NCBI GenBank assembly: GCA_963789265.1
Contig: CAWBKB010000001.1
Coordinates: forward strand, 128,001-192,000
Reading direction: 5' to 3'
Source of the DNA: an uncultured delta proteobacterium
GTDB taxonomy: Bacteria; Desulfobacterota; Desulfomonilia; Desulfomonilales; Desulfomonilaceae
DNA length: 64,000 bases
Shown: piece after piece, positions 1 through 64,000 of the stretch
Layout of the letters: the number at the start of each line of letters is the position of its first letter
Numbering within the stretch: position 1 is the stretch's first letter
The notes under the pieces: model-generated
The model's input: only the letters and a program-made list of their open reading frames with translations
What the model was told of the DNA's origin: nothing
Database searches by the model: none
Translations under genes and position numbers: made by a program

Positions 1-2
1 AG

Positions 3-1169
3 AAGCTTCCATACCGGTGGGTCATCCTGGGGCTGATGACCGCATCTTTCCTGTTTACCTTCATCGTCAGATTCTCTTGGCCGCCTCTCATCCCGGTAGT
101 AGTCCCACTGTTGAAGATAAATATGGCTCAGGCTGGCGCTTATATGAGCGCCTTTTACTTCGGGTATATTATCACACAGATACCGGGAGGGTTGTTGGCT
201 GATCGTTTTGGGCCGCGCCTGATTCTGACAGCCAGCCTCATCATCGAAGGCATCGCTACGTTTGGAATGGGGTACGTCAATACGTTCGATGTCGGTTTTG
301 CGCTGCGGGTTGCGACCGGCTTGGGGGCCGGAGCGCTCTACGGGGCCTGTACCCGTAGTCTTTTTGAATGGTTCCCGCCGGAAGAAAGAGGCACAGCTTT
401 CGGAATAATGCTGGCCGGTCCTTCGGGCGGCATTCTCGTGTCCAGCTTCATCATGCCTCCATTGAACGCGGCCTTCGGCTGGCAGGGTGCATTTCAAGCG
501 GTCGGACTGCTGACCATCGTGGTGGGCATAATCGTTTTCCTGCTGGTGCGTTCTTCAGATCAGACCAAAAGCAGCGGGAGCATGTTCGGCGGTTTCAAGA
601 TCGTGTTTGGCAATAAGGACATCATGCTCACGTCTCTGTCGTGTTTCTGCTTGATGTGGGTGGAGCTGGGAACTGCTACTTGGGCGTTTGCCCACATCAA
701 ACATTTGGGGCTAGAACTCAAATTGGCCGGCACGGTAATGATGTTCTACGGCGTTGGAGGACTCCTTTCACCGGTGATATCCGGGATCGTTTCCGATCGC
801 ATAGGGCACAGGAAATGGATCTACATTATCGCTCTTCTCTTCATTGCGCCCATGACAATTGTTTTTGGCGCTCAAACGGATGTCAAAATGTTGTGCATTG
901 TAGGATTTCTGTTCGGCTTTTGTTCATATTTCGCCAATCCTCATGTGAGCATCATGATTTCCGAATTCGCAGGGAAACAGTTCGCTGGACTAGCCAATGG
1001 AAGCTCCAACGTTATCTTCCAGACTGCATCCATGATCGGACCCTTTGTCATGGGGTGGGGGATAGATCTCACCGGCCATTTTTCCACAGTCTGGTGGATC
1101 ATGGCAGCCGGCCCGTTGGTGGGGATCCTCATCATGTTGCCGGTGAATCCCGAAAACAAGGGAGACTAA
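3..1169 (+). CDS. MFS transporter (5' end outside window)
   Basis: About 12 hydrophobic segments; MFS motif A GLLADRFGPR and its repeat GIVSDRIGHR. The frame is open upstream of the Met at 36 (KLPYRWVILGLM). Confidence 0.92.
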   Translation, partial: KLPYRWVILGLMTASFLFTFIVRFSWPPLIPVVVPLLKINMAQAGAYMSAFYFGYIITQIPGGLLADRFGPRLILTASLIIEGIATFGMGYVNTFDVGFALRVATGLGAGALYGACTRSLFEWFPPEERGTAFGIMLAGPSGGILVSSFIMPPLNAAFGWQGAFQAVGLLTIVVGIIVFLLVRSSDQTKSSGSMFGGFKIVFGNKDIMLTSLSCFCLMWVELGTATWAFAHIKHLGLELKLAGTVMMFYGVGGLLSPVISGIVSDRIGHRKWIYIIALLFIAPMTIVFGAQTDVKMLCIVGFLFGFCSYFANPHVSIMISEFAGKQFAGLANGSSNVIFQTASMIGPFVMGWGIDLTGHFSTVWWIMAAGPLVGILIMLPVNPENKGD

Positions 1170-1540
1170 GCCAACCAACATACAGCGGAGGTCTCCGATA
1201 TTATGTCCGACTGTATAACAATGCGTCTCCGAACAGTCGTTATCCGGGCAAGAATTTAATGCCCCAAGAGATCTCCGGCGGCTACTGCGTTAAGCGCATC
1301 TATTCTTGCCTCGGCTCTCTGAAAGAGTGAGGACATCGTGATTTGTTTTACGAATACCGACTGGTGACCTAGGGAACGGGGGTAGGGCGGCAAGAAGAAT
1401 TCTAGAACTACATGATCAACAAGGGCAATTGCCCCCGTTTTCCTTGACAATGGGCTTTCACAAGATCTAATATGCCGTCATATGTCGCGATATCACGCCG
1501 TCTTTTTCGTAACCTATTGAATTGATTAGCATACGAAAAT

Positions 1541-1587
1541 GCCTGTCACGCCGGAGGTCGCGAGTTCGAGTCTCGTCGCTCCCGCCA
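1541..1587 (+). tRNA. 3' half of tRNA-Asp(GTC), an att-core remnant rather than a complete tRNA
   Basis: GCCTGTCACGCCGGAGGTCGCGAGTTCGAGTCTCGTCGCTCCCGCCA contains an anticodon loop with GTC, a T-arm GTTCGA and a CCA end. The upstream sequence cannot form a D-arm or the 5' acceptor strand. Confidence 0.85.
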
Positions 1588-1605
1588 CTTAACCGCCTGT
1601 AATCA

Positions 1606-1644
1606 CAGGGAAGCCTAGACAAACAGGCTTCCCTGCTTTCGTTT
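1606..1644 (+). terminator. Hairpin / intrinsic terminator after the tRNA fragment
   Basis: CAGGGAAGCCT-N8-AGGCTTCCCTG followed by CTTTCGTTT. Confidence 0.65.
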
Positions 1645-1658
1645 ATTGGGATGATTCA

Positions 1659-1678
1659 GGGCTCCCAAAGGGCTCCCA
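1659..1678. repeat. Short direct repeat GGGCTCCCA x2, possible integrase arm-type site
   Basis: GGGCTCCCA-AA-GGGCTCCCA about 70 bp from the att core. Confidence 0.4.
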
Positions 1679-1890
1679 CAAGAAAATAAACACGCGTTCG
1701 CGAGGCACCCTTTGAAAACGTTGCCAAAATTGGAAGACTGAACTCTCGGGAGAACCTTATATGTGGGGTCGGACTCAGGCACTCTCGTTCGAAGGCAGTG
1801 CAGGATAATGTCTGAAAGTTTGAAACGTAAACGTTGCACCGTGACCGTAAGGAATTTCTGAGCATTGCTTTTTGAAGAATCTCCACGAAG

Positions 1891-3615
1891 ATGTTGAAGA
1901 ACTCGGAGTCCTTTAAATTGAATCATATCCAGCAACCCGCGGTGCTAACTATGGCGACGGTTGAAGCTGTCCTAGATCAGCTTTTCGACAAGGGAGTTTT
2001 ATTCCACCTTGATGATGAAGGCCTCACCAGACATTTGGCAGCGAGCTTTTTTGGGAGAAATGTGTGGCATTTGCCATTGGAAGAGATCCGCGAATTAATC
2101 TTCAACTTGGACGGCTGCCCTCCCAATATTCCTTCTGATATGCAGAAATTTCCTGAATGGGTCCGAAAAGAATTATTCCTTTTTGAGTGGCTTCCAAGAA
2201 AATCCCTGGCAGAGCTTTACGACTGGGCATCAAAGGATTTGCGAGATATTGAAAACAATATTGCCAATTGCAACCGCGCTATTCATGAATTAGAGCATCG
2301 TGAGTCCAAAGCGGATGCGGACGATTACGAAGTCAGATTCCATAAATATTTTCTGGAATTGAACAAGACGGCAAAGGACGAAATAGTTGATGTCTTGGCA
2401 CATAGCATCCATGAAAAAGCGCTCCGAAATTCCTATTGGGCGGATCGAATTTACAAAGCGCTAGTCAACTTTGCCGTCTGGACGTTCCACTTAAACCCAC
2501 CGATGTTCGACCCCGCCGCCTTCTCCACTATCAGACATAACTTTCGTGATTTGGCGATCCCGGAATGGCGTGAAATGGAGCGACTGTACAAAGAACCGGA
2601 TAAGACGGAATTTGATCAACGCCTCGAAACGTATATTTCGGAAATAAGACCAGCAGACCAGATTCGGTGTTTGATTGACGAGCACCATCTGCTCGCTGCA
2701 CGCAAAACTATTCTCCAACAAATGCTGGGGGCTTACGAGCGAAAGGAATTTGCGTTATTCATGAATGCCGCGGCTACACAGGTCGAGGGAATCATTGAAG
2801 ACTGTTGCCTGCTCTCGGGGTTATCTCTTGATAAACTCCGAAAGAGCGGCAGCATCAGCAGCAAGGTTTACGAGCTCGTCAATGATCCAAGTGTTCGGAT
2901 TGATAATGTCTATTATGCCTTCAAGTTTCCTGTGGTAAGAAACCGAGTTGCCCATGGTCAAACGGTCCCGACGGAAATGCGTGATACTCATTTGCTGTTA
3001 CTGGACCTATATGATTGTTGCAGGATGGTGTGCGAACACCCTGGTACCACGAATGCCTTAGTGAAGTTGCTGCGGCGAGCGACACCTGGCAAAGCAACTA
3101 TTGCTGATGTAGTTGAGTTCGCAACCATTTATGCAGAAACCAATGGAGAGTCTCCGAATCAGTTCTATGGCCTAGATGAGGAATTTACAGAATTCACCTT
3201 GCTTTTGGACGATCAAGTCCTGTGGAGTTTTATGCAGGCATTACTTAATGGTCGCCAGTTTGACGAAATTGACAATGGATTACGTTTGATCGGAAGGAAA
3301 CTTAAGAAGATTATCCATACTCGAAGCACCTCGTGTGTTCGTTTGCTCGCAGGATTGGGTGAGAGGGGTAAAGGTAAATTTAGGTGTGATCGGTTCATGA
3401 CCGCTGTCCGTAGCTGGCAAGGTCACGATCATTTGGTGAAAAACCTCGATGAACTTCGTCGTTTATTTGTCCGTTTGCTTCAGGCACGTGAGAAGTGGCT
3501 GAGGACTTCCGAAATCGCTTATGCCCGGTGGGAGGAACGAGGTCGCACTCACGGGCGAGATTGGGAGGACTGGTTCGCTGCAGAAAAGAAGCTTGGGGTC
3601 GGTAACAAGAGGTAG
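1891..3615 (+). CDS. HEPN-motif protein with C-terminal DUF2934-like tail
   Basis: 574-aa ORF with an E...RxxxxH arrangement (QVEGII...VRNRVAHG). The C-terminus IAYARWEERGRTHGRDWEDWFAAE resembles DUF2934. Confidence 0.6.
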   Translation: MLKNSESFKLNHIQQPAVLTMATVEAVLDQLFDKGVLFHLDDEGLTRHLAASFFGRNVWHLPLEEIRELIFNLDGCPPNIPSDMQKFPEWVRKELFLFEWLPRKSLAELYDWASKDLRDIENNIANCNRAIHELEHRESKADADDYEVRFHKYFLELNKTAKDEIVDVLAHSIHEKALRNSYWADRIYKALVNFAVWTFHLNPPMFDPAAFSTIRHNFRDLAIPEWREMERLYKEPDKTEFDQRLETYISEIRPADQIRCLIDEHHLLAARKTILQQMLGAYERKEFALFMNAAATQVEGIIEDCCLLSGLSLDKLRKSGSISSKVYELVNDPSVRIDNVYYAFKFPVVRNRVAHGQTVPTEMRDTHLLLLDLYDCCRMVCEHPGTTNALVKLLRRATPGKATIADVVEFATIYAETNGESPNQFYGLDEEFTEFTLLLDDQVLWSFMQALLNGRQFDEIDNGLRLIGRKLKKIIHTRSTSCVRLLAGLGERGKGKFRCDRFMTAVRSWQGHDHLVKNLDELRRLFVRLLQAREKWLRTSEIAYARWEERGRTHGRDWEDWFAAEKKLGVGNKR

Positions 3616-3796
3616 AATTTGGCTATACCCACCCTGATCACGGACAATTCGACGGAGCGGCGCACCCGTGTGCTCTCGCCCGATCACAGACCTCTTCGAT
3701 AACAGCAGTTAGCCATTGTATACTGCATCGCATTGCGCTTAGGGATTGAAAGGCTTCACAAAACCAATGCAATCGTCTCTTGTGTTGAATTCTTCA

Positions 3797-3887
3797 ATCT
3801 TCCTGTCATCGAAGGAGAACCCTTCAATTTCTCCCCCCAAATCTGCGTCTATGATCGTCACTTACACGGTTTTCACGTCCTTTTTCC
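3797..3887 (-). mobile_element. Degenerate tyrosine-integrase C-terminal fragment, copy 1
   Basis: Aligns by eye with about 5727-5817; shares TCAATTTCTC and TTTTCACGTCCTTTTTCC. Confidence 0.6.
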
Positions 3888-4035
3888 AGTAACCCAACGG
3901 CGGAGTTCAAGAATTGGGGCATCGGTTGTGGGCATGAGCGTGCCAATACAGAGTTCACGAACTGTGCTATAGTGGAAATTCGCAGGGAATCAGTGGGGAA
4001 CTTTGTTTTTGGAGTTAAAAGGAGGATTTGGTTCC

Positions 4036-4398
4036 ATGCCCCAAAATGCAGATACTGGGCGGCGGGGTCTTGAGAATGGTTACCGCAGAGCTGACGAAAT
4101 AGGTGCTTTGCTGGGAGCAGTTCGAATTAACCGGAGCAGTAACGAATTTCGCTGGGAAAACCGGATTGTCCTGATTAAGACCGGACCGTCCATTGTAGCG
4201 ATTCGTGATACACTACGCCGTGTTACTGCCATTATTTGCGGCAAAGAGACGCGTAACGGGTGGGAGCTATACGAGATGGATCCGACTACTTTCGAGCAGT
4301 TATCTGTGCAGTCGCAGAGCAGCGGACATAACGAGAATTACCGGCTTGTTCGACAGGGGCAAATCAGAGACCACGGCAGAAGAATCGCTGTGGCCTGA
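4036..4398 (+). CDS. Hypothetical protein (120 aa), translationally adjacent to the HEPN gene
   Basis: GGAGG RBS upstream of ATG 4036. The stop at 4398 is immediately followed by GTG at 4399. Confidence 0.6.
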   Translation: MPQNADTGRRGLENGYRRADEIGALLGAVRINRSSNEFRWENRIVLIKTGPSIVAIRDTLRRVTAIICGKETRNGWELYEMDPTTFEQLSVQSQSSGHNENYRLVRQGQIRDHGRRIAVA

Positions 4399-5738
4399 GT
4401 GCACCCAGATGTTAAGGATATGGTGAGCAACGCAAAGCGGATCTCCGGAGAAGATGGAGTTGGCGAAACGCTCCTGACCGTGGACTTTGAAACTTTCGCA
4501 GCGCATCTATTCGAAAGCGGCTTGTGCCTGGAGTATCAAAACAGAGGCCTCGATAATTCGTTGAGATCATCGGGAGTGGTCATATGTTTAACCCTGTATC
4601 TGATTTCGGAGCCGAATTGCGTCAAGGACGAGTCCTTTGCCTGATGCCTATTGAGCGCATTCGTTTCGATGAACAGCTTGAAGGGCCAAACGGCGCAATG
4701 TTCTATCCCGCGGAAACCATCGATTTCCGCACGCTTCGAGTGGTATCAGACCCAGATAGGGAGCTGGAGGATTTCCGGCATCGACAAAACCCGTGGGACG
4801 AAGACGATATTACATCGGGCATTTCAGGGTTAAATGCAACGGTGTTGCAATCTTGTCCTCTAATTGCTCGGCCGATCGACCTGAACTGGTCATCCTTTCT
4901 GAGCATGCACCCTGCTGAACACAAGGACCTTCTGCCAGGGTTAGTGGGCAACTTCGAAGAATCGATGGACCTCGTGCGGTATCATGGCGCACGGCTCGAT
5001 CTTCCTGAAACTCTCCCAGGTCGCGTGGGCCTCATCTCACTGCCCGAGTGGTTCTCGGCTGCTCTACTCTACAATCTGCAAGACCACGAGAGCTATATTT
5101 TGGGCGGACGTCATTTCATAACCGCCGTAATCACAGGAGTTGGGCTAGAGTTGGAAGACTGGGCACCCTATCCAGTCTTGAACTGTGGGGAAGTAGGGAA
5201 TATTGTCAGGTGCGCTTTGTCACTTTACACTCGAGCGCTTGAAGGCAGCGACAATACCGTCAAGTTCATCCAGATAATGTCGCTCCTTGAATTCCTCGCC
5301 ACACCTGGAGAATACAGGGGCTCCGATGCCACCCGGCAAGCAGTCGGTTTACACGTTGCGAATACTAAGCGAGAATATCATCAACTGAGTGAAAGACTCA
5401 GAAATCTTCAAGGAGCGAAATCGCCCGAGGGGCGCCACGTAGGATACCGCACACGGGTGGTGCATTGTGGCGAAAGTGTCGAGAATGTCCTGGCTCCTGG
5501 AGAGAGTTTGGGGGCCTTGTTTGGTGAACTAGACCGCTATATTCATATAATCATAGACTTGTTAATCTCGAAAGCAAACGACCCATGGGCAAAAGTGGTG
5601 GAGTGGAGGGATGACCGTAAGAGAAACCCTCGGTTTGTGACAGTGAACACTGAGGCGGGTTGGCGCTCACGCTCAGGCATATGCCCCCACGCCCAAAGGC
5701 CTTATTATCTTTATCCCCAAATCTCCGTCTTCCCGTGA
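4399..5738 (+). CDS. Apea-like HEPN domain protein (probable frameshift near 4555; true end may be near 5640)
   Basis: KFIQIMSLLEFL...YRTRVVHCG (RxxxxH). ORFs 4399-4644 and 4584-5738 join if one base is restored at GATAATTCGTT. Confidence 0.62.
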
Positions 5739-5935
5739 TCAAAAGTCAGCCGGTCAATTTCTCGCACCAAGTCTTCGTCGTTGATTGTGAGATACAGGCT
5801 TTTCACGTCCTTTTTCCTATCTCCATCGCCTGCAATCGCATCGGCTATAAGCGGATGCAGGCCGCTTCTCATGGCGTTGGTCTTCCAGCAATGTCGGAGA
5901 TCATGGAATCCCGAAGTTCCGAGTTCCGGGGACAC
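5711..5935 (-). mobile_element. Tyrosine-integrase C-terminal fragment, copy 2
   Basis: FHDLRHCWKTNAMRSG...KKDVKSLY carries the HxLRH box and catalytic Tyr region, with no N-terminal part. Confidence 0.85.
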
Positions 5936-6113
5936 CTTTTGTAATTCTTCAAGGGGGAAGCTGCCACAAGTACGGAGTGGCACATAGCCCACGTCGGTGG
6001 TTGTTCCGGCCTATCCTCACGACATCACACGGAAAGACAATCTGTATCTCCTGCCCTATGGATACTGTATAATTATACTTAGGCGTTAAGGCCGCACGCA
6101 TAGGAGAGTCAAA

Positions 6114-6302
6114 ATGAATACAGCAAAGAGTGAAGTCGAATCTCTGCTACGGAGACTCCCGGATGACTGTACGTTGGAGGATGTCCAATACCACCTATAC
6201 GTGGTGGAAAAAATCCGTAGAGGGATTGAGTTAGCCGACACCCGAGGCACACTTACTCAAGAAGAAATTGAGAGGCGGCTGAACAAGTGGACTACGACGT
6301 AG
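6114..6302 (+). CDS. Putative antitoxin of a ParE/RelE-type module
   Basis: 62 aa, LLRRLPDDCTLEDVQYHLYVVEKIRRG; overlaps the downstream toxin; GGAGAG RBS. Confidence 0.75.
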   Translation: MNTAKSEVESLLRRLPDDCTLEDVQYHLYVVEKIRRGIELADTRGTLTQEEIERRLNKWTTT

Positions 6303-6584
6303 CTTGGGCACCGGCGGCATTGGAGGATGTCGAGTCCCTGGCCGACTTCATAGCACGGGATTCCGAATTCTACGCCAGAGCCGTAGTAGAGAAGATACTT
6401 GATAGGCAAGAAAACCCAAAGACTTTCCGTCCGCCGGACGCATCGTGCCTGAGCTTGAGGATGAAACCGTCCGCGAGCGCTTTGTGTACAGCTACCGAGT
6501 GGAGGGCAATAGGATCGCGATCCTGGCAATCATTCATGGCAAACGGCTTGCTGATTTACTGAGTGACAGAATCAAGTACTCGTG
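6287..6584 (+). pseudogene. ParE/RelE toxin, frameshifted and internally shortened
   Basis: VAWAPAALEDVESLADFIARDS, then in another frame GRIVPELEDETVRERFVYSYR...ILAIIHGKR. Confidence 0.75.
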
Positions 6585-6696
6585 AACGTGGAGTTCGGGG
6601 TGAACTTCAGGGTACACCACTTGCACTGTTGACGAGCAATCCCTTCAGATCCCAGGGTGGCATATGGGACAATCTGCGCGCGTAGACTTGCTGCAT

Positions 6697-6777
6697 GGTC
6701 TACAATCGCATCGGCTATGAGAGGATGCAGGCCGCTTCTCATCGCGTTGGTTTTTGCAACAATGCCGGAGATCGTGA
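6697..6777 (-). mobile_element. Tyrosine-integrase fragment, copy 3
   Basis: KTNAMRSGLHPLIADAIVDH; DNA near-identical to about 5833-5905. Confidence 0.75.
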
Positions 6778-6932
6778 CTTCGAGGCTTAGGCACGTCTTC
6801 TTGCGGGTAAATCCGACGAACTCAGCGACCATCACAAGGAGAATCTTTAAAATCCGAAAACATTTCGGCCAAGTCTTGACTGCCTGAAAGTGGCGGATTA
6901 GCATCGGACTTGTTTGACAGGAGAAACCGCAA

Positions 6933-7163
6933 ATGGCCCCTGATTTTCACGACATTGAAGAACAAGCAAAGAGCCTTCCGCCTGAAGAAAGGGCTCGCCT
7001 GGCCGAGTCTCTCCTTGAATCGCTTCAGCAGGAAGGTATCGCTGAAGTCGAGGTTGCCTGGGCGCAGGAAATTGAGGCGCGAGTTGCAGCACTGCGCCGC
7101 GGCGAAGAAGAACTGATCGATGGCGAAACCGTCTTGGCCGAGCTGCGACAAATCGCTCGATGA
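6933..7163 (+). CDS. Putative addiction-module antitoxin component
   Basis: SLPPEERARLAESLLESL...AWAQEIEARV pattern; ATGA overlap with the toxin. Confidence 0.8.
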   Translation: MAPDFHDIEEQAKSLPPEERARLAESLLESLQQEGIAEVEVAWAQEIEARVAALRRGEEELIDGETVLAELRQIAR

Positions 7164-7399
7164 AAACCATTCGGTTCTTGGCTGCATCTCGCCTTGAGTT
7201 GCTGGCCGAGGTTCTGCGCTATAATGAGATAGAGGCGGGTTTAGGCATCAAATTCGCCCACGCTTTTGAACGGGCTCTCGCGATAGCGGTCCAATTCCCG
7301 CTTGCCGGTTCCCCAGGCCCTGCGGCAACACGAAAGGTCATTCTCAAAGGCTTCCCATTTTCCGTGTACTACCTGGGAGGAGAGAGAATCGGATCGTAA
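7160..7399 (+). pseudogene. ParE-family toxin, C-terminally truncated
   Basis: RFLAASRLEL...YNEIEAGLG...RKVILKGFPFSVYY, then runs into the convergent gene. Confidence 0.7.
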
Positions 7400-8253
7400 A
7401 TTTTGGTCTCAAAATAGTTGCTTATGGGCACACACTTGCTCATGAGCATGAACAGGATTTTGTCATGAAGATGAGTTTCTTCCCCGATAGAGTCGAAGTT
7501 TCCCACGCCCTTGGACAGTATCAGGTCGGCTTCTTCCGTAAGCTTCTTCATTTTGTCTGAACATCTGGCCGACACCGTACCCGGCAGAGGCCCGTTAATT
7601 CCGTTCTCTACAATCTCGGCGACTTTATCCATTTCGACAATGGTGGCTTCCTGCGCTGTGGCATCATTCAGGGTCGGGACGTTTCTCACTGCAAAGATGA
7701 CTTCCAGGTCGAAGATGCTCTTCACTGTCTCGATAAACAACCGGTCAAAAACTATTTCACCGGAATTGTCCCCGAGAATGAGTACAACACGGCTGCTTTG
7801 GAGCCTGCGCTCCAAATCCGCAAGGCTTTCGGAGAGGATCGGTTTGCGGAGTTGCTGCCGTATGAGCGGCTCAACCTCGATGGAACCTCCGGACCACATG
7901 ACATCGAGAGAATTTCCGATGATGGCAAGATGGGCAGCCGTGTACAGTCTGTCTTTCGATTCCTCGACCAACTCCTTGAGCCACGGATAAAGCTCCATAG
8001 CCCTTGCATTTTGCCTATCTTTCATGGCTTGAAAGGGATCGGAGGTGCCCAAAAACTGGGAGATCTTCACCAATGCGGTTTCGATGACATCTGGACTGGT
8101 CACATCCCACGCAGGGCCTCTTAGGCTCGGCAATTGCATTAACTCTGAAAGCAGTCCCTTGATTTGCGCTTCGTCAGAGGTCAGCTCTCTGATTGCTGAC
8201 AGAAGTGCCTTGTGGATGCATGAGATACAGTCCGGCTGTAGGAGCACGTTCAC
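7369..8253 (-). CDS. DUF89 / ARMT1-like damage-control phosphatase
   Basis: PDCISC N-terminus, IIGNSLD, GDNSGEIVFD, NDAT, SKGVGNFDS. Confidence 0.88.
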   Translation of the reverse strand: MNVLLQPDCISCIHKALLSAIRELTSDEAQIKGLLSELMQLPSLRGPAWDVTSPDVIETALVKISQFLGTSDPFQAMKDRQNARAMELYPWLKELVEESKDRLYTAAHLAIIGNSLDVMWSGGSIEVEPLIRQQLRKPILSESLADLERRLQSSRVVLILGDNSGEIVFDRLFIETVKSIFDLEVIFAVRNVPTLNDATAQEATIVEMDKVAEIVENGINGPLPGTVSARCSDKMKKLTEEADLILSKGVGNFDSIGEETHLHDKILFMLMSKCVPISNYFETKIYDPILSPPR

Positions 8254-8582
8254 CTCTTACAAGTTCAACGCAACATGGGTGCGAAACGTCTGAAGCATCC
8301 TCTCCAAGCCCAATCAGCGGTCGAAAAGTCCACGAGAGCTCCGCATACGGCTGCCACTTTCTTAAAATCGCCTTTATGCTTGGAGCAGAAACTCACGTAT
8401 TTCTCGCGCGGTATCGAGACTTGTGCTCAACTCTCTCTCCCAATTATTTTCACAGTTTCGTCGCTGGGACTACCCGTGTCAAGCCATTGGGTTAACGGAG
8501 CAATCTTCTGCAATGACGTGGACACGGTGAATATTGGCACCCACACTCGCAGCATGGTCGCCCCTGCGAGAAATGAACCTCA

Positions 8583-8722
8583 TCACTTTTGTCCCCAAAT
8601 TTCCGTCCTCCCGTGGTCAAAGGTCAGTCGGTCAATTTCTCCCACCAGGTCCGCATAGTTGATCGCAAGATACAAGCTTTTCACATCCTTCTTCCTACCT
8701 CCATGCCCTTCAATCGCGGCTA
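8583..8722 (-). mobile_element. Tyrosine-integrase C-terminal fragment, copy 4
   Basis: Minus-strand translation GHGGRKKDVKSLYLAINYADLVGEIDRLTFDHGRTEIWG matches copy 2. Confidence 0.8.
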
Positions 8723-8869
8723 CCGATCCGACAAAGTGTTATGCGTAGATCGCCTTCTGGTTTGAGACGCTTACAGTTGAACAGCCGTTCTCAACCTGTG
8801 CTTGACTAATTAACTCAAGTGTGATTGCCTTCCAATGAAGAAAACCTCCTAACTAAGAAGAGATCTAGC

Positions 8870-9331
8870 GTGAAACACGAGAAAAACCGTGAATTGCCGG
8901 AACACGAATTTGATGCTTTTAGAAGAGTCTGCAAAGATCGAGGAATCAAGTTTACCCCGCAGCGATTCGAGATCTTTCTCGAAGTAATGAAAGCCGGCGA
9001 TCATCCATCTGCCGAGGACATTTACAGGAGGGTAAGGGATCGCCTCCCGTCCATCTCTCTTGATACTATTTATAGGACCCTTACTACGCTCGAAAGCTAC
9101 GGACTCATCGGACGAGTCCAGGTTGTTGACAAAACACGGTTCGATCCAAACCTCAAAATTCACCACCATCTGATCTGCACTGTGTGCAAAAGTCTCACAG
9201 ATTTTTATTGGCCTGATTTCGACGATCTGAAGCCTCCGCCTGGAATAGAGAAGTGGGGGCATCCTGAAGCAAAGCATGTGCAAATCGTGGGGATATGTTC
9301 CAAGTGTGCCCAAAAAAGACGTAAGCGATAA
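8870..9331 (+). CDS. Fur-family regulator, probably PerR-like
   Basis: TPQR, DHPSAEDIY, SLDTIYRTL, HHHLICTVC and a C-terminal CSKC; lies directly upstream of katG. Confidence 0.9.
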   Translation: MKHEKNRELPEHEFDAFRRVCKDRGIKFTPQRFEIFLEVMKAGDHPSAEDIYRRVRDRLPSISLDTIYRTLTTLESYGLIGRVQVVDKTRFDPNLKIHHHLICTVCKSLTDFYWPDFDDLKPPPGIEKWGHPEAKHVQIVGICSKCAQKRRKR

Positions 9332-9436
9332 TTTGTTCCAGAAATCTGTTGGGAATGGGTCTAATTTGCACCAGTTAGTTATCCCAATAATTTAATTACG
9401 CTTTTAATTTACTCGCCAGAGGCGCCGAGATAGTGC

Positions 9437-9489
9437 TTGACATGCGCTTCACATCAGGTAAACCTACAACATAGGATGAGTTCTTAATT
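9437..9489 (+). promoter_or_regulatory. Candidate sigma70 promoter and PerR-type operator for katG
   Basis: TTGACA at 9437, a TAAACC-like -10, then the imperfect palindrome ATAGGATGAGTTCTTAATT. Confidence 0.4.
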
Positions 9490-9587
9490 AGTGTTATCCG
9501 TAGACTTAACTAAGCCAGGGGTTGATCCCTAATCAAAGGAGGTTTCAATTAATTAGACAGATGGGCACCAAAGCACGACATTTATAG

Positions 9588-11840
<2,253 letters not shown>

Positions 11841-11968
11841 TCGTAGCATAAACGTCTTGGAGGGCTTCTGAAGCGTATTCTGAACTGCAAATCGTATGAT
11901 CGGGAAGCGATACCCGCCACGAATTGACGGATGTTTTGAACGCTCACGGAGGCTATTGGCAAGATATG

Positions 11969-12010
11969 AGGGCGGCGTTTCAATATAATCTGAAACGCCG
12001 CCCTTTCTTT
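11969..12010 (+). terminator. Intrinsic terminator after katG
   Basis: AGGGCGGCGTTTCA-N8-TGAAACGCCGCCCT followed by TTCTTT. Confidence 0.8.
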
Positions 12011-12093
12011 AGGCCCTTACAGGTTGCCGGTCACGGAATCCGAGTCGGAAACACATAACAAGCGATAATACTCATCTTCGACAGTGCTCCATT

Positions 12094-12391
12094 TGTGGGG
12101 CGGACTTTCTAGTCCGTCGAATTTGGAAGAGAAATCGCAGACTGGAAAGTCTGCGCCACAGAAGTAGACCCCCCAAACCGCCGCGCACCCCAAAAAACTT
12201 GGGATTTGTTCCCCCCTTTCGCAAAGGGAGGCTAGGGGGGATCTCCGAATAACACATTGAAAATCCTCCTATAGCCATTGCCAAAAGTAATGACCTGTTC
12301 ACCACCCGTCACCCCGGTGAAAGCCGGGGTCCGGTCCCGCGAGGAACGCGAGATTGAAAAGACTGAATTCCGGCCTCCGCCGGAATGACGG
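12094..12391. repeat. Cluster of REP-like palindromic elements
   Basis: GTGGGGCGGACTTTCTAGTCCG...GCAGACTGGAAAGTCTGCGCCAC; a CCCCCCTTT...AAGGGAGG element; GTCACCCCGGTGAAAGCCGGGGTCC...TTCCGGCCTCCGCCGGAATGAC. Confidence 0.7.
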
Positions 12392-12460
12392 TGTGAGGCT
12401 AACTTCAATTGGACAAAACTTTTGGCAACGGGTATACAGGCTAAAGCAAGAGAAGCCCAC

Positions 12461-13228
12461 TCACTTGGGCGTGAACCGTTCATACTGGTCTTCGATAATC
12501 GTTCCTCTCGGTTTCGACTGCTGCAGTATTTCAACCACGGATTTGTGACCACGTGCTTTTGCCCAGTCTAGTGCAGTTTTTCCATCCCTGGCTCTGACTT
12601 TGGTATTAGCTCCTTTCTGTAAGAGAATCTTAACAATCTCGGCCCTCCCAAAGCCCGCGGCCAAAATCAGTGGGGTCCATCCGTCATTTGATTTTGCTTC
12701 CACATTTGCGCCGGCCTTGAGAAGAGCTTCCACACATGGAACGTGGTTGGCCCTGATGGCGAGATGCAGAGCCGTCATCCCGTATTTGTCGGCCAAGTTT
12801 AGTAGCGTGCGGTTCTGTATCAGCAGTTCCGTGACGCCCGGCTGGCCGTACCACGAAGCTTGATGCAGAGCCGTTTCACCGGAATTATCCCGGATTTGAA
12901 GGTTTGCGCCTTTCTTGACGAGGAGATCGACCATCTTGACGTAGCCCCATTGCGATGCCTTGATCAGGGCCGTTGCACCATACTTATCTTTGGCATTTAT
13001 CGATGCACCTTTCCCTAAGAGCTGAGCCACTGCCTCGAGATTGTTGTTATCTGCTGCGAGCAACAGCTCATCTTCCAACTGTCCTTTGCCAAGAGCTGGT
13101 TGAGGTGCGTTCATCAATCCTCTCTGAGGTGGAGCCGAGTGTCGCATCTCCGGTCGGCCCTGGGCAAAAATGGAAACAGTCTGACCGACCAAAGACAGCA
13201 TAAGGACTACAAGCAAAACGTGCCTCAT
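12461..13228 (-). CDS. Secreted ankyrin-repeat protein
   Basis: Signal peptide MRHVLLVVLMLSLV; repeats GATALIKA, GETALHQA, GMTALHLA, GWTPLILA. Confidence 0.92.
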   Translation of the reverse strand: MRHVLLVVLMLSLVGQTVSIFAQGRPEMRHSAPPQRGLMNAPQPALGKGQLEDELLLAADNNNLEAVAQLLGKGASINAKDKYGATALIKASQWGYVKMVDLLVKKGANLQIRDNSGETALHQASWYGQPGVTELLIQNRTLLNLADKYGMTALHLAIRANHVPCVEALLKAGANVEAKSNDGWTPLILAAGFGRAEIVKILLQKGANTKVRARDGKTALDWAKARGHKSVVEILQQSKPRGTIIEDQYERFTPK

Positions 13229-13272
13229 ATCATGACTCCCTTCGCGCGACTGGGTTGGCAGTTGGAGCAAGC

Positions 13273-14040
13273 TTATTTGGGTACGAACCGATTACCGCTC
13301 CGAGGTGAGAAAGTATTCATGCCCTTGGTCGCTTGCTCCAGTATTTTCACAATATCCGTATGGCCGGCTTGTCTGGCGTGATCCATTGCGGTTAAGCCCT
13401 GGTTATCCTGACTTTTCGGATTTGCTCCTTTCTTCAGGAGCAAGCGGACGATTTCCGGCTGCCCCCACGCGGCGGCGCAAATCAACGGTGTCCATCCATT
13501 TTGGGTTTTCGCCTCCAAGTCAGCTTGTTTTTCTATCATCAAGTTGGCGATCTGCGACCTGCTCGTGCTAATGGCACTCATGAGAGGGGTCAGCCCCGAT
13601 TGGTTAGGAGCATTCACGTCAGCGCCACGGTCCAACAATATCTGGGCAATGTCCAGATGGCCCATTTCCGCACTCGTATGAAGGCAGCACCAACCCCCGT
13701 CATCTCGAGCATTCACATCTGCTCCCTTTTCCAAAAGGAGCTTCGCCATTTCGGGAAATCCTCCGTACGCAGCCCACTTAAGCGGCCACCAGCCGTCTTT
13801 ATCGCGGGCATCAACTTGAGCGCCTGCTTTCAGTGCCCGAAGCGCCCCTGTCAAATCATCGAATTGCGACGCTTCCAGCAAGCGGGCATCTTCATTAGCG
13901 CCCTTGGTGACAAGGCTGTTCTCGACGAGGCTGTGTTGCCTCTCGGGACTTGTTTGCTTGAAAAGCTCACCGGGCTGTTGCGGGAAGGCTTGCCCGACGC
14001 CCAGAAAAGTCAATAAGGCCACTAAAATTGCGTTACGCAT
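13273..14040 (-). CDS. Secreted ankyrin-repeat protein
   Basis: Signal peptide MRNAILVALLTFLGVGQA; about 5 ankyrin repeats. Confidence 0.92.
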   Translation of the reverse strand: MRNAILVALLTFLGVGQAFPQQPGELFKQTSPERQHSLVENSLVTKGANEDARLLEASQFDDLTGALRALKAGAQVDARDKDGWWPLKWAAYGGFPEMAKLLLEKGADVNARDDGGWCCLHTSAEMGHLDIAQILLDRGADVNAPNQSGLTPLMSAISTSRSQIANLMIEKQADLEAKTQNGWTPLICAAAWGQPEIVRLLLKKGANPKSQDNQGLTAMDHARQAGHTDIVKILEQATKGMNTFSPRSGNRFVPK

Positions 14041-14186
14041 TGCGTTCTCCCTGTCCGATTATTGCGACAAAACCCGGTGACGTACGCCTTGCATGGGTGA
14101 GATCAGGTGAAGCTCGCCACCCTCATTTGAAGATCTACCGGAGAAAGTGTCAATCTGTTTCCTCCACCGGAATGAACGGATTTGCT

Positions 14187-14312
14187 CACCACAGAGGCAC
14201 AGAGTTCACGGAGAAGACCTTTAATTTCACCACAGAGACACGGAGGACACTGAGAAAGAAAAATAAAGGAAAAATAATGGCTTTCTCTGTGAACTCTGTG
14301 TCTCTGTGGTTA
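14187..14312. repeat. ACCACAGAG(A/G)CACAGAG-type long inverted repeat downstream of a CHAT gene
   Basis: ACCACAGAGGCACAGAGTTCAC...GTGAACTCTGTGTCTCTGTGGT. Confidence 0.8.
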
Positions 14313-14326
14313 TTTTTGTCTTTCTA

Positions 14327-17200
14327 TCACTTCACTTCCCCCACCAAAATAAACGGAGCCCAGTAAAACGGATGCTCATACCCTTCCGACCTGATCTCTT
14401 TCCGGGCCATTTGAAGGGCCTCTAGCCGGTTCTTGCCCTGTTTGATGTAAGACAAGAATTTCTCAGTCATCTTTGTGGTAGATACCTCAGAGACGCTCCA
14501 CAGGCTCATGAGCACGGATTTTGCGCCCGCATATTGAAAGGCCCTGCCCATTCCCATCGTTCCTTCGCCCTTGACCTCACGTCCAAGACCTGTCTGGCAA
14601 GCGGTCAGCGCGACAACATCCGCGCTCAGGTCCAAGGACATCACCTCGGACATTCTCAGGAAGCCATCCTTATCTTTTGGCTGGCCCACAAGAGTCAAGA
14701 TCAGCACCGGCTCCATGATCCCCGGCAAGCTTTCACCCACATAGCCGTGAGTTGCAAATACGACAGTCCGGTACCTATCAAGCTTTTCCTTGAACAAAAG
14801 CGGCTTGGAGGCATGCATTCCCGTAAATAAATCGGTCAGATCGGGCTGCAGCTTCTTCAGCGCCGTACCCAGATCTCCGGTAAGCGGGAGCCTGTTGAAA
14901 ACAAGTCCTGTTTCATTCTTGATGGACATCAGCTTGCCCGAAACGGACGCGAGAAGCTTCTGACGGCGTTTACGCTCCGCTTGAAGAAGACGAGGATCAT
15001 CGGATTGAAATACCGGATCGGCCATCACAAGGGTCCGGGGACCGGTTTTCTTGGTGTGTCCCAGGGTTCTGGCCAGGGTAAGTGCTGTCAGTGACTGATA
15101 ATAGGATATGGGGTTTCTATCCCCAAAATAGGCTACACCTTCAGGGTACGGCCGCGGTCCTGAAGTATTCCAGCCTGTCCCTTCCTTTATGACCAGCATC
15201 TCAAACGGGAGCACTCCGAGCATCCCGTCCGGGAGAATGATGAGGGGTTGACCCTCCGGAATGGATGCCAGAAAATCACCCACGAGCATATCAAACAGCT
15301 TCTTTCCGGTTCCCAGGGCATCCTTGAAGGCCAGGAGATTTTTTGGCGTAATTTCATCCATGTCCAGAGGCTTGCGGAAGGACCGGACGAGTTGATTAAG
15401 CTCTTTCCTGGCAATGGGTTTGAAAAGGGACTTGACCAGGGTTTTCCCTTTGAGAAGCCACATACAGATCCCCGTGTCCGTGACCTGATAGGCAAGAGTC
15501 CACTCATCGGGTTTTACCGCGGTCTGCTCCACATCCATGGGCTGGGGATACTTTGTCGCGGCAAAGAGGGGGTATTCCTTGCGAAGCATATCAATGTGAG
15601 ATTGAAGCTCGCTTTTGACTTGTTTTATTTGGGGTTCAACCGAGTCAATGACCTCGCGGTTCCCCTTTTCGTACCCGGCCTGCCTTTTCTTGATGAGAGA
15701 TGCCAGGTGGTCGTTCAGTTGCAGGTCCTCCTTCAGGACATCTCCCGGGACCTTTACGGTTGCTTCGGAGGAGCGCCTGGACATGGATTCGGCAAAGATC
15801 CTTGCTTTGGTGTATTCCGATTGCTTGAGAGCCTCGACCGGCTTGTTCAGCTTCATGAGGACCCGGGTGAGTCCTTCATAAGGTTCGGTCCTCGCAAATC
15901 CCATTACCTTCACGTCGAAGAACCTGGCCCGTTCAGCCGCGGAGAGACCAGCCCTCATCTCCTCGGATTGATCCACGGCCTTGGTGAAATATTCCGCAGC
16001 CTTGGGATAGTCTTGCATGCCTTCGTACGCGAGTGCGAGACCGACCCATGAAACGAAAAGTGCGGTGGTGTCTTTTCGTTTCTCAGCAAATTTCAGAAGC
16101 CCTTCAGAACCCTCCTTTGCTTTTTGGTAGTCTCCTTCGAGGAGATGATCTCGGACGTACAAGGGGAAGTAGAGCGGCCCGCCGATAATGGATTTGGCGT
16201 ACGACTCGGCTCTCTCAATGTCGCCTAGGTCAAAATATACGTTTGCAATTTCGAATCGTAGGCGAGGGTGAAAGAACCCTGTTCTCTTCCATGCTGCAAC
16301 GGCTTTTTGCAGCATGTCCAAGGCCGCCTTGTAGTCACCTCGCTCAGCCTGTACACGTCCAATCTCTCTCAGCCCAAACCCTTCGCCCTGTGCGTCACCA
16401 ATCTGCTTGGCCAAATCAGCGCTCTTTTGGCAGCATTCAGTTGCCCGGTCGTACTGACCAATCTCGCGGTACACCCTTCCCAGCATAAGAAACGCACTGG
16501 ATTCCTCTCTTGGGCTCCCCGTTTTGTGGGCTATTTCCAAGGACCCCCGGTACGATTCGATTGCTTCGTGGTATTGCCCTCTATCCTGGTAAAGCGCTCC
16601 CAGCATAAGAAGAGCGTCGCCTTCATCCCCCACCTTCCCACTGCTTTTGTAGATGGCCAATGCCTTTGCGCAGAACTGAGCCGCCTTGTCCTCTTCGCCG
16701 ATGTCCCGGTATACGTGCGCCAGTCGCACAAGGGCGTCTGCTTCAATCTCCGAATCCATCAACTTCAGAGCCACACCGAGAGCTTTGTCTAGGTATTCAG
16801 CGGCCTTGCGACTCTGTCCCCAATTCGCGTACGTTGATCCCATGCCCAAAAGACTCTCGGCTTCATTTCTTTTGTCACCGAGCTTCCTTCTGATTACGAT
16901 GGCCTTCTCATAATATTTCGCCGCCTTATTCCATTGACTCAAGCGCTCATGAGAGCACCCCAAGTCATGGTTTGCATCCCCGATTCCTTTGACGAATCCT
17001 ACCCTCTCGAAGATTCTCAAAGTTCGCTCCACCCTCCCCATAGCCCTGTCCAAGTCGTCTTTGGAGTGAGTTTTACTCTCTATCGCCAAACCTTCCCTAT
17101 AAAGCCTCATTCCTTCTTCTTTGGACTGCGCCCACACCGGGCAACTCAGAAAGGTGAAAACATAGCAAAGAGCGGCAAGGACTGGAATTATCTTCTTCAT
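14327..17200 (-). CDS. Secreted TPR-CHAT protease 1
   Basis: Signal peptide; six 40-aa TPR-like units; catalytic His (FATHG) and Cys (LTACQT); ends HPFYWAPFILVG. Confidence 0.95.
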   Translation of the reverse strand: MKKIIPVLAALCYVFTFLSCPVWAQSKEEGMRLYREGLAIESKTHSKDDLDRAMGRVERTLRIFERVGFVKGIGDANHDLGCSHERLSQWNKAAKYYEKAIVIRRKLGDKRNEAESLLGMGSTYANWGQSRKAAEYLDKALGVALKLMDSEIEADALVRLAHVYRDIGEEDKAAQFCAKALAIYKSSGKVGDEGDALLMLGALYQDRGQYHEAIESYRGSLEIAHKTGSPREESSAFLMLGRVYREIGQYDRATECCQKSADLAKQIGDAQGEGFGLREIGRVQAERGDYKAALDMLQKAVAAWKRTGFFHPRLRFEIANVYFDLGDIERAESYAKSIIGGPLYFPLYVRDHLLEGDYQKAKEGSEGLLKFAEKRKDTTALFVSWVGLALAYEGMQDYPKAAEYFTKAVDQSEEMRAGLSAAERARFFDVKVMGFARTEPYEGLTRVLMKLNKPVEALKQSEYTKARIFAESMSRRSSEATVKVPGDVLKEDLQLNDHLASLIKKRQAGYEKGNREVIDSVEPQIKQVKSELQSHIDMLRKEYPLFAATKYPQPMDVEQTAVKPDEWTLAYQVTDTGICMWLLKGKTLVKSLFKPIARKELNQLVRSFRKPLDMDEITPKNLLAFKDALGTGKKLFDMLVGDFLASIPEGQPLIILPDGMLGVLPFEMLVIKEGTGWNTSGPRPYPEGVAYFGDRNPISYYQSLTALTLARTLGHTKKTGPRTLVMADPVFQSDDPRLLQAERKRRQKLLASVSGKLMSIKNETGLVFNRLPLTGDLGTALKKLQPDLTDLFTGMHASKPLLFKEKLDRYRTVVFATHGYVGESLPGIMEPVLILTLVGQPKDKDGFLRMSEVMSLDLSADVVALTACQTGLGREVKGEGTMGMGRAFQYAGAKSVLMSLWSVSEVSTTKMTEKFLSYIKQGKNRLEALQMARKEIRSEGYEHPFYWAPFILVGEVK

Positions 17201-17244
17201 GACTCCTCCAGGCAGGACTCGAAGCGGAACGATTCCCTCAAAAT

Positions 17245-17275
17245 GTTAGTGGCAAAAGACTGTTCAAGATGACAC
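17245..17275 (-). promoter_or_regulatory. Putative ECF promoter GTGTCA-N19-ACTAAC
   Basis: Motif shared by 10 sites, oriented toward the gene starting at 17200. Confidence 0.72.
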
Positions 17276-17327
17276 CTGTAAACGATTATACGGGCTTCAT
17301 CGTGAAGTAGGTAAAGAATCCCGTGAA

Positions 17328-17566
17328 ATAATACCAGTGCGCCGTCAAACAAGTAACAATCTTAGACAAGATATGGTGGGATAGTCCCGCCCAGGCGGGA
17401 TTGCCTGTCGTCATGCCCGCGTACGCGGCTGTAGGGGCGAATGGCATTCGCCCTGGGCGACCGCCGGTCGCCCCTACCATCCCCGAATTGGAGTACGGGG
17501 CGACGAATGGCAGGCAGGATGCCTGCCCCACCAGAAACTCGGTGTCACTTACTTGAAAGCGAATTC
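17328..17566. repeat. Composite REP block, paralogous to 36587-36786 with its core inverted
   Basis: Same flanks in both copies; the core 17376-17531 matches the reverse complement of 36633-36750 at both ends. Confidence 0.75.
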
Positions 17567-17575
17567 GTATAACCC

Positions 17576-18226
17576 CTACTCCACGCCCAATCTCTTTGCC
17601 GGGGCTTTCTTTAACATCTCGGCTATTTCCGTGTACCCGAATAAATTGGCAAATTTTGCCGCATCAACACCTTGACGATCCTTGAGCGCGGGATTTGCCC
17701 CTTTTGCCAGCAGCTCTCTGACTACCGCCACCCTGCCGCTCGTGGCCGCGAACATCAAGGCCGACCAACCCGATTTCTGGGTCGCGTTCACGTCTGCCCC
17801 TTTTTCCAAAAGGAGTTTGACCACATCCGGGTAACCTTCTCGACTGGCCGCCATAAGAGCCGTAATGGCATCTTTGGTCTTAAGATTGGTATCTGCCCCT
17901 TTGTCCAAGAGAAGTTGGACTATCTGGATGAAACCCCGTTGAGAAGCATGAATCAGCGCGGTCGCTCCATTCCTGTCCCTGGCATCGACGCGGGCCCCTT
18001 GGTCCAATGCAGCGCCCACACCCGAGAAGAAGCCGGATGCGGCGTGCCTTATCATCTTATTTTCAGCTTGTCCCTTACTTATCAACCCGGAGAGGATTTC
18101 GGTCATATCCTGCTGGAGCTGGTCATAGGGCAGGGGAAGAGGATCTTCTCCGTGAGAGGGGAGCGCACCAACGAAGACGAACAATATCGCAGCCAACCAA
18201 AGAGCCTGTCTGGCCATGAGGATCAC
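17576..18226 (-). CDS. Secreted ankyrin-repeat protein
   Basis: Signal peptide; GATALIHA, ITALMAA, GWSALMFA repeats. Confidence 0.9.
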   Translation of the reverse strand: MILMARQALWLAAILFVFVGALPSHGEDPLPLPYDQLQQDMTEILSGLISKGQAENKMIRHAASGFFSGVGAALDQGARVDARDRNGATALIHASQRGFIQIVQLLLDKGADTNLKTKDAITALMAASREGYPDVVKLLLEKGADVNATQKSGWSALMFAATSGRVAVVRELLAKGANPALKDRQGVDAAKFANLFGYTEIAEMLKKAPAKRLGVE

Positions 18227-18275
18227 TCCTTCGGACGTTGTGTGTATTTATCGGCACCCTCCGATAGGTGCTAGC

Positions 18276-18635
18276 TTAACCCCGCGGGACGCGGGGTTCC
18301 CCCCTTTTGTAAAGGGGGGCAGGGGGGATTTTTGGATAACCTATTGAAAATCCCCCTAAATCCCCCTTTAGAAAAGGGGGACTTTGATCGCCCTCGGCCT
18401 GCATGGACCTCCTGGAAAGGAACGAAATTGCCTTAAGTAAACGCGAATGCGCGGGACGCTGGAATCCGCTGTAGGGGCAGACCCATGTGTCTGCCCCTAC
18501 ATGCGCCGGTTCAAGTCCGGGGTGACGAATGACCGGCAATCCCGCGTTCCGCGCGGGACGGTCCCACCAAGGAGATTGCTTCGCTTCGCTCGCAATGACA
18601 ATCTCTTGCCGGCAGGGACGCCGGCACTACCGTGC
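18276..18635. repeat. Cluster of REP-like palindromic elements
   Basis: AAATCCCCCTAAATCCCCCTTTAGAAAAGGGGG; GTAGGGGCAGACCCATGTGTCTGCCCCTAC; GAGATTGCTTCGCTTCGCTCGCAATGAC. Confidence 0.75.
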
Positions 18636-18673
18636 AACCGGCACCGTACCTTGTGAAACGCGGTAGTAAGGGC

Positions 18674-21600
18674 TTACCTTTTGTGCTTCTTCCACTTCTC
18701 TTTGAGCAACTTCCAACTGGCTTCTGTGGGAGTCATTGATTCCCCTTTCCCGAGAAATGCAGCAGGGTCGACGGTATCCAACACAACCAGCCTGGTAATG
18801 TAATTCGCGGCCGGGGTTGGTGCCTTTTTCTTCTGAGGTAGGATCCCGAGGTCGTCCGCCAGAGCTACCACCGGTCCGGGTCCTTCTACTCCTTTGGGAA
18901 TCGATTGTTTCAACGGTCGATGGGTCGCGACGAGGAGCATTCTTTCAGATCCCGGTTTTCCCGTAGCTTTGAGCGTCAGCCGGCACCACTCGTCGCTATG
19001 CACGAGCTTCGGCTGAGCCCGATCGACGGGAAAAAGCAATTGCAACGCACCGGACGCATCCATCTTGAAAGCATACAGATAAACATCGCGCGACGGCCGA
19101 ACTCGCACCTCGAACGGCTTTCCCAGCGCAAATTCGGGTAATCCGGTAATGTCCGGGCTATATTTGACCTCCAGCGAGGCTGAGCCCCGCTTTGTGAGTC
19201 CTCGGATGCGGCTCAATACGCCAACTGTTTTTATGGATTCGCTGATTTGTTGCGCCAGCGCCTGCGTATTTGTACCGGCGTCCAGCTTGAACCTTCCGTA
19301 GACCTCGTTCCTGTGGTTCATGACAAGGATCTCATTCCCGTCTGTGGTGTCGCCGAAATTGACGGTAACGTCGTCGAGCTGGTTGAAAGAGGTCACAGTT
19401 CTGAACAAGTTGCTTGAGGCAATGTTCCGGTCCACAAGTTTTGCGACAGCCATCATAGATTCGTTGCCCATAGCCTTTACGAGAAGTCTAACGGGAGTCT
19501 TGTCCAGGGACTTTGTTACGGGATGTTTGCCTACCCTGGTCTTGTACATTCCTCTTCCAAACGTCGAAGCGTACAGAGTGTCACCTTTCATGATCAGGTG
19601 CGTCACCGGCGCAAAAGCCAATCCTCTGTTCATGGGTTCCCAGTGCTCGCCGAGGTCGGCGGTGGTATATACTCCTAAATCGGTTCCCAGATAGAGCCTC
19701 TTGGGATCTCTGGGATCGAATATCACAGAGTTGACGGGCAGGTTCGTCGGCAGATCCGAGGTTACGGCCTTCCAGCTTTTCCCACCATCTGTGGTTCGCC
19801 AGGCCTGTTTCACTCCTTGCCTCGTATAAGTGACAAACACGCAATTCGGATCTTTCGGCCTTACCGAAATGCAGCTTATCCACGCACCGCGCGGAAGCGC
19901 ATCCTGCCCGACACGCTCAAATTTGGCTTCCTGAGCATCCGTATCCCGGCACACGAACAAAGCCCCGTCTGAGGACCCAACCCAGACTGTCCTGCTATTG
20001 GAGGGGTCCAACGCGATCCACGATATTGCCACCCAGGGAGAAGGCGCTCCCGCTGTGAGGTTTCCCGAGATGGCTTGCCAGGGGGCCGGAAGCTGTTTTC
20101 CATACGCTCTGAATTTGGTGTTGCGGTAGAGTCGGGTGGTCCCAGCCAGGGCATGATTTCCATCTTTGGGGTCTACGATGAACGGCGCAATAAACAGCCT
20201 GTAGTCCCTCTTATCAATTCCATTGGTGACAAACGCGAATTGATTTCCGTGAAGCCGCCAAATTTGGAGGTGATAGATCGATCCATACTTCAAGCTAGGG
20301 ACCTGCTGATCCCAAGCGCAAAATCCTCCGTCACCTCCGCCTGCCAACGCCCAGTCTTTAGGGTCTCCGCCCAGCCAAACAGGTGTGGCATTGTCCTGTG
20401 CACCGGCAATGATGCTCTCTTTTTGGGGATGCAGCGCAAAATTATAGAATTGGGTAATCGGTAACTGGGCTTTGGACTGGTTCCAGGTGCGGCCCGAGTC
20501 CCGACTTACAAACAGGCCGCCATCCGTGCATGCATAGACTGTCGAGGGCTTGAAAGGCGAGAATTGGATCTTGTGTATGTCCGCGTGAACATAGGAAAGA
20601 TTCCGGCTGTCGAAAAAATGGACATTCCATCTGGACACCTTTTCTACTGTTTTCCCTCCATCTTCGCTCCTGAACAAGTCTATCCCCCCAAGGATTATGA
20701 GGTTCGAATTCTTCGGGTCCACACCAATTGCATGTGCATACCATTGCTGTCCCCCAGTGTACTTTGTTTGCTGCTTCTCGTCGAAATAGGCTAGATAATC
20801 GAGCCCACCCGGAACTCGCCTGTACATTTGCTGCCAGGATGCCCCTCGATCTTTGGACCGGTATAGCGCAAGAGCGCCGCCTGTTTCCGCTTGGCCGGGA
20901 ACTTGCGGATTTCCTATCGAGGCGTATATTGTGCCGTCGCTTGCCCCGATTCCGAGAGCAATCCTTCCCGGCTGCACCGTGAGGTCCGGAAATTGGACCT
21001 TCTTCCAGGAACTTTCGGCGCCGTCCTTGTGACTCACAATGACCGTACCCGGAAGATGAGCCCACCCCTGGCCATAGGAGACGTAAAGCACGTCCGGATG
21101 CGTAGGATCGATGACCATGTCGGTTACCATCCCGCCTTTGCCCTCGATGGTGAAAGTGCGCTCCCAGGTTCTTCCGTCATCGGTCGAGCGCAGAATGCCA
21201 TAGTGATCTCCGACCAGAACAACTCCGGGCCGGGCCGGGTTCGTTACTATCTGATAGATCGGGATCGAGACCAAGGCGGGACCGCCCCCCGCGGTCTTCA
21301 CCGGTTCCCAAGTCTCGCCCGCGTCTTCGCTCAGGAGAATCCCCGCACCAATCGGTCGGGTCGTTCCCGAGCCAAACACATCTCCGCTGCCGGCAAACAT
21401 CTTTGACTGGTTTTTAGTTGACAAAGCCAGGGTATCAACAGTGAGCACGGAGAGAAAATCCCGACTTATGTTCCAGGTCTTCCCTCCATCACCGGTTTTC
21501 CAGATCCCCCCGCCCGGCAAAGCTATCCACATCACGGAGGGATCTTTCGGACGAAAGAGCAGGTCGGTGATTCGCCCCCCCACAAACGCCGGCCCCAACG

Positions 21601-21989
21601 AGGTCCACTGAGGATCGGGGGTTTTTCTGAAATCCTTTATCCTTTTGTCGAGGAGAATCGTGGACTCTTTGGCCTGAAGATAGGCAACGGGATCGAACTT
21701 GCCATTTGCGCCAACCCTTTGTCTGAATCTCAATTCAGCCAATTCCTCAGGGAACATGCCGCGTTGCAGGCGATTCCATTTGGCCTCGGCCTCCTCGCTC
21801 TCGTCCTCGACACCCGGAAGACGAATATGCACTTTTTGGGCCGATTGATTTTCAATATCTCTCGAAGGGAGATTTGAAATAGCAAAATGTTTCAATTTCA
21901 ATTCGGCTGAGCATTCAGATTGCATAAGTGCCGGCGCTAAGAGGACAAGAAACAGCCAGGAATAAGTTCAAGCGAAGGCTCGTGCTCAT
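18674..21989 (-). CDS. Secreted BNR/Asp-box beta-propeller protein with C-terminal DUF4384-like domain (1-bp indel in the signal peptide)
   Basis: Many (S/T)xDxGxTW boxes; tail VRVRPSRDVYLYAF...LLFP...GSERMLLVAT. ATG 21989 gives a signal peptide if one T is removed near 21949. Confidence 0.82.
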
Positions 21990-22026
21990 GTTTTATGACC
22001 TCTGCATGGCAAAAAAGCAGCAAATT

Positions 22027-23031
22027 CTAACGGCTCTTGGGCTTGCCTGCTGCGCATGGGGATTCGGGAATAAGGCCTTCCACTCTTATGTCCTTTTCAC
22101 CACTTGTCTGACCCATGTTCCAGATCACGACTCTGCGGTTGAACCGATCTATTTTGGGCCAGTTTTGTCGGGCATTCCCTTCCCTGGGAATGGTGGGACT
22201 GAATTTCCCATAACTTACAGGCACAAATTGAATATCAGTAATGCCCCATCTGTTTTTCAAGTAATCTGTAACAGCTTTGGCCCGCTCACCTCCGAGCCTG
22301 CAATTGTACTGTGCGCCTCCTGCCTCGTCGGTATGGCCTTCGACAATGATGGTTGAACCCGAGAAGTCAGAGCCCTTCAAGCCTTTGCCTATTGCGTCCA
22401 GACGCTTCTTGGACCCATTGCCCAGGACGGACTTTGCGATATCAAAGTAGACTTCAAGACGGTTCAATTTCACGCGATCTTTTCTCGCGATGGCCTTATC
22501 CACCGTGAGAGTCTTTTTGACCGTTCCAGGTGAATAGACCACGGAAAAAAATGCTTCGGCGTTGTCAATGAGGCTTTGCTCCAGACCTTTGTTCCGCCGG
22601 TTGCTCAGCGCGCGGTAGATGTTCAAATGGATCAGGGCCTGTTCGGCATTTCCTTTGTCTCTGTAAAGATTGCTCAGCAGCAAATTGGTCTGGGCAAGGT
22701 CCGCCACAGAATCCTCAATTAGCGCACTTCTAAATCGATTGGCCTGAAGGAGCCATTCAAAGGCTTTGTCCGGTTCTTTGCGATCATAGTAGAGCTTACC
22801 GAGCTTATAGTAGCCGTCCGCATGATTTCCGTGCGATGGACAGGTCGCGAACGCTCGCTCGAAAAGATCTATCTTCTCCTGGGGCGAGGATGCCTTAAGA
22901 GCCTTGCGATACATCGCGTCGGCTTCCAGGTATTTCCGGTCGGAACAACCAGCTTGAGCGCAATCCCCGTAAAAAGCAAAGCAGATAAGTGTCACGGCAA
23001 CGATGTTAACGATTCGTAAAAAGGATCTCAT
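22027..23031 (-). CDS. Secreted TPR + OmpA-C domain protein A
   Basis: Signal peptide; TPR helices; VEGHTD...YN..LG..RA...NRRV. Confidence 0.9.
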   Translation of the reverse strand: MRSFLRIVNIVAVTLICFAFYGDCAQAGCSDRKYLEADAMYRKALKASSPQEKIDLFERAFATCPSHGNHADGYYKLGKLYYDRKEPDKAFEWLLQANRFRSALIEDSVADLAQTNLLLSNLYRDKGNAEQALIHLNIYRALSNRRNKGLEQSLIDNAEAFFSVVYSPGTVKKTLTVDKAIARKDRVKLNRLEVYFDIAKSVLGNGSKKRLDAIGKGLKGSDFSGSTIIVEGHTDEAGGAQYNCRLGGERAKAVTDYLKNRWGITDIQFVPVSYGKFSPTIPREGNARQNWPKIDRFNRRVVIWNMGQTSGEKDIRVEGLIPESPCAAGKPKSR

Positions 23032-23041
23032 GGAGAACTGC

Positions 23042-24837
23042 CTATTTTGGGAACGATCTCAGCACCAAGCCCTTGGCACGCCAATCTCCTTTTGGTTTAC
23101 CCGAGGCCACGAGCTGCGACCAAAGCGTATCCAGGAATTGCTGCTGCTCGGATATGCCGGGATCTTGCATACTGCCGATGTCGTCTTTGTCCCAGAAATG
23201 GGTAAGTGCATCATACGGATGCGCCATCAGAAACGCAAAAATCATGTCCCGGCCAAATGGCTCCTGAACCGTAAAAGAATTGTCAGCTCCGATGACTATG
23301 GAGCGATTGGCTTCCAGCTTAAGCGGCCTTGATTGCGGCATTGGATAGAGAGGATGCAAGACGCCCACGGTGTCTACGCTGAAAATGTAGAGATAACCGG
23401 GGGTCTTTGTCTTGGCGTCCAGCAGGATCGTGTCCCCTTTCACCACTTCGCCTTGTGCTCTGGAAATGTTGCCTTTTATCTTGTAGTCAATATCGAAATC
23501 CGTCCTCGAAGCGGGATTTCGGAGTGCCGAAATACTCGCCTGAACGTACAGGGCTCTCAGATTTCCCACCAGGCCTCCCAGGGTCTCCTCAAGAGTCGAT
23601 CCTTGTTGGCTCTCCCAAACAGCTCCGGTGGAGTCGGAAATTTGCGCGAAGTACCGATGGTCTCGTTTCTCTATCACAACGAAAGCAGAGGCTTGTTCCC
23701 GCTTTTCCGTTAATTGGAGCCCCGGAATGTACCGATGAATCATGGAGCGAGTCTTCTCCATATCGGCCGGCGTGATCCCGCTTTCTGCTCTCAGCACATA
23801 GCCTATTCGTTGAGGCCTCTGGATCGACTCCTCGGCTTTAGCTACTCTGGTCTCCAAAGTCTCGTTCGCTATGTCTTTCGGCTGAAACTCGTATTGAGGG
23901 ACCTGGGGATAGCCGTCCCGTTTCACCGATTCCTGGAGGTACTTGGCCAAATTGGAGAAAGAGATCTTGCCGTCATGATTCAGATCAGCTTCTCCTTCCA
24001 GGCCGTGATAGAGGTACCACGTGAACACGCTATGCGGTCCCTTGGGATCTTTAGTAAAGGAAACGACTTGAGCAACTTGGGAATTCTCGCAAGCGGTGAA
24101 AGCAGCCAGTCGAATACCAAAAACCGTGAGATCCCCTCCAATGTAGGGCTTATTCGGTTCCAACGACTTGGGCTCGCTGAATCGCTTTTCCAGAATGCCC
24201 TTGAAGAAAGTAGGCTTCTGAAAGTTTTTGTTTTTCACGAGTCGGAAATTCAAGGCTTTGTACACGGACCCCGAATGGCACGAGTCACTTATGAAGATTA
24301 CCGACCTACCTTTAAGCTCACTGAGCAACTTATGAATTTCATCGCCAAGAAGAGCGTTGACTGTATCTTTTACATCGAATGCATGGCTGTTTCTGCCCTT
24401 AAAGGTTCTCTGAACCATGTCCTTGATGACGTTGCCATCATGAGGGATGAGGGCTTTTCCTTTTCCGTCCTGAATTTCGTGACCGTTCTCATCCCAGAAC
24501 CTGGATTCCGTGCCCGCTGAAATAGAACAAAGCGATATCTCCGGGGGCTGTCCCTTCGATAAGCCACTTATTGAAGCTTTTTACTATGTTCTCTTTGGTG
24601 GCCTCGGAATTGAGCAGGACCTTTACGTCCTTTTCTTGAAAGCCGCCCTTTGCGGTAAGGGCCTTCTTCAGGAGCCTTACATCATCCGAAACTCCTTCGA
24701 GATTCTGGTTCGGATCTCTGTATTGTTCCACCCCCACAAGAAGAGCCCTTTTTCGCGGCAAGGGCCGGGAGGGCGCAGGCGGCAAAAATCACCGCCAGGC
24801 CCATAAGAACAGCGATTGGATGGATGCTCGTTTTCAC
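23042..24837 (-). CDS. Secreted caspase-family (C14) protease with C-terminal DUF4384-like domain (two 1-bp indels)
   Basis: Three ORFs join: signal peptide, then KRALLVGVEQY...FYFSGHG, then SDSCHSG...GYLYIFSVD...LYP. Indels near 24750 and 24500. Confidence 0.85.
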
Positions 24838-24838
24838 G

Positions 24839-25822
24839 TTAACGACACCTTTCATCGCTACGATAGTCGGCCGGTCCAATGGTATCGCCGTTCAGGACTT
24901 CCACGCGACGGTTCAACAAACGTCCCAATCCCGTGGCATTGGAAGCAATCGGACGATTTTGGCCGAAACTTTCAGGTACCAGGCGACCGGGGCGCACATT
25001 CCATTTTTCGGCAAGATACTGAATCACACTCTTGGCACGCCGATAACCAAGGTGGCAATTCCTTTCCGAGGTGCCAATGCTGTCGGTGTGGCCGTCGACA
25101 TAAAACTTCTCCACATCAGCCAGTTGAGTGGAATTTAGCGCCATGCCAAGCTGGTCCAACTGGTCACGCGAACTCGGCGTAAGTTTGGCCGAACCGGTTT
25201 CAAAAAGTATGCTGTGAAAAACGACTCTGGACTCATTCTCTTCGTCACGATCGTATCTGCCGTGTCGCGAAGATTCACCGTGCTCATGACGCGGACGACG
25301 CCCAGCCCGGAGAGATTCGACAATGACATCTTTACTTATCAGATCCTTGCGCCCCTTTGACTCAGTAGAGGACGGAGTTTCCCTGACAAGATTTTGGTAC
25401 TCCTTCAGCGCCTTTTTGTCGTGGCAGAAGCTCAGTCCGGTCTCGTAATAAGCCCGCGCGAGGGCGGGTCGATTCCGCTTGGTCAGATCTCGCGCGGCCT
25501 TCAGAACCTTCGGGCAGGTTGATGCGGTACCAAACTCCACCGCTTTCTGATATTGAGCCAGGGCTTCGGAGAACTTTCGTTGAGAATACAACGCATCTGC
25601 CTTCTTAAGAGCGGATACCGGGTCCCCTTTTTCAGGACAGAGCCTGGAGGCCTTGTACAACAATTCCGCTTTGATTTCGGATGGCATTGCGTTAGAGCCG
25701 CGAACGTCTTTGCGTATGGACGCAGCTCTGTCGCAATCGGAAGCATAGGCTTCCACGCCTCCCGAGGCCGTCAGGACAACCATGACGACCAGAAATGCCG
25801 ATGCAAAGGCATGTAATCTCAT
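24839..25822 (-). CDS. Secreted TPR + OmpA-C domain protein B
   Basis: Signal peptide; ILFETGSA, VDGHTD, RA, NRRVE. Confidence 0.92.
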   Translation of the reverse strand: MRLHAFASAFLVVMVVLTASGGVEAYASDCDRAASIRKDVRGSNAMPSEIKAELLYKASRLCPEKGDPVSALKKADALYSQRKFSEALAQYQKAVEFGTASTCPKVLKAARDLTKRNRPALARAYYETGLSFCHDKKALKEYQNLVRETPSSTESKGRKDLISKDVIVESLRAGRRPRHEHGESSRHGRYDRDEENESRVVFHSILFETGSAKLTPSSRDQLDQLGMALNSTQLADVEKFYVDGHTDSIGTSERNCHLGYRRAKSVIQYLAEKWNVRPGRLVPESFGQNRPIASNATGLGRLLNRRVEVLNGDTIGPADYRSDERCR

Positions 25823-26907
25823 GGCACCACCTTAAAGGAGGTCTTTGCCCTCGTGTACACTTTCCGAGGAAGGTCGTTTAACTGGACATCAATATCTTTG
25901 TCTATCTTGTCGCCCTTTTCTTCCCACGGTTGATACACGTATTTGTCAAAGTCGTATGAGCCTCGATACAGTTGGAGCTTTTGTTTCGTGAAAACCGCCT
26001 TCACAACTTCCACCCCTTTGGGGCCCTTGACCCTGAAGCGAAACTCATCGTCTTTTACAGTAGGAATCGCGACGACTTCGCCGCCTTTGACAAAATTGTC
26101 GCGTTGGAACCGGTTCGGGAAAATGACCTGAACTTTGTCACTGGTACCATAGTCGATGAGATTCAGGTATCCATCTCGCTCGGCATAAAAGTATAGTGTT
26201 ACGGGTTCGCCGATCTGGAAAACCTTCCTTTCGGTCCACAGTTTCGCGATCGGTCTCTCCTTGTCCGATTCACGCGTTGATTCCTCTACGGCCTCTTCTG
26301 TGTCTTCTTCCGCTTCAGCCCGGCGTGATACGATGGTGAAGTGCGTCTCTGCCTCAGTCCAGCCCTTCTTGTCCTGCTTGGCCAGTTCCACGCCAATGTC
26401 CTTTATGGCCTTTTCCGGATTTTTCACTTCAAAGAAAGGTCCCTCAGATTCCAGGAGTGCTTCTTTCCGGAAGCATCTGTAAGGCTTCAGAGTAGCTATT
26501 GCCTTCACGTAATTGACTCCGGTCGGGCCCTTCACCCTGAACACGTAGTCCGAATCTTTCGCGGGGATGGTGTAAACGCGACCCTTCACCACTCTGTTGG
26601 ATTTGTGATGCTTGGTGGGAAAAATCACGTGAACCTTGCCGCTCGTACCGATATCCACTATGGTAACGTACGCGTCCCGATTGGAAGTGAACCGAAATGC
26701 AACTCGGTCCCCAATACCAAATTTCCCACTCTTCCTTGCCGGCTTGATTTTTACTTTGAAATCGGGGTTGTCGGAATGGATCTTGGAAGCCTCCTGGATC
26801 ACGATGTCCTTGGCTTCCTTTTCCGCCGCCAGTGCTGCGCCGCTCCAAAGCAGCAATGAAAACATGGCCATTGCGATAAACACTGTGGATTTAAAATTCC
26901 TGTTCAT
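25819..26907 (-). CDS. Secreted protein with two DUF4384-like domains
   Basis: Two copies of F.IG..V...F...RD.Y....D.GTS.KV.VIFP...F.V.GP.G...VKA. Confidence 0.85.
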   Translation of the reverse strand: MNRNFKSTVFIAMAMFSLLLWSGAALAAEKEAKDIVIQEASKIHSDNPDFKVKIKPARKSGKFGIGDRVAFRFTSNRDAYVTIVDIGTSGKVHVIFPTKHHKSNRVVKGRVYTIPAKDSDYVFRVKGPTGVNYVKAIATLKPYRCFRKEALLESEGPFFEVKNPEKAIKDIGVELAKQDKKGWTEAETHFTIVSRRAEAEEDTEEAVEESTRESDKERPIAKLWTERKVFQIGEPVTLYFYAERDGYLNLIDYGTSDKVQVIFPNRFQRDNFVKGGEVVAIPTVKDDEFRFRVKGPKGVEVVKAVFTKQKLQLYRGSYDFDKYVYQPWEEKGDKIDKDIDVQLNDLPRKVYTRAKTSFKVVP

Positions 26908-26925
26908 GGATGCCTCTCCTTTCGC

Positions 26926-28368
26926 TCAGAATTTGATATCACGGGCCAAGCCGTACTCGTCTGTGATTTGGGGTGTCTGATGCTCAACCAATGAAGAAGT
27001 CTCTTCCATCACGTTCTGGCGAGTCTTCTCAAAGGCGACCTGAAGATTCGGCGCACGATCTTTTATATTGGTTACAAGCCAGTAAGTGAACAATCCTGCG
27101 TGCTTAGCTTTATCCTCGTACGAGGATTCAGGTTTGGCGCACGCGGCCAGAAGCGACTCCTTCTCCGTCAATGTGTCGCCGTATGCAGCACGGGTTGTAC
27201 CACTGGCCACGAACTGGAGTTCCTTTTGTTTCTCACGATGAATCCTGTGGATTTCTGCCGGGCTGAGCAGCGGAAGATACTTTAAGACGAACCTTGAGGA
27301 AAGCTCTTTAGTAATGGAGCCGCTGTGGCAGGAATCTACGGAGATCAATTTTCGCCTTGCCGGGATCTTTTTCAATAAGTCGGCGAAATCGGTGCCGACA
27401 AAGAGTATGTTCTTCAGGTCAGGATCGCTCAGGCGAAGTCGCTTCTTACGGCTAAAGCAAACAAATGCCGCGGACAGACCATCAGGGTGCTTTACAGGCG
27501 GCACATCCGGAATCAGGGTCCCGTGTCCACTGAAATAGATGAGCACGAGATCTTCCGGTTGGGTCCTGGACGCAAGCCCCTTCAATGCCTCGACAAATCC
27601 TGCTCGCGTAGCCTGAGGGCCGATAAGGACTCGTGTGTTTCCCGCTGGAATGCTGAGCTTGTCGGCCATCAGCCGGGCAAATCCCTTGGCATCCTCGTCG
27701 CAGTAACGCAGCCCTAGAGTTGCGGCTCCCACGCTTACTAGGAACACATTCCGGCTGGTGATACTTCCGCCCTCAGGCACGTTCCCGATCACCAGTCTGG
27801 TTTCGGCTGTGCCCCATTTCACATTCTGTGAGAGGCCGTCCGTCCTACTTGCGGCTTCAACTACCAGATCCTTCAGATTCTTCTGATAAGACTTGAAGCC
27901 TCCACGGTACTCACCGAACTCGTCATCTCTCAAAATCGCGTTTTTCTTTGTGGTAGCGACGGCCACGATTCTCTCGATCCCCACCGGTCCGGAAACCCTG
28001 AACACAAATTTGTCTGAGGCGCCTGGGAAAGAGTGTCGCTTGTGCGCTTTGACAAAATTGTCGCTTCCCGAAAACTCATTTGGCCAAAGCCGCGTAATTT
28101 TCCCCGATGTCCCAACATCGATCAGGGTCAGGTAGCAATCCTTATCCGGTTCAAAGTGAACAGTAACCGTGTCGCCCGGTTTGATCTTCGTCTTATCGAC
28201 AGAGAGATTTACGTTAATTCTTGTCTTGCTTTTCCCGTTAGTCGGCACCACTTGTATGTCTTTGTTAAATGAAAACTCCTTGTCCTTGGCGCCGGCCTGT
28301 GCGAACGACATTAAAACGCACATCACCGCGGCCAAAACGGCCAAGAACATTTTGTCGATGCGAGCCAT
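26926..28368 (-). CDS. Secreted DUF4384-like + caspase-family protease
   Basis: Signal peptide; DCYLTLIDVGTSG..LWPN; YFSGHG and VDSCHSG. Confidence 0.88.
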   Translation of the reverse strand: MARIDKMFLAVLAAVMCVLMSFAQAGAKDKEFSFNKDIQVVPTNGKSKTRINVNLSVDKTKIKPGDTVTVHFEPDKDCYLTLIDVGTSGKITRLWPNEFSGSDNFVKAHKRHSFPGASDKFVFRVSGPVGIERIVAVATTKKNAILRDDEFGEYRGGFKSYQKNLKDLVVEAASRTDGLSQNVKWGTAETRLVIGNVPEGGSITSRNVFLVSVGAATLGLRYCDEDAKGFARLMADKLSIPAGNTRVLIGPQATRAGFVEALKGLASRTQPEDLVLIYFSGHGTLIPDVPPVKHPDGLSAAFVCFSRKKRLRLSDPDLKNILFVGTDFADLLKKIPARRKLISVDSCHSGSITKELSSRFVLKYLPLLSPAEIHRIHREKQKELQFVASGTTRAAYGDTLTEKESLLAACAKPESSYEDKAKHAGLFTYWLVTNIKDRAPNLQVAFEKTRQNVMEETSSLVEHQTPQITDEYGLARDIKF

Positions 28369-28383
28369 TCGCTGCCTCCCGGC

Positions 28384-28596
28384 CTATCGGCCTTTGTGCC
28401 AAAACCAATTTGACTCCGCTACTTCCAGTTGGGCTGGTTCAATAGCGTGACACAATTCCTCGGAAGACCTCGCCATTGCCGACAGTCTGCCGGAAATGGA
28501 GCTTGGTCTTGTTCTTCTTATTGCTGGTCTGTGAAACGCTCATCGGAATACTCACAACTCCCTTCGTTTTGCCTCTCATTTCCTCGTTATTGCCAT
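28384..28596 (-). pseudogene. Internally deleted relic of a caspase/DUF4384-type gene
   Basis: GAGGAGG RBS and ATG at 28596; ends AIEPAQLEVAESNWFWHKGR*, matching AIESAKLDVAHSVWFWHKGR* of the gene at 36892. Confidence 0.75.
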
Positions 28597-28617
28597 GCTT
28601 ACCTCCTCGTCGAAAAC

Positions 28618-28648
28618 ATTAGTGGCAACTCGTTCTCTTTGGTGACAG
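28618..28648 (-). promoter_or_regulatory. Putative ECF promoter CTGTCA-N19-ACTAAT
   Basis: Shared motif at the head of the 28.6-18.7 kb operon. Confidence 0.72.
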
Positions 28649-28809
28649 CACACACCCAAAAACCTCACGAAATTTTGGGGGTCCTGCTATTGCGCCGGAT
28701 ACAGCCCGACCACACGGCGCACTAAATTCTTGGAAGTATTGGGGGCTCCTGAACTGCAACTTAGTACACCTTTTCGCAAATACCGTGACGTTATGAACCC
28801 GGAACGGAA

Positions 28810-28885
28810 GAAGATTGCTTCGCTGCGCTCGCAATGACAGGTAGTGAGAATGTCATTGCGAGGAGTGAAACGACGAAGCAATCTC
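28810..28885. repeat. Inverted pair of GATTGCTTCG...CTCGCAATGAC elements
   Basis: AGATTGCTTCGCTGCGCTCGCAATGACA...TGTCATTGCGAG...CGAAGCAATCT. Confidence 0.75.
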
Positions 28886-29192
28886 CACCGCTACAATACG
28901 TGACCGAACTTGTGGAACATGGTACTTAGGAACGGCGATTCCCCGGTCCTCGTCAACTAATCACAACTCATGCTTTTATGTTTGTGTGTACTTCTTTCAC
29001 AAGCAGACAATCAATCGATGCTTGCGACTAACATGCCTGCCGGTCACACATGAAGGTGGCATTTTCCATTCTGTAAGATCTATCCCGTGGCGTGGCCAAG
29101 GGGTCAAGTGGGCACAAGCAACCTTTCGTCCTAATCCGGGTTGCAGGTTACTGAGGGTTCGGTTGTCTTCGGATAGTCCCATGTCAAAAGCA

Positions 29193-30909
29193 TCATCGTT
29201 TGGGTACTCGAATTATTGGATGAAGTTTGTCCAGATGGCCTTCAAGTATTCGGCCTTCCCATTCGACGTTGTTTACAGGGCCTTCTCTTCCTGAAGCAAT
29301 CTGATCGTTCCACGCTTCGAAGAACACCATTTCAATTCCCTTGGGTTTGAATTTCTGCTTTCTAATGGTGTAGCTCGTTTGAAATGGAGCGATAGCCCAC
29401 TGATAATAGTATACCTTTCCTGATCTTTCCTTTACCTGGAAAACGTCTACGGTCACAGCGGGCTTTCTGGCAAGTTCGAGCAAGTAAGCGCCGTGCGTCT
29501 TCCAGAATGCATCGTTAGTTGTGAGAGGCTGGGATTCACGAGCCAGCTTCGCCAGTCCTTCAAAGAGAGATCTCAAGTCTCTCACTTGTATTTGCTTCCC
29601 AAGTTTCTTCTGGGGCCTTACTAAGAACTCCGCGGCAGATTTCTGAAATGCGGCCGGACGATTTCGCCAGTGCGAGCAAATATTGCTCGGAACCAGGTTC
29701 CAGGTAAAGTTTCACCCCGTCCGGAATCTTCTTCTCCACAGGCACGCTTTTGCGCACAATCATCGAAACTTTGGCCATTAGGGCTGTTTGCTCGGCCAAT
29801 GAAGTGATAGACGCTGCAAAGAAATTCCGACGCATGAGATTCTTTTCCCAGCCTTTTCCTCCGAGCGATATCGCCCGGAGTACGGTTTGGTAGTAGTTGT
29901 CGCCCTTCGAAGAAACCCTTTCTCCTAAGCCCTTGACTTCCCGCCCGCCGGCTCGGGCTCCTTTCAACAGATTGTTGAACCGAAGCACCTCGGCTATTTT
30001 CTTCCTCGGCATGTCGTTGGAGATGAACTGGCGCTTCATCTCATCAATGACCGATTCGTGAAACGTTACACGTTCTCCAAAGGGTTGGATGCCCAGTCCT
30101 CTCTCGGGGTTGATTCGCGGCTGACCTTTTGCCTCGGCCCATTTCTGGACGATTTCTCTAGTTAGTTCCCCATTTTTTGCAATATCCGCTAGATCTGAAA
30201 ACGTGGGGACATCCGAAGGGCCGTTAATCTGAGAATAAAATGAGTGGACCAGCATCCATCCCTTGACTGAATCCTTGTTAGCGGGATCTGCAAAAATCTT
30301 CCGAACGGCAAGAGCGGTTTTAAAAGGGAAGAGCATGTACTTTGGAAATGGGAACGATTCCTTTTTGACCGCAACATTGACCGTTGTTTTGGCCAGATAC
30401 TGCATTGCGATAAAATATTTCTGTAAAGATTCGGTCTCCGTATAATGGCCCCTTGGTTTAAACATCGGATTGGATTTGACCTCCCCGGCCTGTTTAACTG
30501 CCTCCTGGGACAGCTCAAGCCCCGGATCTTTAGCCAGTATCACAAGAGGCACACTGAAAAGCCTTCGGGTGTTTTCGTCAGTGGCTGCGTTGGCCAGGCT
30601 CCGAAGTGCGTGCTCCAAAACGGGGATGAGCACAGCCTCTTCGAGGAGCTTCTGGTTCTCTTGAGCATGCCCCTTCATCACCTGAAATAGGTAGGAATTG
30701 CTCAAAACCACCGGGCGTCCGCGGATGAGTTCCTGTTTCACCCAGTCTTTTTCGGTTGGACTCACTTCGGAAACAAGTCTCGGATTTAATGGTTTCCCGG
30801 AATCTCGAGCGCCGGCCTTTGGAGCACGCCCCTCGACACCCGCAATCATTATCAACGATACCAGGAGGGCCGTAACACATCCAACAAAGTGTTTCATCCC
30901 AGCGCTCAT
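29193..30909 (-). CDS. Secreted DUF3160-like protein (1-bp indel near 29604)
   Basis: Signal peptide; FKPRGHYTETESLQKYFIAMQYL, QPFGER, YLEP, PAVTVDV. The two ORFs join if one T is removed. Confidence 0.65.
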
Positions 30910-31120
30910 TGTCGCCTCCCCAGGAAGTGAAAGTCTTTTCCGGCAATGTCCGGACGAATCTCATAAGAATGATTTGGCTTCAAATGATCTGATTCATCTG
31001 CACCGACGCGTCCCGTCAACCGGGACAACGGGAATGAGGAGAGAATTCCTAAAATCAATTTCTTAAGATACATCTGAATTTCAACTCCCCTGTGTCAGGT
31101 CAACCATCTTCGTCAAAGAA

Positions 31121-31151
31121 CTTAGTAGGCAATTCGTCTTTCCGGTGACAA
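31121..31151 (-). promoter_or_regulatory. Putative ECF promoter TTGTCA-N19-ACTAAG
   Basis: Shared motif upstream of the DUF3160-like gene. Confidence 0.68.
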
Positions 31152-31313
31152 AGTCGCTCCATTTTTCGTACCACGGAGGAGACCCGCCCCCTTGTCCCCC
31201 CATTTTCATCCTTTGAAACGAAATTACGCAATCAGGTCATTGAGGTCAATGAATTTAAGCTGATGGTCTCGAAACCGAAGACAATTTACGCTGAAAAAGA
31301 ATAGGGCCTCACT

Positions 31314-31344
31314 CTGTCATTTTTTACCACGACCGGCGACATTA
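31314..31344 (+). promoter_or_regulatory. Weak match CTGTCA-N19-ACATTA
   Basis: Variant of the shared motif upstream of the ankyrin gene. Confidence 0.4.
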
Positions 31345-31410
31345 TAACTTGAAAATGTTTCCCAACAAATCCAAAATTGGATCAGGAGCCAATTGCGAGG
31401 GAGCGTTTCC

Positions 31411-31995
31411 ATGCATAAGCGTTATTTGCACCGCGGTGGTTTTGTAAGATTTTTCCAAAGCTTGAGCCTCATTTTCATCCTGGTTGCGGGCCTCGGCGCG
31501 CTTCATGCGGAGGACAAGAACTCAGCCTTAATAGAGGCCGCGTCGGATGGTCAAACCGAGAAAATCCAAGCTCTTTTGACCCAAGGAACGGATACCAACG
31601 CGCGGGATCAGTATGGTAACACCGCGCTGATGCAAGCTTGCTGGTACGGTCGAGTCGAAGCGGTGAGACTTCTCCTTGGAAAAAAGGTCGATGTCAACGC
31701 CACGAACGCCAGGGGCAGGACCGCCCTGATGTGGGCTTCCCGTAACGGCCCAAGTGAATCGGTTCGACTGCTGCTGGATCACGGAGCAGATGTTAACGCC
31801 AAGGACGCGGACGGCTCCACTGCCTTGATCTGGGCTGCCGGTGAATGGAATGCGGAGATCGTCAAATTGCTCCTTGCTAAAGGCGCGGATGTCAATGTCA
31901 AAGACAAGCAAGGGAGGACAGCCATACAGCTTGCAGCAGCAGCGGGCCACACTAAGACTGTCGAGCTGCTCAAAGCACGCGGTGCGAAGGAGTAG
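31411..31995 (+). CDS. Secreted ankyrin-repeat protein
   Basis: Hydrophobic leader; GNTALM, GRTALM, GSTALI, GRTAIQ repeats. Confidence 0.92.
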   Translation: MHKRYLHRGGFVRFFQSLSLIFILVAGLGALHAEDKNSALIEAASDGQTEKIQALLTQGTDTNARDQYGNTALMQACWYGRVEAVRLLLGKKVDVNATNARGRTALMWASRNGPSESVRLLLDHGADVNAKDADGSTALIWAAGEWNAEIVKLLLAKGADVNVKDKQGRTAIQLAAAAGHTKTVELLKARGAKE

Positions 31996-32080
31996 ATAAA
32001 GACCCGCCGGAAAATGTGACTCGTGCGCATTTTTGATATCAATTCGCGTAGCTAGAAAGCTACAACAAAACATGAAAACG

Positions 32081-32665
32081 TCAGTAGGACCGGCATCTTG
32101 CCGGTCGGTAACAAGGCGTTTTCATAGGAATTCGCGTTCGAAGTCGAAATGAAATCCCCTCTAATCCTCCTTTATAAAGGGGGGAAGGGGGGATAGGCGC
32201 TGAAATAGGCTCCAAGTCCTCTTCGTCCCGGAGGGACATCCTGATATTAGCCCGGCGATTTATCGCCGGGAATGAACCGCCGGGAGACTTTTCTTCGTCC
32301 CCGAGCGGCGCTTGAAGAAAAAGTTCGCGGCACAAGATGCAAAGATGCCGGTAGGATGCTGGTGAGCCCGCGCTCTGCGCGGGAGAACCGCATCAATCGA
32401 GAAAAAACGCAAACGATGCGGTTCGTCCCGCGTGCCGTGGGACTCACCAGCATCCTACGCCGATACTCCATTATGATTTCTTGACCACAGAGACACCGTG
32501 TTCCTGGTAGGGGCGGACCCGTGTGTCCGCCTGGGGCAGACACATGGGTCTGCCCCTACAATTGGTTCCCCTGTATGGGGGCATGACGGCATGTACGGCG
32601 TGGGTTTCAAACCCGCGCCGTACCGTCACGATTTTCTCCGTGCTTCTCCGTGTCTCTGTGGTTAA
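32081..32665. repeat. Large mosaic of REP-like palindromes
   Basis: GTAGGACCGGCATCTTGCCGGTC; GCCCGGCGATTTATCGCCGGG; GTAGGATGCTGGTGAG...CTCACCAGCATCCTAC; GTAGGGGCGGACCC...GGGTCTGCCCCTAC nested inside ACCACAGAGACAC...GTGTCTCTGTGGT. Confidence 0.75.
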
Positions 32666-32677
32666 TTCTTCTTTCTG

Positions 32678-35600
32678 TCAGTTCACTTCCCCCACCAAAA
32701 TAAAAGGAGCCCAGTAAAACGGATGGTCGTAACCTGCCTTCCGGATCTCGTCTCGGGCAAGTCTCAGCGCTTCGAGTTTATTCTTCCCTTCCTTGAGATG
32801 CTTGAAGAAGCTTTCCACGAGATTGACGGAAGCTGTTTCGGAAACGCTCCACAGGCTCATCAAGACACTTTTTGCGCCTGTGTACTGAAATGCCCGGCCC
32901 ATTCCCATCGTGCCTTCACCTGAGATGCGTCGCCCGAGACCTGTCTGACATGCGGTCAGCGCGGCTATGTCCGCGTTGATCTTCAAGCCCATGACTTCAC
33001 TCAATCTCAGGAAACCATCCTGGCCCTTGGGCTCACCGACAAGGCTGAGTACCAGGACAGGCTCTTGTATTCCGGGTAAGTCTTTCCCAAAATATCCGTG
33101 GGTGGCAAATACGAGAGAGCGATACGAAGTGAGGTCTTTCCCGAGAAGGACCGACTTTTTGGCGGTCATGCCTTCATACAGGTCGGTCTTAGAAGGGTCC
33201 GATTTTTTCAAGGCCTTACCGAGTTCATCGGTGAGCGGAAGCCTGGGAAAAGTTAGGCCGCTCTCTGTTTCTATAGACATGGTCAAATCTTTCGGAAGCG
33301 TAGCCAAAAGCCTGTCCTTCTCCTGTTTGGCAAGTTTCACCAGACGCGGATCGTCACTTGAAAAGACAGGATCAACCATTGCTAATAGTTTCTGTCCGGG
33401 CTTCTGCTGCTTCCCGAGGGTTTCTTGCCAGAGTCAGGGCCGTAATTGACTGATAGTAAGAAATCGGATTGCGATCACCGAAGAATTCAGCACCGGAAGT
33501 TTGAGGTCTTTTATTGTCTTTTATGAACTTTCCGCCATCGTTGAAGACAAGCATCTCGAACGGCACGACTCCAAGGGAACCATCAGGGACAATGATAACC
33601 GGAGTATTCTTGGGCAGGTCAGGGAGGATGTCGGAAAGAAGAATGTCTGAAAGTTTCTTGCCGGATTTGAAGTCAAATTGACTGAGTTTCTTTGCGAGAG
33701 AATCATCAGGTCCCAGTTCCATAGGCTGGCGGAATTTTCTGACCAGTTCGTCAATCTCTTTTCTCGGAGTGGGTTTGAAAAGTCCTTTTACGAGATTCTT
33801 GCCTTTCGTGAGGTAAATTATGATTCCCGGATCGGTAACATGATAAGCCAACACCCATTCATTATCTTTCAGGGCGGATTGATCCAAACTCATCGGTTGA
33901 GGATACTTGGTTGCAGCGAAGAGCGGATACTGCTTGCGGAGCATATCCACATGAGCAGTCAGTTTCTGTTTGGCTTCCTTCACCTGAGGTTCAAGGACGG
34001 CTATCACTTCCTTGTTTTGCTTCTGATAAGCCTTCTGGAGATTTTTTGTCAGCGCGGCCAACTCATTCGTGAGTTGAGAGTCCTTGTCACGAATATCCTT
34101 TGGAACATCCGCACCAGCATACTCGCTCCTTTTGGATATGGATTCAGCAAAGATTCTGGCTCTGGTGTACTCGGACTCTTTGATTGCCTCCACGGGGCGG
34201 TTCATCTTTGCAAGTACGTGGGCAAGCCCCTCGTACGGCGCTGTCCGGTAAAATCCACCTATTCTCACATCAAAGAAAGTTTCGTGCTCCGTGGGGTTGA
34301 GGCTTGATCTGAGTTCCTCAGTGTATTCTATAGCCTTTCGGTAATATTCCATTGCATGGGGATTATCACCCATGCCTTCATAAGACATGCCTAGACCATT
34401 GTATGCGGTGAAAAGGTCGTCGGCATTTCTGTTTTGCTCGGCACTTTTCAGAAGGCTCTCATAGGAGTTCTTGGCTGACGGATAATCGGCTTTAACGAGG
34501 TATAGTCTACCAATAGAACTGGGGTAGTTTGCCTCTTTGATGAACGATTCGGCTCTTCCAATCTCACCCTTGTCGAGGTAGAGGTTCCCAATCGAATCTT
34601 TGGGCCATCCTGGGGAGACCCCGATCTTCTGGTAGATTTCCAGCGCCTTTTGAAAACCCGCCAAAGCCTTGTCGTACTCGCCTTGGCTGCGATAGACTTC
34701 TCCCAGATTGGTGAGAGTCACCCCTTCTCCCCTCACGTTCCCGATCTTCCTGCAAATTGCCAGGTCTTTCTCGTAAAACTCCACTGCCTTGGTATACTGA
34801 CCCAACTCCTTATATACGAGCCCCAGACCGCCCAGGCTATTCCCTTCACCATCCACATTTCCCATCTTTATCTTGATCTCCAGAGACTTCTCGTAATACT
34901 CTATTGCCTTCGTGTACTGGCCCCACCTCAGATACACATTCCCCAGGTTGTTCAGGGAGCCTCCTTCGCCCTTAAGGTCCCGGAGCTTCTGGGAGATGGC
35001 AAGGGACTTCTCGTGATACTCCGCCGCCTTCGCATACCGGCCCCAGTCCTCATTCACATTCCCCAGATTCATCAGGGCATCGGCTTCGGTACTCTGATCA
35101 CCGATCTTGCGTGCAATTTCCCGGGACTTCTCGTGATACTCCACCGCCTTCGCATACTGGCCCCAGTCATCGGTACACGACGCCCAGGGCGTTCAGGGAG
35201 ATTCCTTCGTCCTTGCGGTCCCCGAGTTTCCGGAAGATGGCAAGGGACTTCTCTTGATACTCCGCTGCCTTCGCATACTGGCCCAAGTCCCTATACACTA
35301 GCCCCAGGTTGCCCAGTGCATGCCCTTCTCCCCTCACGTTCCCGATCTTCCTGCAGATTGCCCGGGACTTCTCGTAGAATTCCATTGCCTTGGAATTCTG
35401 GCCCCAATTCCAATATACGAGGCCCAGGTTGTTCAGAGCATTCCCTTCACCCTTTACGTCTCCGATCTTTCTCTTGATCGGGAGAGACTTCTCGTAGAAT
35501 TTCACCGCCTTGGAATACCGACCCCAATAGTAATAAACGGTCCCAAGGTTGTTCAAAGCATTCCCTTTGGCCAGGACGTCCCCTGTCTTTCTCGATATCT

Positions 35601-36027
35601 CCAGAGACTTCTCTAAGCATTCCACTGCCTTAGGATACTCACCCAAAGCCTTATATACGATCCCCAGGTTGCCTAGCGTTTGTCCTTCACCCTTTACGTC
35701 TCCGATCTTTCTCTTGATCCCAAGAGACTTCGTGTAGAATTCCACTGCCTTGGTATACTGACCCCTAGCCGCGTAGATCAACCCTACACTGGTGCAAGCT
35801 AATCCGAGATTCTTTCGTTCCTTGACCCTCTGGTAGATGGCTATGGCCTGGAGGAATTTCTGCTCCGCCTTTTTCAGGTCTGCGTTGGATCGGGCTTTTT
35901 GTTGCAGAGCATACGCTTCCTTGTGGAGGCGTATCGCATCCTGCCTGGACTGGGCCATCAGCGGCGATGAAACAAGAATACAAAGTGCGGCTATTATTGC
36001 CGGGACAAGAAAGATTCGCTTGAACAT
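32678..36027 (-). CDS. Secreted TPR-CHAT protease 2 (two 1-bp insertions)
   Basis: Three ORFs join at about 35172 and 33422; ten 40-aa units; FATHG and LTACQT. Confidence 0.9.
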
Positions 36028-36056
36028 GGCAGACTCCTAACGAATCAAAAGAAATT

Positions 36057-36092
36057 TCAGTTCACTTCCCCGACCAGAATATACGGAGCCCA
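36057..36092 (-). pseudogene. Last ~11 codons of a CHAT gene
   Basis: WAPYILVGEVN*. Confidence 0.65.
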
Positions 36093-36245
36093 TTTTTTCA
36101 CCACAGAGACACTGAGGACACAGAGGCCCTACGCGGGCGGCGAATATTTTCTTCGAGTGACCTTCTCAATTTCTACGGGCCTCCATGCTAATTACAGTCA
36201 TGGCCGTGCGCCGAGCACCTCAGTGATCTCCGTGTCTCTGTGGTT
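36085..36245. repeat. MITE-like element, related copy at 51605-51752
   Basis: TTTTTTCACCACAGA...GGCCCTACGC..GCGGCGAATA...CTTCGAGTGACC...TGGCCGTGCGCCGAGCACCT...GTGTCTCTGTGGT in both. Confidence 0.7.
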
Positions 36246-36260
36246 ATTTTCGTCTTTCTA

Positions 36261-36557
36261 TCACTTCACTTCCCTCACCAATATGAACTGGAGCCCAGTA
36301 AAACGGATGATCGTAGCCCGCCTTTCTTACTTCATCCCGGCCCAACTTTAATGCCTCCAGTTTGTTCTTCCCTTCCTTGAGATGCTTGAAGAAGCTTTCC
36401 ACAAGATTGACGGAAGCTGTTTCGGGAACGCTCCAAAGGCTCATCAATACACTTTTCGCGCCTGCGTACTGGAAGGCTCGGTCCATTCCCATAGTGCCTT
36501 AACCGGAGATGCGACGAAAACCAACAACAATGCTACCAAAACAGCTTGCTTGCTCAT
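36261..36557 (-). pseudogene. TPR-CHAT relic: signal peptide joined directly to the CHAT C-terminus
   Basis: MSKQAVLVALLLVFVASP, then GTMGMDRAFQYAGAKS...HPFYWAP. Confidence 0.85.
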
Positions 36558-36586
36558 CCTGGTCACCCCTTGAGAAAATTTGTAGT

Positions 36587-36786
36587 AATACCAATGCGCC
36601 ATCAAACAAGTGACAATCTTAGACAGGATATAGTGGGGCAGGCATCCTGCCTGCCATTCGTCACCCCGGACTTCGATCCGGGGTCCAGTCTGGATGCCCG
36701 TGTACGCGGGCATGACGACAGGCAATCACGCCCGGGCGTGACTGTCCCACTAAAAGCACAGTGTCACTTGTTTGAAAGCGAATCGG
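36587..36786. repeat. Composite REP block, paralogous to 17328-17566
   Basis: Same flanks as 17328-17566, with the core inverted. Confidence 0.75.
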
Positions 36787-36891
36787 CATAAATCGGCATG
36801 GCTCTTACGAGCAATTTGGACTTATTTTGCCCATCCTATTCGAGAATCATTCAAGCGCACTGTTATGCGCCATAGTTGGCCCTTTGAAGCC

Positions 36892-38538
36892 CTATCGGCC
36901 CTTGTGCCAAAACCAGACGGAGTGAGCCACGTCCAATTTGGCTGATTCAATGGCGTTGGACCACTCTTCGAAAGACCGTGTCTTGCGGTCACCACTGGTA
37001 AGCTTGGCCTTTCTCACTATGGCCTTTGAAATTCCCATAATTTCGTCCAGAGTACTACGAGTTTCCTGGGTTACTTCTGCACCTGCGTTCTGATCCCCTC
37101 CATGTTGTTTGATGTCTTTGGCCTCTTTTTCCAGATCTTCGAGCACAGCATTCTTGCTTCGAGACGCCACCACGTAGATTTTTTCTTTGCCTTCAGTATT
37201 ATCAAGCCTGGCCCATGCATCTTTCGCAGGTATCCAGTAAATCTTGCCCCCTTTCAACGGATTCTCCAACCTGTTTTCAGGTGTGAGAAACTCCGTCCCG
37301 GGAAACAACCTAGCGATATTCCCATGTGTGTCGATCTGGTACACGTAAACATAGCTGGTGGTATGGGGCCGGAAACCTATCTGGAAGTTCTGTTGGGAAT
37401 ACAACACAGAACCGTTGGTTATGGTGACGTCGCCGCAGAGAGGATCATTGCATTCTGCTACGCCTTCCGGGGGATTCAAACAAACGGCGTTGGTACACCT
37501 GGGGTCTTGGGCGACAAACCAAACATCCAGTTTGAGAGTGTCGTCCAGGTGCTCAAGGACCGATACGGGAAACTTGCCGCTCACGGCCCCTTCTATCTGA
37601 GGATGCTGCGCGCCCTCGGTTTCGTCCTTTGTCCGCTCATAAACATAATCGTAGATGTTTTGCAGAGTAATGACGCCGGTTCTCTGGATATCCGCTTCGC
37701 CTTTCAATCCCTTCAAGAGATAATAGGTGAAAACGCTATTCGAGAGATTAGGTTTTTCCTGGGAGTATTCGTCTGGTTTACTGGAGCTGAGAATCACCCT
37801 TCCGGTAGCGTCTTTGAACATTTTCATAAATGTTTCCATAGGGTCTTCCAGGGATTTCGTCAGTATTCTGGAGGCGCCGCCTGCGTGGCACGCATCCACA
37901 ATGAGCACGAGCCGCTTGGAATCCACACGGTCGAAGAACTTCAGGCCCGCCATGCTCACCGCGGTAGCGGCCAGATACTTGGGATCGGAATCATAGGTCA
38001 GGAAATAGAACGAGCCCGGTTCTCCCGGATCGGATCCTCCGTGACCGCTGAAAAAAAGAATCACCGAATCGTCCTTCCCAGCCTTCCGCAGATCGCCGTA
38101 AAGATATTTCTCGACTGCTTGTTTGGTGGCTTCGCGGTCGGTTAATATCCTCACGTGAATATTTTTGAAGACTTCTCGCTGGGTTTCAATGAATTGTGCG
38201 AAATCCTTGGCATCTTTCGAGGAGAGGTGGAGTTTTCGTATCGAAGGATCGGAATAGTCGGAAACGCCTACAGCGAGAGCATAAAGATCGCCTTGTCCAA
38301 GGGCCTGTCGAGCCTTGAGCCGCTGTACCACGTGGGATCGCCTGATGGCTTTTGTTCCTGCGTCATCTCCAATGGCAATTCCTTGAAAAGACGTTGCCAG
38401 AAGGGCAACCAAGGCTACGCGAAGGCATGACTGCAGGAGCGGCGTCACCATTGCCCAAAAGTGTAACTGCAATTCGATTGCCTTACTTTGATTCATAATC
38501 CGCGCACCGGCGATCTTTATTCTCTCACTGCTTCTCAT
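36892..38538 (-). CDS. Secreted caspase-family protease with C-terminal DUF4384-like domain
   Basis: Hydrophobic leader; YALAVGVSDY, FFSGHG, VDACHAG; SYVYVYQID..LFP...GKEKIYVVAS. Confidence 0.9.
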   Translation of the reverse strand: MRSSERIKIAGARIMNQSKAIELQLHFWAMVTPLLQSCLRVALVALLATSFQGIAIGDDAGTKAIRRSHVVQRLKARQALGQGDLYALAVGVSDYSDPSIRKLHLSSKDAKDFAQFIETQREVFKNIHVRILTDREATKQAVEKYLYGDLRKAGKDDSVILFFSGHGGSDPGEPGSFYFLTYDSDPKYLAATAVSMAGLKFFDRVDSKRLVLIVDACHAGGASRILTKSLEDPMETFMKMFKDATGRVILSSSKPDEYSQEKPNLSNSVFTYYLLKGLKGEADIQRTGVITLQNIYDYVYERTKDETEGAQHPQIEGAVSGKFPVSVLEHLDDTLKLDVWFVAQDPRCTNAVCLNPPEGVAECNDPLCGDVTITNGSVLYSQQNFQIGFRPHTTSYVYVYQIDTHGNIARLFPGTEFLTPENRLENPLKGGKIYWIPAKDAWARLDNTEGKEKIYVVASRSKNAVLEDLEKEAKDIKQHGGDQNAGAEVTQETRSTLDEIMGISKAIVRKAKLTSGDRKTRSFEEWSNAIESAKLDVAHSVWFWHKGR

Positions 38539-38634
38539 TTTTCTTCCATTCGTTCACGCATTTCAGCTCTTAACGATTCCCGGAGACTGCTGCATCTTGT
38601 TTTGCAATTGCGCGAGCCGTCGGTCTCCTTCATT

Positions 38635-39672
38635 TCAAGAAGATTCCGCTTCAAGCAACAACTCAGCGCCGATTCCGGTTATCCGCGATGGGATTGCGGA
38701 CAACGGCAGCCCCGTCTGAGAAATACTTCCTCGCTGCTCTTTCCCGGCCCGTTTGTAAAGCCTCCCCACTAGAGTGTAACCGCTCTTCGAAGGCAAGATC
38801 TCGAAGATGAGAACATAATTCGCGCCGGTCTTCCCTGCCGCAACTTCTGCTACCGCTGCGCTGTTTTGCGGTAGAGTTTGATCTTTCAGGGAAACCTTCA
38901 ACTTTCCGGGAGAAATGAAATTATAGAATCCTCCCAGCTTGGATGCCAGCGCAATGTCGGCATATATTTTGTCAATCTCTTCCGAGGATAATTTTATGTC
39001 TCGGGGAAGTAGAATAATTAATGCAACCTTCTGTTTAGCGACAAGAGAAGACTTGGGCGCAGTACCTTTGGAAGCCAAAGAAGCTACCTGCCAGGAGACG
39101 CTGCTGAACGCAGGGCTCAAAACAAGGCCTTCCGGTTTGTATGGGAGGACAAGCAAGAGAAGCAGGGCAGCCACGGCCGCGCCGAGGGCCAAAGAAGGGA
39201 AGTGGAAGAACTCAGTGAGTGCGCTCAAGAGATCCCGGATTGTCCGGAGATTCGGTCGACGGGCTTGACCGTACTCCTGCCGCACTGCTGCATGTATCAA
39301 TTCTCCGGTCCGGCGAGGGACAGGGGTTTTAGAAGAGTCAAGATTCTCCTTTTTTAGCTCTCTGATCAGAGAAACTTGTTCCGCGCAATCCGCACACAGC
39401 TCTATGTGATTCCCCACATTCCGCAGAACCTTTTCACCCGTCGCGAAATTGAAAAGCATTTCGGGATCCGGACAAGGTCTGACCGCCTCGGCCAATTGCT
39501 CTTTCTGTTCTTTAATGACGCTCTCCAGTTGTCTCAAATCCGCAAGTTCATGCCTGCAAGAAGAGCATTGCTTCGCGTGTTCCTCGATTTCGGAGGCTTC
39601 CTCGGGGAACTCCGCGGGCGATAGGGCCATCATGAGCCGTTCGGATATGTCGGGTCTTTGGCAAGGTGTCAT
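38635..39672 (-). CDS. Membrane-spanning zinc-finger anti-sigma factor
   Basis: Two HxxxCxxC motifs (HAKQCSSC, HIELCADC), one TM helix and an extracytoplasmic domain; directly downstream of the ECF sigma gene. Confidence 0.85.
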   Translation of the reverse strand: MTPCQRPDISERLMMALSPAEFPEEASEIEEHAKQCSSCRHELADLRQLESVIKEQKEQLAEAVRPCPDPEMLFNFATGEKVLRNVGNHIELCADCAEQVSLIRELKKENLDSSKTPVPRRTGELIHAAVRQEYGQARRPNLRTIRDLLSALTEFFHFPSLALGAAVAALLLLLVLPYKPEGLVLSPAFSSVSWQVASLASKGTAPKSSLVAKQKVALIILLPRDIKLSSEEIDKIYADIALASKLGGFYNFISPGKLKVSLKDQTLPQNSAAVAEVAAGKTGANYVLIFEILPSKSGYTLVGRLYKRAGKEQRGSISQTGLPLSAIPSRITGIGAELLLEAESS

Positions 39673-39673
39673 C

Positions 39674-40294
39674 TCAGGTCTCCTCTCTCAGGATCCCGAG
39701 AAGGCGGACAAGACATCTTTTCAGTTGAACCACAAGCGTGTTTGTCTTCACGCCCGTCCTATCGGCAATTTCTTGGAAAGAGATGTCGGAAAAATACCGC
39801 GCCTCGATCAGTTCTTTGCAACGTTTTTCCAGCTTGAACAAAGCCCTTTTCAATGAACCGAGCTCTTCCTGCTCCAGCAGCAGGTCTTCCTGGCTTTTGC
39901 CCGGATTAACACAAATGTGCGCCCCGTGGCCATCCGTTTGTGACTCGATCGGGTCCAAGGCAACCTGAGCTGAGAGTGTCTTCCGTTTGACTGCGGTCTT
40001 CTTCCGGAGCTGGGCAATGCACGTGTTGACCGCCACCTTGTATACGAAGGTGCCAAGATTGCTCTTGAATTTGAAGGTTCTCAAAGACCTGACGATCTCC
40101 GTCATGATCTCTTGGCACACATCTTCGACTTCTTGAGGGTCAAACCTCCATTTTTTCCACCCGGCCACGGACAATACCGTGCCATAATGGCCTTCAAGGA
40201 AATCATCCCAGGCCGTCCGGTCACCGGTGAGACATCCGGCTACGAGGGACCTCTCACGTTCAGCCGGACTGCCGGCCTCAGCCGAGTGCGCCAT
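39674..40294 (-). CDS. ECF-type sigma-70 factor
   Basis: Region 2 EDVCQEI...TFVYKVAVNTC; region 4 RYFSDISFQEIADRTG...LKRC. Confidence 0.93.
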   Translation of the reverse strand: MAHSAEAGSPAERERSLVAGCLTGDRTAWDDFLEGHYGTVLSVAGWKKWRFDPQEVEDVCQEIMTEIVRSLRTFKFKSNLGTFVYKVAVNTCIAQLRKKTAVKRKTLSAQVALDPIESQTDGHGAHICVNPGKSQEDLLLEQEELGSLKRALFKLEKRCKELIEARYFSDISFQEIADRTGVKTNTLVVQLKRCLVRLLGILREET

Positions 40295-40301
40295 ATCGCG
40301 T

Positions 40302-41327
40302 CTATTTCGAAAGCTTAAATTCAACTCTTCTGTTCTCCGCCCATCCATCTTCGTTATTCTTTGGGGAATACGGTTTATCAGGCCCAAAGCCCTTGGTCGA
40401 TAGTCGGACCGGGTCTATTTTAAAGTTGGTCACCAGGTAGTTCTTTATTGCTTCGGCTCTTTGGGTGGATAGCAACATGTTCTTTCCGTACTGCCCTCTG
40501 TTGTCAGTGTGCCCCTCTATTGATACCGACAGCGTGGGCCGCTCGGCAAGCTCATTTTGCAGAGCTTTTCCGAATTCCCGAAGTTCTGGCAGCGATTCTT
40601 CTTTTATGGCGTACGACCATTCATCAAATAGAATTCTGTTGGTCTGAATGCTGTTTGGGGGTTGGATCTTTCGTATCCATTTCTTTTGTAGTCCCATTTG
40701 CCTTTCTTTACTCAACCGAGCAAAGACATTCTTGGATAAAGGCTTTGCCTCTTGATACGAGGCCGAGTGACGTTGAGCTTCTTGCAACGCCTGCCTCACA
40801 CCAGGGTCGTCCTTTGCGGCCAGTGCCTTCTTGTAGGCGTCCGCGGCCATGCCGAACTGCGCTTGATTGAAAAATAGATCACCCAGGAGCGAATAATAGT
40901 GGGCCCCTTTTTCAGGGCACAATCGCAGAATGGTTTGAACAAAAAGTATCTTGTCTTCCGCCAACATCTGCTTCTCCATGCCTTTTCTCAGCGATCCCAT
41001 GACCTTCTCGGAACAGTTAGTCCCTGGAGTAGTGAGGAGAAGTCCGTCGGTCAGTTTCTCCATCAAAAGACCGTACGCCGCCTTCTTGTCGGGTGGCGCC
41101 ATTCGGTGCTTTTGCTGTAGGACGGCCAGGCACCGCTCAGCTATGTTCCGATTCTGTCCCACAAGTTTGGACAGTGTTGTTTCGGAGGCATATTCATCTT
41201 TCAGCGTCTCGACAAGCTTTGCGTAAAACGAATTGATCGATTTAGCGGCATCCTGTGCCTTGAGATTCGGACAAGGGCTCAACAGAAGGAATGCCGAGAA
41301 AACAATGGCAAAGTGCTTAGCTTTCAT
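40302..41327 (-). CDS. Secreted TPR + OmpA-C domain protein C
   Basis: Signal peptide; TPR; IEGHTD, LSTQRA, NRRVEF. Confidence 0.92.
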   Translation of the reverse strand: MKAKHFAIVFSAFLLLSPCPNLKAQDAAKSINSFYAKLVETLKDEYASETTLSKLVGQNRNIAERCLAVLQQKHRMAPPDKKAAYGLLMEKLTDGLLLTTPGTNCSEKVMGSLRKGMEKQMLAEDKILFVQTILRLCPEKGAHYYSLLGDLFFNQAQFGMAADAYKKALAAKDDPGVRQALQEAQRHSASYQEAKPLSKNVFARLSKERQMGLQKKWIRKIQPPNSIQTNRILFDEWSYAIKEESLPELREFGKALQNELAERPTLSVSIEGHTDNRGQYGKNMLLSTQRAEAIKNYLVTNFKIDPVRLSTKGFGPDKPYSPKNNEDGWAENRRVEFKLSK

Positions 41328-41363
41328 GATACCGCACATGAGGCACAAATCTCCTCTGTTAGA

Positions 41364-42473
41364 TTAGCGCTCGCCTGCGCGCACGCTGAGAATCTCAACG
41401 CGTCTGTTGGCCCGTCTCCCTGCCGTAGTTCTGTTTGTGGTCCATGCGCGGGAATCACCGGCTCCTACCGTCGAGAGAAGGGAAGACGGCACTCCGCCTG
41501 TGGTGACCAGGTATTCCTTCACTGCCCGCGCACGTCTCAAGGAAAGAGACTGGTTATAATCCTTGGACCCCGTTGCGTCGGAATGGCCTTCAATGATGTA
41601 CCGCCCTGATCTAAGAGGATCACTTTTCAGGCTGACGGCGAGTTCGTCAAGCTGTCTTTTTGTCCTGGAGGAAAGAGCAGCCGATGAAATCGGGAACGTC
41701 ACTTCGTGCAGTCTCAGTCTCGACTGGAGCTTTGAGAATTGTGGACACATGCACATGAGATTCTCTTGTTCTGTCCCCAGTCGGTCCACAATTTCAGGAG
41801 AGAGCAAGAACTTTGGATTGTCTTGGGCAATCCGGCCTCCGGCCAGTTCGAGAAGTTTCTTTGCGTGTGTGCTTTGCGGATCTATCGCGAGGATCCTCTC
41901 GAAGTAGGGCAGACTTCGCCTATACAAACCGGCATTAAGGAAAGTTTCACCCAGCCCAAGAAGGGCTTCGGAGCCATTCCTTTCAATGTTGAGGGCTTTC
42001 TCATAATTCATCACCGCATCGTCGAATCTCCCCATTTTTCTGTTTATGTCTCCGAGATTGACGTAAGCGGCTCCGTGCGAAGGGCACAATTTGACTACCC
42101 GCGCAAATTTCTTGAGTTTTTCTTCCAGGACAAGGGCTTTCAGCCCTCTTTGATAAATCTTTTCAGCAAGGGAACAATTTTTTTTACCTTTTGCAAGACC
42201 TATTAGCTCTTCAAGCTCCTGAGCGACGATCGCGTACGTGTCAGTTTTCTGTCGGTCTTGCCCCCCCTGCATTTTCTTATGAATGACATCAAGGCATTTT
42301 ACAGCCAGATTGGGTTTTGCTCGAACCAGCGCCTCCAACTTGGAGGTTCGGTCATTCTTTAGCGCACTCAAGAAATCTTTGTAGAACTCGTTCACTCCGC
42401 CGGCATGAGCGTAGGTAGAACAGATCAATATATTAAGTACGATTATGATTGCCTGTTCGCTCTGCATCCTCAT
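41364..42473 (-). CDS. Secreted TPR + OmpA-C domain protein D
   Basis: Signal peptide; two TPRs; IEGHSD, LSLRRA, NRRVEI. Confidence 0.92.
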   Translation of the reverse strand: MRMQSEQAIIIVLNILICSTYAHAGGVNEFYKDFLSALKNDRTSKLEALVRAKPNLAVKCLDVIHKKMQGGQDRQKTDTYAIVAQELEELIGLAKGKKNCSLAEKIYQRGLKALVLEEKLKKFARVVKLCPSHGAAYVNLGDINRKMGRFDDAVMNYEKALNIERNGSEALLGLGETFLNAGLYRRSLPYFERILAIDPQSTHAKKLLELAGGRIAQDNPKFLLSPEIVDRLGTEQENLMCMCPQFSKLQSRLRLHEVTFPISSAALSSRTKRQLDELAVSLKSDPLRSGRYIIEGHSDATGSKDYNQSLSLRRARAVKEYLVTTGGVPSSLLSTVGAGDSRAWTTNRTTAGRRANRRVEILSVRAGER

Positions 42474-42529
42474 TTGGAACTTCCCTTCTCTTGAAGCCAA
42501 CGTACAGTATAGTCCCACTTACTATAGAC

Positions 42530-42560
42530 ATTAGTAGGAAATTGATCGCCATGTTGACAA
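42530..42560 (-). promoter_or_regulatory. Putative ECF promoter TTGTCA-N19-ACTAAT heading the sigma operon
   Basis: Shared motif upstream of the OmpA-OmpA-sigma-anti-sigma-caspase run. Confidence 0.75.
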
Positions 42561-42570
42561 CAATCTGTAC

Positions 42571-42642
42571 ACCACAGAGGCACAGAGTTCACAGAGAAAA
42601 CCATTATTTTTCTTTCTCAGTGTCCTCTGTGTCTCTGTGGTT
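42571..42642. repeat. ACCACAGAG-type inverted repeat downstream of a CHAT gene
   Basis: ACCACAGAGGCACAGAG...CTCTGTGTCTCTGTGGT. Confidence 0.8.
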
Positions 42643-42658
42643 AATTCTTGTCTTCCTG

Positions 42659-45286
42659 TCAGTTCATTTCGCCCACCAGAATGAACGGTGCCCAATAAAA
42701 CGGATGGTCGTACCCGGCCTTCCGTATCTCGTCTCGGGCAAGTCTCAAAGCCTCCAGTTTGTTCTTCCCTTCCTTGAGATGCTTGAAGAAGCTTTCCACA
42801 AGATTGACCGAAGCTGTTTCGGAAACGCTCCAAAGGCTCATCAATACACTTTTCGCGCCTGCGTACTGAAACGCTCGGCCCATTCCCATCGTGCCTTCGC
42901 CGGAGATGCGTCTTCCCAGACCGGTTTGGCACGCGGTAAGCGCGGCTATATCGCAGTTGATCTTCAAACCCATGACTTCACTCAATCTCAGGAAACCATC
43001 CTGACCTTTCGGTTCACCGACAAGGCTAAGAACCAGCACCGGCTCTTGTATTCCGGGCAGATCTTTCCCGGTATACCCATGTGTGCCGAACACTAGAGAG
43101 CGGTACGGAGTGAGGTCTTTCCCGAGGAGGACGGACTTCTTGGAGGTCATGCCTTCATACAGGTCGGTCTTAGAAGAGTCGGTTTTCTTCAGGGACTCGC
43201 CAAGTTCAGCCGTAAGCGGAAGCCTGGGAAAAGTTAGGCCGCTCTCAGTTTCGATAGACATGGTGAGGTCTTTCGGGAGCGTAGCCAAAAGCCTGTCCTC
43301 CTCCTGTTTGGCAAGTTTCACCAGGCGTGGATCGTCGGAAGAGAAAACAGGGTCCACCATTGCAAGCAGTTTTTCGCCGAGTTTATGTTGTTTTCCAAGG
43401 GTACGTGCGAGAGTCAGGGCCGTGATCGACTGGTAATAAGAAATGGGATTGCGATCTCCGAAGAATTCGTCACCGGAGGTTTGAGGTCTATTGCCGTTCG
43501 TTACCATCTTTCCCCCCTCATTGAGGACGAGCATCTCGAACGGTACCACGCCGAGGGAACCGTCGGGGACGATGATTACAGGAGTATTCTTGGGCAGGTC
43601 AGAGAGTATGTCGCTGAGGAGAAGGTCAGAGAGTTCCTTTCCGGATTTAAAATCAAAGGACTCGAGCTTCTTTGGGAGAGAATCGTCAGGCCCAAGTTCC
43701 ATGGGCTGACGGAATTGCATGACCAGTTCATCCACTTCTTTTCTTGGAGTCGGCTTAAACAGCCCCTTTACGAGATTCTTGCCTTTCGTGAGGTAAATTA
43801 TGATGCCTGGATCGGTAACATGATAAGCCAGCACCCATTCGTTATCTTTCAGGGCGGATTGATCCAAACCCATCGGTTGAGGATATTGGGTCGCGGCAAA
43901 GAGCGGATACTGTTTGCGGAGCATGTCAATGTGCGCGGCAAGGTTTTCTTTTGCCGTTTTCACCTGGGGCTCAAGCGCGGCTATGACCTCTTTGTTCTGC
44001 TTCTCGTATGCTTTCTGGAGATTCTTGCTTAGTCCTGCGAGCTGCTCATTGAGATGAGAATCTTTTTCCAGCACGTCCTGTGGAATGTGCGGAGCTGACC
44101 CTTCTGCCCGCTTTGAGATGCGTTCGGCAAACATACGGGCTCTCGTGTATTCGGATTCCTTTAAGGCTTCCAGAGGCTTGTTGAGTTTCACCAGTACTCG
44201 GGCAAGTCCCTCGTACGGAGCAGTCCTGTAAAAGCCGCCGACCCTGACATTGTAGAACTCCGCTTTCTCGGCAGGGTTCAGGCCGGCTCTTAAATCTTCG
44301 GTACGATCAATGGCTTTGCGAAAACAGTCCGCGGCCGCGGGGTTATCTCCCATCTTCTCGTATGTCATTCCCAGGCCGGTATAGGAAATGAAGAGATCAA
44401 TTGAATTCTGGTTCTTCTCAGCACTTTGACGAAGTTTTTCGTAACACGCTCTTGCCTTCCCATACTCTGATTTGAGCAGGCTGAGCCTTCCCAGGGAAGC
44501 ACTGTAATTGCCTTCCCTTACGAAGGGCTCAGCTTTCTGAACGTCTCCCATGTCTAGGTAGAGATTACCGATACAATCCTTGGGCCAATTCGCCGGAACT
44601 CCGATCTTGAGGTAGATTGCCAGCGCCTTTTGAAAATTTGTCAGTGCTTTGTCGGACAGGCCCGAGTGCTGACATACCAGCGCCAGGTTGCCCAGGATTT
44701 GCCCTTCGGTCTTCACATCCCCGATCTTCCTCGTGATCTCTAGCGACTTATTGTAGAATTCCACTGCCTTGGCATACTGACCCCAGTTCAAATATATGAT
44801 CCCCAGGTTGCTCAGGGTGGCCCCTTCACCTTTGACGTCTCCGATCTTTCTCTTAATAGCAAGAGACTTTTCGAAGAATTCCACTGCCTTGGCATACTGA
44901 CCCCAATCGTAATATACGGTCCCCAGGTTGCCCAGGGTTTGCCCTTCGCCTTGTACGTCCCCGATCTTTCTCGTGATAGCCAGAGCCTTCTCGTCGAATT
45001 CCACTGCCTTGGAATACTGACCCCATTGCTGGTAGATGATCCCCACATTGCCGTAGGCCAATCCGAGATTCTTTCGCTCCCCGACCCTTTGATAAATTGC
45101 AATGGCCTGGAGGAATTTCTGTTCTGCCTGTTTCAGGTCTGCGTTGGATCGGCCTTTCTGTTGCAAGGCATACGCTTCCTTGTGGAGGCGTATCGCGTCC
45201 TGCCTGGATTGAGCCAACAATGGCGATGAAACAAGAATACAAAGTGCGGCTATTATTGCCGGGACAATCACGATTCGTTTGAACAT
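42659..45286 (-). CDS. Secreted TPR-CHAT protease 3
   Basis: Close paralog of protease 2 with four repeat units; FGTHG and LTACQT. Confidence 0.95.
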   Translation of the reverse strand: MFKRIVIVPAIIAALCILVSSPLLAQSRQDAIRLHKEAYALQQKGRSNADLKQAEQKFLQAIAIYQRVGERKNLGLAYGNVGIIYQQWGQYSKAVEFDEKALAITRKIGDVQGEGQTLGNLGTVYYDWGQYAKAVEFFEKSLAIKRKIGDVKGEGATLSNLGIIYLNWGQYAKAVEFYNKSLEITRKIGDVKTEGQILGNLALVCQHSGLSDKALTNFQKALAIYLKIGVPANWPKDCIGNLYLDMGDVQKAEPFVREGNYSASLGRLSLLKSEYGKARACYEKLRQSAEKNQNSIDLFISYTGLGMTYEKMGDNPAAADCFRKAIDRTEDLRAGLNPAEKAEFYNVRVGGFYRTAPYEGLARVLVKLNKPLEALKESEYTRARMFAERISKRAEGSAPHIPQDVLEKDSHLNEQLAGLSKNLQKAYEKQNKEVIAALEPQVKTAKENLAAHIDMLRKQYPLFAATQYPQPMGLDQSALKDNEWVLAYHVTDPGIIIYLTKGKNLVKGLFKPTPRKEVDELVMQFRQPMELGPDDSLPKKLESFDFKSGKELSDLLLSDILSDLPKNTPVIIVPDGSLGVVPFEMLVLNEGGKMVTNGNRPQTSGDEFFGDRNPISYYQSITALTLARTLGKQHKLGEKLLAMVDPVFSSDDPRLVKLAKQEEDRLLATLPKDLTMSIETESGLTFPRLPLTAELGESLKKTDSSKTDLYEGMTSKKSVLLGKDLTPYRSLVFGTHGYTGKDLPGIQEPVLVLSLVGEPKGQDGFLRLSEVMGLKINCDIAALTACQTGLGRRISGEGTMGMGRAFQYAGAKSVLMSLWSVSETASVNLVESFFKHLKEGKNKLEALRLARDEIRKAGYDHPFYWAPFILVGEMN

Positions 45287-45375
45287 GGCAGCCTCATGAA
45301 ACATCCTTGAGTGGTTTCCCTCATGAACCAGCGTGAACCTTACCTTCGGATCATATGAGTCGGTGTCCAAAATTA

Positions 45376-45406
45376 CTTAGTCGCATTTGCGAACGAAACG
45401 TGACAC
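45376..45406 (-). promoter_or_regulatory. Putative ECF promoter GTGTCA-N19-ACTAAG
   Basis: Shared motif upstream of protease 3. Confidence 0.72.
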
Positions 45407-45658
45407 CGGATAATGGCGGATAGAATCCCCTATAGACAAACAGCGACTATTCGAGCCACCCTCATCAACTGAGCCAGCGCCATGTCCGATCATGAAGACC
45501 CCCTCCAACATCGGAATCGGATTGATTGCAGTCCTTAAAATGCGGAATGTTCCAAGTATGCGCTTAGTCAGACTTAATTGTAAAGAATTATTGCTGGATA
45601 CTGGCGGACCGTCGCGTAAGATGGCGAAGTACATGTATTTGTCTCCCTCGGCATATCT

Positions 45659-45689
45659 GTGTCACCTGCCTTGTCCGTTTGCGACTAAC
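45659..45689 (+). promoter_or_regulatory. Putative ECF promoter GTGTCA-N19-ACTAAC
   Basis: Shared motif, followed by a GGGGAG RBS and ATG 45730. Confidence 0.68.
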
Positions 45690-45729
45690 GAAAACAATGG
45701 CGAGACTTCGACGAACGGGGAGTCGGCAA

Positions 45730-45894
45730 ATGAACAAGCTGGTTGCCGTGATGAGATTTGCGGCAAGGATTTTAGCCGCGATCCTGATCTCGCCCGCTGA
45801 CAGGGCGTTCGTGGATCGGGCCGGCTTTGGGCGCGCCTACAGGATACGTACAACACACGGTAGCCTGTACTTCTCTTGGAGAGAGGTTCTTTGA
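45730..45894 (+). pseudogene. Short leader-like ORF, probably a gene remnant or small peptide
   Basis: MNKLVAVMRFAARILAAILISP behind an RBS and the shared promoter motif. Confidence 0.35.
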
Positions 45895-46076
45895 CAAGTA
45901 TCCGTTTGGCTGGCCTCAGGGTTTGTCAAGCGCATAATTCCGTTCGAGGATTACGTCCCTGGAGCCGTTCACTAGTTCGGTAGCATTTCGGTTGAGCAAT
46001 GGGCAATGATCGACTTTGCCAGACGCTTCGACCCGAAGCCTTTTCGCACGGACCCTTTTTGCCGGACCGTTTACAA

Positions 46077-46781
46077 TCATTCAACCGGGAAATCAAAATA
46101 CGTATTGGGGTATGGTTCTTTTTTCAAGGTAAAATGCCACCATTCCTTTTCGTATCCTTGAAATCCATACCTATTCATCGAAACCTGTAGCAGGAGTCTG
46201 TGGGCTCGTTGACCTGGACCTATAGAAGTATAATTCGACCAAGATTTCGGGCTGAAGAAGTCAAATTTGGATCCCATATCAATCTCACCATTCCCGCCCG
46301 ATCCTCGGAGGGATACAATCGTCAGATCAACCGTACTGCCTCTGGAATGACTCGATCTTTTAGAGATGTAGCCCTTGTTGAACAGATCTTTTTTCTCCAC
46401 TTTCGGGTAGTAAACATCCTTCATTCTCGTGTCATTGAGATTGCTTCCCCAACGTACAAAATCATCAACAGCCCTCTGCGGACGGTAAGCGTCATAGATC
46501 TTTAGACCCAACCCTGAGCGGTTCAGTTCCTCTTGGACTTTCCACAATGCGAGCGCAGCCTCTTTCGTCAGAATACATCTTGGTTTCACGTAGCCGTCGA
46601 TAGGCCGACCAACGAAGTTATTATCGGTAGAGTAACGTATTTCAATTCTTATATTGGGGATAACGTCCTCAACGTACACGAAGCCATGAGGAAGACCGAA
46701 GCATGATGTAGTAGCACAAACGAAAACGATCCATATAGAAGTTCCAAATACGGCTGGAAAAACTCTCTTTGTGTATCGCAA
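46077..46781 (-). CDS. M15D D-Ala-D-Ala dipeptidase (VanX/DdpX-like) with N-terminal leader
   Basis: YDAYRPQRAV, SSHSRGSTVDLT, DMGSKFDFF, EWWHF. Confidence 0.93.
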   Translation of the reverse strand: MRYTKRVFPAVFGTSIWIVFVCATTSCFGLPHGFVYVEDVIPNIRIEIRYSTDNNFVGRPIDGYVKPRCILTKEAALALWKVQEELNRSGLGLKIYDAYRPQRAVDDFVRWGSNLNDTRMKDVYYPKVEKKDLFNKGYISKRSSHSRGSTVDLTIVSLRGSGGNGEIDMGSKFDFFSPKSWSNYTSIGPGQRAHRLLLQVSMNRYGFQGYEKEWWHFTLKKEPYPNTYFDFPVE

Positions 46782-46885
46782 TAGCGCCTCTCTTACTCAC
46801 TCAAAATGGGTCCAACTTTAGAGATTGTCTTCAGGACTCATAGATGCATGGAAACAGTACGATAGCCTTTTCGGGTACTGGCAGA

Positions 46886-48448
46886 TCATTTGTTGTGTTC
46901 TTTGACAAGCATACGCTTGGCGTCAGCATCTCCGTGGTCAGCAGCTCTGTGGAACCACTCGAAAGCCTTTGCCCGGTCCCTTGCAACACCTTGACCATAA
47001 TAATACAAGTAGCCGAGGTTGCATTCTGCTCCAGCACAACCCTGTTCAGCCGCCTTAAGATACAAACGATTTGCCGCGCTATAGTCTTTCGAGACCCCTT
47101 TTCCTAAATGATATCTCCTGGCTAAGGCAAATTGAGCATCAGGATCTCCCCGGTCGGCAGCAGTCTTGATCCAAATCATGGCCTTGCTATCATCATATAG
47201 CCTATCCATTTCCTTTCTTGCCCCTTCATTACTTTGTTCGATTAATCTGACCAGCCTCGTCACGGTTGACGAATAGTTCAGCGGTTGTTGCAGTTTACTT
47301 TCCGCTTTCGGCGGTTTTATCAGTATGGTTGTGGAGGGAGGAGTCTCTCGTTCCCTCTCGCGTTGCCTCTGCCTCTCCAACTCTTGCTGAAATTCCCGCT
47401 TTTCTCTCTCAAATCTTTGTTTCTCAAGTGCCGCCACCTTCTCGGCTTCCCGCAGTCTGGCGATCTCCTGCTCATGCGCTCGGTTAGCCTTCTCAAGTCG
47501 GTCCTTTTCCAGTGTTGCCAACCTCTCAGCTTCTCGAAGTTTTGCAAACTCTCGGTCGTCTTCCTTCTTCCTCGCGGCAGATTGCTTCCCGGTTGACGAT
47601 GGCAATGTTGATGGGTGGAAACAAAAGTCATCAGGCAAGCAACTGGAGACCCAGGGGTTTTGTTTTCCCTCTGTTTCTTGCCTGACCGCCCGCAGCACCT
47701 GCCTAAAGACATCGTCAATCTTTATGCCCTCCATTCTGAGGGCTTCTATGAGATGCTTCGTCTAGGGGCTATTCCGTCCTGTTCCGTCTGCGGCCACCGC
47801 ACCGGGTGCCGTCGCATAAGCAATAAACGTTCCTACAGGGGCATCTATGGGGCTTAGACCTTTGCTGGCTGATCGAAAACCCCTGAATGGGTTATTCCTA
47901 CAGGCATCCAAAATAACAATGTTGATCTTATTTCTGGATTCCTCTAATTTTTGAAGAATACGCCCCACAGGGACAGCGTCATAGTGAACATCGCTCTCGG
48001 ATTCAATTGAAACTCCAACAGGAAGCAAATAATTTTCTCCCTTAACTTGCGCCCCATGCCCCGAAAAGTAAAACAACGCAACGTCACCATTCTGAATCTT
48101 TTGAATAAACTCCCCCACAGCCTCGTCCATTTGACGGCGGTTGACATCTATTTTGGTCTGTACGGCGAATCCCAATCCCTTCAAAACATTTGAAATATCC
48201 TGGGCATCATTGACGGGATTTCGTAGAGGAGCATCCTTGTAGGCTTTGTTTCCGATGACGAGCGCGACCTTCTTGGCAGCAGAACCAGCAGCAATCGTCG
48301 GAGAAGCTCGACGCACAGCCTTGGAAGTTTCCTCATCGGCTGCAAATGAGAGTGAGCCGAGCAAACAGATGAGAATCAATGCTATAAATGCGAATTTCCA
48401 GTGGGTCCATTGAGAGGCTGAATCGTTCTGAATGGATTGAGGTTTCAT
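46886..48448 (-). pseudogene. Secreted caspase-family + coiled coil + Sel1 protein with an in-frame TAG at 47762-47764
   Basis: VALVIGN, FYFSGHG, LDACRNNP; reads NSP*TKHL where the paralog reads NSPYAEHL; Sel1 repeats follow in the same frame. Confidence 0.85.
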
Positions 48449-48620
48449 CGTTTCCCCCTCTTCAACCACGGCGTCGTTATGTAAGAAGCGTGAGAGCCAA
48501 CGTCCGCTCAATGTTTCAGTATATTGAACGCCAATATCCTGGTCAATAACTATTTTGGATTCGCTTTCAGGCACCCACCCATTTGCTTGAAAGTTCGGTT
48601 GATTTTCCAGATGCGAGGTA

Positions 48621-51458
48621 TCAGTTCACCTCACCCACCAGAATGAACGGAGCCCAATAAAACGGGTGCTTGTATCCAGCATTGCGGACATCTTCCCTCG
48701 CGGATTTCAGTGCATCCAGTTTATTTTTTCCTTCCTTCAAATGCGCAAAGAATTTTTCAACCAATAAAACAGATCCGCTCTCGGAGACTGACCATAGACT
48801 CATCAGGATTGATTTTGCACCCGCGTATTGGAACGCCCTACCCATGCTCATGACGCCCTCTCCGGAGAGATTATTTCCCAGACCGGTTTCACACGCTGTC
48901 AAAGCTACAATATTGGCGTTGAGCTTCATGCCCATAACCTCGGTCATTCTCACAAACCCATCCTGGTCTTTGGGCTGACCCACCAATGTCATGGCCAACA
49001 CAGGCTCTTGAATTCCAGGAATATCAGTGCCGAAGTACCCGTGAGTGGCGAAAACAATTGAACCATAATCCGTCAGCGGCTTGTCGAACAGTATGGACTT
49101 CTTTGCCTGCATGCCGGTGAAAAGATCTGTTTTGTTCGGATTCAGTCTTTCGAGTGATTCCGCCAACTCAGTGGTCTTTGCGAGTCTGGGGAAGGTGATA
49201 CCTGTTTGATCTTTGATGGACATGAGCTTTTCAGGCAATGCAGCCAATAATTTCTGTTGTTTCTTCGCAGAAGCGATCTTCAAACGAGCATCATCAGGCT
49301 CAAATACCGGATCGGCAATAACCAGGGTTTTGGAGCCGGGCTTCTCATTTGACCGGAGCGTCCTCGCCAAAGTCATGGCGGTGATGGACTGGTAATAGCT
49401 GATGGGATATACATCACCAAGATACGTGAGACCTTCAGGATAGGGTCTTCCACCTTCTTCTTTCCAGGTCGGCTTACCGGAGAGTACAAGGGCTTCAAAT
49501 GGGAGAATGGCTAATATACCGTCTGGAATGATAACAAGAGGAGTGCCTTCGGGAACCTGCATCAGCACGGCCCCGAGAAGCTTTTTGTACAGATTCCGGC
49601 CCAACTCGGGATCGAATTCCTTGAGCTTCATTTCCTCGAACGAGTGCCGAAACTTTTTTACATCTTTCTCCAAGCCCCCGGATTTCCACTCAGTGTAGAA
49701 GGTCTGGGCAATCTTCTTCCCCTTGATGACTTTGACTCCTACTCCCTCGCTGGAAACATCAAAGATGACAACGTATTCTTCGGGTTTGAGGGCTGATTCC
49801 TTCAGGGTTACCGGTCTTGGGTATTTTACTGAGGCGTACGGCTTGTACTTTTCCCAGAGCATTTGTATAAAAGTGTTCAGTTCGGCTTCAGCATCCCGAA
49901 CCTGTTTGCCGATATTTCCGTACGTGGCGGGAGATTTTTCCTTGTCGGTCTTGGCCAACTGTTTCTTGAGCGCTGCAACCTTACTGACAAGCTCGTTTTC
50001 TTTTTGGAGCACCTGATTGGGTACGCCAGACGCGCCTGCTTTCGTTGTCAAAGCAATGTTGTCCGAGAATGCCCTTGCCCTGGTTGCCTCGCTGGAATCT
50101 ATGCTTCCCGCGGCCTGATTGAGTTTCATTCTTACGCGGGTCAATCCCTTGGCCGGCTCCGATCGTTGGAACCCGTTGATTTTCACCTCAAAGAAATTCT
50201 TTCTCTCTGCCGGTAAGAGGCTGGACCTGATCTCTTCGGTGAGTTTCATTCCTTTCTCGTAATATCCTTCCGCCTTCTTGTAATCCTCCAACCCTTCATA
50301 GACTCTGCCCAGTCCGGTATATGCTGTGAAGAGTTCATCAGCATCCTTGTTCTTTTCAGCCCAGGCCAAACAGCTTTCGTAGTCTTTCTTGGCTGCTGCA
50401 TAGTCAGATTTCAGAAGGTAGAGTCTGCCGAGGGATCGGGAGTAATTTGCGGCCCTTACGTAGGGTGCCGCCTTGTCCAGCTTCCCCATGTCCAGATATA
50501 GATTGCCTATATACTCCTTGGACAATCTGGTTGGAATTCCGATTTTAGCATGAATTGCGATTGCCTTTTGGAAACTTGCAAGCGCTTCATCGTATTTACT
50601 CATGTGGACGTAGTTTGTTCCGATATTGTTTAGGTAGCGCCCTTCCTCCCTCACGGCACCAACTCTTCTCGCGATATCCACCCCCTTCTCAAAGTATTCC
50701 AGTGCTTTTTGATACTGTCCAGTCTTCTCATAAACAAGGCCGATGCCGGCCAGCGACCACTCCTCTCCTTGCACGTTTCCTACCCTTTTTGCGATAGCTA
50801 CGGCTTTTTCATAGTGCTCCAAGGCCTTTTGATATTGCGCCAGATAGCCATAAACATTGCCCATGTTGCCCAGCGCAACTGCCGCTTCTTTGGGGTCACC
50901 GATTTTCTGCTCGATTCCCAAAGCCTTCTCATAGTATTCCAGTGCTTTTTGATACTGACCCGTGTTCTCATAAGCAAAGCCTATGCCGCCCAGGGACGCC
51001 CCCTCTCCTTGCACGTATCCCACCTTCTTTGCGATTGCTAACGCTTTTTCATCGTACTCCAAAGCCTTCTTATATTGCCCCAGATAGCTGTAAACATTCC
51101 CCATGCGGGACAGAGTGACACTCTGGCCTGCAGCGTTGCCGGTCTTCCCATGGACTTCGAGAGCCTTTTCGTAGGCTTCCAGCGCCTTTTGGTACCGACT
51201 TGTGTACTCATAAATAACGCCAATGTCGTTCAGGGTGGCTCCCTCCCATCCAGATCTAACTCTTTTGAAGATTTCCAACGCCTGCTGGTATTTCGCAAGG
51301 GCCTTTTCCAGGTCCTCTTTGGAACGCGCATTGGCTCTTAATTGCTCAGCTTCCTTGTAGAAGGCGATTCCTTGATTCTCCGATTGAGCCGACCCGAGCG
51401 AGGGAAGGAGAGCAAACATCACCCACAAGACAGCTATGAAAGCGCAAATTCTAATCAT
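48621..51458 (-). CDS. Secreted TPR-CHAT protease 4
   Basis: Signal peptide; six units; FATHG and LTACET. Confidence 0.95.
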   Translation of the reverse strand: MIRICAFIAVLWVMFALLPSLGSAQSENQGIAFYKEAEQLRANARSKEDLEKALAKYQQALEIFKRVRSGWEGATLNDIGVIYEYTSRYQKALEAYEKALEVHGKTGNAAGQSVTLSRMGNVYSYLGQYKKALEYDEKALAIAKKVGYVQGEGASLGGIGFAYENTGQYQKALEYYEKALGIEQKIGDPKEAAVALGNMGNVYGYLAQYQKALEHYEKAVAIAKRVGNVQGEEWSLAGIGLVYEKTGQYQKALEYFEKGVDIARRVGAVREEGRYLNNIGTNYVHMSKYDEALASFQKAIAIHAKIGIPTRLSKEYIGNLYLDMGKLDKAAPYVRAANYSRSLGRLYLLKSDYAAAKKDYESCLAWAEKNKDADELFTAYTGLGRVYEGLEDYKKAEGYYEKGMKLTEEIRSSLLPAERKNFFEVKINGFQRSEPAKGLTRVRMKLNQAAGSIDSSEATRARAFSDNIALTTKAGASGVPNQVLQKENELVSKVAALKKQLAKTDKEKSPATYGNIGKQVRDAEAELNTFIQMLWEKYKPYASVKYPRPVTLKESALKPEEYVVIFDVSSEGVGVKVIKGKKIAQTFYTEWKSGGLEKDVKKFRHSFEEMKLKEFDPELGRNLYKKLLGAVLMQVPEGTPLVIIPDGILAILPFEALVLSGKPTWKEEGGRPYPEGLTYLGDVYPISYYQSITAMTLARTLRSNEKPGSKTLVIADPVFEPDDARLKIASAKKQQKLLAALPEKLMSIKDQTGITFPRLAKTTELAESLERLNPNKTDLFTGMQAKKSILFDKPLTDYGSIVFATHGYFGTDIPGIQEPVLAMTLVGQPKDQDGFVRMTEVMGMKLNANIVALTACETGLGNNLSGEGVMSMGRAFQYAGAKSILMSLWSVSESGSVLLVEKFFAHLKEGKNKLDALKSAREDVRNAGYKHPFYWAPFILVGEVN

Positions 51459-51547
51459 AGAAGCCCCTCCCGTGCAGAACCAAGTGGTGGAAATAGCCAA
51501 GGTCCTGCGATTACAATTCAAAGCCTGAACGGCTAGGCCAACGATGC

Positions 51548-51579
51548 AACAGTGGGAAATCTAATCCAAAAAATGACAC
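51548..51579 (-). promoter_or_regulatory. Putative ECF promoter GTGTCA-N20-ACTGTT
   Basis: Shared motif; the spacer contains a T6 run. Confidence 0.6.
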
Positions 51580-51604
51580 GAGCTCGTGGTCATTGTCAAC
51601 AAAT

Positions 51605-51752
51605 GGAGCCCGTTTTTTCACCACAGAAACACTCAGGCCCTACGCTGGCGGCGAATACTTCCTTCGAGTGACCTCCGCGATCTCTAGCGGGCCGCGACGC
51701 CCATCAAGGAATCGTGGCCGTGCGCCGAGCACCTTTGTGTCTCTGTGGTGAA
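51605..51752. repeat. MITE-like element related to 36085-36245
   Basis: Shared terminal and internal blocks. Confidence 0.7.
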
Positions 51753-51825
51753 ATTCATCTTTTCCTGCTTTTGCATTTCACACCTGTTCTTCCTTAACCC
51801 GTGAAGTCCGCGTATAATGCACTGC

Positions 51826-52123
51826 ATGGAAGTGCGTGGCAGAAAGAAGATCCTCGAATTCATCGCCTCGGGTGACGCTAAGGCGAGGAAGCTCTTTGCC
51901 GCGTGGGCTTCACGACGCGGAGGCGGCAGAGTGGAAAAGCCCTATGGACATAAAACGCAGGCACGCTACAGCGGATTTCCTGTCCGGAAACCGCGTAGTG
52001 TTCAACATCGGGGGCAATGATTACCGCCTTGTGGCAGCAGTTGATTACCAGCGCCAGGTTGTATTGATCCGATGGGTCGGCAGCCATGGAGAATATGACA
52101 GGATAGACGCGAGCACCATCTGA
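51826..52123 (+). CDS. higB: HigB-family toxin (1-bp insertion near 51906)
   Basis: AEWKSPMDIK...NRVVFNIGGNDYRLVAAVDY...IRWVGSHGEYDRID. Confidence 0.85.
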
Positions 52124-52162
52124 AATCGCCCGGTCTGAGAGATCTTTCCAGGAGTCAAAATC

Positions 52163-52504
52163 ATGGAATGCAAACCGATCAGAACAGAAGGAGACTATGA
52201 GGCTGCAATGGCCCGCATTGAGGAACTGTGGGGCATTCCAGCAGAATCGCCGGAAGCGGACGAACTGGAGGTCCTCTTGGCACTCACAGGAGTGTATGAG
52301 AAGAAGCACCATCATATTCCGTCTCCTGACCCTAAGTCATTGTTGGAATATCGTATGGACCAAATGGGACTCACCGCGGAACAGAGTCGGCAATATCTCG
52401 AGTGTCGCAGAAGATTGCCTGAAATCATGAGCCGTGAAACGCACCTGAGCCTGGAAATCATCCAGGGAATCGAGGAGTTGCCCAACGAACACAAGCTTTT
52501 CTGA
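52163..52504 (+). CDS. higA: HigA-family antitoxin, HTH possibly degenerate
   Basis: KPIRTEGDYEAAMARIEELW...PDP...YRMDQMGL. Confidence 0.82.
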   Translation: MECKPIRTEGDYEAAMARIEELWGIPAESPEADELEVLLALTGVYEKKHHHIPSPDPKSLLEYRMDQMGLTAEQSRQYLECRRRLPEIMSRETHLSLEIIQGIEELPNEHKLF

Positions 52505-52546
52505 ACGATACGCACTCACATCACGTTACCAAGAAGCTGATTTGTC

Positions 52547-52750
52547 ATGAAGATACAAGTAGTCATCCATGAAGCCGAGGAAGGTGGATATTAGGCCGAG
52601 GTCCCCGCGATCCCGGGTTGCGCCACCCAGGGAGGGACCTTCCAGGAACTGCTTCAAAATCTGTACGAAGCGGTGGAAGGGTGCCTCTCCGTGTCTGTTC
52701 AACCAGCCCAAACAACCGAAGCGGACCGGGTGATGGAAATCGCGGTATGA
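52547..52750 (+). pseudogene. HicB-family antitoxin with an internal stop; hicA partner absent
   Basis: MKIQVVIHEAEEGGY*AEVPAIPGCATQG...EAVEGCL. Confidence 0.8.
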
Positions 52751-52884
52751 AATCTGGATGGAGCTACCCCCTGGATGATTTTGCCCTTGCATGCCTCACT
52801 CCTTCGCGCCGCACAGCAATTTCTCGTCTCTTGCCAGAGACAGCTTGGTTCAGACAGGATTACCGAACTCGCTGCCGGAAATCG

Positions 52885-55723
52885 TCACTGCACCTCCCCC
52901 ACCAGAATAAACGGTGCCCAATAAAACGGGTGCTTGTATCCAGCATTGCGGACATCTTCCCTCGCGGACTTGAGTGCATCCAGTTTATTTTTTCCTTCCT
53001 TCAAATGCGCAAAGAATTTTTCAACCAATAAGACGGAACCGCTCTCGGAGACTGACCATAGACTCATCAGGATTGATTTTGCACCCGCGTATTGGAACGC
53101 CCTACCCATGCTCATGACACCTTCACCGGAGAGATTATTTCCCAGACCGGTCTCACAGGCTGTCAAGGCTACGATATTGGCATTGAGCTTCATGCCCATA
53201 ACTTCGGTCATCCTGACAAACCCATCTTGATCTTTGGGCTGACCCACCAGGGTCATGGCCAACACAGGCTCTTGGATTCCAGGAATATCAGTGCCGAAGT
53301 ACCCGTGAGTCGCGAAAACAATGGAACCGTAATCGGTGAGAGGCTTATCGAATAGTATGGATTTCTTTGCTTGCATGCCGGTGAAGAGATCTGTTTTGCT
53401 CGGATTCAGTCTTTTGAGAGATTCCGCCAACTCAGTGGTCTTTGCGAGCCGAGGAAAGGTGATACCGGTTTGATCCTTGATGGACATGAGCTTCTCGGGG
53501 AGCGCCGCCAGCAGCTTCTGCTGTTTCTTTGCGGATGCGATCTTCAAACGGGCATCATCGGGCTCAAATACCGGATCGGCAATAACCAGGGTCTTGGAGC
53601 CGGGCTTCTCATTTGACCTCAGTGTCCTCGCCAAAGTCATGGCGGTGATGGACTGGTAATAGCTGATGGGATATGCGTCACCAAGATAAGTAAGTCCTTC
53701 AGGGTAGGGTCTTCCACCTTCCTCTTTCCAGGTCGGCTTACCGGAGACTACAAGGGCTTCAAACGGGAGGATGGCTAATATACCGTCTGGAATGATAACA
53801 AGAGGAGTGCCTTCGGGAACCTGCATCAGCACGGCCCCGAGAAGCTTTTTGTACAGATTCCGGCCCAACTCGGGATCGAATTCCTTGAGCTTCATTTCCT
53901 CGAACGAGTGCCGAAACTTTTTTACATCTTTCTCCAAGCCCCCGGATTTCCACTCGGTGTAAAAGGTTCTGGGCAATCTTCTTCCCTTTTATCAGTTTTA
54001 CGCCGACGCCTTCGCTGGAGACATCAAAGATGACAACGTATTCTTCGGGTTTGAGGGCTGATTCCTTCAGGGTTACCGGTCTTGGGTATTTTACTGAGGC
54101 GTACGGCTTGTACTTTTCCCAGAGCATTTGTACAAAGGTGTTCAGTTCGGCTTCAGCACCTTGAACCTGCTGATTGATATTTCCGTACGTGGCGGGAGAT
54201 TTTTCCTTGTCGGTCTTGGCCAACTGTTTCTTGAGCGCTGCAACCTTACTGACAATCTCATTTTCTTTTTGGAGCACCTGATGAGGAACACCGGAAGTGC
54301 CCTCTTTCGTTGTTAAAGCAATGTTGTCCGAGAATGCCCTTGCTCTGGTTGCCTCGCTGGAATCTATACTTCCTGCCGCCTGATTGAGTTTCATCCTCAC
54401 GTGGGTCAGTCCTTTGGCAGGTTCGGACCGTTGGAACCCGTTGATTTTGACCTCAAAGAAATTCTTTCTCTCTGCCGGTAAGAGGCTGGATCTGATCTCT
54501 TCGGTGAGTTTCATTCCTTTCTCATAATATCCTTCTGCTTTCTTGTAATCTTCTAATCCTTCATAGACTCTTCCCAGCCCGGTATATGCTGTGAAGAGTT
54601 CATCAGCATCCTTGTTCTTTTCAGCCCAGGCCAAACAGCTTTCGTAGTTTTTCTTGGCTGCTGCATAGTCGGATTTCAGAAGGTAGAGTCTGCCAAGGGA
54701 TCGGGAGTAATTTGCGGCTCTTACGTAAGGTTCCGCCTTGTCCAGCTTCCCCATGTCCAGATACAGATTGCCTATAAGCTCCTCGGACCCTCTGGTTGGA
54801 ACTCCGATTTTGGCCTGGATTGCGATTGCTTTTTGGAAACTTGCAAGCGTGTCTTCATATTTTTCCATCCGGACGTACGTTTTCCCGATGTCGTTTAAGG
54901 CAAATCCCTGACTTCTGACGTTGCCCTCCTTTCTATCGATATCCAGAGCTTTTTGATGGTATACCAGCGCCTTTTGATATTGACCCAAGTCGTCGTAAAT
55001 CGAGCCCATGCCGCTAAAGGTCCACCCTTCGGCCCGTACGTTCCCACTCTTCTCTTCAAGGACCAACGCCCTCTCATAGTATTCCAGCGCCTTTTGATAT
55101 TGACCCAAATCCGCGAAAATCTGCCCCACGTAAAACACGTCCTCCGCTTCCTCCTTAACATTGCGGAGCTTCCTCTCAACTTCTATTGCCTTTTCGTAGT
55201 ATTCCAAGGCCTTTTGATATTGCCCCGACTGCCTCTGAACTACGCCGATGCCACCCAGCGTCCATCCCTCTGCCTGCAGGTTCCGGCTCCTCTTTGACAT
55301 GACCAGCGCCTTCTCGTAGTATTCCATCGCCTCGCTATATTGACCCAACTCGACATAAGACACGCCAATGTTGTTCAGGGTAGTCGCCTCGCCCCTAGGG
55401 TTCCCAAACCTTCTATGGATATCCAGCGCCTTCTTGAAGTATTCCAGCGCAGTCTTATATTGACTCAGCTTAGAATAAATCAAGCCAATGTCGTTCAGAG
55501 CGGCTCCCTGCCACGATGACCCCACTTTCTCGAAGATTTCCAAAGCCCGCCGATATTTGGCCAGCGCCGTTTCAAGGTCCTCCCGGGAACGTGGTACGTC
55601 CCGCAATGCCCGGGCCTGGTTGTAGATGGCAATTCCTTGCTTCTCCGATTGAGCCGACCCGAGCGAGGGAAGGAGCGCAAACATCACCCATAAGACAGCG
55701 ATCAAGCCGCATATTCTTTTCAT
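52885..55723 (-). CDS. Secreted TPR-CHAT protease 5 (1-bp insertion near 53967)
   Basis: C-terminal two thirds near-identical to protease 4; six divergent TPR units. Confidence 0.92.
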
Positions 55724-55800
55724 GGACAATCCCCATATTGGAAATATTCAGAATCCTGTATTCAGCATCCAAGGTCCCCCAAAGAGGGAGCATCTATTGC

Positions 55801-55832
55801 TTTAGTAGCAACCTCGCCCGAAAAAATGACAC
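55801..55832 (-). promoter_or_regulatory. Putative ECF promoter GTGTCA-N20-ACTAAA
   Basis: Shared motif; the spacer contains a T6 run. Confidence 0.68.
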
Positions 55833-55969
55833 ACGCAAATCACTGTTGTATAAAGAGAGTCTCGGCACCTATGGTATATGCTTTTTGTCATCATCTTTCA
55901 GGGCTCCCAGGCTCCAGACCGACATTGAGGGAGTGGGGGCGGCTTGACGGCAGACAAAATCCACGCGTC

Positions 55970-56485
55970 CTAGGTGGGTACAGCGTTGCTGCGCTTCCGC
56001 AGCCACGAGCGAGCAAACATTATCCCGGAAAATACAGGTGCAACTGCCCCGAATAAGCTTGCCAGGAACGAGATAACTTTCAGTCCGGTCCCCATTAATG
56101 CGTCTTCGGATGGTTTGGGCTTAACTTTCTCCAACAGATTACGGTAGGTATCCAACCGTTGTCGGAGAATCGTCTCATTGTGCTTCAGTTTTTCAAGTTC
56201 CCCATTCAGCCTTTCAATTTCCTTTTTTCTCTGCCCGGCTAATCTCGAAAATCCCTTTTCTTTTGCGGTATTGGTCTTGGCGGTATCAAGGGTCGTCTGA
56301 ACGCTGTCAATATCCTGCCGGGTATGAGCCACGACTTTGGCTAGTCTCTCCGCACGGAGAGTCATGCTTATGCGATTAACTGACGGAATGGTGAAAAAAA
56401 CCAGGCATAGAAGACCTATGCTCAGAATAATAACGAATGTAAGCGACAAAATTGGGCGTCTGGATTTTCCTGAATTCGAACTCAT
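55970..56485 (-). CDS. Small membrane protein: TM, coiled coil, C-terminal hydrophobic segment
   Basis: GGGGAGGAG RBS; N-terminal TM; heptad-like middle; ALMGTGLKVISFLASLFGAVAPVFSGIMFARSWLRKR. Confidence 0.7.
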   Translation of the reverse strand: MSSNSGKSRRPILSLTFVIILSIGLLCLVFFTIPSVNRISMTLRAERLAKVVAHTRQDIDSVQTTLDTAKTNTAKEKGFSRLAGQRKKEIERLNGELEKLKHNETILRQRLDTYRNLLEKVKPKPSEDALMGTGLKVISFLASLFGAVAPVFSGIMFARSWLRKRSNAVPT

Positions 56486-56616
56486 GTCTCCTCCCCATTT
56501 CCACGGATCCAATACTCTGTTGACCCGACTGTATCCAATTTCAATCCGGCGGACCTGAACAGCCGCAAACAAGCTACTGCGTATCCTCCAACTAATATGA
56601 ACAAAGCCCATTCTTG

Positions 56617-56688
56617 ACCACGGAGACACAGAGTTCACAAACAAATCCAATATTTTTCTTTCTCAGTGTCCTCTGTGTCTCCGTGGTG
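56617..56688. repeat. ACCAC(G)GAG-type inverted repeat downstream of a CHAT gene
   Basis: ACCACGGAGACACAGAG...CTCTGTGTCTCCGTGGT. Confidence 0.8.
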
Positions 56689-56704
56689 AATTCTTGTCTT
56701 CCAG

Positions 56705-59700
56705 TCAGTTCACTTCGCCCACCAGGATAAAAGACGCCCAGTAAAACGGGTGCTTGTATCCAGCATTCCTTACATCCGCCCTTGCCGACTTCAGGGCATC
56801 CAGCTTGTTCTTCCCTTCCTTGAGGTGTTCAAAGAATTTTTCCGTCAACATCACGGACGCGTTTTCCGCCACGGACCAGAGACTCATCAGCACGGACTTG
56901 GCCCCCGCGAACTGGAACGCCTTGCCCATGCTCATTACGCCTTCACCGGCCAAATTATGCCCCAGGCCAGTTTCGCAGGCGGTGAGGGCCACCATGCCGG
57001 CGTTGAGTTTCATACCCATCACTTCGGACATCGTGAGAAAACAGTCCTTTTCCTTGGGTTGACCTACTAACGACATAACTATGACCGGTTCACGGATTTC
57101 AGGTATGTCGTTCCCGAAATAACCGTGGGTGGCAAAGACGATGGAACCATAATCCGTAAGCGGTTTATCGAACAGGATGGATTTCTTCGCCTGTAGGCCG
57201 GTGAAAAGAGTAGTTTTATCGGGATTCAATTTCTTGAGGTATTCCGCGAGCTCGGTGGTCTTTTCAAGTCTGGGAAAGATTAAGCCCGTCTGGTCTTTGA
57301 TTGACATGAGCTTTTCAGGCAATGCAGCCAATAATTTCTGTTGTTTCTTAGCCGCAACCGTCTTAACGCGAGGATCATCCGGGCCGAATACTGGATCGGC
57401 GAGAACCAACATCCTGCCTCCCGGCTTGCTTTGCGACCTCTCTTTGCGGACCATAGTCAAGGATGTGATGGATTCGTAATAGCTTATGGGATATACGTCG
57501 CCAAGATAAGTAAGACCATCGGGGTACGGCATGGTGTTACCTTCTTTCCATGTCGCTTTTCCCGACACGACAAGGGCTTCAAATGGAAGCGTCGCCAGAA
57601 TGCCGTCCGGGATGATTATCAGGGGAGTCCCCTCCGGAACATCAGCCAGGACCGCGGTCAACAGCCTCCTGTACAGCTTCTTGCCCAAATCGACATCAAA
57701 TTTGACTTTCGGATTGTCAGGCTCCTCGAACGGTTCACGAAACTTCTTTATGTCTCGTTCCAGGTCCTTCATTTTCCATCTTTCGGAGAGGGTCCGGTCC
57801 GGAACTTTGTCTCTGATCAGTTGTATTGCGATCTCTTGCTCGGACACTTGAAAGGTGATCACGCACTCTTCGGGCTTGAGCAGAGATTGCTGGGGCGATA
57901 CCGTTCGGGATACTTCACCCACGCGTATTTCTCGTACTTGCTACGGAGCATTTCAACGAATTTTTCCTTTTCCGCCTCCGCATCCCGGACCAATTTGCTG
58001 AGGTTGTCAAATCGCGCCGGATTCTTTTCTTTGTCGGTCTTTTGCAATTGTTTTTTCAGAGCGGCGACCCCGGTCACGACTTCATCTTCTTTTTTGAGGA
58101 CCTCATCAGGCACGCCCGCGAATCGCGATCTCTGGGATATGGCGTCCGCGAATGCTCTTGCCCGGGTGGCTTCTATCGAATCTATGGCTTGCAAGCCTTT
58201 GCCCAGCTTGCACTTCACTCGCGTCAAACCTTTGGCGGGCTCGGAACGCTGAAAGCCGCAGACCTTGACATCGAAGAAATCCTTTCTTTCAGATGGCAGG
58301 AGGCTCGATCTCATCTCTTCGGTGAGGTTCATCCCCTTTTCATAGTACTTTTCGGCTTTCTCATAGTTTCCCAATCCCTCGTAAACTTCTCCCAGGCCGG
58401 TGTAGGCTGTGAAAAGACTGTCGACATTTCCACTCTTCTGTGCCGAAGCAAGAAGCTTCTCGTAGTTCGTTTTGGCTTTACCATATTCGAGTTTCAGCAA
58501 ATGCAGTTTCCCAGAAGCCCAAATTAAATGCTTGCCTTTCAGGACCTTTGCTGCTTCGGCCAATTCCCCTTTTTCCATGTAAGTCCAGGCAATCAAAGCC
58601 TTAACGTGAAGCGGGGATGCACCAATTTTGGTCTTGATTTCAAGCGCCTTTTGGTAGCTCGTGAGCGCATCGTCATATTTCCCGTAGTCGAAGCACACTC
58701 GACCGATATTTGCAAAATTACTTGATTCACTGTTCTGATCGCCCATGGCCTTGGCCAACCTGCAAGCTTTCTCATAATTTTCCAGGGCTTTTTGGCGCTG
58801 ACCCCAGGTGTGGTAAATACTTCCCATCAAACCACAACTCCAGGCCTCCCCTTGGCTGTCGCCGATCTCCCTTTGCGTTGCCAGCGCTTTGTTACAGTAT
58901 TTTAATGCCTTTTGATACTGCCCCCCAAAAAAATAGATTGTCCCAGCGTTGTTTAAAGTTGTCGCCTCCGCTTTTCGTTCGCCAATTTTCCCGTCGATCT
59001 CAAGAGCCTTTTCGTAATTCTCCAAGGCCTTCTGATACTGCCCCCAAGCTGCGTAAACGATGGCCATGTCATTTAGCTGAATCCCTTCTTCTCTAACGCC
59101 ACCAACTCTTCGCTGAATGTCCAAGGCCCTTTTGTGGCACTCCAGGGCTTTCTTATATTGTCCCAACTGACAGTAGGCCGCACCAAGACCGCCCATAGCG
59201 CTGCCCTCACCCGCGACATTGCCTATCTTCTTATCAATCGCCAGGCCTTTTTCATAATTTTCCAAGGCCTTTTGATAATCACCCATAAACTTATAGGTCC
59301 AGCCTATGCCAACTAATACATTTCCCTGGTCTCCTATGCTCTTGAGCCGCTTGCTAATTGCAAGGGATTTTTCATAACAATCCAGAGCCTTATGGTATTG
59401 TCCCATACCTCTGTAGGTAAATGCCATTTGGCTGAGAGCCCATCCTTCCCCTCGCAGATTGGAGACCTTCCGTTGCAAGTTCAGGGCTTTCTCCTGGTAT
59501 TCCAATGCCTTTTGAAGCCGGCCCAAATACCTATAAGCGGAGCCTATGTTAGCCAGCGTCGTGGCTTGCCCTTTGAGGTTTCCGACTTTCTTGTGTAGAG
59601 CAAGGGCCTGTACATAATACTCTAGTGCCTGCCCATACCGGCTCATGCCAGAATAAACGGAGCCTACGTTAGCCAGCGTCGTGGCTTGCCCTTTGAGATT

Positions 59701-60021
59701 TCCGACTTTCTTATGTAGAACCAGGGCTTTCTCATAGTATTCCAAAGCCTGCCGATTCTGACCCAGGCTAGCATAAATTATGGCGATGTTGTTCAGCGTA
59801 CCTCCCTGCCACTTCGATCCGGTTTTGCGGAAAATCACTAAAGCCTGTTGATATTTTTGCAGCGCCTTTTGCCGGTCGTCGTTGGAACGGGCTTTAACCC
59901 TCAATTCGTTCGCCTGCTTGAAAAGGGCAATCCCTTCCTTCTGTGATTGGGCTGACCCAACGAAAGGAAAAAGAACGAACAGCATCCATAAAACAGCGAT
60001 CAAGGCGCATATTCTTTTCAT
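56705..60021 (-). CDS. Secreted TPR-CHAT protease 6 (frameshift near 57900)
   Basis: Signal peptide; ten units; FATHG and LTACET; ends HPFYWASFILVGEVN. Confidence 0.92.
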
Positions 60022-60115
60022 GGAAAACCCCCTCCTTCTTGCAGCACTTAAGTTGGAAATGTCCTGAATTTCATGCCCGTCGGTCGGGGCCTCAAAGACC
60101 GTGGCATCAGTATGT

Positions 60116-60146
60116 TTTAGTAGGGAACGCGACTTGAAAGTGACAT
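60116..60146 (-). promoter_or_regulatory. Putative ECF promoter ATGTCA-N19-ACTAAA
   Basis: Shared motif upstream of protease 6. Confidence 0.7.
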
Positions 60147-60200
60147 AACTCATTCCATATTGTCAAGAAATAAGGGCGACCAATGAGCTGTTGGGCCACC

Positions 60201-60231
60201 TTGTCACTATCTGAAGCTTTTTACCACTAAG
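60201..60231 (+). promoter_or_regulatory. Putative ECF promoter TTGTCA-N19-ACTAAG
   Basis: Shared motif, divergent from the previous site, upstream of the caspase-Sel1 gene. Confidence 0.7.
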
Positions 60232-60420
60232 GTGATCGGGGCAATTCAAGTGTCACGCGGATGTTATTCTTTCCGGGGCTCCGATGACTGCATCTCACTC
60301 ATAAGTGAGAAGCCGCGTGGACCCGAAAAATGGTCTTGACCGATTGATTGAGCCTGAAGTATCCTGGGATAATAACACAACAGTGACTTTGCCATGCTGC
60401 CGGCTGAAACAGGGGGAAAA

Positions 60421-62456
60421 ATGAAACCCGCAGCCTCTCCGAAAGAATCAACGGTTTGCACAGCCTACCCACGGCTTTTTTTCGTCCTGCTGATTCTCAT
60501 TTTCCTTTTCTACTCTCCGTGTGCAGCCGATAACCAAACTCCTAAGGCTATCCGGCGCAGTTCCCCGGCGGCCGGCGCATCTACAAAGGCTCAAAAAAGA
60601 GTCGCGCTGGTTATTGGAAATAATGAATACAAGGATGCTCCCTTACGGAATCCCGCCCATGATGCCGAGGATATTGCAAACGTCCTGCGAGGCCTGGGAT
60701 TCACAGTCTTGACAAAGATAAACGCGAATCAGAGAGAAATTGAAGACTCGGTCAGGGAATTTGTTCGGGAGATTCAAAATGGTGATGTAGCGTTATTTTA
60801 CTTCTCCGGGCATGGGGTTCAAGTTCACGGAGACAATTATTTAATTCCCGTTGGGGTTTCGATAGCCTCTGAGGCTGATGTTCGGTACAAGACTGTACCA
60901 GCGGGCTATATTCTTGCCGAAATGGACGAATCCAGGAACCGGACCAATATTTTTATCCTGGATGCGTGTCGGAATAATCCTTTCAAGAGCTTCCGATCGT
61001 TGAGCAAAGGTTTGACCATGATGGATGCCCCTGTCGGGACATTTATCGCCTATGCCACAGCCCCCGGGTCGGTGGCCGCGGACGGCACAGGCCGAAACAG
61101 CCCATACGCTGAGCATCTCATGCAGGCCATGAAGCTGAAGGGCATGAAGATCGAAGAGGTATTTAAGCAGGTGTTACGGGATGTCCGCAAAGATACAGGA
61201 GGAAAACAGGTCCCCTGGACTGCTTCATCACTGCAAGATGATTTTTGGTTCAATCCGTCAGCAAAGGCAGGCGTGCAAGAGGCTTCTCTCCCATCTTCAA
61301 CATCACCTGAAGTGACTTCGGTCCTCTCCACGAAATACAGAGAAAAAGCAGAGCGACTTGTGACTCTGCTGGTCACTCGCGGGGAAGCTGCAAGCCGGGA
61401 AGAGTTGAATCGCATGTATAAAGACCCGAAAGCAGTGAAATGGTTCCGCGAGGCAGGTGAGCAAGGCGATCCTGTGGCCCAATTAATGTTGGGTCGGATG
61501 TTCGCTCTAGGACTCGAGGTTCCTAAAGATTATGATGAGGCCGTCAAGTGGTACAGGAAAGCCGCCGAACAAGGAAATACTATGGGCCAAAGCAATCTGG
61601 GGTGGATGTGCGCGAATGGCTTCGGAGTTGCCAAAGATTATTCAGAGGCGGTGAAGTGGTATAGAAAGTCCGCCGATCAAGGAAATGCATGGGGGCAAAA
61701 CAATCTGGGGTGGATGTACGCACAAGGCAAGGGAATTGCTAAGGATTATGAAGAGGCAGTTAAGTGGTATAAGAAATCTGCCGATCAAGGAAATTCCCTG
61801 GCTCAAGGCAACTTGGGGTTTATGTACAAAAATGGTTATGGAGTAGCAAAGGACCGCACAGAAGCAATCAAGTGGTATAGAAAGGCTGCCGACCAAGGCA
61901 ATAAAAGCGCTAAGAAGGAGTTGCAGAAACTGGGCAACAGAGGGCTCTCCTTGGGGTACAGAGAGAAGGCTGAACGTGCTGGGACTTTGGTTGCCGCTAA
62001 CGGCCGAGCTGAGGAAGAGTTGATGATGTATAAGGACCCGGAAATGGTGAAATGGTTTCGCCGGGCGGGTCAGCTAGGGGATGCTGTGGCTCAGGTGTGC
62101 TTAGGCCGGATGTTTGAGCTGGGACTGGGGGTCCCCAGGGATTATCATGAGGCGGTGCAGTGGTTCAAGAAAGCCGCGTATCAAGGAAATTCCAGGGCTC
62201 AGAACAACATGGGGTTGATGTGCAGGAGCGGTACAGGGAGTTCCCAAGGATTATCATGAGGCAGTGAGGTGGTTCAAGAAAGCCGCCGAACAAGGACAAG
62301 CGAGTGCTCAAGTCAATTTGGGGTGGATGTACCAAAATGGTTATGGAGTCCACAAGGACCGTACAGAAGCCATCAAATGGTACAAAAAAGGCGGCCCATC
62401 AAGGCAATGAAGATGCCGAGAAGTTCTTGCGGAAAATGGGAGTGGCTGTCAAGTGA
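60421..62456 (+). CDS. Secreted caspase-family + Sel1-repeat protein (indels near 62237 and 62385)
   Basis: Leader; RVALVIGN, FYFSGHG, LDACRNNP; many KWYRKAAEQG...LGWMY repeats continuing across the frameshifts. Confidence 0.9.
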
Positions 62457-62528
62457 TTGTCTGCTTGTAGCTTCGATCAACCTATACAAAAAGGTGACCG
62501 GCGTCCGTAGTTATCCGGGAGAGATAAA

Positions 62529-63263
62529 ATGAAGAGCTTGATGAACCAGAGTTGGCGATACTTAGCGGCTACTCTTGCCTTGAACCTGGCTACAGCCTTG
62601 CTCCTCTCAAATGCATCAGCGGCATCAACAGATCTGGCGCACGGACTGGCCTCCATCGGGCAACCCGGCCCCGCGGCAGTCAAGTTCACGACAAAAACGA
62701 ACAAACAGCAAGGGGGAGTTTTCCAGCCGGGCGATAATGTGATTATCTACTTGACTACCAATCAACGTGCATATTTGACCATATTGGCCATAGCATCGGA
62801 TGGGAGCGTCACAGTAGTGTTGCCGAATAAATTGATGCAGAGCTGTCTGATTCAACCGAATAAGCTTTACGCTCTGTTCGGAGAGGATTCTCCGGTGCAT
62901 CTGATAATCGGGAAAAGGCAGCGCAAAGGCAAACTGTTGCTCTACTTGAGCCCGACTCCACTTGTGCTGAATCCTCTGGAAATACCGAAGGACGACAAGT
63001 GGCTTAAAATTGCCCCGAGCGACCGCCGGAAGCTTCAGATTCTCAAAGAAAAGCTTGAATCTATAGCACAAAATGAAGGATTTAACCGAGCAACTGTTCT
63101 TTTCCACGGTAAGGCAGGCAGAAACCTGGAAATTAGGCTTACGGAAGCGGCTACCAATTTGAGCAGTGAAGCAATTCCTGTCGGCACGGAAAGTTCGATT
63201 CCCGAAACGCTTACTGGGGGCCCGGGCAGAAACTCGCCACCAAAAACCAACTCGAACGAGTAG
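62529..63263 (+). CDS. Secreted DUF4384-like protein
   Basis: Signal peptide; FQPGDNV...AYLTILAIASDGSVTVVLPN. Confidence 0.75.
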   Translation: MKSLMNQSWRYLAATLALNLATALLLSNASAASTDLAHGLASIGQPGPAAVKFTTKTNKQQGGVFQPGDNVIIYLTTNQRAYLTILAIASDGSVTVVLPNKLMQSCLIQPNKLYALFGEDSPVHLIIGKRQRKGKLLLYLSPTPLVLNPLEIPKDDKWLKIAPSDRRKLQILKEKLESIAQNEGFNRATVLFHGKAGRNLEIRLTEAATNLSSEAIPVGTESSIPETLTGGPGRNSPPKTNSNE

Positions 63264-63275
63264 GGCCGGATTCCT

Positions 63276-64000
63276 GTGGCAGATCACTTTGGAGCGTTCC
63301 TCAAAAAGAATAAAACATACGCGGCTTGCGTTTGTTTTTCCGTTGTCTGGGGCTTGTTAGCTACTCTCCTTATCTTTCTGTTTCCATCTCCCTTCGAGAA
63401 TTTGAATTTTAAGATATATGACTGGCAGCTCGCGATCGATCCCGTTCGGAGTTATTCGTCGGCCATTGTTCACGTAGACATTGATGATCGGGCTGTCAAA
63501 GAATACGGCCAGTGGCCCTGGGACAGGTCACTCAGCGCTAAGATAGTTGAAAAACTTTCTGAATTCGGGGCTGGGGCAATAGCATTCGACATCTTTTACT
63601 CCGCCGCGGGAAAGAGCAAAGAAGGCAATGATGCCTTCTTTGGAGCGATCAAACGAGCGGGGAATGTTGTCTCAGCCACTGGCCTTGGTCGGCTGACCGA
63701 CATCTCCGATAAGTCCATAGAGTTGCCCCGGGATCGTTCCAAGGCGGATGCACTTTACGATAAGGGGTGGTCTTTGGCGGTTCCCGGGACCTTTCACTTG
63801 TTACGGGTTTACAAGCTGCAAGATTCTGCACTACCGCTATTGCCAATAATTCAAACGTCGAGCGGAGTCGGCCACATTGCGGCTAATCCGGACAGGGATG
63901 GCGTTTATCGAAGGGTAGCGCTTCTCGTGAGAGTGGAAGACCGCTGCATCCCCAGCTTGAGTCTTTCGACATTGATGACCTATTGGAAGCTTACCGCCGA
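63276..64000 (+). CDS. CHASE2 sensor-domain membrane protein (runs off the window)
   Basis: Own translation from GTG 63276: TM helix, IVHVDIDD, GQWPWDR, IAFDI, PDRDGVYRR. Confidence 0.9.
   Translation, partial: MADHFGAFLKKNKTYAACVCFSVVWGLLATLLIFLFPSPFENLNFKIYDWQLAIDPVRSYSSAIVHVDIDDRAVKEYGQWPWDRSLSAKIVEKLSEFGAGAIAFDIFYSAAGKSKEGNDAFFGAIKRAGNVVSATGLGRLTDISDKSIELPRDRSKADALYDKGWSLAVPGTFHLLRVYKLQDSALPLLPIIQTSSGVGHIAANPDRDGVYRRVALLVRVEDRCIPSLSLSTLMTYWKLTA

Follow-up and report, generated by a model that had tools for sequence, protein, structure and literature searches.

Results

The window analysed here, a stretch of 64,000 nucleotides, comes from a Desulfomonilaceae bacterium, a soil-living relative of sulfate reducers, and covers most of an island of about 49-50 kb (C1:145,246-193,931) that makes up 0.8% of the genome. 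A Pfam search bore out an earlier note on this DNA, finding six TPR-CHAT and five C14 caspase-family genes within positions 12461-64000, interleaved with TPR-OmpA, DUF4384, ankyrin, propeller and CHASE2 genes; counted by family, the OmpA-domain genes (with or without TPR) number four and the ankyrin genes three, the propeller is of the BNR/sortilin type, and genes for an M15 dipeptidase and a DUF3160-like protein are found there as well.

Features lie on the minus strand unless marked otherwise, with domains assigned by Pfam. Two ankyrin-repeat proteins (12461-13270 and 13273-14040; Ank E 1e-42 and 1e-57), each with an N-terminus resembling a signal peptide, sit downstream of an intact 957-aa TPR-CHAT protease gene (14327-17200; CHAT 173 bits plus TPR, with dyad motifs), whose product is predicted to be exported by a heuristically called signal peptide beginning MKKIIPVLAAL; 46 nt 5' of its start is the promoter-like motif TGTCAT-N16-CCACTA (17247-17274). 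There follow an ankyrin-repeat protein with a heuristically hydrophobic N-terminus (17576-18226), a BNR/sortilin-type beta-propeller with C-terminal DUF4384 (18674-21925), for which the heuristic found no signal peptide at the called start, and a TPR-OmpA protein with a peptidoglycan-binding OmpA_C-like domain (22027-23031), orthologously placed in loci L027, L029 and L030 of related genomes. The long C14-DUF4384 gene at 23042-24785 is interrupted by a frameshift, as judged from Pfam, frames and motifs, with its His part in ORF 24489-24785 and its Cys part and DUF4384 in ORF 23042-24418 of another frame. Beyond it lie a TPR-OmpA protein (24839-25822), a predicted exported protein with two DUF4384 stretches (25819-26907; 158.9 bits) and an intact DUF4384-C14 protease with catalytic motifs (26926-28368), preceded at 251 nt by a motif (28620-28647). 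The predicted exported DUF3160-like protein (29193-30909) is frameshifted into ORFs 29560-30909 and 29193-29585, the C-terminal one aligning with residues 462-589 of a 595-aa orthologue at 48% identity; its motif, 213 nt 5' (31123-31150), recurs at the equivalent position in L025, L027 and L029. A TPR-CHAT gene in three frames (32678-36027: 35167-36027, 33372-35144 and 32678-33379), upstream of which no motif was found, and an 82-aa CHAT C-terminal fragment (36244-36492) complete this part.

The ECF sigma/anti-sigma pair lies, as previously noted, inside one operon. Headed by a motif (42532-42559) that makes it a candidate for autoregulation, the operon opens with a TPR-OmpA protein (41364-42518) and continues with an OmpA-domain protein with a helical N-domain (40302-41348), directly 5' of the sigma gene here as in L025, L030, L033, L034 and L035. 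The sigma factor (39674-40387; Sigma70_r2 36.9 bits, r4_2 26.8 bits, without region 3) probably starts at 40294, giving 206 aa and matching orthologue lengths. Next come the anti-sigma gene (38635-39672) and, immediately 3' of it, an intact C14-DUF4384 protease (36892-38538) with catalytic motifs and TKAIRRS behind its signal peptide. The anti-sigma factor is of the single-pass zinc type, with two HxxxCxxC motifs, a membrane helix at about residues 158-178 and a periplasmic TolB-N/LpoB-like domain at residues 211-345, the model of which matches 1c5k_A at Z 10.3; a further structural match of the anti-sigma model, to the cytoplasmic domain of RseA (1or7_F), is weak, at Z 6.0. Between membrane helix and sensor domain the model has a low-confidence linker (residues 198-210), in which K202 is invariant in 11 closer homologues. 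The genome also codes for M50/S2P proteins.

Upstream of the operon, an intact TPR-CHAT gene (42659-45370, likely start 45286; dyad motifs, AF2 model) has a motif at 45378-45405, and an orphan plus-strand copy at 45660-45687 is followed by no recognisable gene. A predicted exported, VanX-like M15 D-Ala-D-Ala dipeptidase (46077-46781; Peptidase_M15 160 bits; N-terminus) is followed by a C14-Sel1 gene (46886-48574) interrupted by a single in-frame TAG (47762-47764), in regard to which a search for tRNA-Pyl found none. Three further TPR-CHAT genes are an intact one with dyad motifs (48621-51521), preceded by a weak motif copy (51548-51580); one in two frames (52885-55729), with an extra base near 53967 that is missing from another run's contig and a motif at 55803-55831; and one in two frames with a frameshift near 57900 (56705-60153). 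A 226-aa protein without an assigned family (55970-56650), hydrophobic in segments and resembling a coiled coil in its central part, lies between the last two. A back-to-back motif pair serves the last TPR-CHAT gene (60118-60145, minus) and, on the plus strand (60202-60229), an intact C14-Sel1 protease (60394-62259) with catalytic motifs and TPKAIRRSS behind its signal peptide. Also on the plus strand are a predicted exported DUF4384 protein (62529-63263) and a CHASE2 membrane sensor gene, frameshifted in the assembly, that continues beyond the window end (63276-64000).

Seven island genes are interrupted in the present assembly, and part of the system may therefore be decaying; assembly error may account for at least one of the breaks. 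The C-termini of the six paralogous TPR-CHAT copies are 93-97% identical, and dispersed repeats fill several of the island's spacers. Five of the genome's six C14 genes are in the window, the sixth lying behind a paralogous sigma/anti-sigma pair on contig C5.

The His/Cys catalytic motifs reported earlier were recovered throughout: FATHGY and LTAC[QE]TG are invariant in all six CHAT domains, and SGHG and D[AS]C[HR] occur in all five C14 genes. Near-universal signal peptides had likewise been claimed, and our own crude n-region/h-region heuristic scored 23 of 27 island proteins positive, failing to do so for the truncated C14 fragment, the propeller and the sigma and anti-sigma factors; among orthologues, which served as internal negatives, it called none of 12 sigma and none of 13 anti-sigma factors. 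Signal-peptide-like N-termini are kept in orthologues, which supports an extracytoplasmic location in silico. The claim that the proteins share short linker motifs held only in part, in that K-A-[IV]-R-R stands behind the signal peptide in three of five C14 proteins and is absent from other island proteins, the anti-sigma factor included. Foldseek matched the AF2 model of TPR-CHAT 42659-45370 to Csx29, separase and DdvA (best matches 8d9f_A, E 6.1e-12, and 7xsq_B, TM 0.41/0.50; DdvA chains of 8rw5, E 8.8e-11, TM 0.39). From these sequence features we infer that the island's proteases may be active in the periplasm.

The promoter-like motif said to be shared among the units proved far more frequent than chance: TGTCAC-N16-CnACTAA occurs nine times in the window, a count reached by none of 100 shuffles (mean 1.81). 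Genome-wide, TGTCA-N19/20-ACTAA has 25 matches, ten of them within the island, where one just beyond the window heads a chagasin-inhibitor/papain operon; an eleventh, outside the island, precedes a further TPR-CHAT gene by 72 nt. The boxes are kept between sites and the spacers differ, and eight of the nine window sites face a gene start at a distance of 13-251 nt. Two 6-nt boxes in one orientation around a 16-nt spacer have the geometry of an ECF promoter, and we take the motif to be, by inference, that of the island's ECF sigma. The distance to the start exceeds 200 nt at two sites, and TPR-CHAT 32678-36027, C14 36892-38538, ankyrin 17576-18226 and DUF4384 62529-63263 are not individually preceded by a motif. 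A sigma-54 site carries GG, with TTGC 5 nt behind the first box; here GT replaces GG and TTGC falls about 13 nt behind, and we rejected that assignment. The -10 box CnACTAA differs from the common ECF CGTC. For ECF41 promoters, PMC3426412 gives TGTCACA at -35 and a spacer of 16 +/- 1. Among RNA runs, none was found to contain this stretch.

The module is conserved in relatives. Eleven further genomes from the family encode full-length orthologues of the anti-sigma factor, at 31-44% identity; six genomes of the same genus have no close orthologue (four with best E 3e-15 to 7.5e-15, two without a match). Relatives' neighbourhoods support the co-occurrence of the pair with C14, DUF4384, OmpA and DUF3160-like genes and, less often, TPR-CHAT; L027, L029 and L030 share the order DUF3160 / (OmpA) / sigma / anti-sigma / C14 / DUF4384x2 / OmpA / C14 / TPR-OmpA. 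In 18 of 26 homologous loci the anti-sigma gene is followed at short range, and usually directly, by a C14 or TPR-CHAT gene; among these are the sigma / anti-sigma / TPR-CHAT sets of L056, L057 and L058; no protease is near the pair in two of 14 orthologous loci (L028, L031), and an ankyrin protein takes its position in two paralogous loci. Judged by gene content, C14, DUF4384, OmpA and DUF3160 are the conserved core and TPR-CHAT is a variable accessory: of the 13 orthologous loci retrieved with long flanks (L024-L036), only four include a full-length TPR-CHAT gene, and the core would thus work without it. A position weight matrix scan (threshold at least 15 bits) of 14 relatives' loci (258,624 nt) gave 14 matches, of which 13 precede module genes in the correct orientation (sigma five; DUF3160, C14 and OmpA two each; TPR-CHAT and DUF4384 one each). 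The motif thus recurs in other Desulfomonilaceae genera, including 5' of the orthologous sigma gene; the scan found none in L031, L034 and L037, none at threshold in L035, and one weak off-target match in L033.

Discussion

The island is best explained, with a probability of about 0.7, as the regulon of a single autoregulated ECF sigma factor. The control by an ECF sigma that the earlier note had proposed is supported in silico by a bipartite motif that precedes about ten units, the sigma's own operon among them, is nearly confined to the island and is conserved; so, on sequence grounds, is an exported, conserved system under that control. The anti-sigma factor would hold the sigma at the membrane until an envelope signal inactivates it, release probably following the usual regulated proteolysis. 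The freed sigma would then read TGTCAC-N16-CnACTAA promoters, activating its own operon in a positive feedback at the transcriptional level, together with four TPR-CHAT genes (a fifth having the weaker copy), two C14 units and the DUF3160-like gene in the window and, beyond it, the adjacent chagasin-inhibitor/papain operon and the distant TPR-CHAT gene. The output would be a surge of exported cysteine proteases with the caspase fold, accompanied by peptidoglycan-binding OmpA-domain proteins and repeat scaffolds (TPR, Sel1, ankyrin, DUF4384). The -10 box type, the distant and orphan sites, the genes and relatives without a motif, the interrupted genes and the congeners lacking orthologues speak against a regulon.

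Parts of this design are familiar. RpoE/RseA, in which DegS and RseP carry out regulated proteolysis of a single-pass anti-sigma factor, shares with the island that topology and, as far as predicted for the island, release by proteolysis and autoregulation of the ECF operon, but differs in sensor domain and regulon, and the island module has no DegS-like PDZ protease gene. Cyanobacterial orthocaspases, the subject of PMC7475262, PMC6426788 and PMC8283722, likewise combine DUF4384, Sel1 or further repeat modules with a C14 domain of the p20 type that carries an HC dyad; they are not known to have a sigma/anti-sigma pair devoted to them or to share a promoter, whereas the island genes are clustered and predicted to be co-regulated. 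Craspase (Csx29) has the same TPR-CHAT fold and His-Cys dyad and, as in the island, its CHAT protease is thematically connected with the control of a sigma factor, yet it is cytoplasmic, RNA-guided and CRISPR-bound, whereas the island proteins have heuristically called signal peptides and no cas or SAVED families are among the window's Pfam matches.

The nearest described counterparts are DdvS/DdvA of Myxococcus and the gene context of ECF54, and because both already link CHAT to ECF signalling, the island is less unprecedented than the earlier note assumed. According to PMC11506125, DdvA fuses a ZAS anti-sigma domain to a periplasmic TPR-CHAT and is proposed to cleave itself in the linker, with RseP acting afterwards; DdvA-like fusions are reported solely from Myxococcota and one Comamonas. 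Both systems have an ECF sigma, an N-terminal zinc-type anti-sigma domain, one membrane helix with a flexible linker behind it, and a genetically tied caspase-fold TPR-CHAT placed (here by prediction) in the periplasm; the island's TPR-CHAT model matches DdvA about as well as it does Csx29 and separase. Unlike DdvA, however, the island's anti-sigma factor bears a TolB-N/LpoB-like domain instead of TPR-CHAT, its proteases are separate, predicted exported, numerous and mostly C14 over CHAT, and its predicted regulon is one of proteases and envelope proteins, with neither CBASS nor CRISPR. In the PMC7826278 supplement, which cites Huang et al. 2015, actinobacterial ECF54 is likewise conserved beside TPR-CHAT and other protease genes (subtilases), with carboxypeptidase-regulatory-like domains, and the authors suggest that these proteins take part in regulation or response; there, however, ECF54 has no anti-sigma factor, its predicted promoter is GTATCAG / CTCC, and C14, DUF4384, OmpA and DUF3160 are not reported from its context.

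The comparison with DdvA raises a tentative alternative, which we consider distinctly less probable than the regulon: that the exported caspase-fold protease encoded beside the anti-sigma factor (C14-DUF4384 36892-38538 here, TPR-CHAT in some relatives) is its signal-activated site-1 protease, cutting the juxtamembrane linker ahead of S2P so that the sigma induces more protease in a self-amplifying loop. The proposed DdvA self-cleavage ahead of RseP (PMC11506125), the low-confidence linker with its invariant K202, the M50/S2P genes and the protease downstream in 18 of 26 loci, three as three-gene sets, would all fit. That adjacency is just as expected if the protease is merely the first target gene, however, and the loci with no protease near the pair, the ankyrin replacements and the lack of the C14 K-A-[IV]-R-R motif in the anti-sigma factor argue against it. 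Such a switch is a simpler form of the cascade that the earlier note envisaged.

We think it improbable that the motif is another regulator's site or was left over when upstream regions were duplicated, with the genes clustered because paralogues expanded in a variable island that is partly decaying. The seven interrupted genes, the dispersed repeats, the genus-mates without close orthologues and the sites before paralogous genes, which could be mutual copies (55803 and 51548 are alike), are consistent with that notion; yet the motif precedes non-homologous DUF3160-like, C14, OmpA, chagasin-operon and TPR-CHAT genes with unrelated spacers, is kept before the sigma gene in other genera too, at five orthologous loci, and has ECF-promoter geometry, and the sigma-54 interpretation fails. 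Least probable of all is the full cascade, in which TPR sensors trigger CHAT, then C14 caspases, then anti-sigma cleavage and sigma feedback on all: both protease classes share one promoter motif, the dibasic K-A-[IV]-R-R could be a processing site and cytoplasmic cascades with CHAT proteases have been published from type III CRISPR systems, but TPR-CHAT is outside the conserved core, and its six copies resemble a recent duplication instead of distinct tiers.

On the regulon reading, the island's proteases are most likely chiefly the output of the sigma factor, and the island offers a testable handle on the extracytoplasmic roles of bacterial caspase relatives.

Results

Gene content of the island

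The source genome comprises 6.06 Mb in 9 contigs, and about 50 kb of it (12461-64000; bare coordinates are window positions) form an island in which the minus strand carries almost every gene between 12461 and 60153. A Pfam scan of 48 ORFs in the window and a motif check bear out an earlier note, which had read here six TPR-CHAT and five C14 caspase-family genes with His/Cys motifs. The TPR-CHAT genes (14327-17200, 32678-36027, 42659-45370, 48621-51521, 52885-55729 and 56705-60153) match CHAT at 137-182 bits, above the Pfam cut-off and behind a TPR array, and all six domains share an invariant FATHGY and LTAC[QE]TG, which we take to be the catalytic His and Cys positions of the CHAT dyad; a CHAT fragment lies at 36244-36492. 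The C14 genes (23042-24785, 26926-28368, 36892-38538, 46886-48574 and 60394-62259) match Peptidase_C14 at 21.7-153 bits, and SGHG and D[AS]C[HR] are kept in all five; H166 and C217 of C14 are invariant across 8 orthologues. Among 17 CHAT matches genome-wide, 9 fall inside the window (the six genes, the fragment, the second piece of a split gene and a weak cross-hit), as do 6 of the 7 C14 matches, which represent the five genes. The seventh sits on contig C5, behind a paralogous sigma/anti-sigma pair.

The same scan identifies four OmpA-domain genes (three of them with TPRs), DUF4384 proteins, three ankyrin proteins, a BNR/sortilin propeller with DUF4384, a DUF3160-like gene, an M15 D-Ala-D-Ala dipeptidase and CHASE2. 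PADLOC returned only generic TPR, caspase, MotB and ankyrin matches and no known defence system. Several spacers between gene units (18227-18673, 28369-29192, 32074-32677 and 36493-36891) are occupied by dispersed repeats with 130-252 BLAST hits across the genome. The public runs that a run search found to contain a stretch of the window are soil metagenomes only, with no RNA run listed among them.

The sigma/anti-sigma pair

Embedded in the island is a minus-strand gene (39674-40387) with matches to Sigma70_r2 (36.9 bits; cut-off 24) and Sigma70_r4_2 (26.8 bits; cut-off 25.7), a Sigma70_ECF score of 19.9 bits that falls under the cut-off of 21.1, and no Pfam match to region 3. Its orthologues are 198-240 aa long, and by its domain sequence it is an ECF (group IV) sigma-70 factor. 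The anti-sigma gene (38635-39672, minus strand) starts 1 nt past the sigma stop codon and encodes a protein of 345 aa in which HxxxCxxC is accompanied by a single hydrophobic helix. All 14 homologues keep H32-x3-C36-x2-C39, and one orthologue matches zf-HC2. The architecture common to the 14 runs from two HxxxCxxC motifs through a membrane helix and a short conserved S-x3-W stretch to a variable linker and a C-terminal domain some 135 aa long.

An AF2 model of the anti-sigma factor (mean pLDDT 75.9) places the membrane helix at residues 161-175, followed by a periplasmic part of only about 165 aa whose domain is modeled at pLDDT 85-93, with a linker (198-210) below 50. In a VIA wide structure search this model matches the TolB N-terminal domain first (1c5k_A, Z 10.3, rmsd 3.0, 117 residues aligned), followed by LpoB and CsgG-, PelC- and HpaA-type lipoprotein folds at Z 7-8; because Z 7-8 is common background in this search, only the TolB match stands out. 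The predicted fold of the sensor is thus TolB-N/LpoB-like, and neither DUF4384 nor CHAT; Pfam likewise gives no CHAT or TPR match in this protein. A homologous-protein search returned 8 close homologues, named at most 'anti-sigma factor', and a search with a narrow anti-sigma alignment returned only 4 full-length relatives, all from Desulfomonilaceae or 'delta proteobacterium' MAGs. The membrane helix and TolB-N-like sensor also match within open frames 700-860 aa long in the genomes of relatives (G034:C154, G020:C98, G031:C10, G007:C10 and others), which suggests from sequence that the same sensor is fused there to other output domains.

A promoter-like motif ahead of island genes

The earlier note had also proposed a promoter-like motif common to the transcription units. 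No exact 8-10-mer is common to the upstream regions, and a gapped search found TGTCA...ACTA in 6 of 16 of them, compared with at most 4 in 20 shuffles. The pattern TGTCA-N13-20-ACTA matches nine times in the window, a number that none of 100 shuffles reaches (mean 1.81, largest 6). These nine sites read TGTCA[C/T/A]-N16-C[C/T/G]ACTAA, are nearly equal in length and have unrelated spacers. Eight of them aim at a gene start 13-251 nt distant: the TPR-CHAT starts at 17200, 45286, 55723 and 60021, the DUF4384-C14 start at 28368, the DUF3160-like start at 30909, the C14-Sel1 start at 60394, and the TPR-OmpA start at 42518 or 42473 that heads the operon of the sigma factor itself. The ninth (45660-45687, plus strand) is the top-scoring copy at 30.1 bits; it has no recognisable gene behind it and faces a 390-nt gene-free stretch toward the 3' end of the M15 gene, and could mark a small RNA or an antisense transcript, or be a relic.

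Genome-wide, TGTCA-N19/20-ACTAA occurs 25 times, with ten occurrences between C1:145,246 and C1:193,931. The tenth of these island matches lies 1.9 kb past the window end, ahead of an operon (G000:C1:193903-196658; 3903-6658 of the contig stretch L001) that encodes a chagasin-family inhibitor (I42) and a papain-family C1 peptidase, each preceded by an unknown protein (122 and 139 aa, respectively); by sequence, this operon probably adds to the regulon a third class of protease together with an inhibitor of its own. One of the 15 matches outside the island is near-identical to site 45378 and precedes another TPR-CHAT gene by 72 nt. That locus (G000:C1:1267193-1277506; 5193-15506 of the contig stretch L003) has the order TPR-CHAT, S41 (Ctp-like, PDZ) protease fused to eight Sel1 repeats, TPR-CHAT. 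A weight matrix built from the nine window sites gives 12 hits of at least 22 bits in the genome, namely the nine (by construction), the site at C1:193901 and two weaker ones. For scale, the same matrix gives 29 hits of at least 16 bits and 131 of at least 13 bits in 6.06 Mb; a degenerate copy of 15.8 bits precedes the TPR-CHAT gene at 48621-51521.

A sigma-54 promoter was considered and rejected: the sigma-54 consensus, TGGCAC-N5-TTGC, has its GG and GC elements 10 nt apart, whereas these sites read TGTCAC with TTGC about 13 nt behind. For ECF41, a -35 box TGTCACA with a spacer of 16 +/- 1 is an established ECF promoter type (PMC3426412); the island motif is like it in -35 box type and spacer and differs in its -10 box.

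Conservation in related genomes

The anti-sigma factor has full-length orthologues in 11 other genomes of the family, 14 loci in all (31-44% identity, E 1e-48 to 1e-86). In a sample of 301 genomes of the phylum, full-length matches are confined to Desulfomonilaceae (6 of 6 sampled), and two further genomes match only the cytoplasmic N-terminal part. The six genomes of the same genus have no close orthologue (for the anti-sigma factor, best E 3e-15 to 7.5e-15 in four, no match in two), and their C14 matches, at 38-52% identity, are limited to the catalytic domain; the island is therefore patchily distributed.

The best support for the motif as the putative promoter of this sigma factor is comparative. 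We scanned 258,624 nt around 14 loci with long flanks (13 orthologous, and the C5 paralogue of the source genome, L037) with the weight matrix and obtained 14 hits of at least 15 bits, 13 of them correctly oriented ahead of module genes. The motif precedes the sigma gene in five orthologous loci (L024, L026, L028, L032 and L036), as it does the sigma operon of the island, and it also precedes the DUF3160-like gene (L025, L027), C14 (L024, L030), OmpA (L025, L030), TPR-CHAT (L026) and a DUF4384 pair (L036). A looser pattern adds DUF3160 in L029, TPR-CHAT in L030 and DUF4384 in L035. The motif was not found in L031, L034 or L037, and L033 gave a single weak hit, ahead of an unknown ORF. The C5 set that thus lacks the island motif (G000:C5:609000-613300; 7068-11222 of L037) consists of an ECF sigma gene, an anti-sigma gene of the island's type (29% identity) and a C14 gene fused to ankyrin repeats.

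Gene order is conserved as well. The order DUF3160-like, (OmpA), sigma, anti-sigma, C14, DUF4384 pair, OmpA, long C14-DUF4384, TPR-OmpA is found in L027, L029 and L030 and is partly kept in L024, L025 and L032-L036, and the window has the same set in two blocks (DUF3160 to TPR-OmpA, 22027-30909; OmpA, sigma, anti-sigma and C14, 36892-41348). In L027 and L029, serpin and DUF4384-trypsin genes are part of the module. Upstream of the DUF4384-C14 gene, 87 nt at 28383-28469 are 76% identical to 36891-36977, at the 3' end of the C14 gene behind the anti-sigma gene (repeat family D15); this segment looks like a relic of an ancestral order sigma, anti-sigma, C14, DUF4384-C14 such as that in L030.

The co-occurrence of these families that the earlier note had anticipated in other genomes is seen downstream of the anti-sigma gene, where 18 of 26 homologous loci (14 orthologous and 12 distant paralogous; window excluded) carry a caspase-fold protease gene. 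At the orthologous loci the downstream gene is C14 in 8 of 14, TPR-CHAT in 2 (one behind an opposite-strand gene) and a DUF4384 pair followed by C14 in 1; 2 show no protease (L028, L031) and 1 ends with its contig. The corresponding counts at the paralogous loci are C14 in 4 of 12, TPR-CHAT in 3 (L056-L058), ankyrin in 2 and no protease in 3 within the 1.5 kb of flank examined. Full-length TPR-CHAT genes lie at most 10 kb away in only 4 of the 13 long-flank orthologous loci, and TPR-CHAT is therefore accessory to a core of C14, DUF4384, OmpA and DUF3160.

Predicted export and protein folds

By our own crude heuristic, which is not SignalP and requires a basic n-region with an uncharged hydrophobic 10-mer behind it, 23 of the 27 island proteins score as exported, in line with the signal peptides that the earlier note read on nearly all TPR-CHAT and C14 genes; those that fail are sigma, anti-sigma, the propeller protein and one cut C14 fragment. 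At the orthologous loci the heuristic is positive for CHAT in 4 of 5 (the five include a 164-aa fragment), DUF3160-like in 7 of 8 (the eight include a 114-aa fragment), OmpA in 15 of 16, DUF4384 in 12 of 14 and C14 in 12 of 21, and for none of 12 sigma and 13 anti-sigma proteins. Several of the C14 misses are cut ORFs or have their hydrophobic stretch more distant from the first Met. The expectation that island proteins share short linker motifs held in part: three C14 proteins (36892, 47762 and 60394) that span two subfamilies carry K-A-[IV]-R-R 5-10 residues past the point where their signal peptide is predicted to end. The motif recurs in orthologues (two copies in L025, weaker forms elsewhere) and is absent from all other island proteins. 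Orthocaspases prefer to cleave after Arg or Lys, a preference that this dibasic motif would fit.

We modeled one TPR-CHAT protein (42659-45286) with AF2 (pLDDT 81.7, pTM 0.75). The top Foldseek matches are Csx29 of Craspase (8d9f_A, E 6.1e-12; 7xsq_B, TM 0.41/0.50), separase (9hn0_B, E 3.4e-11) and DdvA (8rw5, E 8.8e-11, TM 0.39), so that E spans 6e-12 to 1e-10 while global TM is just 0.3-0.5 because the TPR arm is positioned differently. The predicted overall fold resembles solved members of the separase/Csx29 type. A sequence search of the PDB gave TPR matches only for TPR-CHAT and none for C14-DUF4384. Within the island, the CHAT halves of two paralogue pairs are 97% (48621-49601 vs 52885-53859) and 93.5% (42659-43630 vs 32678-33379) identical in protein sequence, whereas their TPR halves are only 72% and 67% identical, a pattern that points to recent duplication or gene conversion.

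Interrupted genes

Seven island genes are interrupted in the assembly. Three TPR-CHAT genes have four frame changes in total, and the long C14-DUF4384, CHASE2 and DUF3160-like genes are frameshifted, the last with a 130-aa tail ORF that aligns with residues 462-589 of a 595-aa orthologue. One C14-Sel1 gene, otherwise conserved, has an in-frame TAG (47762-47764), with no cover of this codon visible among the contigs of other runs examined; a pyrrolysine reading was rejected, as no tRNA with anticodon CTA was found (no tRNA-Pyl; tRNA-Sec only). In the frameshift zone of the TPR-CHAT gene at 52885-55729, a contig from run X2 (depth 2; same study) is missing one letter at position 53967, the repeat register relative to an intact paralogue shifts by one base between 53882 and 53968 (repeat families D10 and D11), and the sequence without that letter reads in frame. 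This break, at least, may therefore be an assembly indel error or a strain difference; contigs of other runs do not cover the other interruptions informatively.

Discussion

In regard to what the island does, the regulon and its conservation are computational results, and they suggest the following scheme. An envelope signal would inactivate the anti-sigma factor and set the sigma factor free, which would then drive transcription from TGTCAC-N16-CnACTAA promoters, including that of its own operon. The products to be exported would be caspase-fold proteases, peptidoglycan-binding OmpA-domain proteins and repeat scaffolds, with inhibitors from the same regulon (chagasin here, serpin in relatives) restraining the proteases. 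The activity and location of the proteases, the signal and the biological role are all part of this proposal.

The closest precedent is DdvA, which the accessible text describes as the only characterised anti-sigma factor with a periplasmic TPR-CHAT, with DdvA-like fusions only in Myxococcota and one Comamonas (PMC11506125). Both DdvA and the island anti-sigma have an N-terminal zinc anti-sigma domain and one membrane helix. In DdvA, however, TPR-CHAT belongs to the same polypeptide, whereas the island protein has a TolB-N/LpoB-like periplasmic part; lacking a periplasmic TPR-CHAT, it is not a DdvA-type member. By analogy, it may work like DdvA with a separate protease. Of the 48 scanned window ORFs, none matches the cas7-11/gRAMP, Cas10 or SAVED families that neighbour Craspase and SAVED-CHAT, the type III CRISPR-associated CHAT systems.

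A protease that acts upstream, on the anti-sigma factor, is a minority possibility that we nevertheless take seriously, in view of the tight gene adjacency and of DdvA as a precedent. A cleavage motif common to the anti-sigma factor and the protease was looked for and not found, and a predicted complex of C14-DUF4384 (60-548) with the periplasmic part of the anti-sigma factor (182-345) scored 0.00, which carries no weight either way. A farther-reaching reading, to which we assign a probability of roughly one in five, is that Desulfomonilaceae would have a family of ECF pairs hard-wired to exported C14 or TPR-CHAT proteins, encoded behind the anti-sigma gene, that serve as the anti-sigma factor's signal-activated site-1 protease, an 'unfused DdvA'. 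Because the sigma factor would induce ten more protease units besides its own operon, this arrangement would be a self-amplifying periplasmic proteolytic switch. A four-tier cascade from TPR sensor to CHAT to C14 caspase to anti-sigma cleavage, for which we found no specific support, is improbable.

The main text of the ECF re-classification (PMC7826278) mentions no caspase, CHAT, OmpA, peptidase or DUF4384; in the accessible part of its supplement, ECF54 adjoins TPR-CHAT proteins and subtilases, and ECF25 anti-sigmas carry DUF4384. The accessible literature on CHAT with ECF and anti-sigma factors, on caspases in ECF genomic context and on ECF with Peptidase_C14 yielded no description of the module, and that on signal peptides or periplasmic location of orthocaspases yielded mostly irrelevant papers. 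Within this searched literature, we did not find the combination of an ECF pair with separate exported caspase-fold proteases described.

Our findings extend the idea embodied by DdvA, a periplasmic caspase-fold module coupled to an ECF switch, to a separate protease, another phylum and another sensor domain. If the 'unfused DdvA' reading is true, no earlier caspase-type cascade outside the cytoplasm would be known from bacteria, and its use might be envelope defence or controlled self-destruction. To our knowledge, bacterial C14 orthocaspases and CHAT proteins are abundant, yet their functions outside CRISPR-linked cases are almost unknown. For exported caspase relatives, the island supplies a defined regulator, a promoter motif and a gene set, and expression of the sigma factor or removal of the anti-sigma factor should turn on the whole set and so reveal the role of the exported proteases.

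Follow-up and report, generated by a model that had tools for sequence, protein, structure and literature searches.

Substrates and specificity of CHAT proteases are known so far only for CRISPR-linked members. In Craspase, a type III-E CRISPR system, the Desulfonema Csx29 cuts Csx30 at M427|K428, and M427A lowers cutting (bioRxiv 10.1101/2022.08.17.504292). According to a second report, the cut lies between residues 427 and 429 and deletion of M427 blocks it, and Strecker et al. describe no single Ala substitution in Csx30 that abolishes cutting (PMC10028731). An earlier note on the DNA analyzed here had placed the Csx30 cut at about Met427, which holds in both sources. For the Scalindua enzyme, SbCsx29, the cut is at L407|D408, with L407M tolerated and Ile, Val, polar and charged residues not tolerated (PMC9825189), so that the solved Csx29 enzymes cut only after Met or Leu (PMC9825189; bioRxiv 10.1101/2022.08.17.504292). 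Docking of Csx30 on Csx29 runs through the Csx30 C-terminal domain and does not depend on protease activity (PMC10028731). Two further systems are close. The type III-B CRISPR/CBASS hybrid of Haliangium encodes a sigma factor and a C14 caspase, PCaspase, together with a SAVED-CHAT protease that cuts and activates PCaspase (bioRxiv 10.1101/2023.06.23.546230). DdvA, a Myxococcus anti-sigma factor, carries a periplasmic TPR-CHAT part linked to an ECF sigma factor, and in the model of its authors the CHAT domain would cleave a flexible linker within the same protein; that paper also describes a three-helix motif in the substrate pocket of craspase and separase that is missing from DdvA (PMC11506125).

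Self-inhibited enzymes of clan CD include the MARTX/CPD family C80, MALT1, legumain and separase, from which the element proposed below would differ in lying in the L1 loop and carrying a Met. Human separase has pseudo-substrate loops. Clan CD enzymes are described as strict in their P1 specificity, and several of them self-plug or self-process: C80 proteases are Leu-specific with an inhibitory N-terminal region, and in MALT1 a loop Gln enters S1 (PMC4357240). In the literature searched, whose coverage does not extend to most subscription journals, we found no description of the island type and motif reported here.

The window, i.e., the whole stretch of 64,000 nucleotides that was analyzed, is an island of putatively secreted TPR-CHAT proteases, of a kind seen in Desulfomonilaceae assemblies. 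Pfam and the translations place caspase-DUF4384 proteins, TPR-OmpA proteins and an ECF sigma/anti-sigma pair beside the protease genes. CHAT (PF12770) was found at all six loci, all on the minus strand. Three genes are intact: 14327..17200 (957 aa; loop Met 14927-14929 in KLMSIK; ORF, translation and Pfam), 42659..45370 (903 aa; 43259-43261 in LTMSIE; Pfam CHAT 3.4e-46 plus TPRs) and 48621..51521 (966 aa; 49221-49223 in KLMSIK; ORF and Pfam), and they score 173, 158 and 172 bits against a cut-off of 24. The other three are broken, with 32678..36027 split into three ORFs (35167-36027, 33372-35144 and 32678-33379; Met 33278-33280 in LTMSIE), and 52885..55729 (53485-53487, KLMSIK; a near copy of 48621-51521) and 56705..60153 (57305-57307, KLMSIK) each split into two overlapping ORFs. 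Genome-wide there are 17 matches to PF12770, 15 of which exceed the cut-off. Among the neighbors, the genes starting at 22027, 24839, 40302 and 41364 encode an OmpA-like domain (PF00691; 51 to 74 bits, cut-off 27.2), Peptidase_C14 occurs in 23042, 26926, 36892 (62.3 bits) and 47762, and DUF4384 is also present.

Comparison with the described systems revealed both likeness and difference. Csx29 and the island CHAT proteins have a common TPR and CHAT architecture, and Csx29 is the top structural match (7y9x_B, Z 21.7, rmsd 3.2 over 280 aligned residues; 8d9f_A, Z 21.5) of the CHAT model in VIA-align, ahead of separase (5fc2_B, Z 21.3; the Csx29 and separase matches span 271-280 residues at rmsd 3.1-3.2) and DdvA (8rw5, Z 19.4); 8tl0_C of the SAVED-CHAT system matches over the caspase-like core (Z 16.0, 176 aligned). 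DUF4384, which is one group of Csx30 C-terminal domains, is frequent in the island. Sequence similarity to Csx29, however, is limited to the His-Cys core, and the candidate substrates are other proteins than Csx30. In Craspase a loop of the substrate is cut once, following Met in Desulfonema and Leu in Scalindua (where Met is accepted too), whereas the island offers candidate sites. Craspase is also cytoplasmic, coupled physically and genetically to Cas7-11/gRAMP and a CRISPR array, and switched on by Cas7-11 binding to RNA, whereas the island proteins, CHAT proteins included, begin with hydrophobic leader-like segments, as read by eye from the translations, and none of the 27 window ORFs scanned with Pfam has a Cas domain. 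The pairing of CHAT protease and C14 caspase that characterizes the SAVED-CHAT system is found in the window and again in L026, L031, L032 and L033, but there the sensor is a cA3-binding SAVED domain in a cytoplasmic system; Pfam found no SAVED domain in the window, and the N-terminal parts of the CHAT proteins are TPR arrays. Craspase couples its substrate to an ECF-like sigma factor. In the island, an ECF-type sigma factor (39674..40387, minus strand; Pfam Sigma70_r2 and r4_2) and a probable anti-sigma factor lie in the same operon as the motif-bearing proteins described below, to which they might be linked. The anti-sigma candidate (38635..39672, minus strand; 345 aa) probably acts as a membrane anti-sigma factor, judged by its translation, which has an N-terminal H-x3-C-x2-C and a single hydrophobic span with no Met beyond it. 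In DdvA, the anti-sigma domain, a membrane helix and the TPR-CHAT part form one polypeptide; here the candidate is separate, and a Pfam scan of it gave no matches, neither CHAT nor TPR. In both L019 and L026 an ortholog of it comes after the sigma gene, and the sigma factor orthologs there adjoin CHAT genes.

The earlier note pointed to a Met-centered motif in the CHAT loops and several neighbors. All 11 Met codons were confirmed on the minus strand in their described contexts, i.e., the six CHAT loops and positions 41754, 40695, 37036, 56093 and 28541. The six window CHAT genes are recent paralogs, so that their common KLMSIK/LTMSIE proves little. CHAT proteases are abundant in bacteria, and a search with gene 48621-51521 as the query returned 2315 representatives of the island-type subfamily at E<=1e-30 and 92,615 at E<=0.001. 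Across the best 150 of the 2315 (43-74% identity), the aligned columns hold L in 102 and M in 112, followed by S in 39, A in 38 or G in 15, with variable flanks; when shifted cases are counted in, 123 of the 150 carry the Met motif in the loop. These data support the loop Met as a conserved island across the CHAT family, beyond a paralog artifact. The remaining 27 lack a loop Met motif, 24 of them with the dyad kept, and the motif is present in 5 of 8 dyad-less representatives, which indicates that it does not track catalysis. Among 69 more distant CHAT domains, the column aligned to the Met is Arg in 21, gapped in 19 and Met in one; the Arg-Gly/Ser motif that the earlier note ascribes to other bacteria is borne out in part, on an alignment of a variable loop that is uncertain.

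The catalytic dyad, H228 and C278 of the 367-aa CHAT domain, is invariant or nearly so in alignments A2, A3 and A4, and follows model strands E220-226 and E272-276, as expected of the strands preceding L3 and L4. The AF2 model of the CHAT domain of 48621-51521 (mf931fe4d2a84, pLDDT 90.9; E132-139, H146-149, H153-161, H165-174, H183-194) predicts that the beta1 to alpha1 (L1) insert, encoded at 49179..49307 on the minus strand, folds into three short helices, the third of which would carry L-M-S, with a pLDDT of 66 in the block around the Met. Caspases align from model residue 124-130 onward, and the insert with the Met adjoins the His-Cys dyad. The S1 site of clan CD enzymes is lined by L1/alpha1, and in caspase-7 Arg87 binds the P1 Asp (PMC4357240). 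At the L1/alpha1 junction, 140 of the 150 representatives keep Arg180, which by topology would take the position of that Arg and could point to an acidic instead of a hydrophobic S1 pocket. DdvA has no three-helix motif at its active site, whereas the island CHAT domain is predicted to have its three-helix L1 insert; profile matches to Csx29 and DdvA extend over the His-Cys core only, which kept us from placing the craspase motif itself in the island CHAT sequence.

In the neighbors, the number of Met-small dipeptides is at chance level, while their conservation is above chance in three of the four neighbors that could be tested. The 17 neighbor proteins (6583 aa) contain M[SGC] 15 times against 14.7 in shuffles, and [LIVMFQ]M[SGC] 8 times, where shuffles give 4.5 (7% of them reach 8) and the genome-wide rate predicts 7.8; the motif is missing from 14 of the 17. 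The first conserved case is the caspase (Peptidase_C14)-DUF4384 protein (36892..38538, minus strand; 548 aa), whose Met501-Gly (37036-37038, DEIMGISK) opens a conserved 48-aa C-terminal tail. Of 39 aligned rows, 36 have this Met and the remaining three have M-G one column to the left; the conservation of Met501 is 0.92, with residues 470-500 at 0.0-0.3 except L497 (~0.8). In the TPR-like/OmpA protein (40302..41348, minus strand; 348 aa; Pfam OmpA 2.3e-17), the linker Met-Gly (40695-40697, ERQMGLQKK) is M-[GAS] in all 30 aligned rows (29 loci and the query), 56 of 59 family ORFs have Met-small in the HMM column, and in alignment A6 no position outside the OmpA domain is invariant except M193. 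The AF2 model of this protein has a mean pLDDT of 91.1 and drops below 50 only at the M-G-L triplet, which lies in a coil predicted to join the helical part and the OmpA domain. Of the linker settings in the earlier note, that of the OmpA protein is the one disordered segment of its model, whereas the CHAT Met is predicted on a short helix of the L1 insert, which is not a plain linker. The third case is LMCMCP (Met 41754-41756, ENLMCMC), about 20 aa ahead of the OmpA-like domain in the TPR-OmpA protein 41364..42518 (minus strand; 384 aa; Pfam OmpA 1.2e-20), which is kept in the query and all eight close orthologs (9/9; P0152-P0157, L026 and L030); MCMCP occurs 11 times, confined to this family. 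The CHAT gene 42659..45370 heads the minus-strand operon that holds all three conserved motifs, and the same gene set is found in L025, L026, L032 and L033. The Met is absent at the linker position in the other two of the four window OmpA paralogs (22027 and 24839).

The fourth of these neighbor motifs, DALMGTG (Met at 56093), was rejected as a member, as its Met is absent from the paralog C1:209185 and the L027 ortholog. It belongs to a small protein of membrane/coiled-coil type, encoded at 55970..56650 (minus strand) downstream of a CHAT gene.

Our analysis further revealed that the caspase tail and the OmpA linker have in common a module of roughly 10 residues, opening with Met and a small residue, in two classes: M-[GASC]-P-x(3-7)-[IV]-[RK]-K (class I) and M-G-[FI]-x-[DE]-[FYH]-T-[VI] (class II). 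In the 17 loci having both proteins the class is identical in the two. For 15 distinct pairs, the BLOSUM score of positions +1 to +9 was 15.1 when both partners came from one locus and 2.3 when they came from different loci, and none of 20,000 shuffles reached the observed value; against same-class pairs the comparison value was 10.7, and 1.3% of shuffles reached the observed score. The compared genomes are close kin, and these counts overstate the number of independent events. The short CHAT loops, all six of the window included, have only Met and a small residue in common with the neighbor motifs and do not co-vary with OmpA linkers (21 loci; -4.6 within a locus, -3.4 across) or caspase tails (10 loci; -5.4 and -4.9). 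A CHAT clade with long, low-complexity L1 loops contains the full module inside its own L1 loop. The strict pattern occurs in the CHAT loops of P0050, P0062 and P0108, i.e., 3 matches where 0.021 would be expected over the 13,666 loop residues of 144 representatives, and the loops of P0078 and P0111 match loosely. In L031, the CHAT L1 loop reads ERTMAPIAGRVRRKV and the adjoining caspase tail EKTMAPTKAIRRKV.

Tentatively, and at somewhat less than even chance, we take the CHAT protease to be the reader of the Met-small module, which would serve it as a processing or pseudo-substrate site with Met at P1, in the way that Csx29 cuts Csx30. What we propose is the reader (the CHAT active site), the role of the Met (P1) and the cutting itself. 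The protease of the operon would take the Met into its S1 pocket and cut between Met and the small residue; this cut would free the OmpA-like domain from the TPR part in the TPR-OmpA protein and detach the C-terminal tail in the caspase. The copy in the protease, which is the core L-M-small or, in the long-loop clade, the whole module, lies on a mobile part of L1 beside the dyad and would act as a latency plug or self-processing site. The family-wide loop Met and its place in L1, the conserved Mets of the neighbors, the module within a disordered linker, the single operon of the three neighbors and a CHAT gene, the co-variation, the module in CHAT L1 loops and the precedents of Csx29 (with DUF4384 in one group of Csx30) and of the SAVED-CHAT cut in a caspase favor this reading. 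It is weakened by the predicted helix around the CHAT Met, a poor shape for a scissile bond, by the missing co-variation of the short loops, the 27 representatives with no loop Met motif, the motif in dyad-less representatives and the 14 neighbors devoid of it, and by Arg180, which could point to an acidic S1, together with the failure of any single Ala substitution in Csx30 to abolish cutting in the work of Strecker et al. (PMC10028731).

The conserved basic residues 8-10 positions past the Met, i.e., [IV]-[RK]-K in class I and a Lys about 9 residues on in class II, also count against a CHAT reader, since they fit the co-encoded C14 protease. The caspase would then cut after these Lys/Arg residues, with its own tail as an autoinhibitory pseudo-substrate, and a cut in the CHAT L1 loop would switch CHAT, reversing the cascade. 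A D-x-C-H motif goes with basic P1. The caspase family has invariant H166, C217 and D215 (H166 and C217 across 38 sequences), orthocaspases cut after basic residues (PMC6426788), and the module lies at the caspase's own C-terminal tail. The invariant column, however, is the Met (M193 in A6) and not the basic residues, most CHAT loops have L-M-small with no conserved basic residues downstream, and motif-bearing OmpA-CHAT pairs with no caspase tail occur (e.g., L025, L030, L134 and L137, within limited flanks); we regard a caspase reader as quite improbable. Uncut binding, in which a TPR array or DUF4384 grips the Met and its flanks to assemble the island proteins, with the L1 copy as an intramolecular competitor, seems unlikely to us. 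TPR domains commonly bind short peptides, and every CHAT protein, like the OmpA proteins, has a TPR array. An invariant island within a disordered linker is a hallmark of short linear motifs, co-variation links two proteins of one operon, and the docking of Csx30 irrespective of protease activity offers a parallel (PMC10028731). Against it, the protease copy sits in L1 beside the active site, away from the TPR part, and strict invariance of Met followed by a small residue suits a P1-P1' pair better than a groove ligand.

Separate, structural roles would account for the helix and for the motif retained in 5 of 8 dyad-less representatives. The CHAT L-M would then be the hydrophobic anchor of an amphipathic groove helix equivalent to the three-helix motif that craspase and separase have and DdvA lacks (PMC11506125), since L, M, x, x, [IV] suits one face of the helix predicted by AF2; the caspase tail and OmpA linker would be homologous, i.e., linker plus first strand and helix of the OmpA-like domain, with the Met kept by descent and within-operon likeness maintained by gene conversion. 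Indeed, hhalign pairs Met with Met and SFExLS with LFDEWS, but the match is weak (E 0.053, probability 1%), packing is a poor explanation for a residue that never varies yet sits in the sole disordered stretch modeled for the OmpA protein, the module in long low-complexity L1 loops cannot derive from an OmpA fold, and the unplaced craspase motif also speaks against it. We consider this explanation unlikely. Common Met-small dipeptides picked post hoc would explain raw counts at expectation, the unconserved DALMGTG and the two OmpA paralogs with no linker Met. This we hold very improbable, as conservation reaches 0.92 to 1.0 amid flanks at 0.0-0.3 (one Leu excepted), two neighbor families co-vary and three CHAT-loop matches stand against 0.021 expected.

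Returning to the Met-P1 reading, a wider form, which we consider rather unlikely, is that a portable Met-initiated cleavage tag sets the substrates of a large periplasmic TPR-CHAT family, with the L1 copy as plug and a CHAT-to-caspase cascade wired to the sigma/anti-sigma pair. A signal sensed by the TPR array would lead the protease to remove its plug; cutting the TPR-OmpA tag would release a peptidoglycan-binding domain, and cutting the caspase-DUF4384 tag would release an inhibitory tail and start a periplasmic cascade that would be to the envelope what Craspase and SAVED-CHAT are to CRISPR-linked systems. If the Met-P1 reading is confirmed, the Met/Leu P1 rule of Csx29 would extend to secreted CHAT proteases, and an envelope-located protease cascade tied to sigma-factor signaling would come to light. 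The earlier note had suggested that protease, loop and substrates moved together to Met specificity; the family-wide loop Met and the Csx29 cuts after Met or Leu agree with this, while a shift from Arg depends on the uncertain distant alignment. The analysis names candidate substrates, a candidate scissile bond and a candidate latency element within the protease.

A decayed, frameshifted caspase tail lies at 28384..28618 on the minus strand, where one stop-to-stop frame includes EELCHAIEPAQLEVAESNWFWHKGR and the adjoining frame contains PMSVSQTSNKKNK. Comparison by eye with the tail of caspase 36892-38538 identified this remnant, which includes the PMSV at 28541.

Within the window (C1:128001-192000 of an assembly of 6.06 Mb in 9 contigs), six TPR-CHAT genes are located on the minus strand between 14.3 and 60.2 kb. 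Those at 14327-17200, 42659-45370 and 48621-51521 (minus strand) are intact; those at 32678-36027, 52885-55729 and 56705-60153 (minus strand) each consist of overlapping or adjacent ORFs, and the frame changes that interrupt them are candidates for decay or assembly error. A relic of another CHAT C-terminus, with a TAA stop, was found at approximately 36277-36513. According to Pfam, the island also encodes four proteins that combine a TPR-like N-terminal part with an OmpA domain (genes starting at 22027, 24839, 40302 and 41364), four Peptidase_C14 proteins (23042, 26926 and 36892, each with DUF4384, and 47762 without it) and an ECF sigma factor (39674-40387, minus strand), the last followed by a gene for a probable membrane anti-sigma factor (38635-39672, minus strand). 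Interspersed among the TPR-CHAT genes are a double-DUF4384 protein, a BNR/sortilin-DUF4384 protein, an ankyrin protein, a Sel1 protein and an M15 dipeptidase. The caspase 36892, the OmpA proteins 40302 and 41364, the CHAT protein 42659-45370 and the sigma and anti-sigma factors are encoded in one minus-strand gene string, and the same gene set, in different orders, is present again in four homologous loci from other genomes (L025, L026, L032 and L033). The system looks extracytoplasmic, because a hydrophobic, leader-like segment stands at the start of most island products, as read by eye from the translations.

The earlier note had proposed that a Met-centred cleavage motif is shared by the CHAT loops and the linkers of neighbouring proteins, and its eleven Met codons were all confirmed in position and context. 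The genome encodes 11 members of this CHAT subfamily, all with Met followed by a small residue at the loop site (M-S in 10, M-A in one), and two CHAT genes of other types without it. The agreement among the six island genes alone is weak evidence, since these genes belong to a recent expansion. When the CHAT domain of 48621-51521 was searched against 1.84 billion representatives, 2315 proteins were retrieved at E<=1e-30. The loop columns of the best 150 among these 2315 (43-74% identity) contain L in 102 and M in 112, followed by S in 39, A in 38 and G in 15, with no majority residue in the 20 preceding or the 6 subsequent positions. With aligner-shifted cases included, the Met motif is present in the loop of 123 of the best 150; 24 of the 27 representatives without it keep the catalytic dyad. 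A pairing of dyad loss with motif loss was considered and rejected for want of a signal, with the motif kept in 5/8 dyad-less versus 118/142 dyad-bearing representatives of the best 150.

Among 86 CHAT ORFs of named genomes, the nearest relatives of the domain being from Desulfomonilaceae and Desulfomonile assemblies, Met was found in 13 of the 17 scoring at least 300 bits and in one of the 69 more distant. The Arg-Gly/Ser loop that the earlier note mentioned for other bacteria is partly reflected in these distant ORFs, where Arg is the commonest residue of the loop column (21/69, mostly L-R-S, L-R-G and F-R-N; gap in 19), but the alignment of this variable-length loop is insecure.

The structural setting of the Met was examined in an AlphaFold2 model of the 367-residue CHAT domain, built from 74 sequences (mean pLDDT 90.9). 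The strand E132-139 (LVIADPVF) is followed by short helices at 146-149, 153-161 and 165-174, then by helix 183-194, with the catalytic His228 and Cys278 downstream. The Met is residue 168 in the third short helix, and its 10-residue block has a pLDDT of 66, the second-lowest of the model. The top structural matches were Csx29, the TPR-CHAT protease of the type III-E CRISPR system Craspase (7y9x_B; Z 21.7, rmsd 3.2, 280 aligned), separase (5fc2_B; Z 21.3) and DdvA, a Myxococcus anti-sigma factor with TPR-CHAT (8rw5; Z 19.4). Alignments of the model with caspases and MALT1 start at residue 124-130, by which the strand is, in the predicted fold, beta1 of clan CD and the insert carrying the Met is the beta1-alpha1 (L1) loop, beside the His-Cys dyad. 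In clan CD, residues of the S1 pocket come from L1 or the start of alpha1, with caspase-7 Arg87, MALT1 Asp365 and legumain Arg44/His45 as examples (PMC4357240). According to the published work on DdvA, the substrate pockets of craspase and separase contain a motif of three alpha-helices, which is missing from DdvA (PMC11506125). Because the matches of the CHAT-only profile to Csx29 (2e-4) and DdvA (6.4e-6) extend no further than the His-Cys core, we can only infer that the L1 insert is the counterpart of this motif. A full-length profile against solved structures was swamped by TPR matches, and a single-sequence search of solved structures for an equivalent of the L1 insert returned nothing relevant.

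Numbered in the domain at 48624-49724 (minus strand), a near-invariant D-x-R lies just past beta1 (residues 145 and 147; D in 142 and R in 143 of the best 150) and a near-invariant R-L-x-x-T opens alpha1 (residues 180-184; R in 140, L in 146 and T in 142 of the best 150), Arg180 being, by topology, at the position where caspases hold their S1 Arg. A CHAT sub-clade (family representatives P0095, P0106, P0112, P0114, P0130 and P0143) carries a second Met motif in the L1 loop, W-[KR]-x-M-G-[VI]-[AK]-G-[VLI]-[RK], about 10 residues past the L-M-[SA] site.

In the neighbour proteins, the raw frequency of Met-small is at chance, with 15 occurrences of M[SGC] in 6583 residues versus 14.7 in shuffles, and the count was rejected as evidence. 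A post hoc count of LM[SGA] (7, where shuffles give 2.2 and the genome-wide rate predicts 3.9) was likewise excluded from the evidence. Conservation in orthologous linkers, on which the earlier note had staked its proposal, was found for 36892, 40302 and 41364, but not for DALMGTG of the small protein at 55970-56650 (minus strand), whose Met is conserved neither in its paralogue nor in its single orthologue. Proteins of this type, comprising a membrane span at the N-terminus, a coiled coil and a hydrophobic C-terminal segment, follow a CHAT gene also at C1:209185-209790 (plus strand) and L027:11177-11767. The Met codon of PMSV is present, but it is located in a decayed, frameshifted caspase C-terminal tail (28384-28618, minus strand) upstream of the DUF4384-caspase gene 26926-28368; this remnant ends with NWFWHKGR, as does 36892-38538.

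For the caspase-DUF4384 protein 36892, the Met column contains M in 36 of 39 rows (38 orthologues of 45-69% identity and the query), and the remaining three have M-G shifted one column to the left; the position after it holds A in 18 rows and G in 13. Conservation at Met501 is 0.92, with residues 470-500 at 0.0-0.3 except L497 at about 0.8, and three orthologues have insertions of about 50 residues upstream of the tail Met. A search with TPR-OmpA 40302 in 70 genomes of the order gave a match in 38. M-[GAS] is present in 30/30 sequences (29 loci and the query), approximately 20-25 residues before the OmpA-like domain, and the Met is the sole invariant column outside that domain in the corresponding alignment (A6). 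By HMM column, M is found in 56/59 ORFs of the family; the three that deviate include the paralogue 24839-25822 (minus strand), with His-Gly in place of Met-Gly. In the AlphaFold2 model of 40302 (mean pLDDT 91.1), the only segment below 50 is exactly M-G-L, in a coil that links the helical part to the OmpA domain. The conserved Met was also considered as an internal translation start and this was rejected, since SD-like cores 5-12 nt upstream (3/16 caspase, 12/50 OmpA) are not enriched versus other internal Met codons (18/102 and 55/261).

Within a locus, the caspase tail resembles the OmpA linker in more than Met-small; in the window they read MGISKAIVRK and MGLQKKWIRK, respectively. Across the 17 loci with both proteins, this short linear motif, referred to here as the module, occurs in two classes: class I, M-[GASC]-P-x(3-7)-[IV]-[RK]-K, to which the window pair is assigned despite having no Pro, and class II, M-G-[FI]-x-[DE]-[FYH]-T-[VI]. 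The class is identical in the caspase and OmpA protein of every locus. For 15 distinct pairs, BLOSUM62 scores over positions +1 to +9 were 15.1 within locus versus 2.3 across loci (0/20,000 shuffles reach the observed value) and 10.7 for same-class cross-locus pairs (1.3% of shuffles), figures that overstate the number of independent events because the genomes compared are close kin. In the second TPR-OmpA family, LMCMCP is present in 41364 and 8/8 close orthologues and absent from two distant ones. The L-M-C-M-C-P with its two cysteines is invariant in the window (41739-41756, minus strand), L026, L030, L134, L172, L176, L190 and L192; MCMCP, with 11 occurrences, is confined to this family. 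It might bind a metal or form a disulfide instead of, or besides, being a class I Met-small-Pro motif.

Co-variation of the short CHAT loops with the neighbour motifs, suggested by the earlier note, was not found, and ordinary short loops have only Met-small in common with the module. In a CHAT clade whose long L1 loops extend over 115-140 residues, mostly of low complexity, a complete class I module is the single conserved island. In locus L031, the CHAT L1 loop reads ERTMAPIAGRVRRKV and the linker of the adjacent caspase ends EKTMAPTKAIRRKV. A strict pattern derived from the OmpA and caspase motifs is matched by P0050, P0062 and P0108, and a looser one by P0078 and P0111. The strict pattern has a background of 5 in 3.31 million residues (six-frame ORFs of the genome), and was found 3 times in the 13,666 residues of beta1-to-His segments from 144 representatives, versus 0.021 expected. 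Judged from these sequence matches, the motif in the linkers of the operon partners recurs in the active-site loop of the protease, in the long-loop clade at least. CHAT variants without Met (LLRS, LLS, RLT and others) were followed by cluster look-up and a metagenome scan with P0028, which yielded 40 loci. No TPR-OmpA or caspase-tail neighbour occurs in any of the variant loci L127/L128, L141, L148, L156/L157 and L159, and these are uninformative for co-variation.

We tentatively regard the module as a candidate processing site, at somewhat less than even likelihood: the CHAT protease of the operon would read it with Met as P1, and the copy in L1 would serve as a pseudo-substrate or self-processing site. 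This is based on what published reports describe, namely that Csx29 cuts Csx30 after Met427 in Desulfonema (bioRxiv 10.1101/2022.08.17.504292; PMC10028731), that Scalindua Csx29 cuts after Leu407 and accepts Met, not Ile, Val, polar or charged residues (PMC9825189), that DUF4384 is the C-terminal domain in one Csx30 group, and that a caspase is cut and activated by SAVED-CHAT (bioRxiv 10.1101/2023.06.23.546230). Counting against cleavage by CHAT at Met are the predicted helix around the loop Met, the resemblance of short loops to the module only in the dipeptide, the retention of the motif in five of eight dyad-less representatives, and the near-invariant Arg180 at the L1/alpha1 junction, the place of the P1-Asp-binding Arg of caspases. 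The conserved basic residues downstream of the Met also count against it and would suit a C14 protease. We consider it quite improbable that the module is a C14 site. Complex prediction for the CHAT domain (A4) and caspase residues 375-548 (A5) yielded an ipSAE of 0.00 in both runs, which weighs neither for nor against an interaction. A docking motif, bound without cutting, is an unlikely alternative to the cleavage proposed here. We likewise doubt that the Met sites have separate structural roles, with the caspase tail and OmpA linker homologous; the two may be homologous, as hhalign puts Met on Met and the caspase SFExLS on the OmpA LFDEWS, but this match is weak (E 0.053, probability 1%) and suggestive only. 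Chance, with which the raw M[SGC] count agrees, we consider very improbable.

By profile match, dyad and fold, the island proteins are members of the CHAT family, and they are not filed under Craspase, SAVED-CHAT or DdvA. Csx29 of Craspase is the nearest studied CHAT protease; the island proteins are without Cas context in the Pfam scan of ORFs; the SAVED domain that characterizes SAVED-CHAT is found in none of the island CHAT proteins; and DdvA combines anti-sigma factor and CHAT in one protein, whereas here the anti-sigma factor is separate. If the processing-site reading holds, the island proteins would work like these three systems. No description of the island type or of the motif was found in the literature searched, which left most subscription journals outside its coverage. 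The finding matters because it makes what a very large family of secreted proteases cuts, and with which specificity, directly testable at the bench.

In one of the other genomes (G055:C7; L126:1558-5751, minus strand), a single open frame of 1397 aa contains TPR-CHAT and TPR-OmpA parts by Pfam. As an in-frame leader-like segment separates the two parts, this ORF probably represents two genes whose intervening stop codon has been lost or is read through, and it was not taken as a fusion.
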